From NCBI RefSeq assembly GCF_030684315.1, contig NC_081363.1, positions 39,354,200-39,418,199 of the forward strand: a stretch of DNA of 64,000 nucleotides. The letters are read 5' to 3'. The translations under genes were made by a program, and so were the position numbers. Under the pieces are notes generated by a model. It did not search any database, was not told where the DNA came from, and saw nothing but the letters and a program-made list of their open reading frames with translations. Source of the DNA: Stegostoma tigrinum. Its lineage: Eukaryota. Shown here one piece after another: positions 1 through 64,000 of the stretch (positions are counted from its first letter, which is position 1; the number at the start of each line of letters is the position of its first letter).

Positions 1-420
1 TTTTCTTTCACTCATGGGACATGGGCATCACTGGTTGGCCAGCATTTGTTACCGCTCCACAGTTGCCCTGAAGGCGATATTCTTGAACTGCTGCATTCTA
101 CATACTGTAGGTTAACCCACCACACCATCAGGAAGGGAATTCCAGGAATTTGACCCAGCGACATTGGAGGAACAGTGATACATTTCCAAGTCAGAGGGGT
201 ACGAGGAGATTGGCCACGTGGCCTATATCGCCTTTAGCCCACACACTGGTAAACTGGTGGCCTGGAGAACTTGCAGGTGTTGGTGCTCCCATGTACCTAT
301 TGCCTTTGTCCTTTAAGATGAAAGTGGTCAGAAGTTTGGAAGGTGTTGTCTAAATGGTTTTTGGTGAAGCTCTGCAGTGCATCTAGCAGACAACAGCAGC
401 GTTGTGTACAAAGCATCAAT
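1..420 (-). mobile_element. 3' end fragment of an L2/CR1-group LINE (tail shared with the Deu-SINEs)
   Basis: Begins with TGGGCATCACTGGTTGGCCAGCATTT, the same tail seen on the Deu-SINE copies at ~19255 and ~42545, then continues into LINE-like sequence. Confidence 0.5.
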
Positions 421-595
421 AGTGGCTAGGGATTATCACTAGCCTACTGATCGAGAAATTTGGCTAATATTAAGGGCCTGGGTCCAAATCCCACCAGGGC
501 AGATGGTGGGATTCAAATTCAATTTTTTTTAAAAATCTGGATTAAGAATCGACAGATGACCACAATTGCCAGAAAAACACATCTGATTCATTAAT

Positions 596-1735
596 ATATA
601 ATAAAATGTGAAGCTGGATGAACACAGCAGGCCAAGCAGCATCTCAGGAGCACAAAAGCTGACGTTATAGGCCTAGACCCTTCATCAGAGAGGGGGATGG
701 GGAGAGGGAACTGGAATAAATAGGGAGAGAGCGGGAGGCGGACCGAAGATGGAGAGTAAAGAAGATAGGTGGAGACGGGGATAGGTGGGGAGGTAGGGAG
801 GGGATAGGTCAGTCCAGGGAAGACGGTCAGGTCAAGGAGGTGGGATGAGGTTAGTAGGTAGATGGGGGTGCGGCTTGGGGTGGAGGAAGGGATGAGTGAG
901 AGGAAGAACCGGTTAGGGAGGCAGAGACAGGTTGGACTGGTTTTGGGATGCAGTGGGTGGGTGGAAGAGCTGGGCTGGTTGTGTGGTGCAGTGGGGGGAG
1001 GGGACGAACTGGGCTGGTTTAGGGATGCAGTAGGGGAAGGGGAGATTTTGAAACTGGTGAAGTCCACATTGATACCATTAGGCTGCAGGGTTCCCAGGCG
1101 GAATATGAGTTGCTGTTCCTGCAAACTTCGGGTGGCATCATTGTGGCACTGCAGGAGGCCTATGATGGACATGTCATCTAAAGAATGGGAGGGGGAGTGG
1201 AAATGGGTTGCGGAAATGGGTTGCGACTGGGAGGTGCAGTTGTTTGTTGCGAACTGAGCGGTGGTGTTCTGCAAAGCGGTCTCCAAGCCTCCGCTTGGTT
1301 TCCCCAATGTAGAGGAAGCCGCACCGGGTACAATGGATGCAGTATACCACATTGGCAGATGTGCAGGTGAACCTCTGCTTAATGTGGAATGTCATCTTGG
1401 GGCCTGGGACAGGGGTGAGGGAGGAGGTGTGGGGGCAAGTGTAGCATTTCCTGCGGTTGCAGGGGAAGGTGCCGGGTGTGGTGGGGTTAGAGGGCAGTGT
1501 GGAGCGAACAAGGGAGTCACGGAGAGAGTGGTCTCTCCGGAAAGCAGACAGGGGTCGGGATGGAAAAATGTCTTGGGTGGTGGGGTCGGATTGTAAATGG
1601 CGAAAGTGTCGGAGGATGATGCGTTGTATCCGGAGGTTGGTAGGGTGGTGTGTGAGAACGAGGGGGATCCTCTTAGGGCGGTTGTGGCGGGGGCGGGGTG
1701 TGAGGGATGTGTTACGGGAGATGCGGTCAAGGGCG
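596..1735 (-). mobile_element. Penelope-like retroelement (PLE), 5'-truncated, GIY-YIG endonuclease and 3' terminal region; left arm of an inverted composite
   Basis: Encodes ...TFPCNRRKCYTCPH...NVVYCIHCTRCGFLYIGETKRRLGDRFAEH...QEQQLIFRLGTLQPNGINVDF (GIY-YIG with a Cys-rich linker). A 13-bp tandem duplication at 1199-1224 shifts the frame. Confidence 0.92.
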
Positions 1736-1737
1736 GA

Positions 1738-2195
1738 AGCCCAGTTCGTCCCCTCCCCCCACTGCACCACACAACCAGCCCAGCTCTTCGCCCCCATCCA
1801 CTGCATCCCAAAACCAGTCCAACCTGTCTCTGCCTCCCCAACCGGTTCTTCCTCTCACCCATCCCTTCCTCCCACCCCAAGCCACACCCCCATCTACCTA
1901 CTAACCTCATCCCACCTCCTTGACCAGTCCATCTTCCCTGGACTGACCCATCCCCTCCCTACCTCCCCACCTATACTCTCTCCACCTATCTTCTTTACTC
2001 TCCATCTTCGGTCCGCCTCCCCCTCTCTCCTTATTTATTCCAGTTCCCTCTCCCCATCCCCCTCTCTGATGAAGGGTCCAGGCCCGAAACGTCAGTTTTT
2101 GTGCTCCTGAGATGCTGCTTGGCCTGCTGTGTTCATCCAGCCTCACATTTTATTATCTTGGAATTCTCCAGCATCTGCAGTTGCCATTATCTCTG
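1738..2195 (+). mobile_element. PLE 3' terminal region; right arm of the inverted composite
   Basis: Reverse-complement match to 596-1015, extended to the ...CATTATCTCTG end. The TSD TCTGATTCATTAAT at 582-595 and 2192-2205 flanks both arms together. Confidence 0.9.
2064..2095 (+). ncRNA. Minimal type-I hammerhead ribozyme motif (intact core) in the PLE terminus
   Basis: CTGATGA (2066-2072), A, stem II GGGT-CCAG-GCCC, GAAA (2086-2089), then C-GTC. Predicted cleavage is after C2093. Palindromic ACGU replaces helix III; stem I is only 2 bp. Confidence 0.7.
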
Positions 2196-2409
2196 ATTCA
2201 TTAATGTTCTTCAGGGAAGAAATTCTGCTATCCTCACCTGGTCTGGCAGATGTGTGACTCTCAGCTGCCCTCTGAAATGACTTAGTAAGCCAGCTGTATC
2301 AATCACTACAAAACTACTCATGGTCCATACTATAACATTTCATACCAAATGAAATGAAAAAAATTCAAAAATCACATTCACTCCTCATAAATCAGTGTAT
2401 ACAGTTACA

Positions 2410-2560
2410 TAAAATAAAACAAAGAACTGCAGGTGCTGGAGGTATGAAAGTGCTGGGAATACTCAGCAGGACTGCCAGTCACTGGGCTCAAAATGTTAAC
2501 TCTGTTTTCTTCCAGATGCTGCCAAACCCACTGAGTTCTGCCATCAATTTCTGATTCTCT
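2410..2560. mobile_element. Old PLE-end fold-back element
   Basis: AAAGAACTGCAGGTGCTGGA...CTCAGCAGG followed by inverted ...AAAATGTTAACTCTG...CAGATGCTGCC...TGAGTT. Resembles the 7555-7720 and 32900-33590 termini. Confidence 0.55.
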
Positions 2561-3074
2561 TGTATAAAATTATGTTTTGACAAATTCTCATCCCTATAAA
2601 ACAACTGACAAATGATGTATTTCATGCACACAATCAAGTAGGAACCCCCCAAAAGACAGACTTTGAAAAGGTCCATAAAGAGGCATGTAGTCAGATACGA
2701 GGCTTGTCCCAACATTGTTTTGTCAGTGAGTTATAAATGAAAGGGTAAGACCCTTTCTGCAGTCCCTGCAAGATTTTGTACAAGTACCTGTAAAAGGTAT
2801 TCAGATAGGATTGGTGAGATCATTCTAGCTTTTTGTCTAAATTTGCTTTTTGACAAAAAAACTTATTCTATTAAGTAGTAATGTTTTATGCTCAAGCACA
2901 TACAAATGTTCAATTTTAGTTGGTTCATACTCCTTTGATTTATTTTATAAAAAGGCATAAATACTCAAAAGTCTAGTTTTTAAAAAGGTGCAGCTTGGAG
3001 TCTGGTAGATTTTGTAGTTGTAAACAATATAAACAAATATTTTAAATAATTAAGACATGGTGAGAGGGGGCTAT

Positions 3075-3172
3075 TTTGGCACAGTGATTGTGCCCCTACC
3101 CCAGGGAACAAAGGCCTGGGCTCCCACCTGCTCCAGAATATGTCATAACATGTCTAAATTGGTTGACTGAAA
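3075..3172 (+). mobile_element. Short decayed tRNA-derived SINE (related copies on the minus strand at ~42360-42460 and ~62580-62675)
   Basis: A-box-like GGCACAGTGATTG, and a 3' part TGTCATAACATGTCTAAATTGGTTGA shared with the other copies. Confidence 0.45.
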
Positions 3173-4373
3173 GAGGTGGCGAAGGTTCCTTACAAGCAAA
3201 ACAATCTGCATGATTAATTAATAACATAGGAAAACAGATAAAGCACAAGGAAAAAAAAAGTCCAGAAATTAAGTATTATGTACCAAAACTGTTGTCACTG
3301 TCAAAATCTTGACTACCTTCAAGTTCAATAAAATCTCATACTGTAAATACATTGGAAAATTCGTGGACTTCTCAGAGATCACATCCCTATGACGACTAAA
3401 ATACAAAGTTTCATTCACAATAAAAAATTAACTGATTCACACATGCACACACACACAGTGTATTTCGGATTATTGAAATTTAAAACTGTTCAGAAATTCT
3501 TCATTGAACATAGTCCAGTTACGTTAAAGCAGTGTGCACGAAATTAGCAGCATAGATTGCAATAAGACTCCAAACAATCATATATTGCTAGCACCACCCA
3601 ATGATGTCAGATATCAAATACTATAGATACCTTCCTAGAAAAGGAACTGTGCAAGCTGCCAATCTGTTACCTTTTACCATGTGCCTCTTTTTAAGCTTTG
3701 TTAAAAGTGAACTTCAACAGATGCAATGGCTCACCATTCAGTTGTGAATTTTATTAATGACAAAGTAGACTGGGAATTGAGTCCTCTTAGCTTGTGAGCA
3801 TAAGAGTGGTTATTTAATTATCAACTATTACCACTTCCCTGCAAACATATCATGCATGATCAAATATCTATAAGTTACATAATAAAATTTATTAGCTGTA
3901 GAGACGTGCGTCTTTTATTCCAATCACATGCTCACTTACTGACAGGATCGTGAAACCTGCATACAATGAAGTACTCGTAAATAAAAGGTCAAACAGACTG
4001 CAACAGCAGCAATGGACTAAACTGGTACTAACCCTTTTAGGTTATAAAAAAGCTATTCAGAAAGTGAAGCAGATGTGTGCCTGAACATGTGGAATCATTA
4101 AAACGTATTTTATTTGTCTCCTTTTTAAAAAGCTTTTTTTAAGACGTATTCAAAACATACAAACAAAACATTAAAATCGGAGTTATTCATTTAGAATTTT
4201 GATTAAACCCTACACATTCATTGTAACTGTTCATCTTTTGATTTTAAGGAGCAATATCAGCGAGATTTCGCTCAGCCAGTTCCACAGAAGTAAACAAACA
4301 GCTGTTTCTTGAATCTAGACTCAGCTCCAAGCACGATACCAATGCAAACAAGATCATTTAAGGATATGCTTAC

Positions 4374-4548
4374 CCCATTCCAGGAATTCTGCAATGTATT
4401 TTTCCCGTCGTATAGGCGAGCTGCAACATTCGTTGTAAAGGCATATTAAAATATCCAACAAAGTCTCCACACTCATTGAACTTGCATTCATCTGAGGTCC
4501 GTTCAGGAGCAACTGCTCCAACTTCTTCAGGCGAACCTTCGCTGACAT
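4374..4548 (-). CDS. CDC42BPB: First coding exon (175 nt) of CDC42-binding protein kinase beta (MRCK-beta); gene continues leftwards beyond the window
   Basis: Translates [58 protein letters not shown], matching the vertebrate CDC42BPB N-terminus ([18 protein letters not shown]...SVETLLDVLVCLY...KYVAEFLEW). It ends at a phase-1 donor TGG G|GTAAGC (GT at 4373-4372). Start context AAAATGT. Confidence 0.95.
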
Positions 4549-4849
4549 TTTATTCTCTCAAGTTTTGTTTTAACTCTCAAAATTATCGTCCTCAAACGGC
4601 GGCCGGTGAGCAGCGTCCAGTTACCCAAAAGAGATCAAAGCAGTGATTTATTTCACATTTAAAAAGGCAGGAACTGACATTTTCACGGTTTAAGTTAAAA
4701 GGGAAAAAAAACGAATACTGCGCTCAGGCCCAGCTGGTCATAATATTTTCTTCTTTATCGGCGACCACCTCCCTATAACAGAACAAGAAAGAGATCTCTC
4801 CTTCCCTCTGTAAAATCCAAGTAAAGCCTTTAGTTGAGCTGAAGCCCAG

Positions 4850-5230
4850 CCCCAGAAAGAGGGCTCGTCTCCTCAAGTGCGTTGTTCATCTCCCGTTTTT
4901 CCTGGCTCCGCCGAAGCTCCTGCGCGTCTTGTCGTCAGTGTGGAGCCGGCGGCGCTCATCCCGGGCTCCTACCCGGCTGTTGGCCCCGCTCTCCGGCTCG
5001 CCGCCGCTAGCCCGCTCGTATACCCGAGCTGGAGGAATATGGCCGAGAAACGGTTCGTCTCGTCTCTTACTCGGCCCGGTCACAGCTCAACCTTAAACGG
5101 CCCGGTCCGGCCCGACCACACTCACTGATCCCGACACCACAAAGCCGCCCACCGGAAACGCGGCGACGTCACCTGATTGACAGCCCCACCCCATAGCAAC
5201 CGGGAGGAATCCGGAGCGCGAGTTTCAGGG
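4850..5230 (-). promoter_or_regulatory. CpG island / proximal promoter and 5' leader of CDC42BPB
   Basis: The only CpG-dense GC-rich unique segment in the window, directly upstream of the ATG. It contains an ETS-like ACCGGAA (5151-5157), CRE-like CGACGTCA (5164-5171), PBX-PKNOX/MEIS decamer TGATTGACAG (5174-5183), CACCC box (5183-5192) and RFX half-site CCATAGCAAC (5191-5200). Confidence 0.8.
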
Positions 5231-6680
5231 CCGGGAATGGGGGAACGTATCCCTGGAGATCTGGAGATGGGAATGAGAATAAACTCCTGGATATCTGGGA
5301 ATAGCAATGTATCCTCGGAGATCCAGAGCTGGGAATAAGAATAAACTGCTGTACATTTGGGAAAAACAATGTATCCTTGGAGATGCAGAGCTGAGAATGA
5401 GAATAAACTCCTGGATATCTGGGAATAGAAATGTATCCTTCGAGATCCGGAGCTGGGAATAAAAATAAACTCTAGGATACCTAGGAATAGGAATGTATCC
5501 TTGGAGATCCAGAGCTGGGAATGAGAATAACTTCTGGGGTCCTGGCAAAATGAATGTATCCTTGGAGATCCGCAGCTGGAAATGAGAATAACTCCTGGAT
5601 ATCTGGGAATAAAAATGTTTCCTTGGAGATCCAGATCTGGGAGTGAAAATAACTCTTGGATATCAGGGAATAGGAATGTATTTTTGGAGATCCGAAGCTG
5701 GGAAAGAAAATAAACTCCTGGAGATCCGGGAACAGGATTTTTTTTCTGGAGATTTAAAGCTAGGAATAAAAATGTCACCGAAGATTTGGAGATGTGTAAC
5801 TGGGGAACTGGGAATGTGTGAGAGAGACCCGGAGCTGGAAATTGCTTCGGGAGATCTTGGACAAGGAAAGTGTCCCTGGAAACCTAAGAATGGAAAACAC
5901 AAACAGAAGTTGCTGGAAAAGCTCAGCAAGTCGGGCAGCATACGTGGAAAGAAATTAGAGTTAATCTTTCGACACCACTGACCCTTCCTCGGAATGAGAA
6001 TATATAGCCGGAGATCAGGGTATGTGTCCCGAGCTGGGCATGTGAATATGCCCCTGGAAATCCGGGAATGTGAATGTCTCCCTGGAGATCCGAGAATAGG
6101 ATTGTGTTCTGGCGATCCAGAGCAGGGAATTCTCTAGGAAGATCTAGGACCGGGAATGTGTCTCTGGAGATTTACGAATGAAAATGGAAATATGTCCCTG
6201 GAATCTGAGAATGGGAATGTGTCCGGGATATCGGAAAATGGGAAGGTGTCTTGGAACCGGGAATAACAATGTCTCCCTGAAGATCCGGAGCCGGGGATGA
6301 GAATGTGCCCCGGGATATGTGGGAATAGGATCAGGAATATGTCCCGGGAGATCCGGAGCCAGGAATGGGACGGGTTCACGGGCGATCTGGGGACGCAAAT
6401 AGGAATGTGACCCTGGAGATCCAGGAATGGGAGTGTCCCGTGAGATCCGGGAATGGAAATATGCGCCGAGAGATCCGGGAATAGGGCTGGGAATGTGTCC
6501 GGGAGATCCAGAGCCGAGAATGGGAATGCTTCACGGGGTTTTGGGGCCGCGAGTGGGAATATGTCCAGAAATGGGAGTGTCCCGGGACATCCGGGCTGAG
6601 AATGAGATTGTGCCATGGGAGGCCTGGGAATAGGATGTGTCCCGGAAGATCCGGGGCCGGGAATATTTTCTGAGAGATGG
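5230..6680. repeat. Tandem satellite/minisatellite with 61-62 bp period (34+28 bp subunits), degenerating distally
   Basis: The (G/C)GAGAT unit starts at 5255, 5317, 5379, 5441, 5503, 5564, 5625, 5686 and 5748. Consensus is approximately GGAGATCCGGAGCTGGGAATGAGAATAAACTCCTGGATATCTGGGAATAGGAATGTATCCTT. An irregular 28/34-bp version continues 5990-6680. Confidence 0.9.
5893..5994 (-). mobile_element. PLE-end fragment (family 2) inserted in the satellite
   Basis: AAACAGAAGTTGCTGGAAAAGCTCAGC...GAGTTAATCTTTCG...TGACCCTTCCTCGGAA is homologous to 32900-33040 and carries a degenerate hammerhead. Confidence 0.65.
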
Positions 6681-7554
6681 AGCGCTTCAGTCTCTGGAGT
6701 GATTACTGCACGTTGAGGACAAGGAAACAACGCTCGACAAATACGAACTTGCCTGTTCCGAAATGAGTGTACTTTGCTTTTCTGCCCCGCCCTCAGTATC
6801 TGCGCGGAATTATCCAAATACCTGTAATTTAGGAAAATCGCTTCCTTCTTTAAATGTTTACGCCTATATAAAGTCATCAACTTCAAATGTTAACTGTTGC
6901 TCTCTCTATCGATACTCTCTAATGTGTAGAGTATTCCCAGCATTATGACTGTAAATTATAAACACGATACATCCTAATAAATGTATGTGATCTAGAGCCA
7001 TTACTCAGTTCTTACAGTAATTACAACATTGTTCATCGAAACACATTTTCTTGGAAACATGCACCTGAGGCTCTGTGCTAAACCTCCTTGTCTGAAAGGA
7101 TAAACAGTTTGCTACAAATCTATTCCTTCATTAATCTCTAGAAAGGGAATAGTGGCAAATTGGATCCAAGGTTAGAACAGTGGTTTGAAGTGAATGGTCA
7201 GAGCATGTGTTTTGACTAGAATGCTGATTTCAGTGGAGCTCCACTAGTACTTGGTCTTTGGCTTTTCAGGTGACAGTGAGTAAGAGAGCTGTGACATGGA
7301 AGCTATCAACGGACTGGTCAAGTGAATAGAAACATGGCAAATTAAACAAATCCAAAGTGTGAGCTCTTGCATTAATAAAAGGGAAGCGTAGATGATTACC
7401 TTCCAATCACAGTCTCCTCTCAAAATTTCTAATATTAGAACACCTCCTCCCAACTACTGTCCTTGTTCCCAAGGATTCCAAGATATTTTCTCCTGCCACT
7501 TGTAGCTCCTGTTGCTTATTGGTCCAAACATCCACTTAGCCACTAAATTTAAAA

Positions 7555-7940
7555 CAATGAAAGAGCTGCGGATGCTGTAAATCAGAAACAGAAACAGAAA
7601 TTGCTGGAAAACTTTAACAGAAATCTGAGGAAGGATCACTCAACCCGAAACGTGAGCTCTGATTTCTCTCCACAGATGCTGCCAGAGCAGCTGAGCTTTT
7701 CCAGCAATTTCTGTTTTTGTAATCATTTAGCAAGCTGCTGGGCAGGGAACAACAGAAAAATGTCAACAAGATAATTGCTTAGCAGGTCTGGTAGGATCTG
7801 TGAAGTGAAATCAGAGGTAATGTTTTGGGTTGAGTGACCCTTCAGAAATCTGAGGAAGGGTCACTTGACCTGAAACATGAACACTGATTTCTCTCCACAG
7901 TTGCTGCCAGAGCTGCTGAGCTTTTCCTGCAGTTTTTGTA
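7555..7940. mobile_element. Two adjacent fold-back PLE-end elements (family 2) with degenerate hammerhead cores
   Basis: Inverted arms AAACAGAAATTGCTGGAAAA / TTTTCCAGCAATTTCTGTTT. Cores CTGAGGA...GAAA at 7625-7650 and 7850-7875. Confidence 0.75.
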
Positions 7941-7989
7941 ACCATTTAGCCAACTGCCAGGTAGGGAACAACAGAAAAATGTTAACAAG

Positions 7990-8600
7990 ATAATTGGCAT
8001 GCTTGCCTTCATTACTCAGTCCTTTGAGTATAAGAGTTGGGAAGTCATGTGGTATTTGCGTAGGACATTGGTGAGGCATCTTCTGGAGTCTTGTGCCCAG
8101 TTCAGGTCACCCAGTTATATGAAGGATAATATTAGGCCGAGAGGATTCAGAAGAGATATACCAGGATATTGCTGGGTTTGGATGGTTTGAGTTATGAAGA
8201 AAGGCTGGATAGGCTGGGCCTTTATTAGTTGAAGTGCAGAAGGAGGTTGAGAGGTGACCTTACAGAAGTCAATAAAATAATGAGGGGTATAAATAGAGTC
8301 AGTTTCAAGACTAGCGGGCACACTTTTAAAGGTGAGAGGAGAGACATTTAAAAAATACTTAAGGGGCAATTTTTTTACATAGAGGATAGTTCGCTTGTGG
8401 AATGAACCTCTTGAAGAAGTAGTGAATGTGGGTACGATTGCAACATTTAAAAGACATTTGAATAAGTACGTGAGTAAGAAAGGTTTGGAGAGATGTGAGC
8501 CAGGAACAGGCAGGTGGAACTAGTTTAGCTTGGGATTATGTTCAGCATGAACTGGTTGGACAAAATTGTCTGTTTCCATGCTGAATGACTCTGTGACTCT
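7990..8600 (+). mobile_element. CR1-type LINE 3' end
   Basis: MLAFITQSFEYKSWEVM...LVRHLLESCAQF, then RRLRGDL-type coding and a (TGACTCTG)n-like tail. Confidence 0.85.
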
Positions 8601-8959
8601 TGAAGTTCAACCAGATATGGGGTCTTCAGCTTTACCTGTCAATCAGTACATATTTCCAGCTAAATTGTCCCAGTTCATGACTTTGCTTATACTATCAAGC
8701 CATACTAATATTTAAACCAATACTTACAAATCATGTGCACTAATACATTGTGTCATGGGAAGATGGTGAAATTATTTACTAATTATTTACTAAACAAAAT
8801 CAACCACAGAAATTCATTTCACTCATCCCTTGCACCCTACTAATGTCAACCACAAAACATACATACATCATGCCATTTTATAATTCCATGAGGTTTGGTC
8901 CAGAAGGAATTTGAGGAAGTGGTATGAGATGTATGTGTTAAAATTTCTGACTATACAAA

Positions 8960-9260
8960 AGATATGCAGGAAAGTAAACTGTGTATAGGACACAGGAAGG
9001 TTACAGAAAGCTACTGATAGGTTAAGTGAGTGGACAAAGATATGGTAAATGGAGTATAATGTGGGAGATTGTGATAATGTCCATTTTGATAGGAGGAAAA
9101 AAAAACATTTGATTTAAATGATGAGAGATTTCAAAGCTCCGAGCTACGGAGCAATCTGAGTGTCTTCATGATGAAATTGCAAAATGTTAGCATGCAAGTA
9201 CAGCAAGTAATTACGAAAACTAACGTTATCATTAATTCCTGGGAGAATTGACTACAAAGT
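8960..9260 (+). mobile_element. CR1 RT fragment
   Basis: ...GATAGGTTAAGTGAGTGGACAAAGATATGG...GGAGTATAATGTGGG... (DRLSEW..W.MEYNVG motif). Confidence 0.65.
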
Positions 9261-9521
9261 CTGGAACATACGAACCACTGTCTGTGTAAAATCATTGCCC
9301 GTGTCTTTTTAAAATCTTTCTCCTCTGACCTTAAGAATATGCTCCCTAGTCATGAAATCCCCAATCCCCAGGCAAAAACATCTGCCATTCACCTTACCTA
9401 AAGCCCTCATAATTTTATAAAATTCTACAAGGTCACCACTCAATCTCCTATGCTCCGGTGACAAAAGTCCCAGCATATCCAGTCTGTCCGTATAATGCAA
9501 ACCCTCCATTCACTGCAACAT

Positions 9522-9577
9522 AATAAAGTGTGAAGCTGGATGAACACAGCAGGCCAAGCAGCATCTCAGGAGCACAA
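9522..9577 (-). mobile_element. 56-bp PLE terminal fragment with 15-bp TSD
   Basis: AATAAAGTGTGAAGCTGGATGAACACAGCAGGCCAAGCAGCATCTCAGGAGCACAA, flanked by CATTCACTGCAACAT at 9507-9521 and 9578-9592. Confidence 0.85.
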
Positions 9578-10164
9578 CATTCACTGCAACATCCTGGTAA
9601 ATCTTTTCTGAACCTTCAATAGCTTAATAATATCCTTCTTATAACAGGGCGAGCAGGACTGTGGTCCAGAAGACGCCTCACCAATGTCTTGTACAACCTC
9701 AATATGACGTCCCATCTCCTATACTCAAAGATCTGAGCAATGAAGGCAAGCATTCTAAATGTCTTATTCACCACCCCGTCAACATCTGATGTAAACTTCA
9801 ATGAGTTATGTACATGATCCCCGAGGTTTTTCTCTTCTACAGCACTATCCAAGGCCCAATTCTTAATTATATAAATCCTACCCTTGTTTGTTTTACCAAA
9901 ATGCAATACATCGCATTTATCCAAATTAAACTCCATCTGCCACTCCTCAGCCCATTGACCCAATTGATCAAGATTCCTTTGTAATCTTATATATCTGTCT
10001 TCACTGTCCACTATACCACCAATTTTGGTGGTGTATGCAATCTTACCTTCCGTATTCTCATCTAAATAATTTACATAAATGACAAATAAAAGTGGACCTC
10101 GCACCAATCTTGTGGAATACCATTGGCATCAGGCCTCCGGTTCGAAAACCAACCCTTCACCACC

Positions 10165-11545
10165 TAACTGCTGTCCATTTCAAGCCCACCGACTCACACA
10201 GCTACCTAGAATACACCTCCTCCCACCCACCCTCCTGCAAAAATTCCATCCCCTATTCCCAATTCCTCCGCCTCCGCCGCATCTGCTCCCACGATAAGAC
10301 ATTCCACTCCCGCACATCCCAGATGTCCAAGTTCTTTAAGGACCGCAACTTTCCGCCCACAGTGATCGAGAACGCCCTTGACCGCGTCTCCCGTATTTCC
10401 CGCAACACATCCTTCACACCCCGCCCCCGCCACAACCGCCCTAAGAGGATCCCCCTCGTTCTCACACACCACCCTACCAACCTCCGGATACAACGCATCA
10501 TCCTCCGACACTTCCGCCATTTACAATCCGACCCCACCACCCAAGACATTTTTCCATCCCCTCCCCGTCTGCTTTCCGGAGAGACCACTCTCTCCGTGAC
10601 TCCATTGTTCGCTCCACACTGCCCTCCAACCCCACCACACCCGGCACCTTCCCCTGCAACCGCAGGAAATGCTACACTTGTCCCCACACCTCCTCCCTCA
10701 CCCCTATCCCAGGCCCCAAGATGACATTCCACATTAAGCAGAGGTTCACCTGCGCATCTGCCAATGTGGTATACTGCATCCATTGTACCTGGTGCGGCTT
10801 CCTCTACATTGGGGAAACCAAGCGGAGGCTTGGAGACCGCTTTGCAGAACACCTCCGCTCAGTTCGCAACAAACAACTGCACCTCCCAGTCGCAAACCAT
10901 TTCCACTCCCCCTCCCATTCTCTAGATGACATGTCCACCATGGGCCTCCTGCACTGCCACAATGATGCCACCCGAAGGTTGCAGGAACAGCAACTCATAT
11001 TCCGCCTGGGAACCCTGCAGCCATATGGTATCAATGTGGACTTCACCAGTTTCAAAATCTCCCCTTCCCCTACTGCATCCCTAAACCAGCCTAGTTCGTC
11101 CCCTCCCACCACCACACCACACAACCAGCCCAGCTCTTCCCCCCCATCCACTGCATCCCAAAACCAGTCCAACCTGTCTCTGCCTCCCTAACCGGTTCTT
11201 CCTCTCACCCATCCCTTCCTCCCACACCAAGCCGCACCCCCAGCTACCTACTAACCTCATCCCACCTCCTTGACCTGTCCGTCTTCCCTGGACTGACCTA
11301 TCCCCTCCCTACCTCCCCACCTATACTCTCTCCACCTATCTTCTTTACTCTCCATCTTCGGTCCGCCTCCCCCTCTCTCCCTATTTATTCCAGCTCCCTC
11401 TCCCCATCCCCCTCTCTGATGAAGGGTCTAGGCCCAAAACGTCAGCTTTTGTGCTCCTGAGATGCTGCTTGGCCTGCTGTGTTCAACCAGCCTCTCATTT
11501 TATTATCTTGGAATTTTCCAGCATCTGCAGTTCCCATTATCTCTC
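10165..11545 (+). mobile_element. 5'-truncated PLE (RT C-terminus, GIY-YIG and 3' terminus)
   Basis: KPTDSHSYLEYTSSHPPSCKNSIPYSQFLRLRRICS (PLE RT thumb) and NVVYCIHCTWCGFLYIGETKRRLGDRFAEH (GIY-YIG). TSD CCCTTCACCACC at 10153-10164 and 11546-11557. The hammerhead at 11416-11443 has GAAA changed to AAAA. Confidence 0.93.
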
Positions 11546-12529
11546 CCCTTCACCACCACCCTCTCTTTCTGTGAAGTCAATTTTGTACACAGTTGGCAAG
11601 CTCTCCCTGATTCCCATGTGATCTTACTTTATGATTGAGTCTACCATAGGCAATCTTGTCAAAGGCTTTACTAAAGTCCAAGTAAACAATGTCTACAGTT
11701 ATGCCCTCATCAGTCTTCTTGGTTTCTTCCTCAAAAAACTCAATCAAGTTTGTGAGACACGATTTCCCTCACACAAAACCATCGTCACTATCCCTAATCA
11801 ATCCTTACCTCTCCACATGCATATAAATCCTATCCTTCAGAATCACCTCCAACAACTTTCCCACCACCGAAATCAGACTCACAGGTCTATAGCGCATAGG
11901 CTTCTCCTTACATTCCTTCTTAACAAAGGCACGAGATTAGCAACCTCAAGTCATTCAACACCTCAGTTGTCGTTGTAGATGACACAAGTATTTCTGCAAG
12001 GGGCCCTCAACTTCTTCCCTAATTTCCCAAAATCTACTGGGATATGCCAGATCAGGTCCCACAGATTTATCCACCTTTATATTTTCTAAGACTTCCAGCA
12101 CTTCCTCTTGTATAATATGAGCGGTTTTCAAAACATTAATATTTGTTTCCTTGAGTTCTCTATTCTCCATTTCTTTTTCCACAGTAAAAACTGATGCAAA
12201 ATATTCATTTAATATCTTTCACATATATATATCGGCCAAGGCTATCTCATATCCTTTCTTTGCCTTCCTGAAATCCCTCTTAAGAATGCTTCTACACTCT
12301 TTATACTGTTAATGAAATTAATTTGAACCCAGTTGCCTATATCTAATATATGATTCATTTTTATTCTTGCCTACAGCCTCAATATCTTTTTTCTTCCATT
12401 GTTCCCTAATTTGACCAACTTTACCTTTCACTCTAATTGGAATGTATTGAGTCTGAACTCCATTTTCACACCTTTGAAAGCCTCCCACTTATCAGAAATC
12501 CCTTTACCTGTGATGGTCTGCCTCTGCTC

Positions 12530-13150
12530 CAATTTCTTGTGTTTGGATGAATCATGAGCAGCAAAGTCACTAATGATGTCATCAAAAAATATGCTATGAA
12601 GTTTATCATTCTCTGAGCACATAATACTTAGTGCAGACAGCTTTTCTTGAGGCATTGTTGTCTGTAGTTGGTGGACTTAAGTTACAAAAACTACTATTCT
12701 TCTGAGCACTTTGTCATCATTAGACTCAAAATGAGCTTCAATATTACTTTCACATTATTGATTCGTATCTTGTGTGATAACCCGATACAGATCTTGATAA
12801 CTGTCCTTGATTTAAATCATTTTCCTTGACATTAGCTTGGAAGTGCTTTATTTCTCCAATGAGGATAGCATCAACAGCATCAACAGCATCAGGATAATTT
12901 TTCAACAGAAGATTTATACTTTCATGTAACTGTTTTACCAAGGCATCTTTACTGAAAATTTAATAAAATTGTAACATTTTCACATTATCACTCATTCTTC
13001 TTGCTGATTTCATTTCAAAAATAAACAATTTCACTCTAAATTTGTCTCTTACAGAAAGGATGCCATCAGCACAAAGCAAATTTACAGATTTGATAGGGAA
13101 GGAGTTTCTTCAGATCTTCAAGTAACTGTAAAGTAACAATGTTGGGAATT
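12530..13150 (-). mobile_element. Decayed hAT-superfamily transposase remnant (C-terminal dimerization region, ZMYM1-like)
   Basis: TMPQEKLSALSIMCSENDKLHSIFFDDIISDFA resembles the hAT C-terminal M.QERL..L.....IE......D.D.II..FA motif. Upstream pieces LLKNYPD...LIGEIKHF and RDKFRV are frameshifted. Confidence 0.7.
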
Positions 13151-13164
13151 GGTGTGTTTTGTTT

Positions 13165-14325
13165 TACAAAGAACAAAGAACAAGGAAAATTACAGCACAG
13201 GAACAGGCGCTTTGGCCCTCCAAGCTTGCACTGATCCAGATCTTCTATTTAAATCTGTTGCCTATTTTCCAAGGATCTGTATCCCTCTGCTTCCTGTCCA
13301 TTAACGTATCTGTCTAGATACATCTTAAATGATGCTATTGTGCCTGCCGCTACCACCTCCGCTGGCAATGCATTCCAGGTACCCACTGCCCTCTGCGTAA
13401 AGAACTTTCCACTCATATCACACTTAAACTTTTTCCCTCTCACCTTGAAATCATGACCCCTAGTAATTAAGTCCCCCACTCTGGGAAAAAGCTTCTTGCT
13501 ATCCATCCTGTCTATACCTCTCATGATTTTGTAGACCTCAATCAGATCCACCCTCAACCACCGTCTTTCTAATGTAAATAATCCTAATCTACTCAACCTC
13601 ACTTCATAGCTAGCACCCTCCATTCCAGGCAACATCCTGGTGAACCTCCTCTGCACCCTCTACAAAGCATCCACATCCTTTTGGTAATGTGGCGACCAGA
13701 ACTGTATGTAGTATTCCAAATGTGGTCGAACCAAAGTCTTATACAACTGTAACATGGCCTGCCAACTCTTGTACTCAATACCCCATCTGATGAATGAAAG
13801 CTTGACCACTCTATCCACCTGCGTTGCCACCTTTAGGGTACTATGGACTTGAACACCCAGATCTCTCTGTACATTAATTTTCCCCAGGGCTTTCCATTTA
13901 CCACGTAGTTCGCCCTTAAATTGGATCTTCAAAAACGCACCACCTCGCATTTGCCTGGTTTGAACTCCATTTGCCATTTCTCTGTCCAACTCTCCAATCT
14001 ATCTATATTCTACTACATTCTCCAACAGTCCCCTTCACTATCTGTTACTCCACCAACCTTAGCGTCATCTGCAATCTTGCTATTCATACCATCTATACTT
14101 TTCTCCAGATCATTTATGTAGATCATAAACAACAGTGGTCCCAACACAGATCCCTGTGGAACACCACTGGTCACAGTTCTCCATTTTGAGAAACTCTCTT
14201 CCACTACAACTCTCTGTCTCCTGTTACATAGCCAGTTTTCTAAACATTTAGCTAGTATACGCTGGACCCCATGCGACTTCACTTGCTCCATCAGCCTACC
14301 CTGGGGAACCTTATCAAACATGTTT
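13165..14325 (-). mobile_element. CR1-type LINE, RT to 3' tail
   Basis: FDKVPQGRL...SGVPQGSVLGPLLFMIYINDL...ADD...LVRPHLEY...QRRFTRMLPG...RRWLRVDLIEVYKIM, with an (ACAAAGA)n tail at ~13165-13185. Confidence 0.93.
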
Positions 14326-14477
14326 TTATATCTTTCAAGCTGCATTATGTAGATAGCATGCTTTATTATATGTTTACTTATTTTGTCATAACTTCAGTTT
14401 CATTTTTAAAACAAAGTAAGTACTTAAGTTTCAGCACAAACTATTATGAGAAATTATAAAACACAGAAGCGAAAGAC

Positions 14478-17400
14478 CATAAGAATTAGGAGCAGAAATT
14501 AGGCCATTTGGTTCATTGGGTCTTCTCTGCTTTCAGTTGTGGTTGATAAGTTTCTCAACCCTATTCTCCTGCTTTCTCCCTGTAACCTTTGATCCCCTTG
14601 ACAATCAAGAACCTACCCATCTCTGTCTTAAATATCAGGCAAGATTTCATTCTGGGATCTGACTTATCCATTAGTAACAAAGCTGAAATCATAACAAATT
14701 CCAATCATAATAAAAAATAGCGTACCATTAGTTTTCTTTATTACACTCTATACCATCATACAAATATTTTGTGATTCATGCACCAGAACACCTAAACCCT
14801 GCAGCTCAGAATTCTGCACTTGTTCTCCATTTAAGTAGTGCTCTGCTTTTCCATTCTTATCACCAAAGTGAACAACTTCACATTTATCCAAATTTATTCT
14901 CCGTGTGCCAGATTTTTTCCCACCCACTCAATCTATCCATACTCATCTGCAACTTCCTAATGCCTTCTTCTCTGATGCTGCCTGGCCCCCTGTGCTCCTC
15001 CAGCTCCAATCTGTGTTATCTCTACTTTTATACTCCATTGCCTTTGAAATAAAGACCACCATTCCATTTGTCTTCTTTATTACCCGCTGAACTTGGATGC
15101 TAGCTTTATGTGTCTTATGGATGAGGATGTTTTATTCTATTCTATGGCTTTCTGTAGTCTTCCTTCATTTAAATAATAATAAATCCACTTAAATTTTCTG
15201 CATCCCTCTGCAAAGTCTTTGTGTCATGCTCACCATTTGCCTTCCCATCTACTTTTGTATCATCCACAAACTTAGCTATAGTACATTCATTTTTTTTCAT
15301 CCAAATCATCAGGATATATTGCCAGTAATCATAAACCCAATACTAACCCTGATTGCACACTACTAATCACAGGTTGACATCCTGATCCTTTGGTCAACTC
15401 CTGTCATCTATTAATCAGCCAACTTTCTATTCATGCTAATATACTGCTGTGAACTCTTGTTAGTGGACTGATGTGTGGTATCTCATCAAATGCTTCCTGA
15501 AATCCAAATACTGTACAAAAACTGCTTCTTGTTTATCTGCCCAGCTTGAGACCACACCAAATAATTCAATTCAATTTGTCAATTTCTCCTTTGTGAAGCC
15601 ATACTGACTCTGCTCATATTATGTATCCCTAAATGCTTTGCTGCTACATCCTTTATAATAGAGACACTAATATTTTTCCAGTAGTAGACATTAAGCTAAC
15701 CAGCCCATGTTTCCTGTTTTTTTGTCTCCTTCCCTTTTTACATAAAGTTATTACATGAGCAGTTTTCAATTCCTTTAAGACTTTTCGAAAATCTAAATTT
15801 ACAAAGCCATGTTGAGGTTTTACGGGACATTAGTGAGGCCTCTTCTGGAATACTGTGTCCAATTATAGGAAGGATATTACTAAGCAGGAGTGGGTTCAGA
15901 AGAAATTTACCAGGATGTTGCCAGGAAGGTATAAGTTATAAACAAAGGCTGGGTAGACTGGGACTATGTCCACTGGTGCGTAGGAGATTGAGAGGTGACC
16001 TTAAAGAAGTTTATAAAATCATGAGGAGTACAGATAGGGTTAATGGTAGGTGTCTTCTCCCTAGGACAGGGGATTTCAAAACTAGGGGGCACATTTTTAA
16101 GATGAGAGGAGAGAGATTTAAAAAAGATGTGGGAGTAATTTTTTTACACAGAGTTGTTCGTGCATGGAATGAACTTCCTGAGCAAATGGTGGATGTAGGC
16201 ACAATTACACCATTTAAAAGAAACTTTGGTGAGTACATGATGAATAGGAACAATTTGGAGGGATATGGGCCAAGAGCAGGCAGATGGAACTAGATTAGTT
16301 TGGGTGAATGTCAGCATGGGCTGGTTGGACCAAAGTGTCTGCTTTTGTGCTGCATGACTCTACGATTCCTGAAAGATTGTAGTGCACCCACTATCTTTGT
16401 AACAACTTCCTTCAATATCCCATGCTGCATTCCATCAGGTCTAGGGGACCTATTAGTTTTCAGCTCTTGCACATTTTTCTCTAGTGATAGTTATTGTGTT
16501 TCTTCCCTCGCCTCCATTTACCCCTTGATTATTTCATAATTTTGAAATATTATTAACGACTTCTACTGTGAAGAGTAATGCAAAGTATTTATTCAACTCC
16601 TCTGCCATTTCCTGTTTCCACATTATTAATTCTCCAGCCTCCTTCTCTAAGGGGTTTATGTTTGACTTTGATTTAAATATACATTTGTACATATTTAAAT
16701 TCCTATACATTGAAGGAAGTTCTTGCATCCATCTTAATATTACTAACAAGTTTACTCTCAAATGAGAGCTTACTCTCAGGGTTCTTCCATTTGTTTGGAT
16801 GTCTTCTGTTGATTCTTAGAACTTTTCCAGTCTTCTGGATTACAACTAACCTTTGTCATGTGCACTTTTTTCTTTCAATGTGATGCTATCCTTAACTTTC
16901 CCAGATAACTGTGGTTGAGTTCTCCCCTTCCTAGATTCCTTCTTCCTCACTAGAATATATCTTTGCCATGAGCCATGAGCTATTTTCTTCAACATCTACA
17001 TTGTTTCTCAACTGTCTTTGCTGCCAAATTCCTTTCTGTGTCTTCTCCAGCCAGGCTCTGCACTCATTTCTTTGTAATTGTCCTTGTTTCAGCTTAGCAC
17101 ATTTGCTCCTGACCTAAATTCCTTCCTCCAAAAGAATGCTAAATTCTAATATATTACCGTCACAGTTTCCAAGGGCATCTTTTACTCTGACATCATTTAT
17201 TAAACAAGCTGCATTACACATCACCAGAAACAAAATAGCCTGGTCCCTGATTGGATCCAAAAAAATACTGCTCTGGAAAACTGTCCCAAATACACTGAAT
17301 GAATTCTTCCTAATGGCTACCTCTGCCGATCTATTTCAATCTACATGAAGATTACAGTTACCCATGATTGAGGTACTGCCTTTGTTACAAACCCTCAATG

Positions 17401-18860
17401 TCTTCTGATTTATTCTTTGTCCCAATACATAGCTACTGTTAGGAAGCTATATACTATTGCTACCAATATCATCTTTCTCTTTTTCTTTCTTTCCTCCACC
17501 CATACGGATTATGTATTTTCTTATTCAATATCATTTCTTGCTACTTATTCCATCCTGCACCAACATTTCTCCACCACCATCCCCACCTTCCGGTCTGTCC
17601 TTTCTGAAAGACACATACCTTGAATATTTAGTTCCCTGATTTGTAACCTTGTCACCATGTTGTAATCTATGGCTATAAGATAATACCTGTATATATGCCA
17701 TTAATTCATTTATTTTGTTTTGTCTATAATGTGCAATTCCTGACTTTAGGGAGTTTTGAAAAATCGACACCAGTGCATCTATTAGCTCATCAGCAACTTC
17801 TTTTAAAACTCAAGGATGAAAGTTCTTAGGACCCAAAGATTTGGCAGCCCCCAAAATTAGTTTCATTATTCATTTTAGCATCACTTCCCTCATGATTGTA
17901 ATTTCACTAATTTCCTCTCTCTTTCTTTGACCTTGCAATTTACAGCTATTACTGCCATGAGTTTTTTGTATCCTCCATAATGGAGATAGACAAAGTATGT
18001 GTTCATGTCATCTAGCATTTCCCTCTTACTTACTATTACCCCGCTATTCTCACTCTCAAAAAGACTAACCCTCAAGTTATTTTCTCTTTTCTTTTGAAAT
18101 ATCTATAAAAACTTCAGTTGTCTGTTCTTATATAAAGAGCTACCTTCCTCTAGTTCTCTAATTTCTTCCTCCTGATTGACCTTTCTCTTATTCTCTGCTG
18201 TTTATTATATTCTGTCCAATTATCTGAGCTGTCACTCATCTTTGTGCAATTATACGTTTTTTAATTTAAGTTTGATGCTTTGCCCAACTTCTTTAGTTAA
18301 CCTCAAGTTGTGAATCCTTCCTTTAGAATTTTTCCCTAGTTGTTTTGAGTATTCTGAAGTATCTTCTTACATTTCTACCACTGTGTTTCTGTTGATCTAT
18401 TCCTTATTTGAGTTCACTTAAGCTAGCTCATCTCTCATACAAACATGATTGTTCTCATTTAGATTTAAAATACTAGTCTTATTATCAGTCTTCCCCTTTC
18501 AAACTAGCTTATAAAATTCAATCATTTTCTATTTGCTGCTACCTGGGAGTGCAAGTCAAATATAACCTGATGTCTGGTTCCAGATTGTGCTGCTTGAAGA
18601 AACTATCACAAAAGCACTCTATGAACTCTTCATCCAGGCTCCTCCTATCAAACTGATTTCTCAACTCTATACATAAATGAAAGTCACCCATGGTTATCAC
18701 CACCACTTTAGCACATATTTCTTCTTGAATACTTATTTCCAGATTGTGGTCATTGTTAGTGAGCCTTTAGACCATGAGCACCAGTGACTTAATTTCTGTC
18801 ATGTCCATTCAAAATGATTCTGCGTCCTGATTTCCTGAGCCGAGGTATTCTCTAACTCTT
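14478..18860 (-). mobile_element. Old fragmented CR1 LINE(s) (3' tail, RT and endonuclease regions) with nested insertions
   Basis: MAEELNKYFALLFTVE, FRKDRPEGGDGGGEMLV and DDMNTYFV motifs. There is a PLE-end fragment at ~14965-15022 and a plus-strand CR1 inside. Confidence 0.65.
15800..16362 (+). mobile_element. CR1 3' end nested in an older CR1
   Basis: RRRLRGDLKEVYKIMR...KTRGHIFK.RGERFK...VVRAWNELPE. Confidence 0.88.
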
Positions 18861-18924
18861 GCTCAAGGTTCAGAGGAGATGTGAAGAAAAATCTTTTCAC
18901 ACAGAGGGCAGTGGGAATCTCATA

Positions 18925-19810
18925 GACGCACAGAGTCATACAGCATAGAAACAGGCTCTTCAGTTCATCATGTCTATGCTGACCAACAAACACCAACCTA
19001 CACTAATTCCATTTACCTGCTCTTGCTCCATAGACTACTATACCCTGGTATTTTAAGTGCTCATCCAGAGGTTCTTAAATCTTGCTGGAGTATCTGCCTC
19101 CACCACCCTCTTAGGCAACATATGCCATATTTCTATCGACCTCTGGGTGAAAAGCGTCTTTTTCAGATCTCCTCTAAACCACATGCTCCTCACCTTAAGC
19201 TTGTGCTTTCTAATCTTATTTTTTCACTTTCATTTTCTTTATTCATTCGCAGGATGGGGGCATTGCTGGCTGGGCAACATTTATTACCCATCCCTAGTTG
19301 CCCAGAGGGCATTTAAGAGTCAACCACATTGTTGTGGGACTGGAGTCACATGTAGGCCAGACCAGGTAAGGATGGTAGTTTCCTTCCCTAAAGGACATTA
19401 GTGAACCAGATGGGCTTTTCTGGCAATCGACAATGGATTCATGGTCATTATTAGGCTGTTAATTCCAGGTATTTAATGAATTCAAATTCCACCATCCGCC
19501 ATGGCAGGATTCAAACCCAGGTCCCCAGGGCACTATCTGGATCTCTGGATTAACAGCCCAACAATAATACCACTAGGACATTGCCTCCGCCACATCTGCC
19601 ACGGGGAAATATTCCCACGATCTGCTCTGTCTATTCCTCTCACAATTTTGTATACTTCAATCAAAGGAACCCCACAGACTCCTCTGCTCCAAGGAAAACA
19701 AATCCAGCCTAGCCAGTCGCTTCCCATAACTGTAACTTTTCATCCCAGGCAACATTCTGGCAAATTTCCTCTGCACCCTCTCAGTACAATCACATCCTTC
19801 CAAAAGTGTG
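18925..19810 (-). mobile_element. CR1 3' end split by a Deu-SINE
   Basis: Tail CAGAGTCATACAGCATAGAAACAGGC at ~18930, with LIEVYKIVRGIDRADRG after the SINE. Confidence 0.75.
19235..19590 (-). mobile_element. Deu-domain tRNA-SINE (SacSINE1-like)
   Basis: Core GGAGTCACATGTAGGCCAGACCAGGTAAGGATGG...CCTTCCCTAAAGGACATTAGTGAACCAGATGG. B-box GGGTTTGAATCC on the minus strand. Confidence 0.8.
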
Positions 19811-20179
19811 GAACCCATTGGATCTGGAACTTACTGTCTGTAAGACAGTCTGTAAGAGTAATCAAGACAGAAACCTCATAACATTTATGAAGTATTTACC
19901 TGAGCACTTGCAATGAAAAGGCAATCACGGCCATGCGCCAAGTGCTGGAAAATGGGATTAGGTGGTTGTTTTTGACAGGTGCTGACGCAATTTGCTGAAG
20001 GGCTTTTTTCTGTACCATAGATCTCTGTCATTTTATTACTCCAAATGCTGCCCTTGAATACAGAGCATCTAATTCACCATACCTAGCTTTTAATTTTTCT
20101 CAAATGTCATACACCCCTCAATATTCGTGTTCCAATCCTTATCATATTACAGCAATGTCTCTGTTGTGGCTATCAGATC

Positions 20180-21290
20180 ACATTTATTCACTTTATCTAA
20201 GCAAAGATGTTCCGGCATTGGAGGGAACCCAGAGAAGGTTCACTAGGTTGTGCCTGGGTATGGACGGATTTTTATTTTGGAGAGCCTGAGTAGGTTGGGT
20301 TAGTATGCATTTGAGCTTAGAAGCAGGAGGCCTGATTGAAAAAGCAAGATATGTAGGAGCTTGATGAAGTAGATGTGGAGAAGTTGTTTCCTTTTGTGGA
20401 AAAATCTAGGGCAAAAGGCCAAATCCCAGATTTAGGGGGAGCCCAGTTAAGACAGAGTTGACGAGGAATTTCTTCTTTCACCGGGTGTTGAATCTGTGAA
20501 GTTCTGAATCTGTGAACAGAGGGTTGTCAAGATTAAGATATTGAGTATATTCAAGCTTGAGATAAACAGATTTTAAATGGTAAGGGAATCAGGTTTTGTG
20601 AAAAGTGGAATTGAGGATTTTGGGGCACTGTGTACCATTCTGGTCAAATTGCTATAATGAAATTGGAAAGGGTTCAGAAAAGATTCAGAGAAGAAAAGAC
20701 CTTGCTGGGACTGGAGGGTTCGAATTATAGGGAGAGGCTGAATAGGCTGGGAATTTTTTTCACTGGAGCATAGACAATTGAGGAGTGACCTTATAGAGGT
20801 TTATAAAATCATCAGGGGATGAGATGAATAGCAAAGGTCTTTCCCCTGGTCAGGCAGGGCGTGGAGGGGGGCGAAGGAGAAGAGGGGAGCTCTAAACCAG
20901 GGGGTATATTTTTAAGGTGAGTGGAGAAAGATTTAAAAGCAACCTGAGGAGCAAACTTTTCCGCTCAGAGGATGATTTGTCTGTGGAATGAAATGCCGGA
21001 AGAAGTTGTAGATGCAGATACAGTTACAATTTTTAAGAGATATTTGGAAAAGCACATGAATAGGAAAGGTTTACGGGGATGTGGGGTAAATGCAGGCAGG
21101 TGGAACTAGTTTAGTTTGGGAAACTTGGTCAGAATAGGCAATTTAGACCTAAGGGTCTCTATCCATGATGTATGATTTTGTGACTCAATGACTCTATAAT
21201 CAGATCAGCCTTGATCCCATTGAATAATGGAGCAGACGCATAAAGCTGATTGGCTTATTTCTGCACCTATGTGCTATGGTCTTATGTCTT
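20180..21290 (+). mobile_element. Nested CR1 3' ends (inner copy ~20620-21195)
   Basis: Outer LEGTQRRFTRL...; the inner copy repeats the RFTR/GDLIEVYKI region and ends in a TGACTC tail; the outer tail resumes at ATCAGATCAGCC (~21198). Confidence 0.75.
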
Positions 21291-21579
21291 ATTTACTTCA
21301 ATCTCAAGGGCAACTAGAGATGGGCAATAATTGCTGGTCCAGCCAGCAACACCCACATTCTCTGAATAAATCAAAAAAATCTGTACGATCAATGTGTTTA
21401 CTTTGAAATGCAAAGCAGTTCAGAATAAGATCTTTAGTTTTGTACTTTTGCTGTCTTTGTGACATTGCATCTTTATTGTTGGTATATTCCTAGGATTTCT
21501 TTTATCTATGCCCTTTCCTGCCATTCTCATACATGTGTGTCCCATATTCCTATTTTCCACCCTTATCTTTGTCTTTACA

Positions 21580-22235
21580 GTTTGAAATACCACATCTTTT
21601 CACACTTGACCCCTAGCTACCATAATTAAGGTTGAAACCTTGTTACCTCGCCAATTGTGTAGCTCGCAAGACAATTGGTCCTAACATGGTTCAGGTGTAG
21701 ACTGACCCAATGGTACAGCCCTCACATTCCACAGTACTGGTTCCACCGGCCCATGAATTAGAATCAGTTTTTCCCACACTAGTCTTGAGCCACATACTTG
21801 TCTAATTTTATGTAGCCTATATCAATCTGCAAGTGGTTTGGGAAATAATACAGAATCTATAATTTTGAGGTAATGGGAACTGCGGATGCTGGAGAATCCA
21901 AGATAACAAAGTGTGGGGCTGGATGAACACAGCAGGTCAAGCAGCATCTTAGGAACACAAAAGCTGACGTTTCGGGCCTACTGCTTGGCCTGCTGTGTTC
22001 ATCCAGCCCCACACTTTGCTATCTATAATTTTGAGGTTCTTCTTTTTAATTTTTGCCTAGCTCCTCATACACGCTTTGCAGAACCTCTTTCCAAGCTCTG
22101 CCTATATTGTTGGTACTTACATGGACCACAACCATTGGATCCTGCCCCTTGCACTGCAAGTTCCTTTCCACCCAGCACCTGCTGGGAACATGGCTACTTG
22201 GATACCTGTTCTTTGCTGCAGAGAACAAGGAAGGA
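21580..22235 (-). mobile_element. CR1 ORF1 (SGNH esterase-like) remnant
   Basis: GQDPMVVVHVSTNNIGR...VLQSVYEELG resembles the CR1 ORF1 esterase motif P.VVVH.GTND. Confidence 0.7.
21872..22020. mobile_element. Short fold-back PLE-end element with TSD
   Basis: Arms AAAGTGTGGGGCTGGATGAACACAGCAGG / CCTGCTGTGTTCATCCAGCCCCACACTTT. ATCTATAATTTTGAGGT is duplicated at 21855-21871 and 22021-22037. Confidence 0.88.
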
Positions 22236-22326
22236 AAATGTATAAATTTAAATGCTTCTTCCATTTCGTAAACACTGATCTGCGCAATTGCTCATCTATT
22301 GTAAAAGTTTTCAAATATGATGATGT

Positions 22327-22695
22327 GGGAGGCGATGACCTAGTGGTATTATTGCTGGACTGTTAATCCAGAGACCCAGATAACATTCTGGGGACCTGGG
22401 TTCAAATCCTGCCATGGCAAATGGTGGAATTTGAATTCAACAAAAATGTATGAAATTAAAAATCTAATGATGACCAAGAATCCATTGGTGATTGTCATTA
22501 AAAAAAACCCCACCTGGTTCACTAATGTCCTTTAGGGAAGGAAACTGCCATCCTTACCTGGTCTCAGCTACATGTGGCTCTAATCCCACAGCAATGTGGT
22601 TGACTCTTAACTGCCCTCCAGGAAATTGGGAATGGGCAATAAATTTCTGCCTGGTCAGCAACACCCTCATCCCATTAATGAATAAAAACAAATCA
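22327..22695 (+). mobile_element. Deu-domain tRNA-SINE, near full length
   Basis: A-box-like TGACCTAGTGG, B-box GGTTCAAATCC, Deu core and AATGAATAAAAA tail. Confidence 0.82.
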
Positions 22696-22899
22696 TAAAC
22701 TTCTTTAATTTGAACATATTTCATAAAGCAATACAAACATTCAAGATATATGTTTTAGTTATATTAATTTCATTGTTCAGACTTTGTCTCCATGTGTGTG
22801 AAAATATGAACTGTTTGTATTTCTTTTCTCATTGTCTTTTCTGTTAGAATGATCCACATTTTTCCTGGTAAAGCTGTGGGCTATTTATAGTTAAACATA

Positions 22900-23585
22900 A
22901 CTTAGGGCCTCTGCATGCCATACTGTGCTAACAATGCTGTTCTATTAATTCAAACCAAGGAATACCTCCAACAGCAAATAGACAGATTCCTTCTTGCTTG
23001 GAAAAGGTTTGGTTTGACAATCAGCATCAGGAAAATAAATGCCATGTCTCAGGATTTTGTCATGCCACCATCCAATAGCATTGACAATGTGTTGATGGAG
23101 GATGTTGATAGTTTCATGTGTCCAGGTTCTATATATGCATCGCAAAAAACTGCAGCTATTATAGTCAAGAGGAAGATAGTGTCGAACAACCTGGCTGAGA
23201 ATACGAAGTTGTGAGTCAACCAAGACTGCATTATTGGTGCATACCTGTAGAATTGGGAGATTTGGACAATATGCCTTAAGCAAAAGAAAATACTAAGCAG
23301 TTGTCATCTTCTCTTTTCAGACGTATCCTCTGCATTTCTTGGCAGGACTAGGGGATCAGCTCAGAGGTCTTGAGTATTTTAGTTCCAGCAGTATACACTC
23401 ACGATGTTTGTGCTGGTTTGACCACATTGACCAATTGGATGGCAGATGTATGTATCAAAAGGCCTTCTTTATGGTGAAGAGGTTACTGGGCCATTACTTT
23501 TTGGGCGTCTATGCATCTGCTGCAAGGGCACTTACAAGGAAGATATGAAAATGACAGATATTGATCCTGACAACTGTGACAGAAT
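22900..23585 (+). mobile_element. RTE-clade LINE remnant
   Basis: LQQQIDRFLLAWKRFGLTISIRK..M...VDSF..PGS (post-YADD region typical of RTE), followed by a CWFDHI (W.GH.-type) motif. Confidence 0.7.
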
Positions 23586-24486
23586 GATATAAACTATGGA
23601 ATATTGATCTTTGAGTATCATTGGCTGATTTAATGATGGTGGGTTAACAATGACTGACTTGGCCTCAGAATAAGGGGCAGACCACTTACGACTGAGGTGA
23701 GAAAGAATTTCTTCACTCAGATGGTGCCGAAATGTTCGATTTCTCTATCTCTCAGCCTCCATCTTTGATTATGTTCAAGTCAAAAAGTGAGAGATTTCAA
23801 AATATTAAAGATTCCATGATGGGATAGTGTTGGAAAATGATGTTGAGACAGAAGGATTTCCATGGACTGAAATGGTTTTAAAAGGGACATTATATGTGAC
23901 TTAAAATGGCCATAAGAGTTACCTGACCCACAAAGGTTGGCCAGGTTTCATAAAAGCAGTGTGAATTAGATCAAAGATAATCTGAGAAAAAATTAATATC
24001 TTACCCAAGGGCAACAATTCCTCTAGCCATCAACTTGCCACTTCTTCAAGAGGGATAGAAAGATCCTCATGAGAATCTTTATATGTTGGAGATGGAACAT
24101 TGCCTGCAATTATCAAGCCTGACAAAATATAACATCAGGAAACATTGAATACACAGCCCAGCAGCTATTTAAAGAAGCAGAGTGGAGGAAATGGAACTCA
24201 GGATGCAGAACTGAACATTAGCAATGTCCACGTGATTATGGACTTACTCACAGAATAATTATTTCTACAACCTTCTCACCATAATTGTTAAACTGACTGA
24301 ACTCTAATTGGCAGCTGAACAATCTCACTCTTTCTCTCTAGCAGGAGCAAAAGTGCCAGTGACAGTGCAGGGTGGAAAAAAAAATCAAAGAGACAATAAG
24401 TTAAAGACAACTGCAAATTCACTCCTGATTATTATCCAAGAAGCCAACTAACCAACCATGGTTTCAGGTTAAAACCTTCCACCACA

Positions 24487-24790
24487 AGAGGGCATGATGG
24501 TAACTTCAAAGTCCCAGGCTAATATTTTGGGGACGTGGGTTTGAATCACTCCATGGCAGACGGTGATATGGTTAGGGTTAAATATTTACCATGTAACCAT
24601 TGTTGTGAAAACCCATCCAGTTCACTAACACCCTTCAGAGACGAAGTCACCCTTATCTGGTCTGGTCTACATGTGACTCCAGACCTGCAGAAATAATGAT
24701 AACACAATTGCCCTCTCGATAGCCTAACCAGTTCAGGGGCAATTACGTTTGCCAAGCTAATGCTGGCCTCATCCCAGTTAAAGAGAAAGA
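24487..24790 (+). mobile_element. Deu-domain SINE, degraded
   Basis: GGGTTTGAATC B-box and CTTATCTGGTCTGGTCTACATGTGACTCCAGACC core. Confidence 0.72.
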
Positions 24791-24822
24791 AATTAAGGAC
24801 ATCTAGAAGGTTCTAAACTGTA

Positions 24823-25440
24823 TCAGAGATAATGGGAACTGCAGATGCTGGAGAATTCCAAGATAATAATATGTGAGGCTGGATGAACACAGCAGGCCAA
24901 GCAGCATCTCAGGAGCACAAAAGCTGACATTATAGGCCTAGACCCTTCATCAGAGAGGGGGATGGGGAGAGGGAACTGGAATAAATAGGGAGAGAGGGGG
25001 AGGCGGACCGAAGATGGAGAGTAAAGAAGATAGGTGGAGACGGGGATAGGTGGGGAGGTAGGGAGGGGATAGGTCAGTCCAGGGAAGACGGACAGGTCAA
25101 GGAGGTGAGATGAGATTAGTAGGTAGATGGGGGTGCGGCTTGGGGTGGGAGGAAGGGATGGGTGAGAGGAAGAACCGGTTAGGGAGGCAGAGACAGGTTG
25201 GACTGGTATTGGGATGCAGTGGGTGGGGGGAAAGAGCTGGGCTGGTTGTGTGGTGCAGTGGGGGGAGGGGACGACCTGGGCTGGTTTAGGGATGCAGTAG
25301 GGGAAAGGGAGATTTTGAAACTGGTGAAGTCCACATTGATACCATTAGGCTGCAGGGTTCCCAGGCGGAATATGAGTTGCTGTTCCTGCAACCTTCGGGT
25401 GGCATCATTGTGGCAGTGCAGGAGGCCCATGATGGACATG
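24823..25440 (-). mobile_element. 5'-truncated PLE (end of GIY-YIG and 3' terminus)
   Basis: DMSIMGLLHCHNDATRRLQEQQLIFRLGTLQPNGINVDF. TSD TCTAAACTGTA at 24812-24822 and 25441-25451. Confidence 0.92.
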
Positions 25441-26179
25441 TCTAAACTGTACATTGTTTGACCTTCCTTTGCATATGTGTGTGTCCACAGAGGACATATG
25501 CTTGATGTTGCATGTTACTTATTTTTCTCAGAGTTAGCAAGTTAATTGCACTTACTTTCACTCATGAGGATTTTGTAATTGGCTCCTTATTGGCTGAAGT
25601 GAAACCAGATAATTTAATTGGAGCAAGGTATTGTTGAATGCTTCGAATTAAGCTAACCCTTTTGTTGTGACCAATTGAGATGGTTGAAGAGAGGGGAACT
25701 GGTTCACCTCTCCTTACCTGGTTGTATGAAATGGCAGGTGGTTATTGATTGTCCTGACTTCTGGCGATACATTGAAAGTCATTGACAGAAACAAAAACTA
25801 TACATTTGAGAAAATGGATCAGAAAAAAAGATAATTAGTCCTGCCCTTTCTCAGCTCACTTTCTTTGCCTGTGGCAAATGCAGCAGAGAATGTCATACCA
25901 GCGTGAGGTTCCTGAGTCATACCAGGCAATGCCTAACACAGAGTTGACTACCACTTGACAAACTGACTTCTTACAAGAAGGAAGGTCACCATCACTTGTC
26001 CGAGTCACTATAGCTTTGCTCACGGATTATTATTTCTACAATCTTCTCCACCATAAATGTTAAACTGACTGAACTCTAATTGCCAGCTTTATAAAAACAT
26101 AGAACAGCAACTGGTGATTTGGTGCTCCAGCTTGGTCTGCTATTCACGACCAAGGCTGATCTTCTAGCTCACTGCCATC

Positions 26180-26710
26180 TCATAGAGTCATAGGTGTAGA
26201 GTTATACAACATGGAAACAGACACCGGCCCAACGCATCCACACTGACCAGACATCTCAATCTGACATAGCCCCCTTTGCAAGCATTTGGCCCATATCTCT
26301 CTAAACCCTCCCTTTTCATGTACACATCCCGATGCCTTTTAAATGTTGTAATTGTACCAGCCCCCACCACTTCCCCTAGCAGCTTATTCCATGCACATAC
26401 CACTCTCTGTATGAAAAAGTTACTCCTCAGGGCCTTTTTAAATCTCTCCCTTCTCACCTTGAATCTGTTCCCTCCAGGAAAAAAATTCTTTGGATATTCA
26501 CCCTACCCATGCCCCACATGATTTAATAAATCTCTATGAAGACACCCTTCAGCCTCTGACACTCCAGGGAGAAAAGCCCCAGCCTACTCAGCCTCTCCCT
26601 AAAGCTCAAACCCTTCAATCCTGGCAACATCCTTATAAATCTTTTCTGCACCCTCTCAAATTTAACATCTTTACTCTAGAAGGATGACCAGAATTGTCCA
26701 CAGTATTTGA
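26180..26710 (-). mobile_element. CR1 3' end
   Basis: RRERFKKALRSNFFIQRVVCAWNKL...ITTFKRH, with a CATAGAGTCATAG tail. Confidence 0.85.
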
Positions 26711-28339
26711 AAATCATTAGCAACAAATGCTGGCATTGCCAACAATAATCACATCTCATAAACAAGTAAAGGAAAAGAACATTTTTGGACAAAGGGAGAT
26801 TGATAAACAAAGTAGTTACAGGCTAATCAGTTTAATGCTCATGCACTTGAAGATTTTAGAAACAATCAAACCACATCACAATGTTAAATGAAATAGTGTT
26901 TTTGAGTAAGAAGTTGATCATTATACTGCAAACAGAAGTGCTTAGATAGCAAATTTTGGAACCCTTTTCAGCTCTCATTTCCCAATCTGTTGTCTAGTTA
27001 AAAATAATCTAATTTAGTGATCATATCAAAATAGATACAGAAACTTTGGTGCTAGATAAGATGGGAGGAAACTTGGGTTCTGTGGCAATGTTTTGTAACA
27101 AGATCTACTGCACCAGTTATACAATAAAATGTCACTAACTTTAAAAATGTAATCTAGAGCAGGACCCACTTTGTAGACCAAAAGTTAACAGTAGCACTAT
27201 TTTTAAATTGCTTAAGTGTTCTCAAACATTTTGAGGCTAACAAAGTGCAGACTCTATACAGTAAAAATTTAGAAGCTTTGAATATATCTTCTGCTGAGAC
27301 AATGACAATATCCACTTTGATGTAACCATGTCCTAATTTGACATGTCAAACTTAACATCTTTGGGCAATTCTTTAACATTGCACTGTATCAAATGAAGCA
27401 AACTAATTCACGTGAATCATTACTTATCAAGGATCTTATTCCACATAATGTTATTTTGAAATGCATATCACATTCCAAAAGTACAGGTTTCCAAATGTAA
27501 AATTTCTTATTTGTATTACATATGTAGTATCATCACTTACTAGGCTCTGAAATTCAAACTTATGGAATATTTTTAAAATGGCCACTAAAGCAGCAAATGG
27601 CCACTGTGGGTCATCCGACTTCTCTTGTGGATTCAAAGTACTCCACTGTGTCAAGAGGGAGTGAAGGGAATGTTCCAACTGATGTCAGTCAGATGGGCAT
27701 TAACATCAAATTGAGTGGGTTACAGTCATCCAAACACTATGGCCTGAATGGTCTCAAACTTTGAATGTGTTAAGTACCAAGTCTAGATGTGTAATCAATA
27801 GAATTACCTGTCTCATTTGGAAAATGACTTTAAATTTCTAAAATGCTACGTATTGAGACTGGTGTAATTTCTGTTTGCTTTTGAAATCATCAGAAACCAT
27901 TTGCAGATCGAATTCCACCAGAAAGCCAGTGATCTAACTGCAAATAATTTAACAGCTACAATAATTAACAAGGTGGACAAGGATTCTCCTAATTTGTTTC
28001 AAGCATCAAATTCAATAAGGGGATTCAGCTTGTAATGTGCGAGACAAGGAGTATAAATCAGAATCTAAATTAATAAGAATTTATACCAGTTTGCTGCCAT
28101 TACATGTAATTAGACTTTGCAAAAAATCTTGATTGTGGGAACACTGCATGTAATATGATGGTTTAAATTTAGGTTAAGCATGTGAGAATAAATAACATTC
28201 TTGTGTTATACTCATAGAAGCTTCCTACTTAAGTTATTCAATTTGAATTTACACTCAAGTGTAAGAAATGATATAACTTTTACATTACCAAATGTCCTAC
28301 TCATGGGAAAGGGCGCACATGTCTGTGACAGTTGGGAAG

Positions 28340-28600
28340 CATAACAAAGAACAAAACATAGAAACAGGCCCTTTGGCCTACCAAGCCTGCATCAACACAT
28401 AATGCTTTCTTAACTAAGAATCTTTTGCCTCTACATGATTCATATCCCTCTATTTCCTACCTAGTCATGTACCTGTCGAGATGCCTCTTTAACATTGCTA
28501 TTGTATCTGTTTCTACCATCTCCTCTGGCAGCACATTCCAGGCACTTCTCGCATCTCCTTTAAACTTTCCCCTTTTCACGTTAAACCTGTCTCCCCTAGT
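28340..28600 (-). mobile_element. CR1 3' end fragment
   Basis: AACATAGAAACAGGCCCTTTGGCC tail and 3' UTR similar to the 13165 copy. Confidence 0.7.
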
Positions 28601-28727
28601 CATGATGTGCAGGTTCCAGTGTTGGACTGGGGTGGAGAAAGTCTGAAGTCACAAGGTACCAGGGTAAAATCCAACAGGTTTATTTGAAATTGCAAGCTTT
28701 CGGAGTGCTGTTCCTTCATCAGGCAAC
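28600..28727 (-). mobile_element. Terminal fragment of a third hammerhead-bearing (probably PLE-derived) family
   Basis: The minus strand reads GTTGC-CTGATGA-A-GGAACAGCACTCC-GAAA-GC-TT-GCAAT-TTCAAATAAACCTGTTGGA..., unrelated to the other two families outside the core. Confidence 0.65.
28689..28727 (-). ncRNA. Minimal type-I hammerhead ribozyme motif
   Basis: Stem I GUUGC/GCAAU, core CUGAUGA, stem II closed by GGA/UCC, GAAA, palindromic AAGCUU in place of helix III, cleavage triplet CUU. Confidence 0.7.
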
Positions 28728-29282
28728 TTCACATCCTTCTGGTAGTGGGGACACCAGAAAAGTACTGATCCTTATTCCTAAATGGCTTAAAACTTACAGA
28801 ATTATGGCCACTGTTCTCGAAATACTCCCCAAGGAAATTTTGATCACTTGGAAGAGCTCTTTCTCCAAAACCTGGTATAATATGGTGCTTTCCCGAGTTG
28901 GACTATTTACATAGTGCTTCAACAACCCCTTCTAGAGGCACTGAACAAATTTCCGACCATCCAAGCCTCTGGTACTAAGGGGATCCCAATCAATAAAGGG
29001 GAAGTTAAGATCACCCAGCACAATAACCCTACCATTTCTACATTCTTCCATAATCTATCCATGTATCTGTTCCTCAGTCACCTCTTGGCTGTTGAGAGGC
29101 CTGTAGTACAATCCCATTGCAGTGATTGCACCCTTCCTGTTCTGGAAGTCTACCCATAATGCCTTGTTGGATGAGCCCTCGAAGGTGTCCTCCTTTAGTA
29201 CAGCTGTGATATTCTCGCCTATTAGTAATGCATCTCCCCTACCTCTTTTACTTCCTTCTCTATCTCACCTGAAATATCTACA

Positions 29283-29635
29283 TTTTACAAGATGATGAGA
29301 GGCATAGATAGATTGGATAGTCAGAGACTCTTGCCCAGGGCAGAAATGACTATTACGATGGGGCATAACTTTAAGGTGATTAGAGGAAGATATAAGGGAG
29401 ATGTCAGAGGTAGGTTCTTCACACAGAAATAGATGAGCATGTGGAATGCACTGCCAGCAGTGGTATTGGAGTCAGACACTTTAGAGACTTTTAAGCAACT
29501 CTTGGATAGGCACATGAAGGATGGTGAAATGTAGGGTATGCAGGGTAGTTTGACCTTAGTAGGATAATAGGTCAGCACAACATCGTGGACTGAAGGGCCT
29601 GCACTGTGCTGTACTGGTCTATGTTTTATGTTCTA
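29283..29635 (+). mobile_element. CR1 3' end (nested)
   Basis: YKMMRGID.LDSQRL...GHNFKVIRGRYKGDVRGRFFTQ, with a TCTATGTT repeat tail. Confidence 0.85.
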
Positions 29636-30047
29636 CGTAAATCCTGGAACGTTAAGCTGCTGTTCTTGTCCCTCTCTCAACCAAGTGACTGGCATTTCTA
29701 TAACATCTTAACTATATGTATTAATCCAGCTCTCAGTTCATCTGCTTTACCTGCTTACTCCTCACATTAAAACATGCACACTTCAGACTGATAGTTCTTC
29801 AGCGTTCAATAACCTCTCCTGGTCTGTTCTTCCTCTTAGTCCTACTGGCTTTAGTTTCTAACTCCTCAGAGGTTTACTTGCTGATCTACTGCCACACTAG
29901 TTTAAACGCTCTGAGTGGCACTAACCATCTTGCCTGCTAGGGTATTCGTGCCCCTCCAGTTTAGGTGCAACTTGTCATTCTTGTATAGGTCCTATCTGCA
30001 TTGGAAGATGACACATGATCCACGTACCTGAAGCCCTCCTTCCCACA

Positions 30048-30922
30048 GTCCTTTCATATACACCATATACACTCAAGACTGTGTGGCCAAATTCAGCTCT
30101 AACTCCATTTACAAATTTGCTGATGACACCAATGTAGTGGGTCGGATCACAAACAACAATGGGGCATAGTAAGGAAGGAGATAGACAGCTTAGCAGCATG
30201 GTGTAAAGACAACAATCTCCCTCAATGTCAGCAAATGAAGAAGCTGGTCATTGACTTCAGGAAGGGGAATGGAGTAGCACCACTGCCAGTATCAACGGTG
30301 CTGAGGTAGACGTTCAAGTTCCTAGGAATAAACATCACAAACAGTCTATCGTGGTCCATTCACAGTTGACGTTACAGTCAAGAAAGCACACCAATGCCTC
30401 TATTTTCTCAGAAGGTTAAGGGGATCCTTACCAAATTTTATAGTTGCACCTTAGAAAGCTTCCCGTCCAGATGCATCAACTGCTCTCCCAAGACTGCAAG
30501 AAATGACAGAGAGTTGTGAATGCAGCCCAGTTCGTCACAAAAACTAGTCTTCCTTCCATCGACTCCATCTTTACTTCCCGTTGCCTTGAGAAAGCAGCCA
30601 ACATAATCAAACACCTCTCCCACCCTGGCTATACTCTCTTCCACCCTCTTCCATCGGGCAGGATAGATAAAAGTTAGAAAACACATACCAACAGATTTAA
30701 GAGCAGCTTCTTCCCCGACTTATGAATGAATGCCCCATATGATTGAGTTGATCATTCTCTTCATCTTCTCTGCAGCTGTAACACTGTACTGCATAACACT
30801 GCATTCTGTTCTCTTACCTTGGTGTACCTATGTAAGATACGATTTGTCCGGTTAGCATGCAATACAATGCTTTTCACTGTATCTCAGTACCTGAGACAAT
30901 AGTAAATCAAAGCAAATCAAAA
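30048..30922 (+). mobile_element. Rex1/Babar-type LINE 3' part (nested)
   Basis: TCCATTTACAAATTTGCTGATGACACC (YKFADDT), KLVIDFRK, FKFLGINIT, KAHQCLYFLRRL, and an (AAATC)n-like tail. Confidence 0.8.
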
Positions 30923-31371
30923 CAAGAATCAGTTCTTTAGCTATGTATGTAACGGTGCTATCTTCAATTCCTAGCCTCACTGACACATGGAACAGGAAGT
31001 AATCCCAAGATTACAAAATTATAGATCCTACTTTTCAACTTACTCTTCAGGGCTGCATCTCTATTCCTGCCTATGCTGTAAGTGCTAATATGTACCATAA
31101 CCTCTGGCTGCTTGGCCTCCTTTGTGAAAATGCCCCGCGCCTACTCAGAGATGTCCTTGGCTCTGGCAGGGGGCCAAGAGAAACAATACATTACCCTGGC
31201 GCCTTTTCTGTGGCCAAAGAAATATCTGTCTGTGCCCCTGACTATAGAATCCCCTGTTACTACCTGCTTTACTGTCCTCTTTGCCAATACACCAACTGTG
31301 GTGCCACTGCATTGGCCACTGCTGTGCCAATCCCCAATAGGCAATCATCCCTACCAGTATCCAAAATGGGA

Positions 31372-32060
31372 TAGAAATGTAGAAACATAGAAAATAGGTG
31401 CGGTCCATTTGGCCTTTCGAGCCTGCCCCGTGACTCAGTATGATTGTGGCTGATCATACAATTTCAATATCTCATTCCTGCTTTCTCTCCATACCCCTCG
31501 ATCCCTTTAGCCACAAGGGCCATGTCCAGTTCCCTCTTGAATATATCTAACAAACTGGCCCCCAACAGCTTTTTGTGGTAGAGAATTTCACTGGTTCACA
31601 ACTCTCCGAGTGAAGAAATTCTTCCTAATCTCAGTCCTGAAAGGTTTACCCCTTATTCTTTAATTGTGAAACTTTGTTCTGGACTTCCTCCCACATTGGG
31701 AACAATATTGCATCTAGCTGTCCAGTCCCATCAGGATACTATATGTTTCTCTAAGATCCCCCTCCACATTCTCTAAATTCCAGTCAATTCAGTCTTTCTT
31801 CAAATGTCAGTCCTGCCACCCCAGGAATCAGTCTCGTGAACCTTTGCTGGGCTCCTATATCACAAGAATTTCCCTCTTCAGACTGGGAGCCCAAAACTGC
31901 ACACAATACTCAAGGTGCTGCCTCACCAAAGCCCTGTGTAACTACAACAAGAAATCCCTACTCCGGTACTGAAACCCTCTTGTTATGAAGGCAAAGATGC
32001 CATTAGCTTACCTCACGGACTGAAGCACTGGTATGCCAACCTTCAGTAACTGTTCCCCCA
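31372..32060 (-). mobile_element. CR1 3' part (nested)
   Basis: TAGAAACATAGAAAATAGG tail and reverse-strand ALVRQHLEYCVQFW-type coding. Confidence 0.82.
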
Positions 32061-32894
32061 TGTTAAAGAGAGGGAATAGGCACAGGGGGTCCTGCACTGT
32101 CTGCCTGTCTCATCTAGTAGTTACCCACCTATCTGCCTGAGCTTTGGGTGTGCCCACATCTCTAAAACTCACGTCAATGATGCTTTTTGCTTTCTGCACG
32201 CTTCTAGGTGTGTCTCACTACCAAACTGATCCATGTGGTCTGACAGATGCTAAAACTGGACTCATTTCCTGCAGGTGTAGTCATCAGGGACTGATGTTCA
32301 GACTGTCTCTAATTTCCCACAATTTGGAATGTACTACCTTGCTCAAGGCCATTTTTACCCTCTAGCTATATACGATTTAATTAAAAATAAATTTCTTTGA
32401 AATTAATTTACAGCTAACTAGATGGCCACTACTGTCAAATTTTCACTAAAAAACACAAAACATGTTAATCTTTTAAAAATAGCTTAGGCATTATTCAGAA
32501 CCCCAGTACAGTACTATCTGTAATGAGGGCAAGAGGAAAGAAAATTAAACAGTAAAAGAAAGTTTTCCTGATCATTTTACTTTGGGTGACAGTATACAAT
32601 GCTCACTTTCAATTCAACTACTATTTGAAAACAGAAGTTACAGAAGATGTATAAAAGGTGGTGACGTCAATATTACTGTCAGCCAAATTACTCATCATCC
32701 CCTCAATGACCTTTGTCCACATCTGCGATGTCTCTCCGTGACTGTTATCTTCCCACACCTTCCCAACCTTGTTCCTCCCACAGTCTCAAGCTCCTCCGTG
32801 CCATGCTGCAAGTCACTTCCCTCCACCAACCAACCGCCATCTCCCCACTCCCCTGACCTCCCATAGACGTTGAACTAATACCACAAACTAAACA

Positions 32895-33590
32895 AGCAAA
32901 CTAAAGAACTGTGGATGCCAGCAATCACAAAACAAAAAATAAATACAGAGATTGCTGGGCCAAATTCAGCAGATCTGGCAGCAGCTGTGGAGAGAAAACA
33001 GAGTTAATGCTTCAGGTCCAGTGACCCTTCCTCAGAACTGATTGCAGTTAGGAAAAGGTTGGGATGGGGGTTTAGGAGATAGGTGGAGATGGAGCTGAGG
33101 GAAGGAACAGATAAAGAAGTGGATAAAGGTCAGCCTGTGAGAATCAATAGCTCCTGATGGGGACCATTAAGGAGCTAACAATGGATTGGCTGTGGTAGTA
33201 GTCCATCTGATGACAAAGTCTGGTGTGTGGGTATTGGAATAAGGGTGTGGGAGAAGATGCTTAGGCCCTAAAATGATTGAACTTGATATTAATGGTTGTA
33301 GCGTTTCCAGGCGGAAAAAGAAATAATAATGGTTCCCTTTAGCAGCTGCTGATAACCGCAGGCTGACCTTTACCCATTTATTGTCTATTCTCTCTCTCTC
33401 TCTGTGGACCCTACCTTCACCTATCATTTACTCCTCCCATGTCCTGCACCCCATCTTCGGCACATAAACCGACTGTTTCCGAGTTACCAAGAGTTCTGAA
33501 GAAAGGTCACTGGACCCAAAACATTAAGTCTGCTTTCTCTCCACACATGCTGCCAGACCTGCTGAGATTTTCTAGCAATTTCTGTCTTTG
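32895..33590. mobile_element. Older inverted PLE composite (family 2) with hammerhead remnants in both arms
   Basis: The minus arm reads AGTT-CTGAGGA-AGGGTCACTGGACCT-GAAG-CATT-AACT (33040-33000). The plus arm reads GAGTT-CTGAAGA-AAGGTCACTGGACCC-AAAA-CATT (~33491-33525). A GIY-YIG tail remnant FFRLETLQP lies on the minus strand. Confidence 0.7.
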
Positions 33591-34499
33591 CCAGCAGATT
33601 CCAGTTGTCGTCTTGCACCAACGCCATCCCTAACCCCAGCAGGGGAGCCTCTCAATCTGACCAGCTAGAGATGATAAAACTTTAGGAAATGCTTGATCCA
33701 CTGAAGATATTCCAATTTTCCAGCAGCACCTCCTTAATTCCCCTTCCCCACCCTCCAAGCCACTTTCATTCCCCGGGACTGACATCTCGAAACTTGGAAT
33801 AAACTCCAGACTGATTCATGCTGAAGTTCGTTAGCCGAGTAGCATTGTCCCAAAAACTAACATCTGAAACATTACAGTTAAAAAGAGGTACAATACAGTT
33901 GTTCGACTATTTAAGTAATGTTTATGAATATATTGTCCCCTTGTTCTGGTTTCCAGATTGCCAAAGACTGGATGTGCACTGAGGGATGCATGTCTGGGCC
34001 CTGCAGAAATCTGACATGCTGCTCTATGCGTGAATTGACTGGGAAGTTTAAACATTCCGATGGGCTGCTCCCCTGCATGGATATTACTGACGCTGAGTAA
34101 GTCAGAGACTTTCAACAATTGGATAATTGTTAAGAAAATGTTAGGCAGACGAAAACCTAACAAAATACACAGGTAACTGCAGAGCTGACATCCCAGACAC
34201 CTCCCTCCCAATGATCTGAATACTATCCCCTGTTGAAAATATTCAACATTTTGAATACTGACAACTCTTGCAACCAGACTACCTTCAACCTAATGAATCT
34301 ACCGCTCCCCTGCACCCACCCTCCCCCGCCCAACTACAGGACTACTGTGGGAGGAGTCTGTTAGCTATAACAAAACACAGGCTTCTCTTCTGATGGCCTT
34401 CAAGTGGTGACTACATCAATCATGCACTTGCAAAGTGTGAATTTAAGTCATTCATAATCATATCAGAATGTATGTGGAATGCATGAAGCGTACATCTAT

Positions 34500-35090
34500 C
34501 TGGAATGTGAGGCCAGAATATCGCAATATCACTGCAGGAGTCCCTCAGATTCAACCACCTTCAGTTGCTTCATCAATGTCCTTCCTTCCAGTACAAGATC
34601 AGGAGTGGGAATGCTCACTGTTGATTGCACAATGTTCAATGCCATTCATGACTCCTCAGATATTGAAGCAGTTGATACTTATATTAGTAAGACCCAGGTA
34701 AAACACTTCTTTGGGTTGTAAGTGGCAAATAGCTTTCATGCAGAAGGTACTAGGCAATGACCATTTCCAAAAAGAGAGAACCTAACCATTTCCATTTGAT
34801 TTTCAGTGTCATTAGCATCGCTGAAACCCCATTATCAGTAGCCAGTTATGTACGATTGAGCAGAAACTGAACTGGGCTAGCCATTTAAATGCAAGAGCAG
34901 ATCAGAGCCAAAGAATCTTGTAAAAACCAACTCATCTCTTGACTCCCTCATGTCTATTCATCTTCTATAAAGCACAAGGCATAAATATTATGGAATATTC
35001 CCACTTGCCTGGATGAATGCAGCTCCAACAACACCCAAGAAGCTTGACACCGTCCAGGACAAAGCATTCTAATTGATTGGCAGCTAACAG
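34500..35090 (+). mobile_element. L2/CR1-group LINE RT remnant
   Basis: ITAGVPQ...FSCFINVLPS...GMLTVDCTMF (degenerate FADD), then ...MEYS...WMNAAPTTPKKLDTVQDKA. Confidence 0.7.
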
Positions 35091-35224
35091 GGAATCAAAA
35101 TAAATCTATTGTATAAATGTGGAAAAGGAGAAGTGTGATTAATTATGGACCAAAATGGAGATTTACATGTGGAAGCACGAGGTAATAAATGTGGTGTGAA
35201 ATGAGCAATTTGCAACTACAAAGA

Positions 35225-37145
35225 CCAACATAAACTATATGAATGATTTGGAGGAAGGAAATAAATATACTGTAGCCAAATTTGCAGACAACATTAAAAT
35301 AGATGGAAAGGCAGGTATCAGAGGGGTACAAACCGTTTGCAGAGAAATATTGATCGGTTGATTAAGTGAGCAAAAAGTTGGCAAACAGAGTATAATGTGG
35401 GAAAATGTGAAGTTGTTCATTTTGGATGGGAGAAAAAAGAACGAAATACTACATAAATGGAGTGAAACCGCAGAAAGCTGCAACACAAAGGGACTTGAAA
35501 GTAGTTGTGCATGAAATACAGAAAGCTAGTATACAGCTGCAGCAGGTAATCAGGAAGGCTAGTGGAATGTTGGCCCTTATTTCAGGGTATTTAGAGTATA
35601 AGAGCAGCGAAGTCTTATTAAAGCTGTACAAGGTGCTGGTGACACTATGTCTGGAGTACTGCGAGCAGTTTTGGTCTACTTATTTAAGAAAACATTTGTT
35701 TCATTGGAGGTGATTCAGAGAAGATTTACTAGAAATGTCTCTGGTATGGAGGGATTATCTTATGAGTAAAGATTGAACAGATTGGGACTTTGCTAAATGG
35801 AGTTTAGAAGGATGAGAAGTATTTTCATTGAAACATGTATGGTCTAAGGTGCCACCAAAGTCATAGTTAAAGAGGAGGTAGTTGAGACAGTGGGCCTAAA
35901 AATTACTAAAGAGGAGAAACTGGTATGGTTGGCAGTTCTTAACTATGGCAAGTCACCAGAACCAGATCAAATGTATCCAGGGATATTAAGAAAGAGAGGG
36001 AAGTACAGATGCACTAGCTATAATATTAATCCTCCTTACGTATAATATAGAATCCCTACACTGTGGAAACAGGCCCTTAAACCCAACAAGTCCACACTGA
36101 CTCTCAGAGCACCCACCCAATCCCATCCCCTTATAACCCACACAACAGGCAATTTAGCATGGTCAATCCACCTAGCCCACACATCTTTGGACTGTGGGAG
36201 GAAACCAGTGCACCTAAAGGATACCCATACAGATACAGGGAGAATGTGCAAATTCCACACAGACAGGTGTCTAAGGTGGAATTGAACCCAGGTCCCTGGC
36301 TCTATGAAGCAGCAATGTTAACCACTGTGCCACCATGCCACCCTTAGCAGCACTTTTGTCTTTTGATAGACTGGTGGAGCCAGAATCCAGGAGATTTTCA
36401 CCCTTGTATAAAAGAGCAATAAAGGATAAGCCAAGTAACTATCAGCCTGAGTGGGATGGAAATGCTTTTAGAAACAATAATCTGGGACTCATTTAACAGC
36501 CACTCAGGCAAATGTGAATTAAGGGAAACCAGCATAAATTTGTGAAAAGCAAACAGTGATTAACTAATTTCATTGTGTTTTTAGTGAGGTAACTTGGAGG
36601 ATTGATGACGGTAATGAAGCTGACATAGTTGACTTCAAAAGACGTCAATGATGTGTCTTTGAGTATACTATCAGCAAAGCTAAAGCCTATAGAATAGAAA
36701 GGGCAGTGGCAGTGTGATTACAAACTGGCTGAGTGACTGGAAACAGAGTAGTAATCAATGTTTGGTTTTTGGGCTAAAGGAAAATGTCTATTGGAGTTTC
36801 CCAGGGGTCAAAATTAATTTGGCTGTTTTTCTTTATCTATATTAGTGACATGGGAATGGGTGTATCAGGGAAAACATCAAAATCTGTGTGCGGTGCAAAA
36901 TCTGTCAGCTTTGTCAGCTAATAGAAGAATTGTAATAAACATCAAGAGACATAGACGGGCTGGTGGAATGGGTGCACTGGGACAGATAAAATTTGATGCA
37001 GTGATTCATTTTGGTAGGAAGCATGAGAAGAGAAAATTTTAAGAAATAACTGATACAATTCTAAATGAAGCGGGAGACCTGCGGTTATGTACACACAAAG
37101 TATTGAAGGTAGCAGGGCAGCTGGAGAACATTTTTCAGAGACATT
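35225..37145 (+). mobile_element. CR1 RT fragments (two pieces) with a nested V-SINE
   Basis: QRDLKVVVHE...LYKVLVTLCLEYCEQFW; the second piece contains KSPEPD, GVSQGS and W.IKFDA motifs. Confidence 0.75.
36045..36343 (-). mobile_element. HE1-type V-SINE, full length
   Basis: The minus-strand tRNA head reads GGCATGGTGGCACAGTGGTTAAC...GGGTTCAATTCC. V-domain GTGTGGAATTTGCACATTCTCCCTGTATCTGTATGGGT...CCTCCCACAGTCCAAAGATGTG, followed by a CR1/HER1-like tail. Confidence 0.88.
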
Positions 37146-39149
37146 TTGCATTGCTTTTGCACCCCTTCAAGGATTTGAAACCAGGTGAGATCAATATGTA
37201 ATTGTGTTAGCTTTTAATATAAAACTACACACTAAGTGGCATATATTGACAATCTGACTGAAAGTGTACATAGGAATCATTTATGTTAGAAGTAGCAAAA
37301 TACAGGACACAGAAGTGGATGCTTTCCTGAACTTGAAGTTAGTCAATTTTAGGCAGATACTGATTGTGCTTTACCTGAAATAGGAATACCTTTGTAGCAT
37401 ACCTCCTACAGGAATGAAATGCATTCTTTTCTAGCATTGACCTACTTTGACAGTCCCTGGAGCTTGCGTGTTAACAGTAGGTATCCCTACACCAGATGAC
37501 AAGCACAATGCCCTTCCCTGTGAAGACACTGTCCACAGCAGCTGTTGCCAGACAGATGAAGCAATGGATTCAAACATGGTGGTGACATCTTTATATGTGC
37601 AGCCAGCCATTCTTTACAGATTTAGCCGAAATTATTGCTCAGAGTGTCTAAAAGCTGGTGTGATGCACAGGATATATGACTATTAACAATTTCTCACTGT
37701 CCTAGCCTGAAGAGCAGAACCCTGAAATGTATTGTGCATTTTTTCAGCTGGTTGCTGCTGACTATACCCAAACTGGTTTGAGTAATATAAATAACTAATT
37801 GTGCACCATCATTCCTCACATCCACGGTCACTTGCCCTTTATTTTTGTTTCGTGCTTGGATTAACTATCTCTTTATAAACTGCCACCGAGATTGACTGTA
37901 TACTGCTTAATATGTTGCTGTCATTACAATTATGATTTAGTAGCACAAACTTATTGCGATTAATAGCCTCTGGTAGGCATACATTAATATACACACTTGC
38001 TGATGTTACGTGGTTTTCTATATGTTAGCCCACTCAACTGAAACCACATGACTTGGTTAAAATTGAGAAATATATCAAAGTTTAGCAACTGTACACTCAG
38101 ACTTGCATATAATCTGGGTTATGAGCTTACGTATATAACTGTTAATTACATAGTTGGCTGAACTAACAGACTGATTATTTGTCAGGCCGAGTTGCTACGG
38201 CTATTTAGAGAATAAGCTGGAGATCTTTTATACATCATGTGCTGTGGTGACATCTGGCCATTTTGAAGATAGGGCCTATTTCTGAAATCTGTACCATAAT
38301 AAAGCAAGTATATATTAAAATAAAAATCCTGTTCCACTAGCTGGAAAAGTCAAAGTTCTTTTGAATCTCTCATACGTGTTCTACTTTTTCGGTTTTGCAC
38401 TGCTGTTACATTTAAGTCTGTGGCATGCTCAGGCTTTTTCTCCCTGTAAACAGTTCCCTCCTACCTCTATGTAACTCCTATTGCTGCCCTTTACATGAAT
38501 TAAAAGTAATATGGAGATTGAATTCTAAAGCCATTTTCCCGACAGATCACATTGATATACTTTATATAATACACATTCTTATATGTATTTTAAAGTTACA
38601 TTTTTCTTAGCTACGTCCATTGGCTATCTTCCTTAAAAATTTCAGTTGATTTTCTCTCATTTTGCAAATTCCTTGGATTCTGTGGTCTTTCATAGTTTTT
38701 TTTTGCAATTATACATTTTGCATTCTGCAGTAAAGCCTTGTGAAAATTTAGCATTTTTAAATATTGTGCTCACACATTTCACTCAAAACTATTGCCCATT
38801 TACAAAAAGTTTAAGTACCTTTCACCCATTAACCACAGCATACTTTCCATTAACTGCATTTCTAACTGCAAATTTAAAAGAAACTTTGACAGCCTCCAGA
38901 CCATCTGTCCACTCCCCCAGTCTGACTGAGCAATTTGAAAATGAATTCTTCAATGATGCTCTGTCTGCAAGAACAGCAAGAAATCTCTACCATCATATAG
39001 CAAAGAATTAATCCTCAGGCAAATTCTTTGTTTACTTTAACTGTCACATCCAAATTGAAGACTGCAAGTCTCGACAAGTCTGTGCTTAAAACCAACAATG
39101 AAGTATCATGGCTTGGTTTTACAGGTAAGCGAAGCAACAAGAAAAAGTG

Positions 39150-39930
39150 ATAGAAAATAGAACATAAAGCATAGAACAATACAGTGCAGACAGGCCCTTC
39201 GGCCCTCGATGTTGCGCCGACGTGTGAACTAATCTAAGCCCACCTCCCTACACTATCCCATCATCATCCATATGCTTATCCAAGGACTGTTTAAATGCCC
39301 CTAATGTGGCTGAGTTCACTACATTGGCAGGCAGGGCGTTCCATGCCCTTACCACTCTCTGAGTAAAGAACCTGCCTCTGACATTTGTCTCAAATCTATC
39401 ACCCCTTAATTTGTAGCTATGCTCCCTTGTACAAGCTGAAGTCATCATCCTCAGAAAAAGACTCTCACTGTCCACCCTATCTAATTCTCTGATCATCTTG
39501 AATGTCTCTATTAAATCCCCTCTTAGCCTTCTTCTCTCCAATAAGAACAGACCCAAGTCCCTCAGCCTTTCTTCATAGGGCCTTCGCTCCAGACAAGGCA
39601 ACATCTGGTAAATCCCCCCTGCACCTTTTCCCATGCTTCCACATCCTTCCTGTAATGGGGTGACCAGAACTGCACACAATATTCCAAGTGAGGCTGCACT
39701 AGCGTTTTGTACAGTTGCAGCTGACATCACGGATTCCAGAATTCAATCCCTCTACCAATAAAACCTAACACACCGTAAGTCTTTTTAACAGCACTATCAA
39801 TCTGGGTGGCAACTATCAGGGATCTATGTACATGGACACCAAGGTCCCTCCGCACATCTACACTACGAAGAATCTTTCCATTGACCCAATATTCTGCCTT
39901 CCTATTAATCTTCCCAAAGTGAATCACCTT
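39150..39930 (-). mobile_element. Relatively young CR1 3' part
   Basis: HFGKINRKAEY...RDLGVHVHRSL and PYEERLRDLGLFLLERRRLRGDLIETFKMIR...RFFTQRVVRAWNALP, with an (ATAGAAC)n tail. Confidence 0.92.
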
Positions 39931-40899
39931 ACATGTGATGGTTATTACTATTTGAATTTGTCCATAATTTTCGTATACGCAATGGGAAAAGGATCAAAAA
40001 CGTTATCAGGATTTTGTATTGAAATTCTTGAACTACAAAGGATATGCAAAGGATATGTAGGGTAATATATAATTTGAAATCTTGATCCATGCCTGCAAAC
40101 ATGATGCTGGTGAGAAACCTAAGGATTAGAATATACAACACATATGACAGAGAACATAAACACTGGACCTCTTCCTAAAAAGCCTGAATATGGGAGATGA
40201 GAACATTAGGAAACAATGGCGCCTGGCATTCAATAGAGGACAGAAGTTCAACTGGTCACAATGATGTGAGGCTGAGCTACACAACCAAAGGAAGCTATAG
40301 ATCTAATCCCTGAGAAGATGCTGAGTTAACTAATCACATCTAGGCTGACTGTAGATATTGTCAATCAAAATGTTCAGATGTGTGATGATTCACCTCTGGG
40401 CCATGAACTTGGGCTCAAAGGTAGGGGCACTCCAAATATGCCTTAAGAGCCCCAAGGATGGCTATCAGCTTGCGACGGTTAGCCTAAGCAATCCAAGGTT
40501 GAAACAGAGAAAATCATTCCAAATACTTTTCTCATTTAGGGAGAAACATACTCAGCATGCTGAAAGATATTGAAAGATGCCCTGGGTAGTTCACTCATTA
40601 CTCACTCTGCTATGAGGTGGTAATAGATAAAGTGATAAATTGTACTCAATATTAGTTAAATTCTAATCCTCAGATATCATTACATTACACCTGGATTACG
40701 ATATGAGGTCTTGGTCAATAAAACATATAGGAGACATTTACATCTTATGTGGAATGTAGGGAAGCATAATGAGGTTGATTCCTTGTGTTAATTAGAAAGC
40801 CTGTTAAGAATAATTTGGTATACTAATGATTTACTGCCCTGAATATATGAAAATCCTGCAAGGGGTTTAACGAGGCTGACAAATTAAACTCAATGTTTG

Positions 40900-41590
40900 T
40901 AGTTCTGGTTGCCCTGCTACAGTGGTGTGGAAGGTTGGAGAGGGAAACAGTGAGTAAGAGAAGGTGCTTCACACAATAGTGTGCATGGTGGAGCATGAGA
41001 TGGGTCCCATGGCAAAGGTAGAGTGAGTGGGAGTTAGCAGATACGAGTGTGTAACACTTACGTTGATGGAGTGGGAAAGGTAACTGACCATTTTTTGTGC
41101 TGCTGGCTGTTCCTCCACAACCTGGAGATGGCACTGCCATGAGTGGCACCCTCAGGGTTTGATGGTGCAGCACCCTTCGGGAAGACGATGTCACTCCTTT
41201 GCACCACTCACCAGGGCCACCAGCTTCACATTGGAGAACTGAAGTGCCATCTTCCCTTTCTCCAACAGGTTCAGACTCTATCCATGGCTGAGCACAGGAG
41301 CTTTAGGATGCTAGTGTTTGCCGAGGTGCACAACTTTTAAAGCTGGTGCAAGCAATGTCAGCATTTTTGTGGATATCTGCTGAGTGGTGAGTTTTCTGGG
41401 ATTAGCGCGTAGTAAGATGAGGCGACAATTCGATGTAAGGGCCATCATAAGGACATGGTAGTTAATTAATGAGAATGTTTAATTAGACAGGGCAAGAAAT
41501 CTTACCAGGCCTCGTGGTGCACATTCCTCCAAAATAAACAATGTAACTAGCCCTTAGCCAAAAGAAAAATCATAAGATACTGTCCCATGA
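40900..41590 (-). mobile_element. Possible Harbinger-type element end with a decayed Myb/SANT-like ORF
   Basis: The minus strand gives ALQFSNVKLVALVSGAKE.(fs)DIVFP followed by a GTAAGT donor near 41060, and a terminal GGGACAGTATCTTA resembling a TIR. Confidence 0.35.
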
Positions 41591-42519
41591 TTTCAAAATC
41601 CCTGATATGCAATGTTGCAATTTTGTGTTTAGCAAATTGAGGTCAATACATTTCAGGAATTCAGAGTGAAGATAAAAAGGGATCTGCACTAGGACGTTTA
41701 ACATAGCTGCTTAGTTGGGTGAATATTGCAATGTTATTTTTAGCAACAACGTAGAGAAGCAATTGAACAGAGCTAACTTTTTTCTCATCCTGAGAGTCAG
41801 TCTAATTAAAAATTCTGTCTCGTCAAGTTACATAGAGAAGCCAGTATTGTGCTCCCATTGAGACTCGCCCATCTCACGAGGAAAAAATTCCCCATTTATT
41901 CTACTCTACACTTAAGCTATTTCCATATTTGATTTCTATTTCTTCTCCTTCTGTAGTCATGTACAAGTATTGATTGTGGCTTTGTATTTTGTACCAAGTA
42001 CTGAACAATTATTTAAGTGGAAGCAGCTACGTCCTTCGAGATACCAAATTTTATCCCTCCTGGAGCAGAAAAGTCGATTGCCTTTTATATGAGAAACCGG
42101 ATCTTGGATGTGAGACATAAGTACAGCAATCTCCTGAGTTGTATGACACTCTTCCTGTGTAACAGCGAAAAAATGTTTTCCAAGGGATGCACCTGCTAAA
42201 CAGTAGCTGTGGCTGTGCTGATGACATGAGATAGACTGCATTGGCCAGCCTGTGAAGATTACAGTGTTGATGAGGCAGCTCTTTACTGAATATAATTAGA
42301 CCCATGGCAACAGTTAAGATGAAGCAAAGAATGATTCTTGTTGGCTGCTGTTCCTCCTTTTGATTAATTGCCACCCATGGAATGTCATTACACACCTCTA
42401 GGGCAGATGGGACTTGAACCTTAGCCTCTGGGCTCAGAAGCAGGGATACCACCATTCCCCTAGAGGAGCCAGCTGAGGGCTACTTGGACTATAAAAACTA
42501 ACAACTGAAGTTACTTTTT

Positions 42520-42860
42520 TCTCATTATTCTTGTATGAGATGTGGGTGTCGCTGGCAAGGCCAGTATTTAGTGATCTTGAATTAAAAGCCTTGCTAAGTC
42601 ATTTCAGAGAGCAGTTAAGATTCAAACACATTTCTGCGAATCTAGAGTCACATGTGGGCCAGACCAGGTAAGGATAGCAGGTTTCCTTCAACAAGAGGCT
42701 TCAATGAACCAGATGGCTCCTTCTTTCCAACAAGTGACAATGGTTATCATTGGATTCATTTTAAATTTTTATTGAATTCAAATTTCTGCCATGGTGGGAT
42801 TTAAATTCATGACCATGGACCATGTCCTATGGTTCTGGAATACCACGTCTAACCAGTGCA
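42520..42860 (-). mobile_element. Deu-domain SINE
   Basis: AGAGTCACATGTGGGCCAGACCAGGTAAGGATAGCAG...GAACCAGATGG core. Confidence 0.75.
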
Positions 42861-44699
42861 CTACAGTTCAATGTCAAACTGACAAAACTTTTCTTAGACA
42901 ATGGTCTAACTATGGCTAGTAAAAATTATTCTGGCAACAGTTCCAGCGCGGGCAGGACAGGACCAGGAAAATGGATCTGGAGTCAGTGACTTCATCCAAA
43001 AGCATAGGGAGGAGAAGCAGCAGTGGCAGTCAGACAAATATGGTGTAATGGCCCTCACAAATCAGAATCTGCATCACTGCAGGGAGTTGTACAACCATCT
43101 GGCTACCTGCTTGGACAGACAGGCCCAGTAGCCTTTAGGGGCTGCTGGAGATGTGCACACATCTGTACTGTATTGTCCCAGCCACTGGTACCTTTGGCCA
43201 AAAGCTTGGAGACAGGTAACCTCGATCCCAGCCCAGGTGCCCCTTCCTCGCAAGGAGGTGGGGCAGCGCCAAGGGGCTAGAGTTGAAAGCACACACAAGG
43301 CGCTCTATACATCACATTCAGGACAATGCAGAAGTGCAGGCTACTCCATCTCCACTCTCTGAAACCCTCTTTGACCCTTGTAAGTTCAAGCTGAGGAGCG
43401 TTCACTTGCTCTCTGGCATGCCTGGCCAGACAAGGCACAAACACCTCAGGGGGTTGCCTCACCAAACCTTTAGGGAGCATAAAGCCAAGCAGGCTCCATT
43501 TACCCAGCTGCAAAACCAGGGAGTACACTAACACATAGCGGGAGCAAGAGAAAGAAAAATATCTGTTGAAAAATATCTAACAATTGGGTGGCAGGGGTGA
43601 AAAACACTGGACAATTATATATAAATGTTCCTGATGTTAAATCTCATGTGTTTATGTAGGTGCTGAACCTGTTTTCACATCATCCAGTAGCATTTCATAA
43701 CCATAAATGAGGCTCCATGGATGGAGGGTTGCACTGAGAGCCTACAGCACTATCTGGAAGCAGGCGAAAACAATGCGTACAGATAGCATTGGTGCAAGGT
43801 GACACCTTTGTTCTTCTTTGTTCAACATCCCTAAAATTTGTCTCCCTCTGCACACAAAGGTATATGTTGTCTCTGACTCCAGCATCTGCAGTTCTTGCTA
43901 TCACCTAATGTCCAGTCGTGGCTGTGCCAGGGAGATGCAACACACAGAGAGGGTCAATGTCGTGAGATGGCCTGGGAGTAGGCAGCCTGTGTGCTGTACC
44001 TTTCCCAAGCTCATAACCAATGTTCTTTCCCATCAAAAGCCCAATCACCAGTATCTACTTCAGTCCAGTTCCTCAAAGGTTGAGTCACTTTGCCTGGCCA
44101 CTCCAAATGAAGGAGACAGTGAGTCTTCCTCTGCCAATGACTTCCAGTCTCAGCCTAACTTACCAGTGAGTGCCAAAATATCCATATCTCCTTCCTAGTA
44201 GCTCATCCTATAAACCCACAGGGTTCACACTTGCCCAAGCCCCTACCCACTCCACTTACATTCACTTATGCCTGATCAACTTTTCCATCCAGACCCTGGT
44301 ATATGAGATGATCATGTCTGGTGTGGACATTCTCTGCCCTTGCTCCACCCCCATGAAGCCAGGGACCTCCTAACTTTGGATGACACCCTATTCCCCAGCT
44401 CTGTCATTATATCCCTCTAAGCCATCTTTACTATATTAAGTTCAAGATGACACTGGGACATGGTGACATTTTGTGAGCTGTCTTCAGCAGATCTTATTCT
44501 TACAAATCTTATAGACATTCTGTTCTTCTAAAACTGAATTCTAAGTCTATCTGAATAAACAACAATGTTCTCCAAATCTACTTTCAGGCTTAGCGATTCT
44601 ACAACCAATGAGAACCAACTACCAATGCTGGAAAGGCAATCCCAAAGGAACTAAGGGCCTACTATCTCCCTACTAGCCTAACCTCCTTGCAGAAGCCCA

Positions 44700-45260
44700 G
44701 AATCAAGGCCTGACCAGTATGAGAACAAGACCTGACCCCAGCGTGGCCCAACATTGAGGAGGCCCAACCAGACCGACTACAAGACCCCCAGAGTGCTTGT
44801 GAACGAGACTAGTGCCCACTGGATGTGCCTACCTACCTTGCCAATGCTGGAACCACAAGCCCAGAGGCCTTCCTGTCTCTCACAAGCCTGACTTTGTGGA
44901 AATCTGGAACCAAAGTCCAACGAATGGTAGAACAAAGAGCACGGTGACCTGACATCTAGTAGGCTCAGCTGAACTGGCCACAAAACTCCTTGAAATGCTC
45001 AAGGCTGCAACTGGGGTCCAGAATCTCATCAGGAGCACACATTTACATTCTGGAGCAGAAGACCTCCCTTACTTATTAGGAGCAGCCACAATCTGGGAAA
45101 TGTGAGAGACGGGCTACACTTCAGGTGAGACTGAAACTATGAGGTTTCAAGATCCCCCCTCCCCAGAATACTCCTTGCAAACATCCAAGCCATCGAAAAC
45201 AAGACTTTAAAGCTAGACATACCTTAAAGGAATTAAGAGACTACCGTGTGCTCTGAGCCC
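44700..45260 (+). mobile_element. Rex1/Babar-type LINE 5' remnant (start of the endonuclease)
   Basis: CCCCTCCCCAGAATACTCCTTGCAAACATCCAAGCCATCGAAAACAAG translates PLPRILLANIQAIENK, followed by ...RDYRVL. Confidence 0.55.
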
Positions 45261-46359
45261 TCATTTTTAAAATGCCTCTATTGAACTAATTTGCTTTTGC
45301 TCAGAACTCCGTTATAGAGTAGAAAATTTTGCTATAAAAATTTCCTTAGTTATCCATTTTATGTCCTTTATGAAATAATTAAACATGTCAAATGATGATT
45401 AATCACACTTGAGAATTTTGACAAACTGGGATCTTGGAACTTTAATTAAGTATTATTTGAAAAGAGATGTGTTTTTCTTGGTTAAGCATATCTTCCACTC
45501 TCCTCAGCTCCTATTAAATTAATGAGCAGATGGTTACCCATTCAACAGTGGAATTGTATGACGCCTCTAATAGGATAATAACACACTGTATTGATCATGC
45601 CTACTGGGATTCAGCTCTAATAATTAGATGTGAAAATATATGGTATGATTTCTTTTGAATACAGTATGTTTATAACTATTGCTCTTCATTGAAAATAACT
45701 GCTCTTAAGCACCACTCATGATGCTACTTGGGAAAGTAAGAGAGTCAGAAAAAATCTTTTGATTTAGTATTGCAATTCAGATGGCGTAATTTTTAGATGA
45801 AGTTGGAACAGAAATTTCATAAATAGAGTGTAATGATAAATGGTATAAACATAACTGTCTAACAAAGTGTTCCTTTTCTATTAACTGCCACAAACGCTCA
45901 CGTGAAGATGATTTCATTTTTTTAACGTTAGAAAGGATGTCACTAGGCTGTTTCAGTTGAATGTCTGTAATTTTACTGTCAATATATTATCATATATGTA
46001 TATACACTAATTCTATTTTTGGAAAGAAGAATGATAGCATCAATGCAATATAATTCTCAAAAGGATTGTAATTTATCATTTGATATACAGACTAAAACAA
46101 TATTACATGTATTGTTTACAAATCAAAAGCCAGAAATATTTTCATCTTCTGAAGCCTGACTACAGTAGATTACTGTACTTCTGCTGCACAAATGTTGAGC
46201 TATATCATCATGGTGAGGATGGAGGCCATGCCGTGGAGAAAGGAAAGGAGATTAATCCCCCTTGGGCCTACAAGAGTGAAGGACTAAATGAAATGGTTCT
46301 TTCTTCCTGGTCCCATAAAAACTCTCCCCCAAAAATATCTCCTTAGGATTAACCTGTGG

Positions 46360-46870
46360 TGCTTTTTAAGATTAGGCCACTCACTAACTGAAACGCATGT
46401 CCCTGAACACCCAGGTCATCCATGATTTTATTTCTCTGCTCCACGCACCCTCTGACCTTTTTGTCCTGTGCTGTTCTAATGAAAATCAATGGAAGTTTGA
46501 GGAACAGCATTTCATCTTCCAAAAAAGCTTTTTGTAGTCTTCTGCAGACTCAACATTGAGTTCAACAATTTCAGAGCATGATCTCGACCTCCAGTTTGTC
46601 CTGAATTTTTTGGTTTACTCATTTGACAACACCTAATCGTCTGCTTCACCATTTAGAATGTGTCCTCTAAAGCACATGTTTCTTTTCATGTATGTACTTA
46701 TTCCATCATCACACCCACTGCCCTGCACCGTCACTTCTTTGCCATAAGACTCTCACCTTATCTGATATGCTTATTTGTTCTTCTTCTTCATTTTTCCATG
46801 TCCTGCTTTAAACTTGTTACATTTCTAACATTTTCAAGTTCTGTCAGGTCATTGATCTGAAACGCTAGTG
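46360..46870 (+). mobile_element. Highly decayed PLE 3' end
   Basis: GAGGAACAGCATTTCATCTTC...CTCAACATTGAGTTCAACAATTTCAGA translates EEQHFIF...LNIEFNNFR (GIY-YIG C-terminus). It ends near GATCTGAAACG. Confidence 0.55.
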
Positions 46871-47904
46871 TGAATTTTCCCAGTCCTGTTGACAGAGGGT
46901 TCAAAAGCAGTGCTGCAAAATAGCATATTGTCTCAACTACCTGATAAGTGATCTTGCTGGAGGTAGTGTCAATATAGCAGAGGCTGTAGTGGTTCTTTGC
47001 TGAACAGTAAACTTACCATTCTCACACCAGGACTACTGAATCAGATATGGAACCTGTTTATTTTAAAAATTTATTACAAGATTGCTCTGCAGTCAGGTTA
47101 GCTCGTTTGTTCAGCAACTATAGCTATAGGAAGGCACAACAGTAATCCCCTCAATGTGCAGTGGCTGTTCAACAGGTTCTTCTCCATCCTGATTACATGA
47201 TCGTTAACATCTTCCTTTCTTCCTGACAGCAGCTGATAGCCACTTCAACTCATGAACGGGCTGTTTAGCATAACATTCATAGGATCGCTAAAATCTCTCC
47301 TACTGTTTCAGAACCAAGAGCCACAGTTTAAGGATACGAGGTAGACAATTTAGGACTGAGATGTGGAGAGAGTTATGACCCTGTGGAATTCTCTGCCATA
47401 CAAAGTGATTGACGTTAAAAAAGATTTGCAAAAAGGAGTTAGATTTAGTTCTTGGGAAAGTAAGTGGGAACAGGGTACTGAGTTGGATGATCAGTAGTGA
47501 TTATATTGAATAGTGCAGCAGACTTGAAGGGTCTGCAGAAGACTAAAAATAGCCTTGTTACAAGGTGAAATGCTGTTCCTCAAACTTCCTTTGATCTTCA
47601 TTAGAACAGTACAGGAGGCTGAGAACAAAAAGGTCAGAGGGTGCGTGGAGCAGAGAATTAAAATAACGGATGACCTTGGTGTTCAGGGACATGCGATTCA
47701 ATTAGTGAGTGGCTTAATCTTGAAAAAAGCACCACAGGTTGGTGCCTGAGAAGATATTTTTGGGGCAGAGTTTCTACATGAATGAGCCCTGCTTTGAGGG
47801 TGGAATCTGATGGAAAACCAGGGTCAATGTCCAACAAATGGCTGGGAGCTATCAATGTTACAATTAACCTGCAGCACTAAGCCACTGGGAGTGAGAGTGT
47901 ATCC

Positions 47905-49960
47905 ATGAGTCACAGAGTCATGGAGCAGGGAAACAAACCCTTCGGTCCGACTCATCCATGCTGACCAGGCATCCCAGACCGATCCATTCCCATCTGTCAG
48001 CATTTGGCCCATATCCCTCTAAACCCCTCCTGCTCATATTCACGTATATTCATATAGCACCAACAGCCACAGCTTCTGCTGCAGATGTTAGATCAGCCTT
48101 CTTGAGAGTGAACCCACAGAAAGCAACTGACCCCCATGTGTTTCCCAGCCATACACTCAGATTCTGGTGGACCAGCTGGCAGGAGTATTCATTGAAATCT
48201 TTAATCTCCCTCTACTTCAATCTGAATTCCCTACCTGCTTCAAGAAGACCACCATCATCCCTGTACTGAAGAACAAGCATGTTCCAACAGTTACCACCTG
48301 GAAGCTCAGACATTTATCTTTAAGAAGGGCTTTGAGAGGCTAGTCATGACTCACATCAAATCCATTCCACCAAATTGCCTTGAACCTTTGCAATCATCCT
48401 GCTGATGCAACAGCAAATGCCGTCTCTCTGTCCCCTACATGCATCCCTGGAACATCCGGACAACAAGGATACCTACATCAGGCTCATACTTATTGACCAC
48501 AGCTCTGCCTTCAAAACCATCTTTTGCAAAAAACTAGTCTCCAAACTCCAAACCTAGGTCTTGGCTCCATAACTGATCTTTGATTTCCTGACCCGTAGAC
48601 TGCAATCGGCAAGTTAGACTACCACATAACCACCACTTTAATCTTTATCACCAGTGCCCCACAAGGCTGCCTACTCAGCCCTCTACTGTACTCCTTGTAC
48701 ATGCACAACAGTGTGGCCAAATTCCGCCCAAACTCCATTCGCATGTTTGCTGACAACACCACTATTGTAGGTCGGATCTCAAACAATAACAAGACAGAAT
48801 ACAGGAAAAAGATTGAGTGCTTAGCGATATGGTGTAAAATCTCTCTATCAACATCAGCAAAAGAAAGAAGCCTGACTTCAGGAAACAGAGCAGAGGACAC
48901 GCTCCCATCTGCATCAATGGTGCTGGTCTGGAAATGATTGAAAGCATTAATTTCTTGGGAGTAGTGATCACCAACAATCTGTCCTCCACCTACATCCTTG
49001 CAATGGTCAAGAAAGGACAACACTGCCTCTACTTTTGCAGGAAGCCATGGAAATTTGGCACGTCCACAAAGACTCTTTACACTTGTTGTAGATGCACCGT
49101 GGAAAGCATCCTATCTTGATGCATCACAGCATGTTATGTCAACTGCTCCTCCCAAGACCATATGAAACTACAGAGAGTTGTGAATTTGCCCAGTCCACCC
49201 CACAAATACGAATTCCATCCATTGACCCCATCTCTACTTCTCACTGCCTTGGGAAAGCAACTAACATAATCAAAGACCTCTCCCACCACAGCTATACCCT
49301 CTTCCACCATCTTCTGTCAGGCAGAAAGTATAAAATTTTGAATACATGTAAGAACAGATTCAACAATGGCTTCTTCCCCACTTTTGAATGGAACTCTCAA
49401 AATATTAATGCCGAGCTCTGTCTTTGAACCTTCTCTGGAGCTGCAATGCTGTATTCTGCACTCTGTTCTGCTACAGTGATGCACTTTGTATGGTACGAAC
49501 TGCCTGTAGAGCATGCAAAACAACACTGTTCACTGTATCTCGGTAACTGTGACAACAATAAACCAAACCAAACCAGATCAATTCAAATCAAATCATGTAC
49601 CCATCCAGGTGCCTTTTAAATGCTGTGATAACACCAGCCTCCACCACTTGCGCTAGTAGCTTGGTCCATACATGCAGCACACTCCAAATGAAAATGTTGT
49701 TCCTCAATGCCTTTTAAATATTTCTCCTCTCACCTTCAACAATGCCCTCTAGTTTTGGACATCCCAACTCTGGGAAAAAGACCATGGCTATTCATCCCAT
49801 CCATGCCCATCATTGTTTTATAACCCTCTATAATATCACCCCTCAGCCTCCGACACTCCAGAGCAAAATCCCCCAGACTTTTCAGCCTCTCCCTATAGGT
49901 CAACCCTCCAATCCTTGTAAATCTTTTCTGAACCCTGTCAAGTTCAACACATCTTTCTAT
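47905..49960 (-). mobile_element. CR1 3' end split by a Rex1/Babar insertion (pieces ~47905-48040 and ~49590-49960)
   Basis: GAGTCACAGAGTCATGG tail; resumes with ELDRVQKRFTR...CRRLRGDIIEGYKTM. Confidence 0.8.
48050..49592 (+). mobile_element. Rex1/Babar-type LINE RT and 3' tail
   Basis: DVRSAFLRVNPQKATDP, SAPQGCLLSPLLYSLY, SIRMFADNTTIVGRISNN, FLGVVITNNLS, with an (AAACC/AAATC)n tail. Confidence 0.85.
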
Positions 49961-50064
49961 AGTAGTTCCACCCATATAACTTCACTAGACATTCTCCTCA
50001 CTAAGTACAATCTTACTGTTACCCTTAACCAAAGCCAACCCCCGCCCCTGTTTCTCTCCTTCCT

Positions 50065-50790
50065 TTAGTGTCTATACCCTGGAACATTAAGCTGCCAGTC
50101 CATCGCCTCCCTGAACCATGTTTTTGTAATAGCCATGATATCCCAGTCCCATGTTCCAAACCATATCCTCAGTTCATCAGCTTTTCCTCTTCCATTGAAA
50201 TAAATGCAATTTAGCTTATTAGTTTTACCTCATTCTCTGCGTGCTTTTGCCTGCTTTGACTATTTAACTGGCTCTCTTTATCTATTGTACCAGCCTCAGA
50301 CTTATCTTTTTTTCTCACTATCTCTTTAGATCCCATCGCCTTACAAGTTTAAAAGCTCCTGAGTAGGGTAGGGTATCACCCTGATATCACCCTGGTATCC
50401 TGCCAGGGTATTAGTCCCCTTCCAATTCCCTTCAGTCCAAACCATCCATGCTAGCCATAATCCCAAACTACGTTAGACCCATGTGCCTGTGCTTGGCCCA
50501 CATCCCTCCAAACATTTCTTATTTATGTGCTTACCTAAATATTTTTTAAAGTGTTGTAACTATATCCACAGCTACATTTTCATCTGGAAATTCGCTCCAG
50601 GCATGAACCACTCTCTGCATAAAAAAATTGCCCATCATGTCTTTTTTAAATCTTTCTTCTCTTCTTAAAAATATGCCCATAGTCTTTAAATTCTCCACCT
50701 TAGGGGAAAGAACTTGGTTATTCATCTAATCTATACGCCTAATACATTTATAAACAGCTAAAGATCTCCCCCCCACCTCCAATGTTTCCT
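50065..50790 (-). mobile_element. CR1 fragments (endonuclease start and a separate 3' end)
   Basis: Reverse-strand WDIMAITKTWFRE motif; 3' UTR GGCCCACATCCCTCCAAAC similar to the other CR1 copies. Confidence 0.6.
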
Positions 50791-51280
50791 ATATTGTCTC
50801 TGCAGGACCTTGTTTCTTTCTCTACCACAGGAATCACCTGTGCAGAATTTTTAATTATTCCAATGTTGTAGACAGCTGTTTCATTTTAGGGTATTTTCCC
50901 AGTCTTCTTCGTGTCTCAGTGGGGCTATTTCCAGGTGTTGCTGTGGATCCACCTACTGGGCCTTCTGTTTCCATGCTCTGTTTACTGACCTGAAGTGGCT
51001 CAGATTCCCAGAGGCAGCTTCTTAATTGTCTGCCTTCAGGAAGATCACAGCTGCAATCCTGACCCAGAACTGAGACTGGTGGCTACTGGGGGAGTGCGGG
51101 TAAGTGGAGTTGAAATGCCCATCAGCCATGATTAAGTAGAGATGTGGACTTGATGGGCCAAATGGCCTTACTTCCACTCCTATGACTTATGGTCTTATGG
51201 ACTTTGGAATCATACTCCAACTGAAAACATCCAGTCCATTTCACTCTCCTCACAGATGTACCAAACTTGCTGAATATTTA

Positions 51281-51488
51281 GAGATAACAAGGTGTAGAGC
51301 TGGATGAACACAAGGAGCAAGAAGGCTGACGTTTTGGGCCTAGACCCTCATTCAGAAATTTCTGAAGAAGGGTCTAGGCCCGAAACATCAGCCTTCCTTC
51401 TCCTCTGATGCAGCTTGGCCTGCTGTGTTCATTCAGCTCTGTACCTTGTTATTTCAGATTCTCCAGTATTGGCAGTTCCTATTATCTC
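51281..51488. mobile_element. Palindromic PLE-end element with 13-bp TSD and back-to-back hammerhead motifs
   Basis: Symmetric about ...TTCAGAAATTTCTGAA.... Plus-strand core CTGAAGA-A-GGGTCTAGGCCC-GAAA-CATC (51362-51389). TGCTGAATATTTA at 51268-51280 and 51489-51501. Confidence 0.9.
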
Positions 51489-53264
51489 TGCTGAATATTT
51501 ATTTGACTTTAAGCTTTTAGCTCTGTCCATTTACACATTAAAAAAAATCCAACTGGTATTATCTGTTGAGAAAAATAATATCCAATCTGAAATTAGAGCA
51601 AAGTTCAGAAACTGCTGGAGAACAGGAGATCTGGCAGCACCAGCGGAGACCGTAGGCTCTGATTTACATCCATACCCTAGGCAAGTATGCTTTTGCACGT
51701 TTACAGGCCCAGCTGAAAAATTACTTGAGCCAGGCCATGAGCATCAATCGAATAAGATAATTTGCCCCTCCCCTAATTTACAACTAGTAGCTCATATTTC
51801 TTAAATAAGATACAAGTGCAACAGTTATACATTGTTCAATAAGTATATCTATTTTTAACTTGCTAATTTCCTGTGACATTGCCTGCAAGTAATATGCAAT
51901 CTGAGCTGCATTCATGACAATCAGAGAGGTCTTATTCAAGCTTGAGAGGGGAACTCAGTTCTGGCCCAGGGGGCAGGGTAGAAAATCTTAAGGTCAGTAC
52001 TTTGCAATAGAAAACTGTTACAGTTTCCCTTCATCGATCAATACAATTTAAAGCAAGTAACTCAAGAAATGTAACATAAATATTTATTCGTACAATGACA
52101 CATAAATCACACATAAATTTCATTAAAGGTTCCACTTAGAATAATCAAAAAGGTGCCCCACCAGGCTAATTGTTGACTGTTTGTGTCTTAATAACCCTGA
52201 CTTCACATCCTGGTGAGAATACAGCAACTTGCAGTAGATGTTTTAACCTTAGGACTGATTTTCAATCAGTCGGTATTATATGGTGCGAGAAATAATGCCT
52301 AGTCTGAAATGAGAGTAAAATTCAGGAACTGCTGGAGAACAGGAGATCTGGCAGCTCCAGTGGAGAAAGAGGGAAGTTAACATTTTGACTCCAATGACTG
52401 TCCTTCCAAACAAACGTTATTTGTAATTGCCAGCAAGGCTATTCTTTCTAGGTACAGTCCATTTGTAAGTCACGTCATTATTTTGTGGACAATTCTGGGA
52501 GTGGTATTCTACTGGAATGCAATGCACATGACATGGAGCCAGTTTTGGGAATAATAGTTCCTGAATGTGACATGCAGAAAATGACACTCGAGAGTTCTAG
52601 GATTTGTATTCTACTATCTGGTTGGACCTCAGAAGGAACGGTGATGACAACTACATACTGCAAATAGTAGAGATTTCCTGTGCACCTAATTTACCCTGTA
52701 CTTGACTACAGAATTGCTGCAGACAATAAAAATGTACAAAAACTTTCCACTTTGTAGAACTGACAAATACGAAGAAGTTTTCCAATAAAGCTTTTTATTT
52801 CACTTTCATTTTGCAAATCACACACGTACATATACTTGAGCTTTTTTTTCTCTATGGGCATAAATTAGCTGGATTGCAATTTATTTTGAAAATTGACAGC
52901 CAAGGGAGGTTGAGATACTAGTGCCTGAGGGTGGAATAATTATCTAAAAAAATGAAGCAATTGATATATTCTTAAGTTAGAGCAGTCTCTATTATATCTG
53001 CAGTGGCTTGCTTTGATAGTTTTCTGCTCCCAATGATTTTTTTGAAATGACTAATTCATTTTCCATGACAACTTGGTCTGTTCACCTTAATTGCAGTTTC
53101 AGTAACTCTTTCTATTTTGATCATCAGCTTTGTTTCAAAACCAGCAAAGAGGAAACAGTGAAATAAGCACAATAATATGTACATATGCATAGACAGTCAG
53201 GTGAAAGTCTTCAGTCCTTCTGCTCCCATTTTAGCCTGGGCAAGAAAGTTATGGAAGGGCCAGA

Positions 53265-54410
53265 CATTAGGCTACTGAATAAAATAAGAGCTCATGGTCT
53301 TGGTGTTAGTATGTTAGCACGGATACAGGATTTGATAACTAGTTGGGAATAAGGAGGGCATTCTCAGGATGGTGATCTGTAAATAGTGGTATGCCACTAA
53401 GATCAGTGATGGGGGCCACATTATTAACAATGTATATTAGTCAATTGGATGAAGAAAGTGAATGTGCTGTAGCCAGGTTTGCAAATGACACAAGGATGGG
53501 GGGGGGAGGCAAATGTTGAGGATGACACAAAGAGTCAATGGAAGAATATAGACAGGTTGGTTGAATGGACAAAAACTTGGCAGATAGAATATAATGTGGG
53601 GAAATATAAGATGATGCACTTTGATAGGAGGAATAGAGGAGCTGAATATTACTTAAATAGAAAAAGCTTTCAGAAATCTAGAGAACAGAGGTATTTGTGA
53701 GTTTCTGGTGCATGAATCTCAAAAATCTAGCATTCAGTTCAGTGGGTAATAAGGAAGGCATTTAGAATGTTGGTCTTTATTTCAAAGAGAATGGAAAATA
53801 AAACAAAAGGGGTGGTTTTGCTAAACGGTACAAGTCATTAGTCAGACTACAGCTGGAATATTGTAAACTGTTTGGGTTCCTTAACCAAGGAAAGTGAGAA
53901 TGGCATCAGAAACTGTCCAAATAAGGATCACTAGGCTGATCCTTGATATGGAGATTCTGCCTTATGAGGAAAGTTTGAGAAGATTGGGCCAGTAGTCACT
54001 GGAATATACAAGAATGAGAGATGACCTAATTGAAACATATAAGACTCTTGAAGGAATTGACAAGATAGATTCAAAAAAGTTGTTTCAACTTGTGGGAGAG
54101 TCTAGGATTAGACGATCAAAGAATAAGTGATTGTACATTCAAGGTAAAGATGAAGAAAAGCTTCCTCTGTCAGGGGATCATGAATTTGCAGGATCCTTTA
54201 CCACAGAGAGCTGTTGAGGCTGGTCATTAAGTATATTCAAGGCTGAAGTTGACAGATTTATAATCAGTAAGGGAATTGAGAGTTATGGGGAAAAGGCAGG
54301 AAAGTGGAGTTGAGGATCATGAAATCATCCATGACCTCATTGAATGGTGGAACAGACTCAATGGGCTGAATGGGCAACTTCTGCTCCTATGTCTTAATGT
54401 TCTATAGTTC
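53265..54410 (+). mobile_element. CR1 RT to 3' tail
   Basis: RFANDT, NIDRLVEWTKTWQIEYNVGK..MHF and RDDLIETYK motifs; 3' tail CTTCTGCTCCTATGTCTTA. Confidence 0.82.
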
Positions 54411-55999
54411 ATACTGGAATCTAATAGAGCTATAATGAAATATTGAGAGGATATGCTGTCAATTTGCGAAGGTGAAGCAACAAAATCTATTTAAAAGGAG
54501 GCATTCCATAAAAAGAGCCAGTCAGACTATCTCAGTGTCATTTCAGGAAAAGGTCACAACTTCTTGTTCAAACTCACAAGTTCCATTTTAATTTGCATCC
54601 CATGAGACTAGGCAAGTACCGAACCACAGTCCTGGCACAAATAAAGGGCTATGGTCGATTCTGTCAACTCTACCCATGTTACTAGTGTAGGCACTGGGGG
54701 GGACAGATCCAAATTGTGATGTTCCTCTTTCGTAGGTGATCTCCCACTAGCTTGTGTTGTTCTCACTCACATGAATATGTTTACCCACATTACTTCAACC
54801 TCCCTCATCGATCTCCTCAGCACAGAGAAGTGACTAAAAGAATGGGCTTGACTTTTCATAACCCCATGGTTTCCTCCTGCTCTGTCTTCTAACACATACC
54901 CGATTGTTGCCAAGACATTGACCAATCGTTACCACCTCCCACCCCAACTGTGAAACTCCTCACTGCTTATTCACCTTCCTGCCTGATTTCAAAAGTTAAA
55001 TCATTTTTCTTTTTAATGCCATCTTTTAATATATTTCCTGTTTTGTCTTCCTGCTATCCACCATATTGTAAGAATCTGTCAGTCCTGCAGGTCCCGTGCA
55101 AACAATAAGGGGTTCAAGTATTACTATTCAGAGACCATAGCGATGAACTGTCTAGGGAATGCCTGAAAGAAAAGGACATAAAGGTTCAGGGGCCGTCTTG
55201 ATTACCAGTTTGAGATTGTGCCAAATGTGACTTGAGTTGCTTTCAATTTTCAATGGACTGCTAAATGTTGACTGCAAATGTGAAATGGTTGTGGTCACAA
55301 CCTGAGTGGGTGGAGTCAACTTTTTTTCAGGACACGTGGTCTCCACTTCTGAGTGACAGGCGGTCTTTCAAGGAGCAGTTACACCACTTGCAGAGTATAG
55401 GTTGAAGTCAACTGTATTGATGGCATTGTACATGTGAAATGCATTGTATGCACATGGTGTGTAACTGTGTACAACTAGGGTACAGATGCTGTTCACAAGC
55501 AGTCTTGACCATACCATTTGTCTTTACAGAGTGGAAAAAGTTATTTTTCCCAAGCAGAATTAATCAAAGATGACCTTAAAATCTGCAGGCTATGGAGTAC
55601 ACAGCTAATAAAGATCTCTTGGGAAGAACTGGGGCATGGAACTGATTTCCTTTCATCTTGAACTGTGAGTATTCTGCAACATGCCATTATACATAATGAT
55701 GCTGTTCTTGGGTAATATGGGCTCGGAACACGTGGCCTCAGTAGTCATTCAGCACTTACAATCTCCTACTGCCTTTCTGTGGCAAGACTGGTGCTACAGT
55801 GATTGGAAGAAGGTCCAAGTTCAAAGTACCATGTGGAGGCATTGCATGGCACTCCTTATCCCACTGTGTGGAAGATTATGTCAAACTGTCATTTGTGATG
55901 CAAATAGTGGCTGCTTGCAATACTAAGTTGTACACTGTTCCTCTTGCAGGGTCATTGCAAGTGTAACTAGTGGATCCAGCTTCAGCAGACAATACCGTT

Positions 56000-57150
56000 G
56001 CTGTTGCTGCAATACAATGAAGATGCAGAGAAATTGAGAAGGAACAAATGTCTTAACAAGCCCAAGAGCAGCAGCAATCTCCAGCAGACACCTAAACAGC
56101 CCCCACATGAAGAGTTCACAGCAGAAGGGCACCTTCACATGTCAGAGAAATGCATGGGATATACGGGAGGGCCAGAGTCTCTCATCTTCGATGGCATTTC
56201 CTCCATATGAGTGAGGCTCAGCTGTACAGGCAGAGGATTCCCTGGCAGACAATGGCTGATGGAGCAAGACACTTAACCTGAAGAAGTAACTGGCCATCCT
56301 ACCCAAGAGACTGTTAAATTTGACTGCTAAATGTTGAATTTTCATGCTTCTCAGTCCTGCTAAAGGAATCACTAACCACTGTGCATGATTTCTCAGTTGT
56401 CCACCCACTAGAATATCAAGGCTGATAACGACGCTCCATCTCATTTCCCTGTGACGAGGTCAGTGCCGAAGCCTTGGTGGTCACTTTTAGGAACATAGGT
56501 GGCTTCTTCCGGGTACCAGAAGCAGTAAATTGTCTCCATATCACATTAATGCTGCCAAGTTTATCAACAGAGAAAAGTTTCATTTCATTGTTGTGCTAAT
56601 CACCTGAGATCATCAGCACTGCACCTTAGAAATCTGCACACAGAATGTAAATGAAATGAACACCTGCGTTTTTCATCCCTGTGAGCTGCCAAGACGAATA
56701 TATCCCTGAGGCTGCCTATGTTTGTCCTTTGTTTGAGAGGCCAGATACCTGACAAGAACAGCTACTGGGGGACATCCTGTGAGTAAGGCTGATGACTCCA
56801 ATATGCAAACTTCTGACTTGAGCGGAGCGTAGATACAATGCTATTCTTTGACCATGGCCGTTGTGGAACAGACTAATAGTCCTCCTGAAGATAAGTTCTG
56901 ATGCTTGGGTCAGTCTGAGTGTGATTTATAATAGTGCAAACAGAGAGTGCTGCATCATGCTTTGCACAATGGGAGCAGACAAAAACAGGATATGATGGAG
57001 GCTGAAAAACTAGGAGAGTGGGAGCAGTCATACAAGGAGAAAGATGAGGATATTGAGCAGGAAGATTATCGCCTTCTGTATGAGACCGTAGCAGCATTGG
57101 CTGCTACAGGCCAACAGGGCTCGATTAACACTCAGTTTTAGTTGAAAGCT
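56000..57150 (+). mobile_element. Decayed PIF/Harbinger transposase (HARBI1-like DDE)
   Basis: Frameshifted pieces in the expected order: GFFRVPEAVNCLHI (~GFP.V.GA.DCTHI), FINREKFHFIVVLIT*DH (~NRKG.HS.NVQ..CD), QLLGD, AERRYN, AVVEQT..LLK..F*CL, ALHN, then an acidic tail. Confidence 0.75.
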
Positions 57151-58192
57151 AGGGTCAGTAATCATTTATTCTCTGGTGCTTGAAAGGCAAACAATTTCTT
57201 TGTGTTTTCAGAGGCATGTGCTTCTTCTTTACATTCGATTTTTGTTCACGTTTACCGTTGATGAATAAAAGTGACTGGTTTAATGCATCTGAAGGCTTTA
57301 CAGTTTGCAATGGGTGTACATTGGGCAGTTATAAAATGCTGGATTAAACTGGGCATTTGGAAAGGGCTAGCAGTGACTTCGACAGGGTTGTAAGATAGCA
57401 GCTGGCTAAGTACAGGTAAGCTGTGGGGCCTGGTGCTCAAATAGTCATTCATGCCACTTGTGTGCTGTGAGAAACATTGGCTTGTGGTTGTTACTCCATT
57501 ACAAAGATAGCGAAGGGCTACTATGTACTGCCAATGCTTGAGGGGTACACAGCTGGGTTCAAAGATGATGCCAGTGCCAGGCATCCCAGGATATCCTGGC
57601 AGGAGCGAGTATTTTTGCCTGTGCCAAATGGGTGAATCAGAGAAGTGGAATGCACTAGGGACGTGGTTAATAGAGTGAGTTTGTGACAATAGAATGAGGA
57701 AACCACTTGGCTTCCTGGAGAGAAATCCTCCATGAAACCCACAAAGGTGATACTTGGCTAATTTCTGATAAGATTCAGCTCAATGTTTTTCTCAATGTAT
57801 CAAATTGAATACTTAAACTGTATCTGTAGGAATTGAATTCAACTTATGAATGGGAAATGGACAGATGTATGAGTACATCTGTAAGTCAGTAATTACCTTT
57901 GATTTTCTGCCTATCAAAACTAGAAACCCTGGCTAGTTGGATGATATATTTAGATCTAATTTAGGACATTGTGGTAATGTCTGAAAAAAAATCTCTGCAT
58001 TAACAAAACGTAACCAAACAGCACTTTGCAGAAAATTCCTGAAAAGTATAAATCCTACTGAAAACAAACACTATTTTCTGTACAAAAATGCACACTGACA
58101 TTGCTTAGAATGCCAACTGGGTTAGCTTGTTTTGTTACTTGTTACTTGGTTGGCAGCCAACCATATAAAGCAAACAAATCTCTGAGAATAAA

Positions 58193-58380
58193 GATAGTAG
58201 GAACTGCAGATGCTGGAGGATCTGAGATAACACGGTGTGAAGCTGGATGAACACAGCAGGCCAAGCAGCATCAGGGGAGCAGGAAAGCTGATGTTTCTGA
58301 AGAAGGGCCTCGACCCGAAACGTCAGCTTTTCCTGCTCCTCTGATGCTGCTTGTGCTGCTGTGTTCATCCAGCTTCAAAC
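58193..58380. mobile_element. Fold-back PLE-end element with 13-bp TSD and intact hammerhead core
   Basis: Arms GAAGCTGGATGAACACAGCAG / CTGCTGTGTTCATCCAGCTTC. Core CTGAAGA-A-GGGCCTCGACCC-GAAA-CGTC (58297-58324). CTCTGAGAATAAA at 58180-58192 and 58381-58393. Confidence 0.9.
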
Positions 58381-59559
58381 CTCTGAGAATAAATGGGATT
58401 TAAGTCAGAAAGATACTGGGAAGTAGCATTTTGAAGAGTGACTGGATACTGGGAAGCTATATTTATAATACATGCATTGGTATTAAAGAGATTGGTGCAC
58501 AGTCAGCATTGGATGATAAAACATAATAATTTTGTTGTAAATATCAAAAAGAACTCACACGTTCCTGAAGGCTCCTGACATCACATGAAAGAGTCCCTCG
58601 GTAAATTTAACAGCATTTTCTGCATCTTTCTGATGCAGTGACACATTCCAGTCTACTTGCCAGAGGGCTGATCTGAACTTGGTTGAAGCCTATTAGAGTC
58701 ACTGAGAAAAAAATGAATAAATGCTGGGATTCAAATTCTGTTCCTGCTGTTACTCCTTGATCAATTAACTACTTGGAGTATTCTAACTGCATTATCTTCT
58801 TTTTTAATCTATAATTTAAACAGACACAGAATGAGCGAGCATGATCAGCATATTATTGTTAATCAGAAACACGCTGCCCAAAATAATATTTACCAGTTGT
58901 AAGTAGCAGCTTTATAATTGATGCCAATGATACAGGCAAACGGTTAGCAATTTTTTGCCTGATACAGGTGACTGCCCATTTTAAGAATGGACAGTGGATG
59001 CAGTAGAGACTGCTATTAAATTGAAAGCAGGTAAATGTAGAATTGACATGCAAAGATAGAGACAAAACAGATACAATTCTATTTCAAGCTCATATCAAAT
59101 GATGGCATCAAAAATCAAGAATAAACTGTATTAATATTATGAGCAGGTTCTGGGAGTCTCTGATAGAAAAGGACCAGACACATGATCATGCAAACTGATA
59201 TGAATGTTTATTAATTACTTACACTATATTGAGAAAGATTTCATTAGAATTTTCTTCAATCAAGTCCTAGTTCCATGTCATCTGACATTATCTGACCTAG
59301 TTCATGATGCAGAATAGCAAATAGCATGTAGCTATTAATCATATATAATACATCTCCTCCAAAATTGCTATTCCTCTTAAACTATTTAGATTAATGTCAT
59401 CCAGCTCCACCTCACCTCCATAGTCACTGACACCATCATTGAGCCAGAGATATACACTGAGATAATTTGATTAGCTGTTTCGATTGTGCTCTCATTTCCT
59501 TTTGGAGGAGGCTTAGGATTCATGTCTTCCTGTAGAAGAGTGTATGAACTATCTAATGA

Positions 59560-60110
59560 ACTATCTAATGTGTTGGTCAGGCTGTCTTCCTAGTTGTTTG
59601 GGTAATTGGCCCAGTCCTATAAAGGCAAACTGTTGGTGGATCTGTTTGTCCTGAGAACTCTTGAGCAGCATGCATAAGGTAAGACCATGGATGAATTGTC
59701 TGGTTCAAAATGTGTCCTTTCTGATTCTGGTCATAGATCCACGCAGACCACTCTGCTTGGCGATCTGGTACATATGCCTTAGAGTGGCAATGGCAATTTA
59801 TAGTCTGGTTGGCTTGGTGGTGGCCTTCTTTTACCTGGTTATAGAGGATCTGAAAGAGCTAGAAGCAGTTTCTCCACTTTTACTATTGATGAGTAAAATT
59901 GTCAGTCTGTTATGAGTTCTGGTGGGGTGAGACCAGTGACTGTACAGAGCAAACACAAGGTCATGAGCTGGGGTAACACAGGGTCATCATTTCTCTTCAA
60001 TAATGGTTTGATGGTGTAGATGTCTCCCTCAGCTTCCTTGTTGGACTGTGGATATCTGGTCAATCTGGTAAAGTGGAGAAAAACTAGGTGTTGATGAAGC
60101 ATTTAAAGCA
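59560..60110 (-). mobile_element. Gypsy/Ty3 LTR retrotransposon integrase C-terminal remnant
   Basis: RYPQSNKEAEGDIYTIKPLLKRNDDP...GLTPPELI (~YPQSNG.AER...T.K.LL.K..DP...G.SP.ELL), followed by WIYDQNQKGHIL...PWSYLM. Confidence 0.72.
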
Positions 60111-63100
60111 GTCATTGGCAAACTGCAGACTACTGTCAGCGAAAACTAAATCAACACGTAAGTAGTATTTATATTAATAAGGATTATGATAAACAGTATT
60201 GAAGTGGGGCCATGCAGTTATTTGACATTGATTCATCAAGAGCAATACGTATAAGCAGGAATGTTTTGCCCTTGAACATAAAAAAAAGCTGAGAGCAAAG
60301 ATGTCACCAGTGATTCCTCATGGCCTTGTCTCCAAATGGCATAAGTACTACAAAAAACAATTGTGTTCAATAACCTTGAAGATTTGTGGGTACCAAACTG
60401 AATTGTGAGCCCTGGCCCTGCTCTTGAATATGCCCAGGCACCCCTGGTGTAACCACTGTGGTGTGTTTAGCTTGAAGGCTCCAGGAATTATGGCTCTTTC
60501 ATTGGAGACTAACAAGGCATCCAAAAGGCTGATGTGCATACAGAACCGTGTGCCCACTGCCACCCCATTTTGAATTGTTTTCAACATTCCGGCGGCCCTC
60601 CTATCTCCACATTTAGCTGATGGCTGATAGAGATCATTAGCAAAGAAATTAAAATTTGCCGCAGATCTGTGCTGAATTTGTACTGATCTCTTATAGGAAA
60701 ATACCATAAACTAAAATCTGAATCAATGGCCTTAATAATGCTTTCATATTTGGCAGTCTCTTTTGGTCTCCTGCCAACTGCATACAACATACTCTAAACT
60801 AATCCTCATCGATCTTCCAATTTAGCCCAGTGGTGGACTCCTACCTGTTGATGTGATGCAGTACCCAACCAGGTTGGGCTCACCACATTGCCTAAGTGCT
60901 TGGGAAGAGGTAAGGCATGCTGAACTGCTCCTCTAAATCATTGTCAGGCTTCTGTAATGGTGAGCTGCTTTGATTACTGAATTTTTGCAGGCAAACACTT
61001 TTCACTTTCCCACCCTTTATTAACATTGAGTGGGATTCCTCGTAAATGGCTGTCAGCCTGCACATCACAACTGTCACCATGTAGAGATCTCGCAAACAGC
61101 TTGTGGGAGCCTCTGACGGACGAGGGCTGGACACGACACTTGGGCAAACTGATGTCCATGTGATCACTGACAGTGCAGTCTAGCTATTAGCATACAGCAC
61201 ATACTACCTAAATATTTGTATTGTAACAATGCAGTTGGCATGGAGTCACGACATAGATGATAGGAATGAAATGTTAACTAACTTAAATCCAATCCACTTC
61301 CACACACAGTTAAAGTCAGGAACAGAAACAGAAATTGTTGGAAAATCTCAGCAGGTTTGACAGGAGTCAGCTAGAAAAAAGCTTTTTATGTTAAAGTCAG
61401 ACCCTCATAAACATTTGGGCTGTGCATTTCCAGTATGATCTGCTGAAAGAATTTGAGAAGCTCTGACCAGTGGTTTATACAACTACCTCTTTCTATAATA
61501 GCTCTGCTGGCTGCCAAAGCCTTTTCTGCTTAACCTGAATATAATGCAAGGGTCATTTTCCCTGAAGAACTGATATACTGTCCGATGGGACTCTTCACCA
61601 ATGAATTTTTGTTTCTGTTTTGCTGTCATCTCTGTTAGATATGAATGTACTCGACTGGTGCTGTTTGAAGAATAAGCTGTAGAATTCATCTTCAAATCAA
61701 GGTATGAAACTATGATTGAACAAATTGCAAAAGAATGATGACTGCACTTCAAGCTTATGATGCAGCAGTCAACAGCACCACCTGCTGAAATCGTAGAGGA
61801 CCATGCAGGACCTTGATCTCATTAACATTGAAAATTTGATTGGAGAGCAATTAATTGAATTAGGTTTGTAGTCACATGTACTCACATGAGGACAGTGAAA
61901 AGTTTACAATTCACCACTAACAGTGCCATCTTAGTTAGAAAGATGCCTAGGCACAGAATCTTAGTTACAAAGCAGAAAATAAGGGAAACAAAGTTAAAAA
62001 ATTAAATGTTACAGTCCTTCCTACTGAAAAGTAGAAAAACAAAGAGATATGGTTAACAGTCAACATCACAGTCTATAAGTGCCTGCCCATACCACGCTCA
62101 CACTCCTCACAAGGGCTCAACCTTCTCTGCTTCAGGCCCAAGGCTTTCCCCTTGCTGTCTCTGTTAGGCTGTATTATTGAGCGGCATTGCAGGGAAACAG
62201 AACAAGGAGATGTAGTTTGTTTGTCATCTCTGTAGGTAACCAAGGCAACTAAGGATGGGCAATAAATGCTAAAGTTTCTGGATTTGTTTTGTATCGGGAA
62301 AAAAGTACTCAGAGCCACAGGAATGTACAGATCAAATTGATGGAGAAAACTGCACAAACAACATGGCTAGTAACATTATTGAAGATCAGGGCAATTGTTC
62401 CTGATATTTTGGGTGCTAAAGAACCAATGTGACCAAGGTGGGAAGATACCAGTTAAGCACATGCTTAACACAAGGCACCATCAAGAACAGCCTTCAGCAG
62501 GATTGTTAAAAAAAGTACTTGCTTCTTAAAATGCCTGCTAACATTAAAGAGGCTGCTTGGCACTCTGTTGACTAAGATGGTTTTAATCAACCCATTTAGA
62601 CATGTTCCCTGCACCTCTGGAACATGAGGGAATTGAACACAAGTCTTTGTGAATCACAGTTTGGAATGCTACTGTGAGCTGCAAAAGCTCTTATTTTGGT
62701 GGCTTGCGCTTAAACAAACTGAATGGAAGTAAACGAATTGTTGCTGAGGATTGTGAGTGTTACTTCAAAGTATATTACTTTTTACAGTTCACTCGTTGCC
62801 AGAGGTTTGTGGATGGAATACCCTTTATAAATACATTAGAAGACATCCTGAAAGACTTTGAGAAAACTTAATCAGTATTAACATTTAGTTTGGATATTCA
62901 CTGAAGCCTTTACCCAAAAGTAATGCTGTGCCATTCTTCTTGACTGGACACTTTATAGTCACTAACAGAAAGGGAGTGCAGGTGCGTCAACACTTTACTC
63001 GGGATGGGCAATAAACGCTAGCCCAGCCAGCAACGCCCATTTCACATGAATGAATAAAAAAACCTTGTCACTAAAATTTTGGTTTTGCTTCAAAATACTG

Positions 63101-64000
63101 ATTCTTTTCTGTATCACCTTCTGTTTACGGGAGGAGTGGGAGGAGAAAATGCAACCAGGTAGAACAACATCAGCTGCTATGGGATAGAGAGAGACACCCC
63201 ACAAGTATACATCATCTCTATTCCTCACCAAAGACCTCCAGTGTCTTGAATGAGAATCTTTGTGTCCTTTCCGTCAGTCCCTGAATTATTTTAAAACGTG
63301 CTGCTATCAGACAGCAAATTTCACACTTCCAGTGGAATCGGATGGACCTGCACTTCTCTACAAAAAAATTATCTAATCAATGCTTCAGTGTAAAATATGC
63401 AGATGGTTACTTAGAACCTCAAGGCAAGCTCACATGATGGCCATAAGCACCTGAATTAGATGCTAAAACCAGATTTTCAGACAGGTGTGTTTTACTAATG
63501 CAGCATTAATTTGACTACTGTTCTCACTATTTCATCTAAGTAAACCCCCAGAATTTTGTTTAGAGAACTAGGCTACTGGCTACAATCACACACTGAAAGT
63601 GGATGTGAATCATATACTTGCAAATGCCAGGTAATGCAAACAAACAAGTTATATGTCAGTCTTCTCTCAAAGCTATCATCACAGTTCGCATCTTTTTTGA
63701 AGCAAAGTTTGCACATGCTAGTTCTGGCATCACTTGTTAAATACAAACGTTGGCATCTATCCAATGATTACTGAAACAACACAGTTTTGAGTGTTTCTTG
63801 TATTACATTTGTATATCTTATATCTTCCTACCAATAATGCCATTTTAAAGCCATTGCAGTTTTGTGTGCATTTGTTTGTTATTGGGATGTGAGTGTTGCA
63901 GGAAAGGCCAAGATTAATGAAGGCCCACCTCTGACTGCCCTTGAGAAACTGGCGTAGTTGAACTGTTGAACAGTTACAGTTTTTCTGGTGTAGCTACAAT

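What the first reader, a model, noticed from the sequence alone, without database searches (positions are those of the whole stretch)
2064..58324. Three independent families of minimal hammerhead ribozymes dispersed through the locus
Seen: CUGANGA-A-stem II-GAAA-NN-UH motifs recur in three unrelated terminal repeats. Family 1 has stem II GGGU-CUAG-GCCC and an ACGU palindrome; cores are intact at 2066-2093 (+) and 58297-58324 (+), the palindrome is lost at 51362, and GAAA is lost at 11416, ~660-688 (-) and ~24925-24953 (-). Family 2 has GGGUCACUGGACC with stem I AGUU/AACU, in decayed copies at 5960-5990, 7625, 7850, 33000-33040 and 33497. Family 3 is at 28689-28727 (-) with an AAGCUU palindrome and a 5-bp stem I. 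Established: Penelope-like elements carry minimal type-I hammerheads lacking helix III that are proposed to cleave as dimers through a palindromic loop. Inference: at least three PLE lineages in this shark keep the same catalytic architecture with different stems and palindromes, so each may dimerise preferentially with its own family. The window holds about a dozen ribozyme or ribozyme-relic sites.
Basis: partly seen in the sequence, partly recalled or inferred. Interest (0 to 1): 0.72.

Follow-up and report, generated by a model that had tools for sequence, protein, structure and literature searches.

The report
Penelope hammerhead stubs begin near promoter
These are real copies of a known small self-cutting RNA motif carried in the end repeats of a very common jumping gene, and many copies stop at the motif's front edge rather than at its cut site, which likely marks where the element's RNA starts.

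Summary
They are minimal type-I hammerheads in the pLTRs of Neptune-type Penelope-like elements (PLEs), a known association.

Two inferences fail. Families 1 and 2 are homologous sisters. They share the ACGU palindrome, so family-specific dimerisation is sequence-plausible only for family 3. Both 'intact' family-1 cores sit inside inverted repeats that bury them in folding models.

The more informative feature lies outside the finding. In 1.22 Mb of position-picked genome, 127 of 230 copies reaching the CUGA box end within the 10 nt before it. There is no peak at the cleavage site. That edge lies about 30 nt downstream of a TATA-like box in all four family references, and family 1a junctions carry an excess G. 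Likely mechanism: transcription starts at helix I, and internally primed reverse transcription runs off the RNA's 5' end, leaving solo-ribozyme stubs. Against this, 0 of 7 ORF-linked 5' ribozymes start there, and no RNA data were available. This scan noted the same pile-up before on other DNA; seven literature searches did not show it in print.

The parts
598..1735 (-). Family 1a PLE, 5'-truncated: endonuclease end, 3' UTR, hammerhead with dead GAAA box (C3 at 688), short tail; left arm of an inverted pair
1738..2201 (+). Family 1a right arm of the same inverted pair, long tail; pair flanked by a 14-bp target-site duplication at 582 and 2192
2032..2038 (+). TATA-like box, 34 nt before C3 and 30 nt before the modal 5' boundary of family 1a stubs
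   Evidence: sequence; only TATAWAW match (1 mismatch allowed) in -350..+130 of the family reference; function inferred
2066..2093 (+). Intact minimal hammerhead core, family 1a (predicted cut after 2093); base-paired to the partner arm in cofolding
2478..2561 (+). Family 2 stub starting inside helix II (+10)
5895..5994 (-). Family 2 stub starting at -2, decayed core (C3 at 5992)
7559..7720 (+). Family 2 fold-back: inverted tail piece plus stub starting at -1 (C3 at 7625, G17)
7777..7939 (+). Family 2 fold-back: inverted arm (+5) plus stub starting at -1 (C3 at 7850, G17); flanks repeat those of the 7625 unit
9516..9577 (-). Family 1a tail-only stub starting at +33, 15-bp target-site duplication
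10165..11544 (+). Family 1a PLE, 5'-truncated: linker with Cys motif, GIY-YIG endonuclease, 3' UTR, hammerhead with G12A (C3 at 11416), long tail
14963..15022 (+). Family 1 tail-only stub starting at +34
21867..22028 (-). Family 1 fold-back stub (arms start at +13 and +49), 17-bp target-site duplication
24819..25442 (-). Family 1a PLE end with the same dead GAAA box as the copy at 688 (C3 at 24953), own 11-bp target-site duplication
28601..28723 (-). Family 3 stub: intact core 28722-28694 with AGCU palindrome, plus tail
28724..28736 (-). Probable inverted fragment of the family 3 tail; supplies the apparent 5-bp helix I arm
   Evidence: compared by eye
32930..33590 (.). Family 2 inverted pair with upstream body on both arms (C3 at 33036 on -, 33497 on +), both cores broken
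51281..51490 (.). Family 1b palindrome; both arms end at -4; ACGU lost at 51362; 13-bp target-site duplication at 51268 and 51489
58192..58382 (.). Family 1b fold-back; + arm starts at -3 with intact core 58297-58324; predicted long hairpin sequesters CUGA flank, GAAA and cut site; 13-bp target-site duplication at 58180 and 58381
43865..61363 (.). Four further decayed tail pieces: 43865-43902 (+), 51590-51649 (-), 52307-52407 (-), 61313-61363 (-)

Best explanation
The motifs are minimal type-I hammerheads in the end repeats of three related Penelope-like retrotransposon families, and many genomic copies are short stubs that begin just before the ribozyme, likely because the element's transcript starts there and internally primed reverse transcription runs off its 5' end. 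Shown: motif, linkage to a GIY-YIG endonuclease, the 5' boundary pile-up at -10..-1, no peak at the cut site, two 3' ends about 35 nt apart, a TATA-like box about 30 nt before the boundary. Inferred: the TATA box directs RNA polymerase II to start at the first bases of helix I (about -4 in families 1 and 2, -7 in family 3). The element's protein primes reverse transcription at the tail sites (+90 to +99 or +124 to +134). Priming in the 3' repeat gives copies that run on into the body. Priming in the 5' repeat copies an uncut RNA to its end, often adds one base, and is joined or folds back, giving simple or palindromic stubs. The ribozyme would then sit directly under the cap. Cleavage, probably needing a partner copy and the element's protein, would remove the cap and about 30-35 nt. 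Most inserted copies are decaying relics.
For: PLE linkage: Pfam GIY-YIG and RVT_1 hits, both below the curated cut-off. A 935-aa frame has RT, a C-x4-C-x2-C linker and a CCHH endonuclease. tblastn hits occur in 21 of 29 family 2 loci and 14 of 30 family 3 loci, the latter partly from neighbouring family 1/2 copies, and the family 3 reference translates to an endonuclease. Boundary: 122 position-picked 10-kb regions, copies found by the tail only, 420 non-edge copies of families 1-3. Of 230 reaching -1, 127 stop in -10..-1 (0.55 per 10 nt). Upstream bins give 0.011-0.087, bins +10..+49 give 0.05-0.095, and 0..+9 gives 0.19. Around the cut site (+27..+31) there are 3.4 ends per nt against 2.0-3.0 beside it. 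The pile-up holds without inverted partners (61 of 233). Stubs are insertions: 14 of 66 simple stubs share a word of 8 nt or more between their flanks against 2.8% of shuffled pairs, and only 4 flank pairs among the 66 resemble each other. TATA: the only TATAWAW site (1 mismatch allowed) in -350..+130 lies at -34, -35, -33 and -39 in the four references, whose upstream sequences are not significantly alignable between families 1, 2 and 3. Extra G in family 1a: of the 100 rows listed, 35 end in the last four body bases and 33 are non-body. Of these, 22 have a non-reference base in front, 17 of them G, or 12 of 17 after dropping 5 that the partner arm could template (hand tally; p=2e-4). Contigs of run X3 show a single G at two listed joints into position -4. 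In vitro precedent for internal priming and for uncut RNA as template: PMC11167929.
Against: No RNA 5'-end data exist here. Of 19 loci holding the 5' part of the family 1a ORF, 7 keep a linked upstream ribozyme and 0 of 7 start at the boundary; all run 139 nt or more further upstream. A plain linear template starting at -4 does not explain these without a strand transfer or a read-through or circular template. The extra-G excess is absent in family 1b (6 of 19, p=0.39) and family 2 (5 of 15, p=0.37) and marginal in family 3 (6 of 11, p=0.05) (hand tallies). Family 1a has no purine at the boundary, so a classic initiator does not fit it. The boundary is spread over several bases, and family 1a has as many ends at 0..+9 (21) as at -10..-1 (18). 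Only 14 of 66 simple stubs show a clear duplication. Family 3 has only 10 copies in the unbiased sample. The fourth family shows no pile-up (0 of 13). D. virilis Penelope uses a TATA-less internal promoter (PMC2377424). Thermodynamic models never favour the active fold.
Confidence: 0.62

Rival explanations
1. Roadblock or snap-back: reverse transcription of a long RNA ends at the ribozyme's front edge because the cDNA of the ribozyme hairpin folds back and self-primes; no transcription start is involved.
For: The family 1 monomer folds into an extended hairpin pairing CUGAUG with CGUCAG. About half of family 1 copies have an inverted partner (60 of 122 and 78 of 157). Junction classes such as (-3, +17..+21) join through short homology with the GAAA box, as at 58297.
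Against: Simple stubs without a partner pile up at the same place (61 of 233). Long ORF-linked copies pass the 5' ribozyme without stopping (0 of 7 stop), where a 55% roadblock would give about 0.4%. It does not explain the fixed TATA spacing or the extra G in family 1a. Families 2 and 3 fold differently yet share the boundary.
Confidence: 0.2
2. The stubs are non-autonomous, retrozyme-like or SINE-like units that are themselves copied, so the boundary is inherited from a few founders.
For: Very high copy number: 27,724 exact matches of one family 1 core with a non-body base at -12. PLE-derived non-autonomous retrozymes are reported in vertebrates, including one chondrichthyan (bioRxiv 10.64898/2026.07.22.740005).
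Against: Boundaries and inversion points differ from copy to copy, flanks are unrelated, stubs lack the upstream promoter-like box, and they are not in tandem arrays of the unit.
Confidence: 0.1
3. Ribozyme cleavage defines the template end: dimers cut the precursor to unit length and the 3' product, or a circle made from it, is what inserts.
For: This is the published proposal (PMC4209133). ORF-linked copies preceded by a partial tandem copy (7 of 7) fit a circular or multimeric template.
Against: No excess of 5' ends at the cut site (17 ends in +27..+31). Stubs keep the whole ribozyme. Two separately duplicated insertions here share a dead GAAA box. Ribozyme mutants insert normally in vitro (PMC11167929). 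It may still hold for the rare long copies.
Confidence: 0.08
4. One reading: each lineage's ribozyme dimerises preferentially with its own family, insulating independent families.
For: Family 3 (AGCU) forms only 2 of 4 helix III pairs and 0-1 helix I pairs with any other family. Family 4 forms helix I only with itself.
Against: Families 1, 2 and 4 share ACGU. The family 2 core pairs 4+4 bp with the family 1 substrate strand, more than family 1 with itself (4+2). Families 1 and 2 are homologous.
Confidence: 0.15

Closest known systems
[quoted passage not shown]
   Same: Conserved boxes, extra nucleotide between 9 and 10.1, G10.1-C11.1 pair, palindromic 15.2-16.2, no helix III, mostly solo copies genome-wide, several families per genome.
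   Different: Helix II is 3-5 bp rather than 7-8 as in Schistosoma; family 1 helix I is only 2 bp, like the D. virilis variant. The parts read do not treat sharks or copy boundaries and ascribe solo motifs only to 'truncated PLEs'.
Neptune/Nematis-type EN+ PLEs with pLTR, inverted 5' copy and 30-40-bp tail (Craig et al. 2021, PMC8557442; Arkhipova et al. 2013, PMC3846280; passages read)
   Same: RT, CX2-5CxxC linker, C-terminal GIY-YIG with CCHH; partial tandems, inverted arms, palindromic junctions, two 3' ends about 35 nt apart; a putative TATA plus initiator was noted in a rotifer pLTR.
   Different: In the passages read, 5' truncation is described as frequent, not as concentrated at the ribozyme's front edge.
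Anolis Poseidon PAc in vitro (Frangieh et al. 2024, PMC11167929; text parts 1-2 of 4 read)
   Same: Internal priming at two sites downstream of the ribozyme, both DNA strands extended, uncut RNA as main template, no reads ending at the cut site.
   Different: Poseidon clade; ORF starts in helix II, whereas the family 1a ORF ATG is at about +166 behind an in-frame 27-codon upstream frame. The transcription start was not mapped in the parts read.
D. virilis Penelope promoter (Schostak et al. 2008, PMC2377424; abstract and passages read)
   Same: Transcription starts in the pLTR upstream of the ribozyme; the intron ends at helix I (PMC4209133), so the ribozyme is near the 5' end of the spliced RNA.
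   Different: TATA-less internal promoter and a 75-bp intron 46 nt after the start; here a TATA-like box lies 33-39 nt before C3, leaving no room for such an intron.
Animal non-LTR retrozymes (bioRxiv 10.64898/2026.07.22.740005; part 1 of 5 and passages read)
   Same: PLE-derived short type-I hammerhead repeats, reported in one chondrichthyan genome.
   Different: Defined as tandem arrays of units; the stubs here are dispersed single or inverted copies with target-site duplications.

Membership tests
Minimal type-I hammerhead (PLE min-HHR) | CUGANGA and GAAA boxes with U16.1-H17 | tested here: met
   4 strict hits in the window against 0.15 expected; intact in 49 of 66, 35 of 94, 18 of 73 and 1 of 7 sampled copies of families 1a, 1b, 2 and 3 reaching C3
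Minimal type-I hammerhead (PLE min-HHR) | Extra nucleotide before helix II and G10.1-C11.1 pair | tested here: met
   Extra A in 132 of 135 family 1, 24 of 25 family 2 and 36 of 36 family 3 intact cores; G-C or its CpG-decayed G-U dominates
Minimal type-I hammerhead (PLE min-HHR) | Palindromic 15.1-16.1 in place of helix III | tested here: met
   ACGU in families 1, 2 and 4 (with CpG-decayed forms), AGCU in 33 of 36 family 3 cores
Minimal type-I hammerhead (PLE min-HHR) | Helix II and short helix I with compensatory changes between families | tested here: met
   Read from the commonest variants, no formal covariation statistic: helix II pair 3 G-C, A-U, U-G; pair 4 U-G, U-A, G-C, A-U; first helix I pair U-A, C-G, A-U. 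Helix I is 4 bp in families 2 and 3 but 2 bp in family 1, under the 4-5 bp of the published consensus
Minimal type-I hammerhead (PLE min-HHR) | Self-cleavage as a dimer | not testable with these tools
   Nearest-neighbour energies put the active dimer fold 8-29 kcal/mol above the cofold minimum for the five homodimers; such models omit tertiary and protein help
EN+ PLE, Neptune/Nematis type | Single ORF with RT and C-terminal GIY-YIG carrying CCHH | tested here: met
   Family 1a: RVT_1 E=4e-5 and GIY-YIG E=0.005, both below Pfam's cut-off, in one 935-aa frame; families 2 and 3 endonuclease by translation and tblastn only, RT not examined
EN+ PLE, Neptune/Nematis type | CX2-5CxxC linker before the endonuclease | tested here: met
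   C-x4-C-x2-C in family 1a; decayed equivalent in family 2, CxxC half seen in family 3; feature as defined in PMC8557442
EN+ PLE, Neptune/Nematis type | Placement in the Neptune clade by RT phylogeny | not tested
   No reference RT set was available; Neptune versus Nematis is not resolved
EN+ PLE, Neptune/Nematis type | pLTR tandem, inverted 5' copy, 30-40-bp tail | tested here: met
   7 partial tandems among 19 loci; inverted partners and 3' ends at about +90-99 and +124-134
Non-LTR retrozyme | Head-to-tail array of at least two units each with a complete hammerhead | tested here: not met
   No such array in the window; the only same-strand near pair, 7625 and 7850, has G17 in both and repeated flanks
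Rfam hammerhead families | Covariance-model match | tested here: not met
   None among 15 matches at E<=10; expected for motifs lacking helix III

The most novel reading that the evidence does not exclude
In these Neptune-type PLEs the hammerhead is the first thing transcribed: a TATA promoter starts the mRNA at helix I, so the ribozyme is a cap-removing switch rather than a unit-length processor. The repeat from the start site to the tail acts like a retroviral R region. Its strong-stop-like cDNA either jumps to the 3' repeat to rebuild the pLTR and promoter, or is inserted abortively, producing several hundred thousand solo ribozymes per genome. This would account together for short helix I, solo min-HHRs, palindromic stubs and partial tandems.
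Probability: 0.3. Interest if true: 0.72.

Novelty: new member of a known kind. Interest (0 to 1): 0.42.

Why it matters
The ribozymes themselves add only more examples to a class described in 2014. What PLE hammerheads do, and how pLTRs and solo motifs arise, is still open: PMC8557442 calls their function unclear, and PMC11167929 found cleavage dispensable in vitro. The boundary pile-up gives a nucleotide-level prediction for the transcription start in three families. One cap-mapping experiment can test it. If right, it moves the ribozyme's likely role from cutting out the genome unit to controlling the capped 5' end of the mRNA, and explains a repeat class of roughly a million pieces (438 in 1.22 Mb, extrapolated).

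Tried and rejected
Rfam scan: no hammerhead family; the microRNA hits at 51312-51405 and 58261-58354 are below gathering scores and reflect the fold-back arms.

RNA evidence: no RNA holder listed. Only contigs were available, two of guessed RNA kind from another organism, so start sites and expression could not be read.

A genome-wide ribozyme-dead subfamily behind the shared change at 688 and 24953: rejected, only 3 exact matches in the genome, 2 of them in this window.

Boundary as an artefact of unknown subfamily bodies: mostly rejected by unrelated flanks and duplications. One of those 66 rows was a family 1a copy wrongly assigned to family 2 and was removed.

Extra-G test in families 1b and 2: no excess.

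Core versus tail divergence within families (1.5 v 4.9%, 5.6 v 9.9%, 7.7 v 15.8%, non-CpG sites) points the expected way but is not relied on. Alignment anchoring and base composition bias it, and the family 2 core index was off by one.

Dimer energies were invalid (2-nt loops) and were redone, where the family 2 copy picked carries a helix I mutation.

The family 4 reference rests on 5 copies with inverted parts, so its TATA scan is not usable.

A 2017 RNA Biology paper on dimer cleavage of PLE hammerheads is recalled but not held.

Supplement search of PMC4209133 for shark names was blank in 2 files, and file 1 could not be searched, so sharks may be listed there. Supplements of the other papers were not seen.

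Full report
Coordinates below given as -n or +n are relative to C3 of the CUGA box (C3 = 0).

OBSERVATION. A strict descriptor finds 4 complete cores in the window (2066, 51362, 58297, 28722 minus) against 0.15 in shuffles. Mapping with family references gives 25 tail-bearing pieces, 13 of which reach C3. Rfam holds no model that matches them. The 58297 core has a 3-bp helix II. Family 1 helix I is 2 bp. Sites 7625 and 7850 have G17. The fifth pair and the 5' arm of the family 3 helix I come from outside the aligned copy, probably an inverted bit of its own tail.

WHAT THEY BELONG TO. Family 1 motifs lie downstream of GIY-YIG frames in the window. A genomic family 1a copy has one 935-aa frame with RT, a C-x4-C-x2-C linker and a CCHH-type endonuclease, the layout given for Neptune and Nematis elements in PMC8557442. 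Families 2 and 3 also have endonuclease remains upstream. In 7 of 19 loci holding the 5' part of the ORF, endonuclease, 3' UTR, ribozyme and tail run directly into a second ORF, the partial tandem that forms a pLTR. The 3' ends cluster at about +90-99 and +124-134, the optional tail. A fourth family with its own ribozyme occurs elsewhere in the genome but not in the window; protein seen upstream of one decayed copy resembles Poseidon by my recall.

INDEPENDENCE AND DIMER SPECIFICITY. Family 1 and 2 tails align well above shuffles (52-56 against a maximum of 39), while family 3 and 4 tails align to nothing. Family 2 protein remains are 37-52% identical to family 1a, family 3 about 30%. So two of the three families are sisters. 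Families 1, 2 and 4 share ACGU; family 3 has AGCU. In a dimer, helices I and III form between molecules. The family 2 core then makes 4+4 pairs with the family 1 substrate strand, where family 1 makes 4+2 with itself. Only family 3 is excluded by sequence.

STATE OF THE WINDOW COPIES. G12 sits in a CpG and is the commonest loss: G12 to A in 9 of 66 family 1a and 27 of 93 family 1b copies. The core at 58297 is buried in a predicted -118.6 kcal/mol hairpin. The one at 2066 pairs along its length with the partner arm at 620-720. The family 3 core has no partner in the window. These loci are unlikely to cleave in a read-through transcript (inference).

THE BOUNDARY. I sampled 122 regions of 10 kb chosen by round coordinates and found copies using only sequence downstream of the cut site. 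There were 438 copies; 420 of families 1-3 lay away from region edges. Their 5' ends: 127 in -10..-1, 55 in 0..+9, 17 in -50..-11 and 17 in +27..+31. Of copies reaching -1, 55% stop in the next 10 nt, against 1-10% in other bins and 19% in 0..+9. There is no peak at the cut site. The pile-up is strong in families 1b (48 of 157) and 2 (57 of 131), weaker in 1a (18 of 122, with 21 more at 0..+9), present in family 3 on few copies (4 of 10), and absent in family 4 (0 of 13). It persists among copies without an inverted partner. Simple stubs have unrelated flanks and an excess of target-site duplications (14 of 66 against 2.8%). Window examples carry duplications of 11-17 bp.

WHY THERE. In each of the four references the only TATA-like site within -350..+130 lies at -33 to -39, about 30 nt before the modal boundary. 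That is the usual TATA-to-start spacing (established knowledge). Families 1b, 2 and 3 have a pyrimidine-A-pyrimidine initiator-like stretch at the boundary; family 1a has only pyrimidines. Family 1a copies starting at -4 carry an excess G in front (12 of 17 after exclusions, hand tally, p=2e-4; 9 G, 6 C, 2 T among 17 held loci, about half of the G's templatable; single-G joints in run X3). A G there is what reverse transcription of a capped end leaves (recalled from LINE-1 work, no call). The excess is not seen in families 1b and 2. PMC11167929 showed that a PLE protein primes inside its RNA at the tail sites, extends both DNA strands and uses uncut RNA. Together these suggest run-off at the transcript's 5' end.

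WHAT DOES NOT FIT. None of the 7 ORF-linked 5' ribozymes begins at the boundary. This counts against a roadblock, but also against a simple linear template. Long copies need a jump into the repeated 3' region, a read-through transcript or a circle. No RNA starts could be read.

COMPARISON AND NOVELTY. Minimal hammerheads in PLE pLTRs, their dimer logic and their mass occurrence as solo motifs are published (PMC4209133). PLE-derived retrozymes are reported in a chondrichthyan (bioRxiv 10.64898/2026.07.22.740005). Inverted copies, tails and a putative pLTR TATA box are known (PMC8557442, PMC3846280). Seven searches listed no paper describing the boundary pile-up or a start site at helix I; subscription papers and most supplements were not searchable. 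I noted the idea. The later look-up showed that this scan had reported the same pile-up in six windows of other genomes and fold-back stubs in another piece of this genome. Those are unchecked notes and are not counted as support.

VERDICT. Observation confirmed; identity known; independence and family-specific dimerisation mostly not supported. The boundary pattern is real and gives a cheap test of an open question. Interest 0.42.

Noticed in passing
window 660-688 (-) and 24925-24953 (-): Two insertions with separate target-site duplications share 9 differences from the family reference, including a triple change that kills the GAAA box; the motif has 3 exact matches genome-wide, the third on contig C2. 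Either a ribozyme-dead template inserted more than once or local gene conversion.
   Followed up: partly
L296, L299, L304, L307 (small contigs C687, C781, C140, C70), about 1 kb or more before the anchor: 5'-truncated family 1a ORF joined at the same base to long telomeric hexamer arrays with a recurring variant unit; probably one subtelomeric junction that was multiplied.
   Followed up: no
L302 and other tandem copies, +46 to +168: An in-frame 27-codon upstream frame starts just after the cut site and stops 12 codons before the main ATG; similar frames appear in families 1b and 2. Possible translational control.
   Followed up: no
L064:6501 (-) and 6700 (+), L153, L156: A fourth hammerhead family with longer helix II, U at the extra position and ACGU palindrome; 0 of 13 copies end at the ribozyme edge.
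   Followed up: partly
position-picked sample, 23 family 1a inverted pairs: The two arms of a pair often share non-reference bases, as if copied from one source or homogenised; the window pair 598-2201 shares only 3.
   Followed up: no
window 4001-7000: CpG-rich stretch (observed/expected 0.73-0.87) containing a 62-bp tandem array at 5242-5737; possibly a host promoter region.
   Followed up: no
window 7559-8000: Two family 2 fold-back units about 225 nt apart with repeated flanking sequence, suggesting a local tandem duplication.
   Followed up: no
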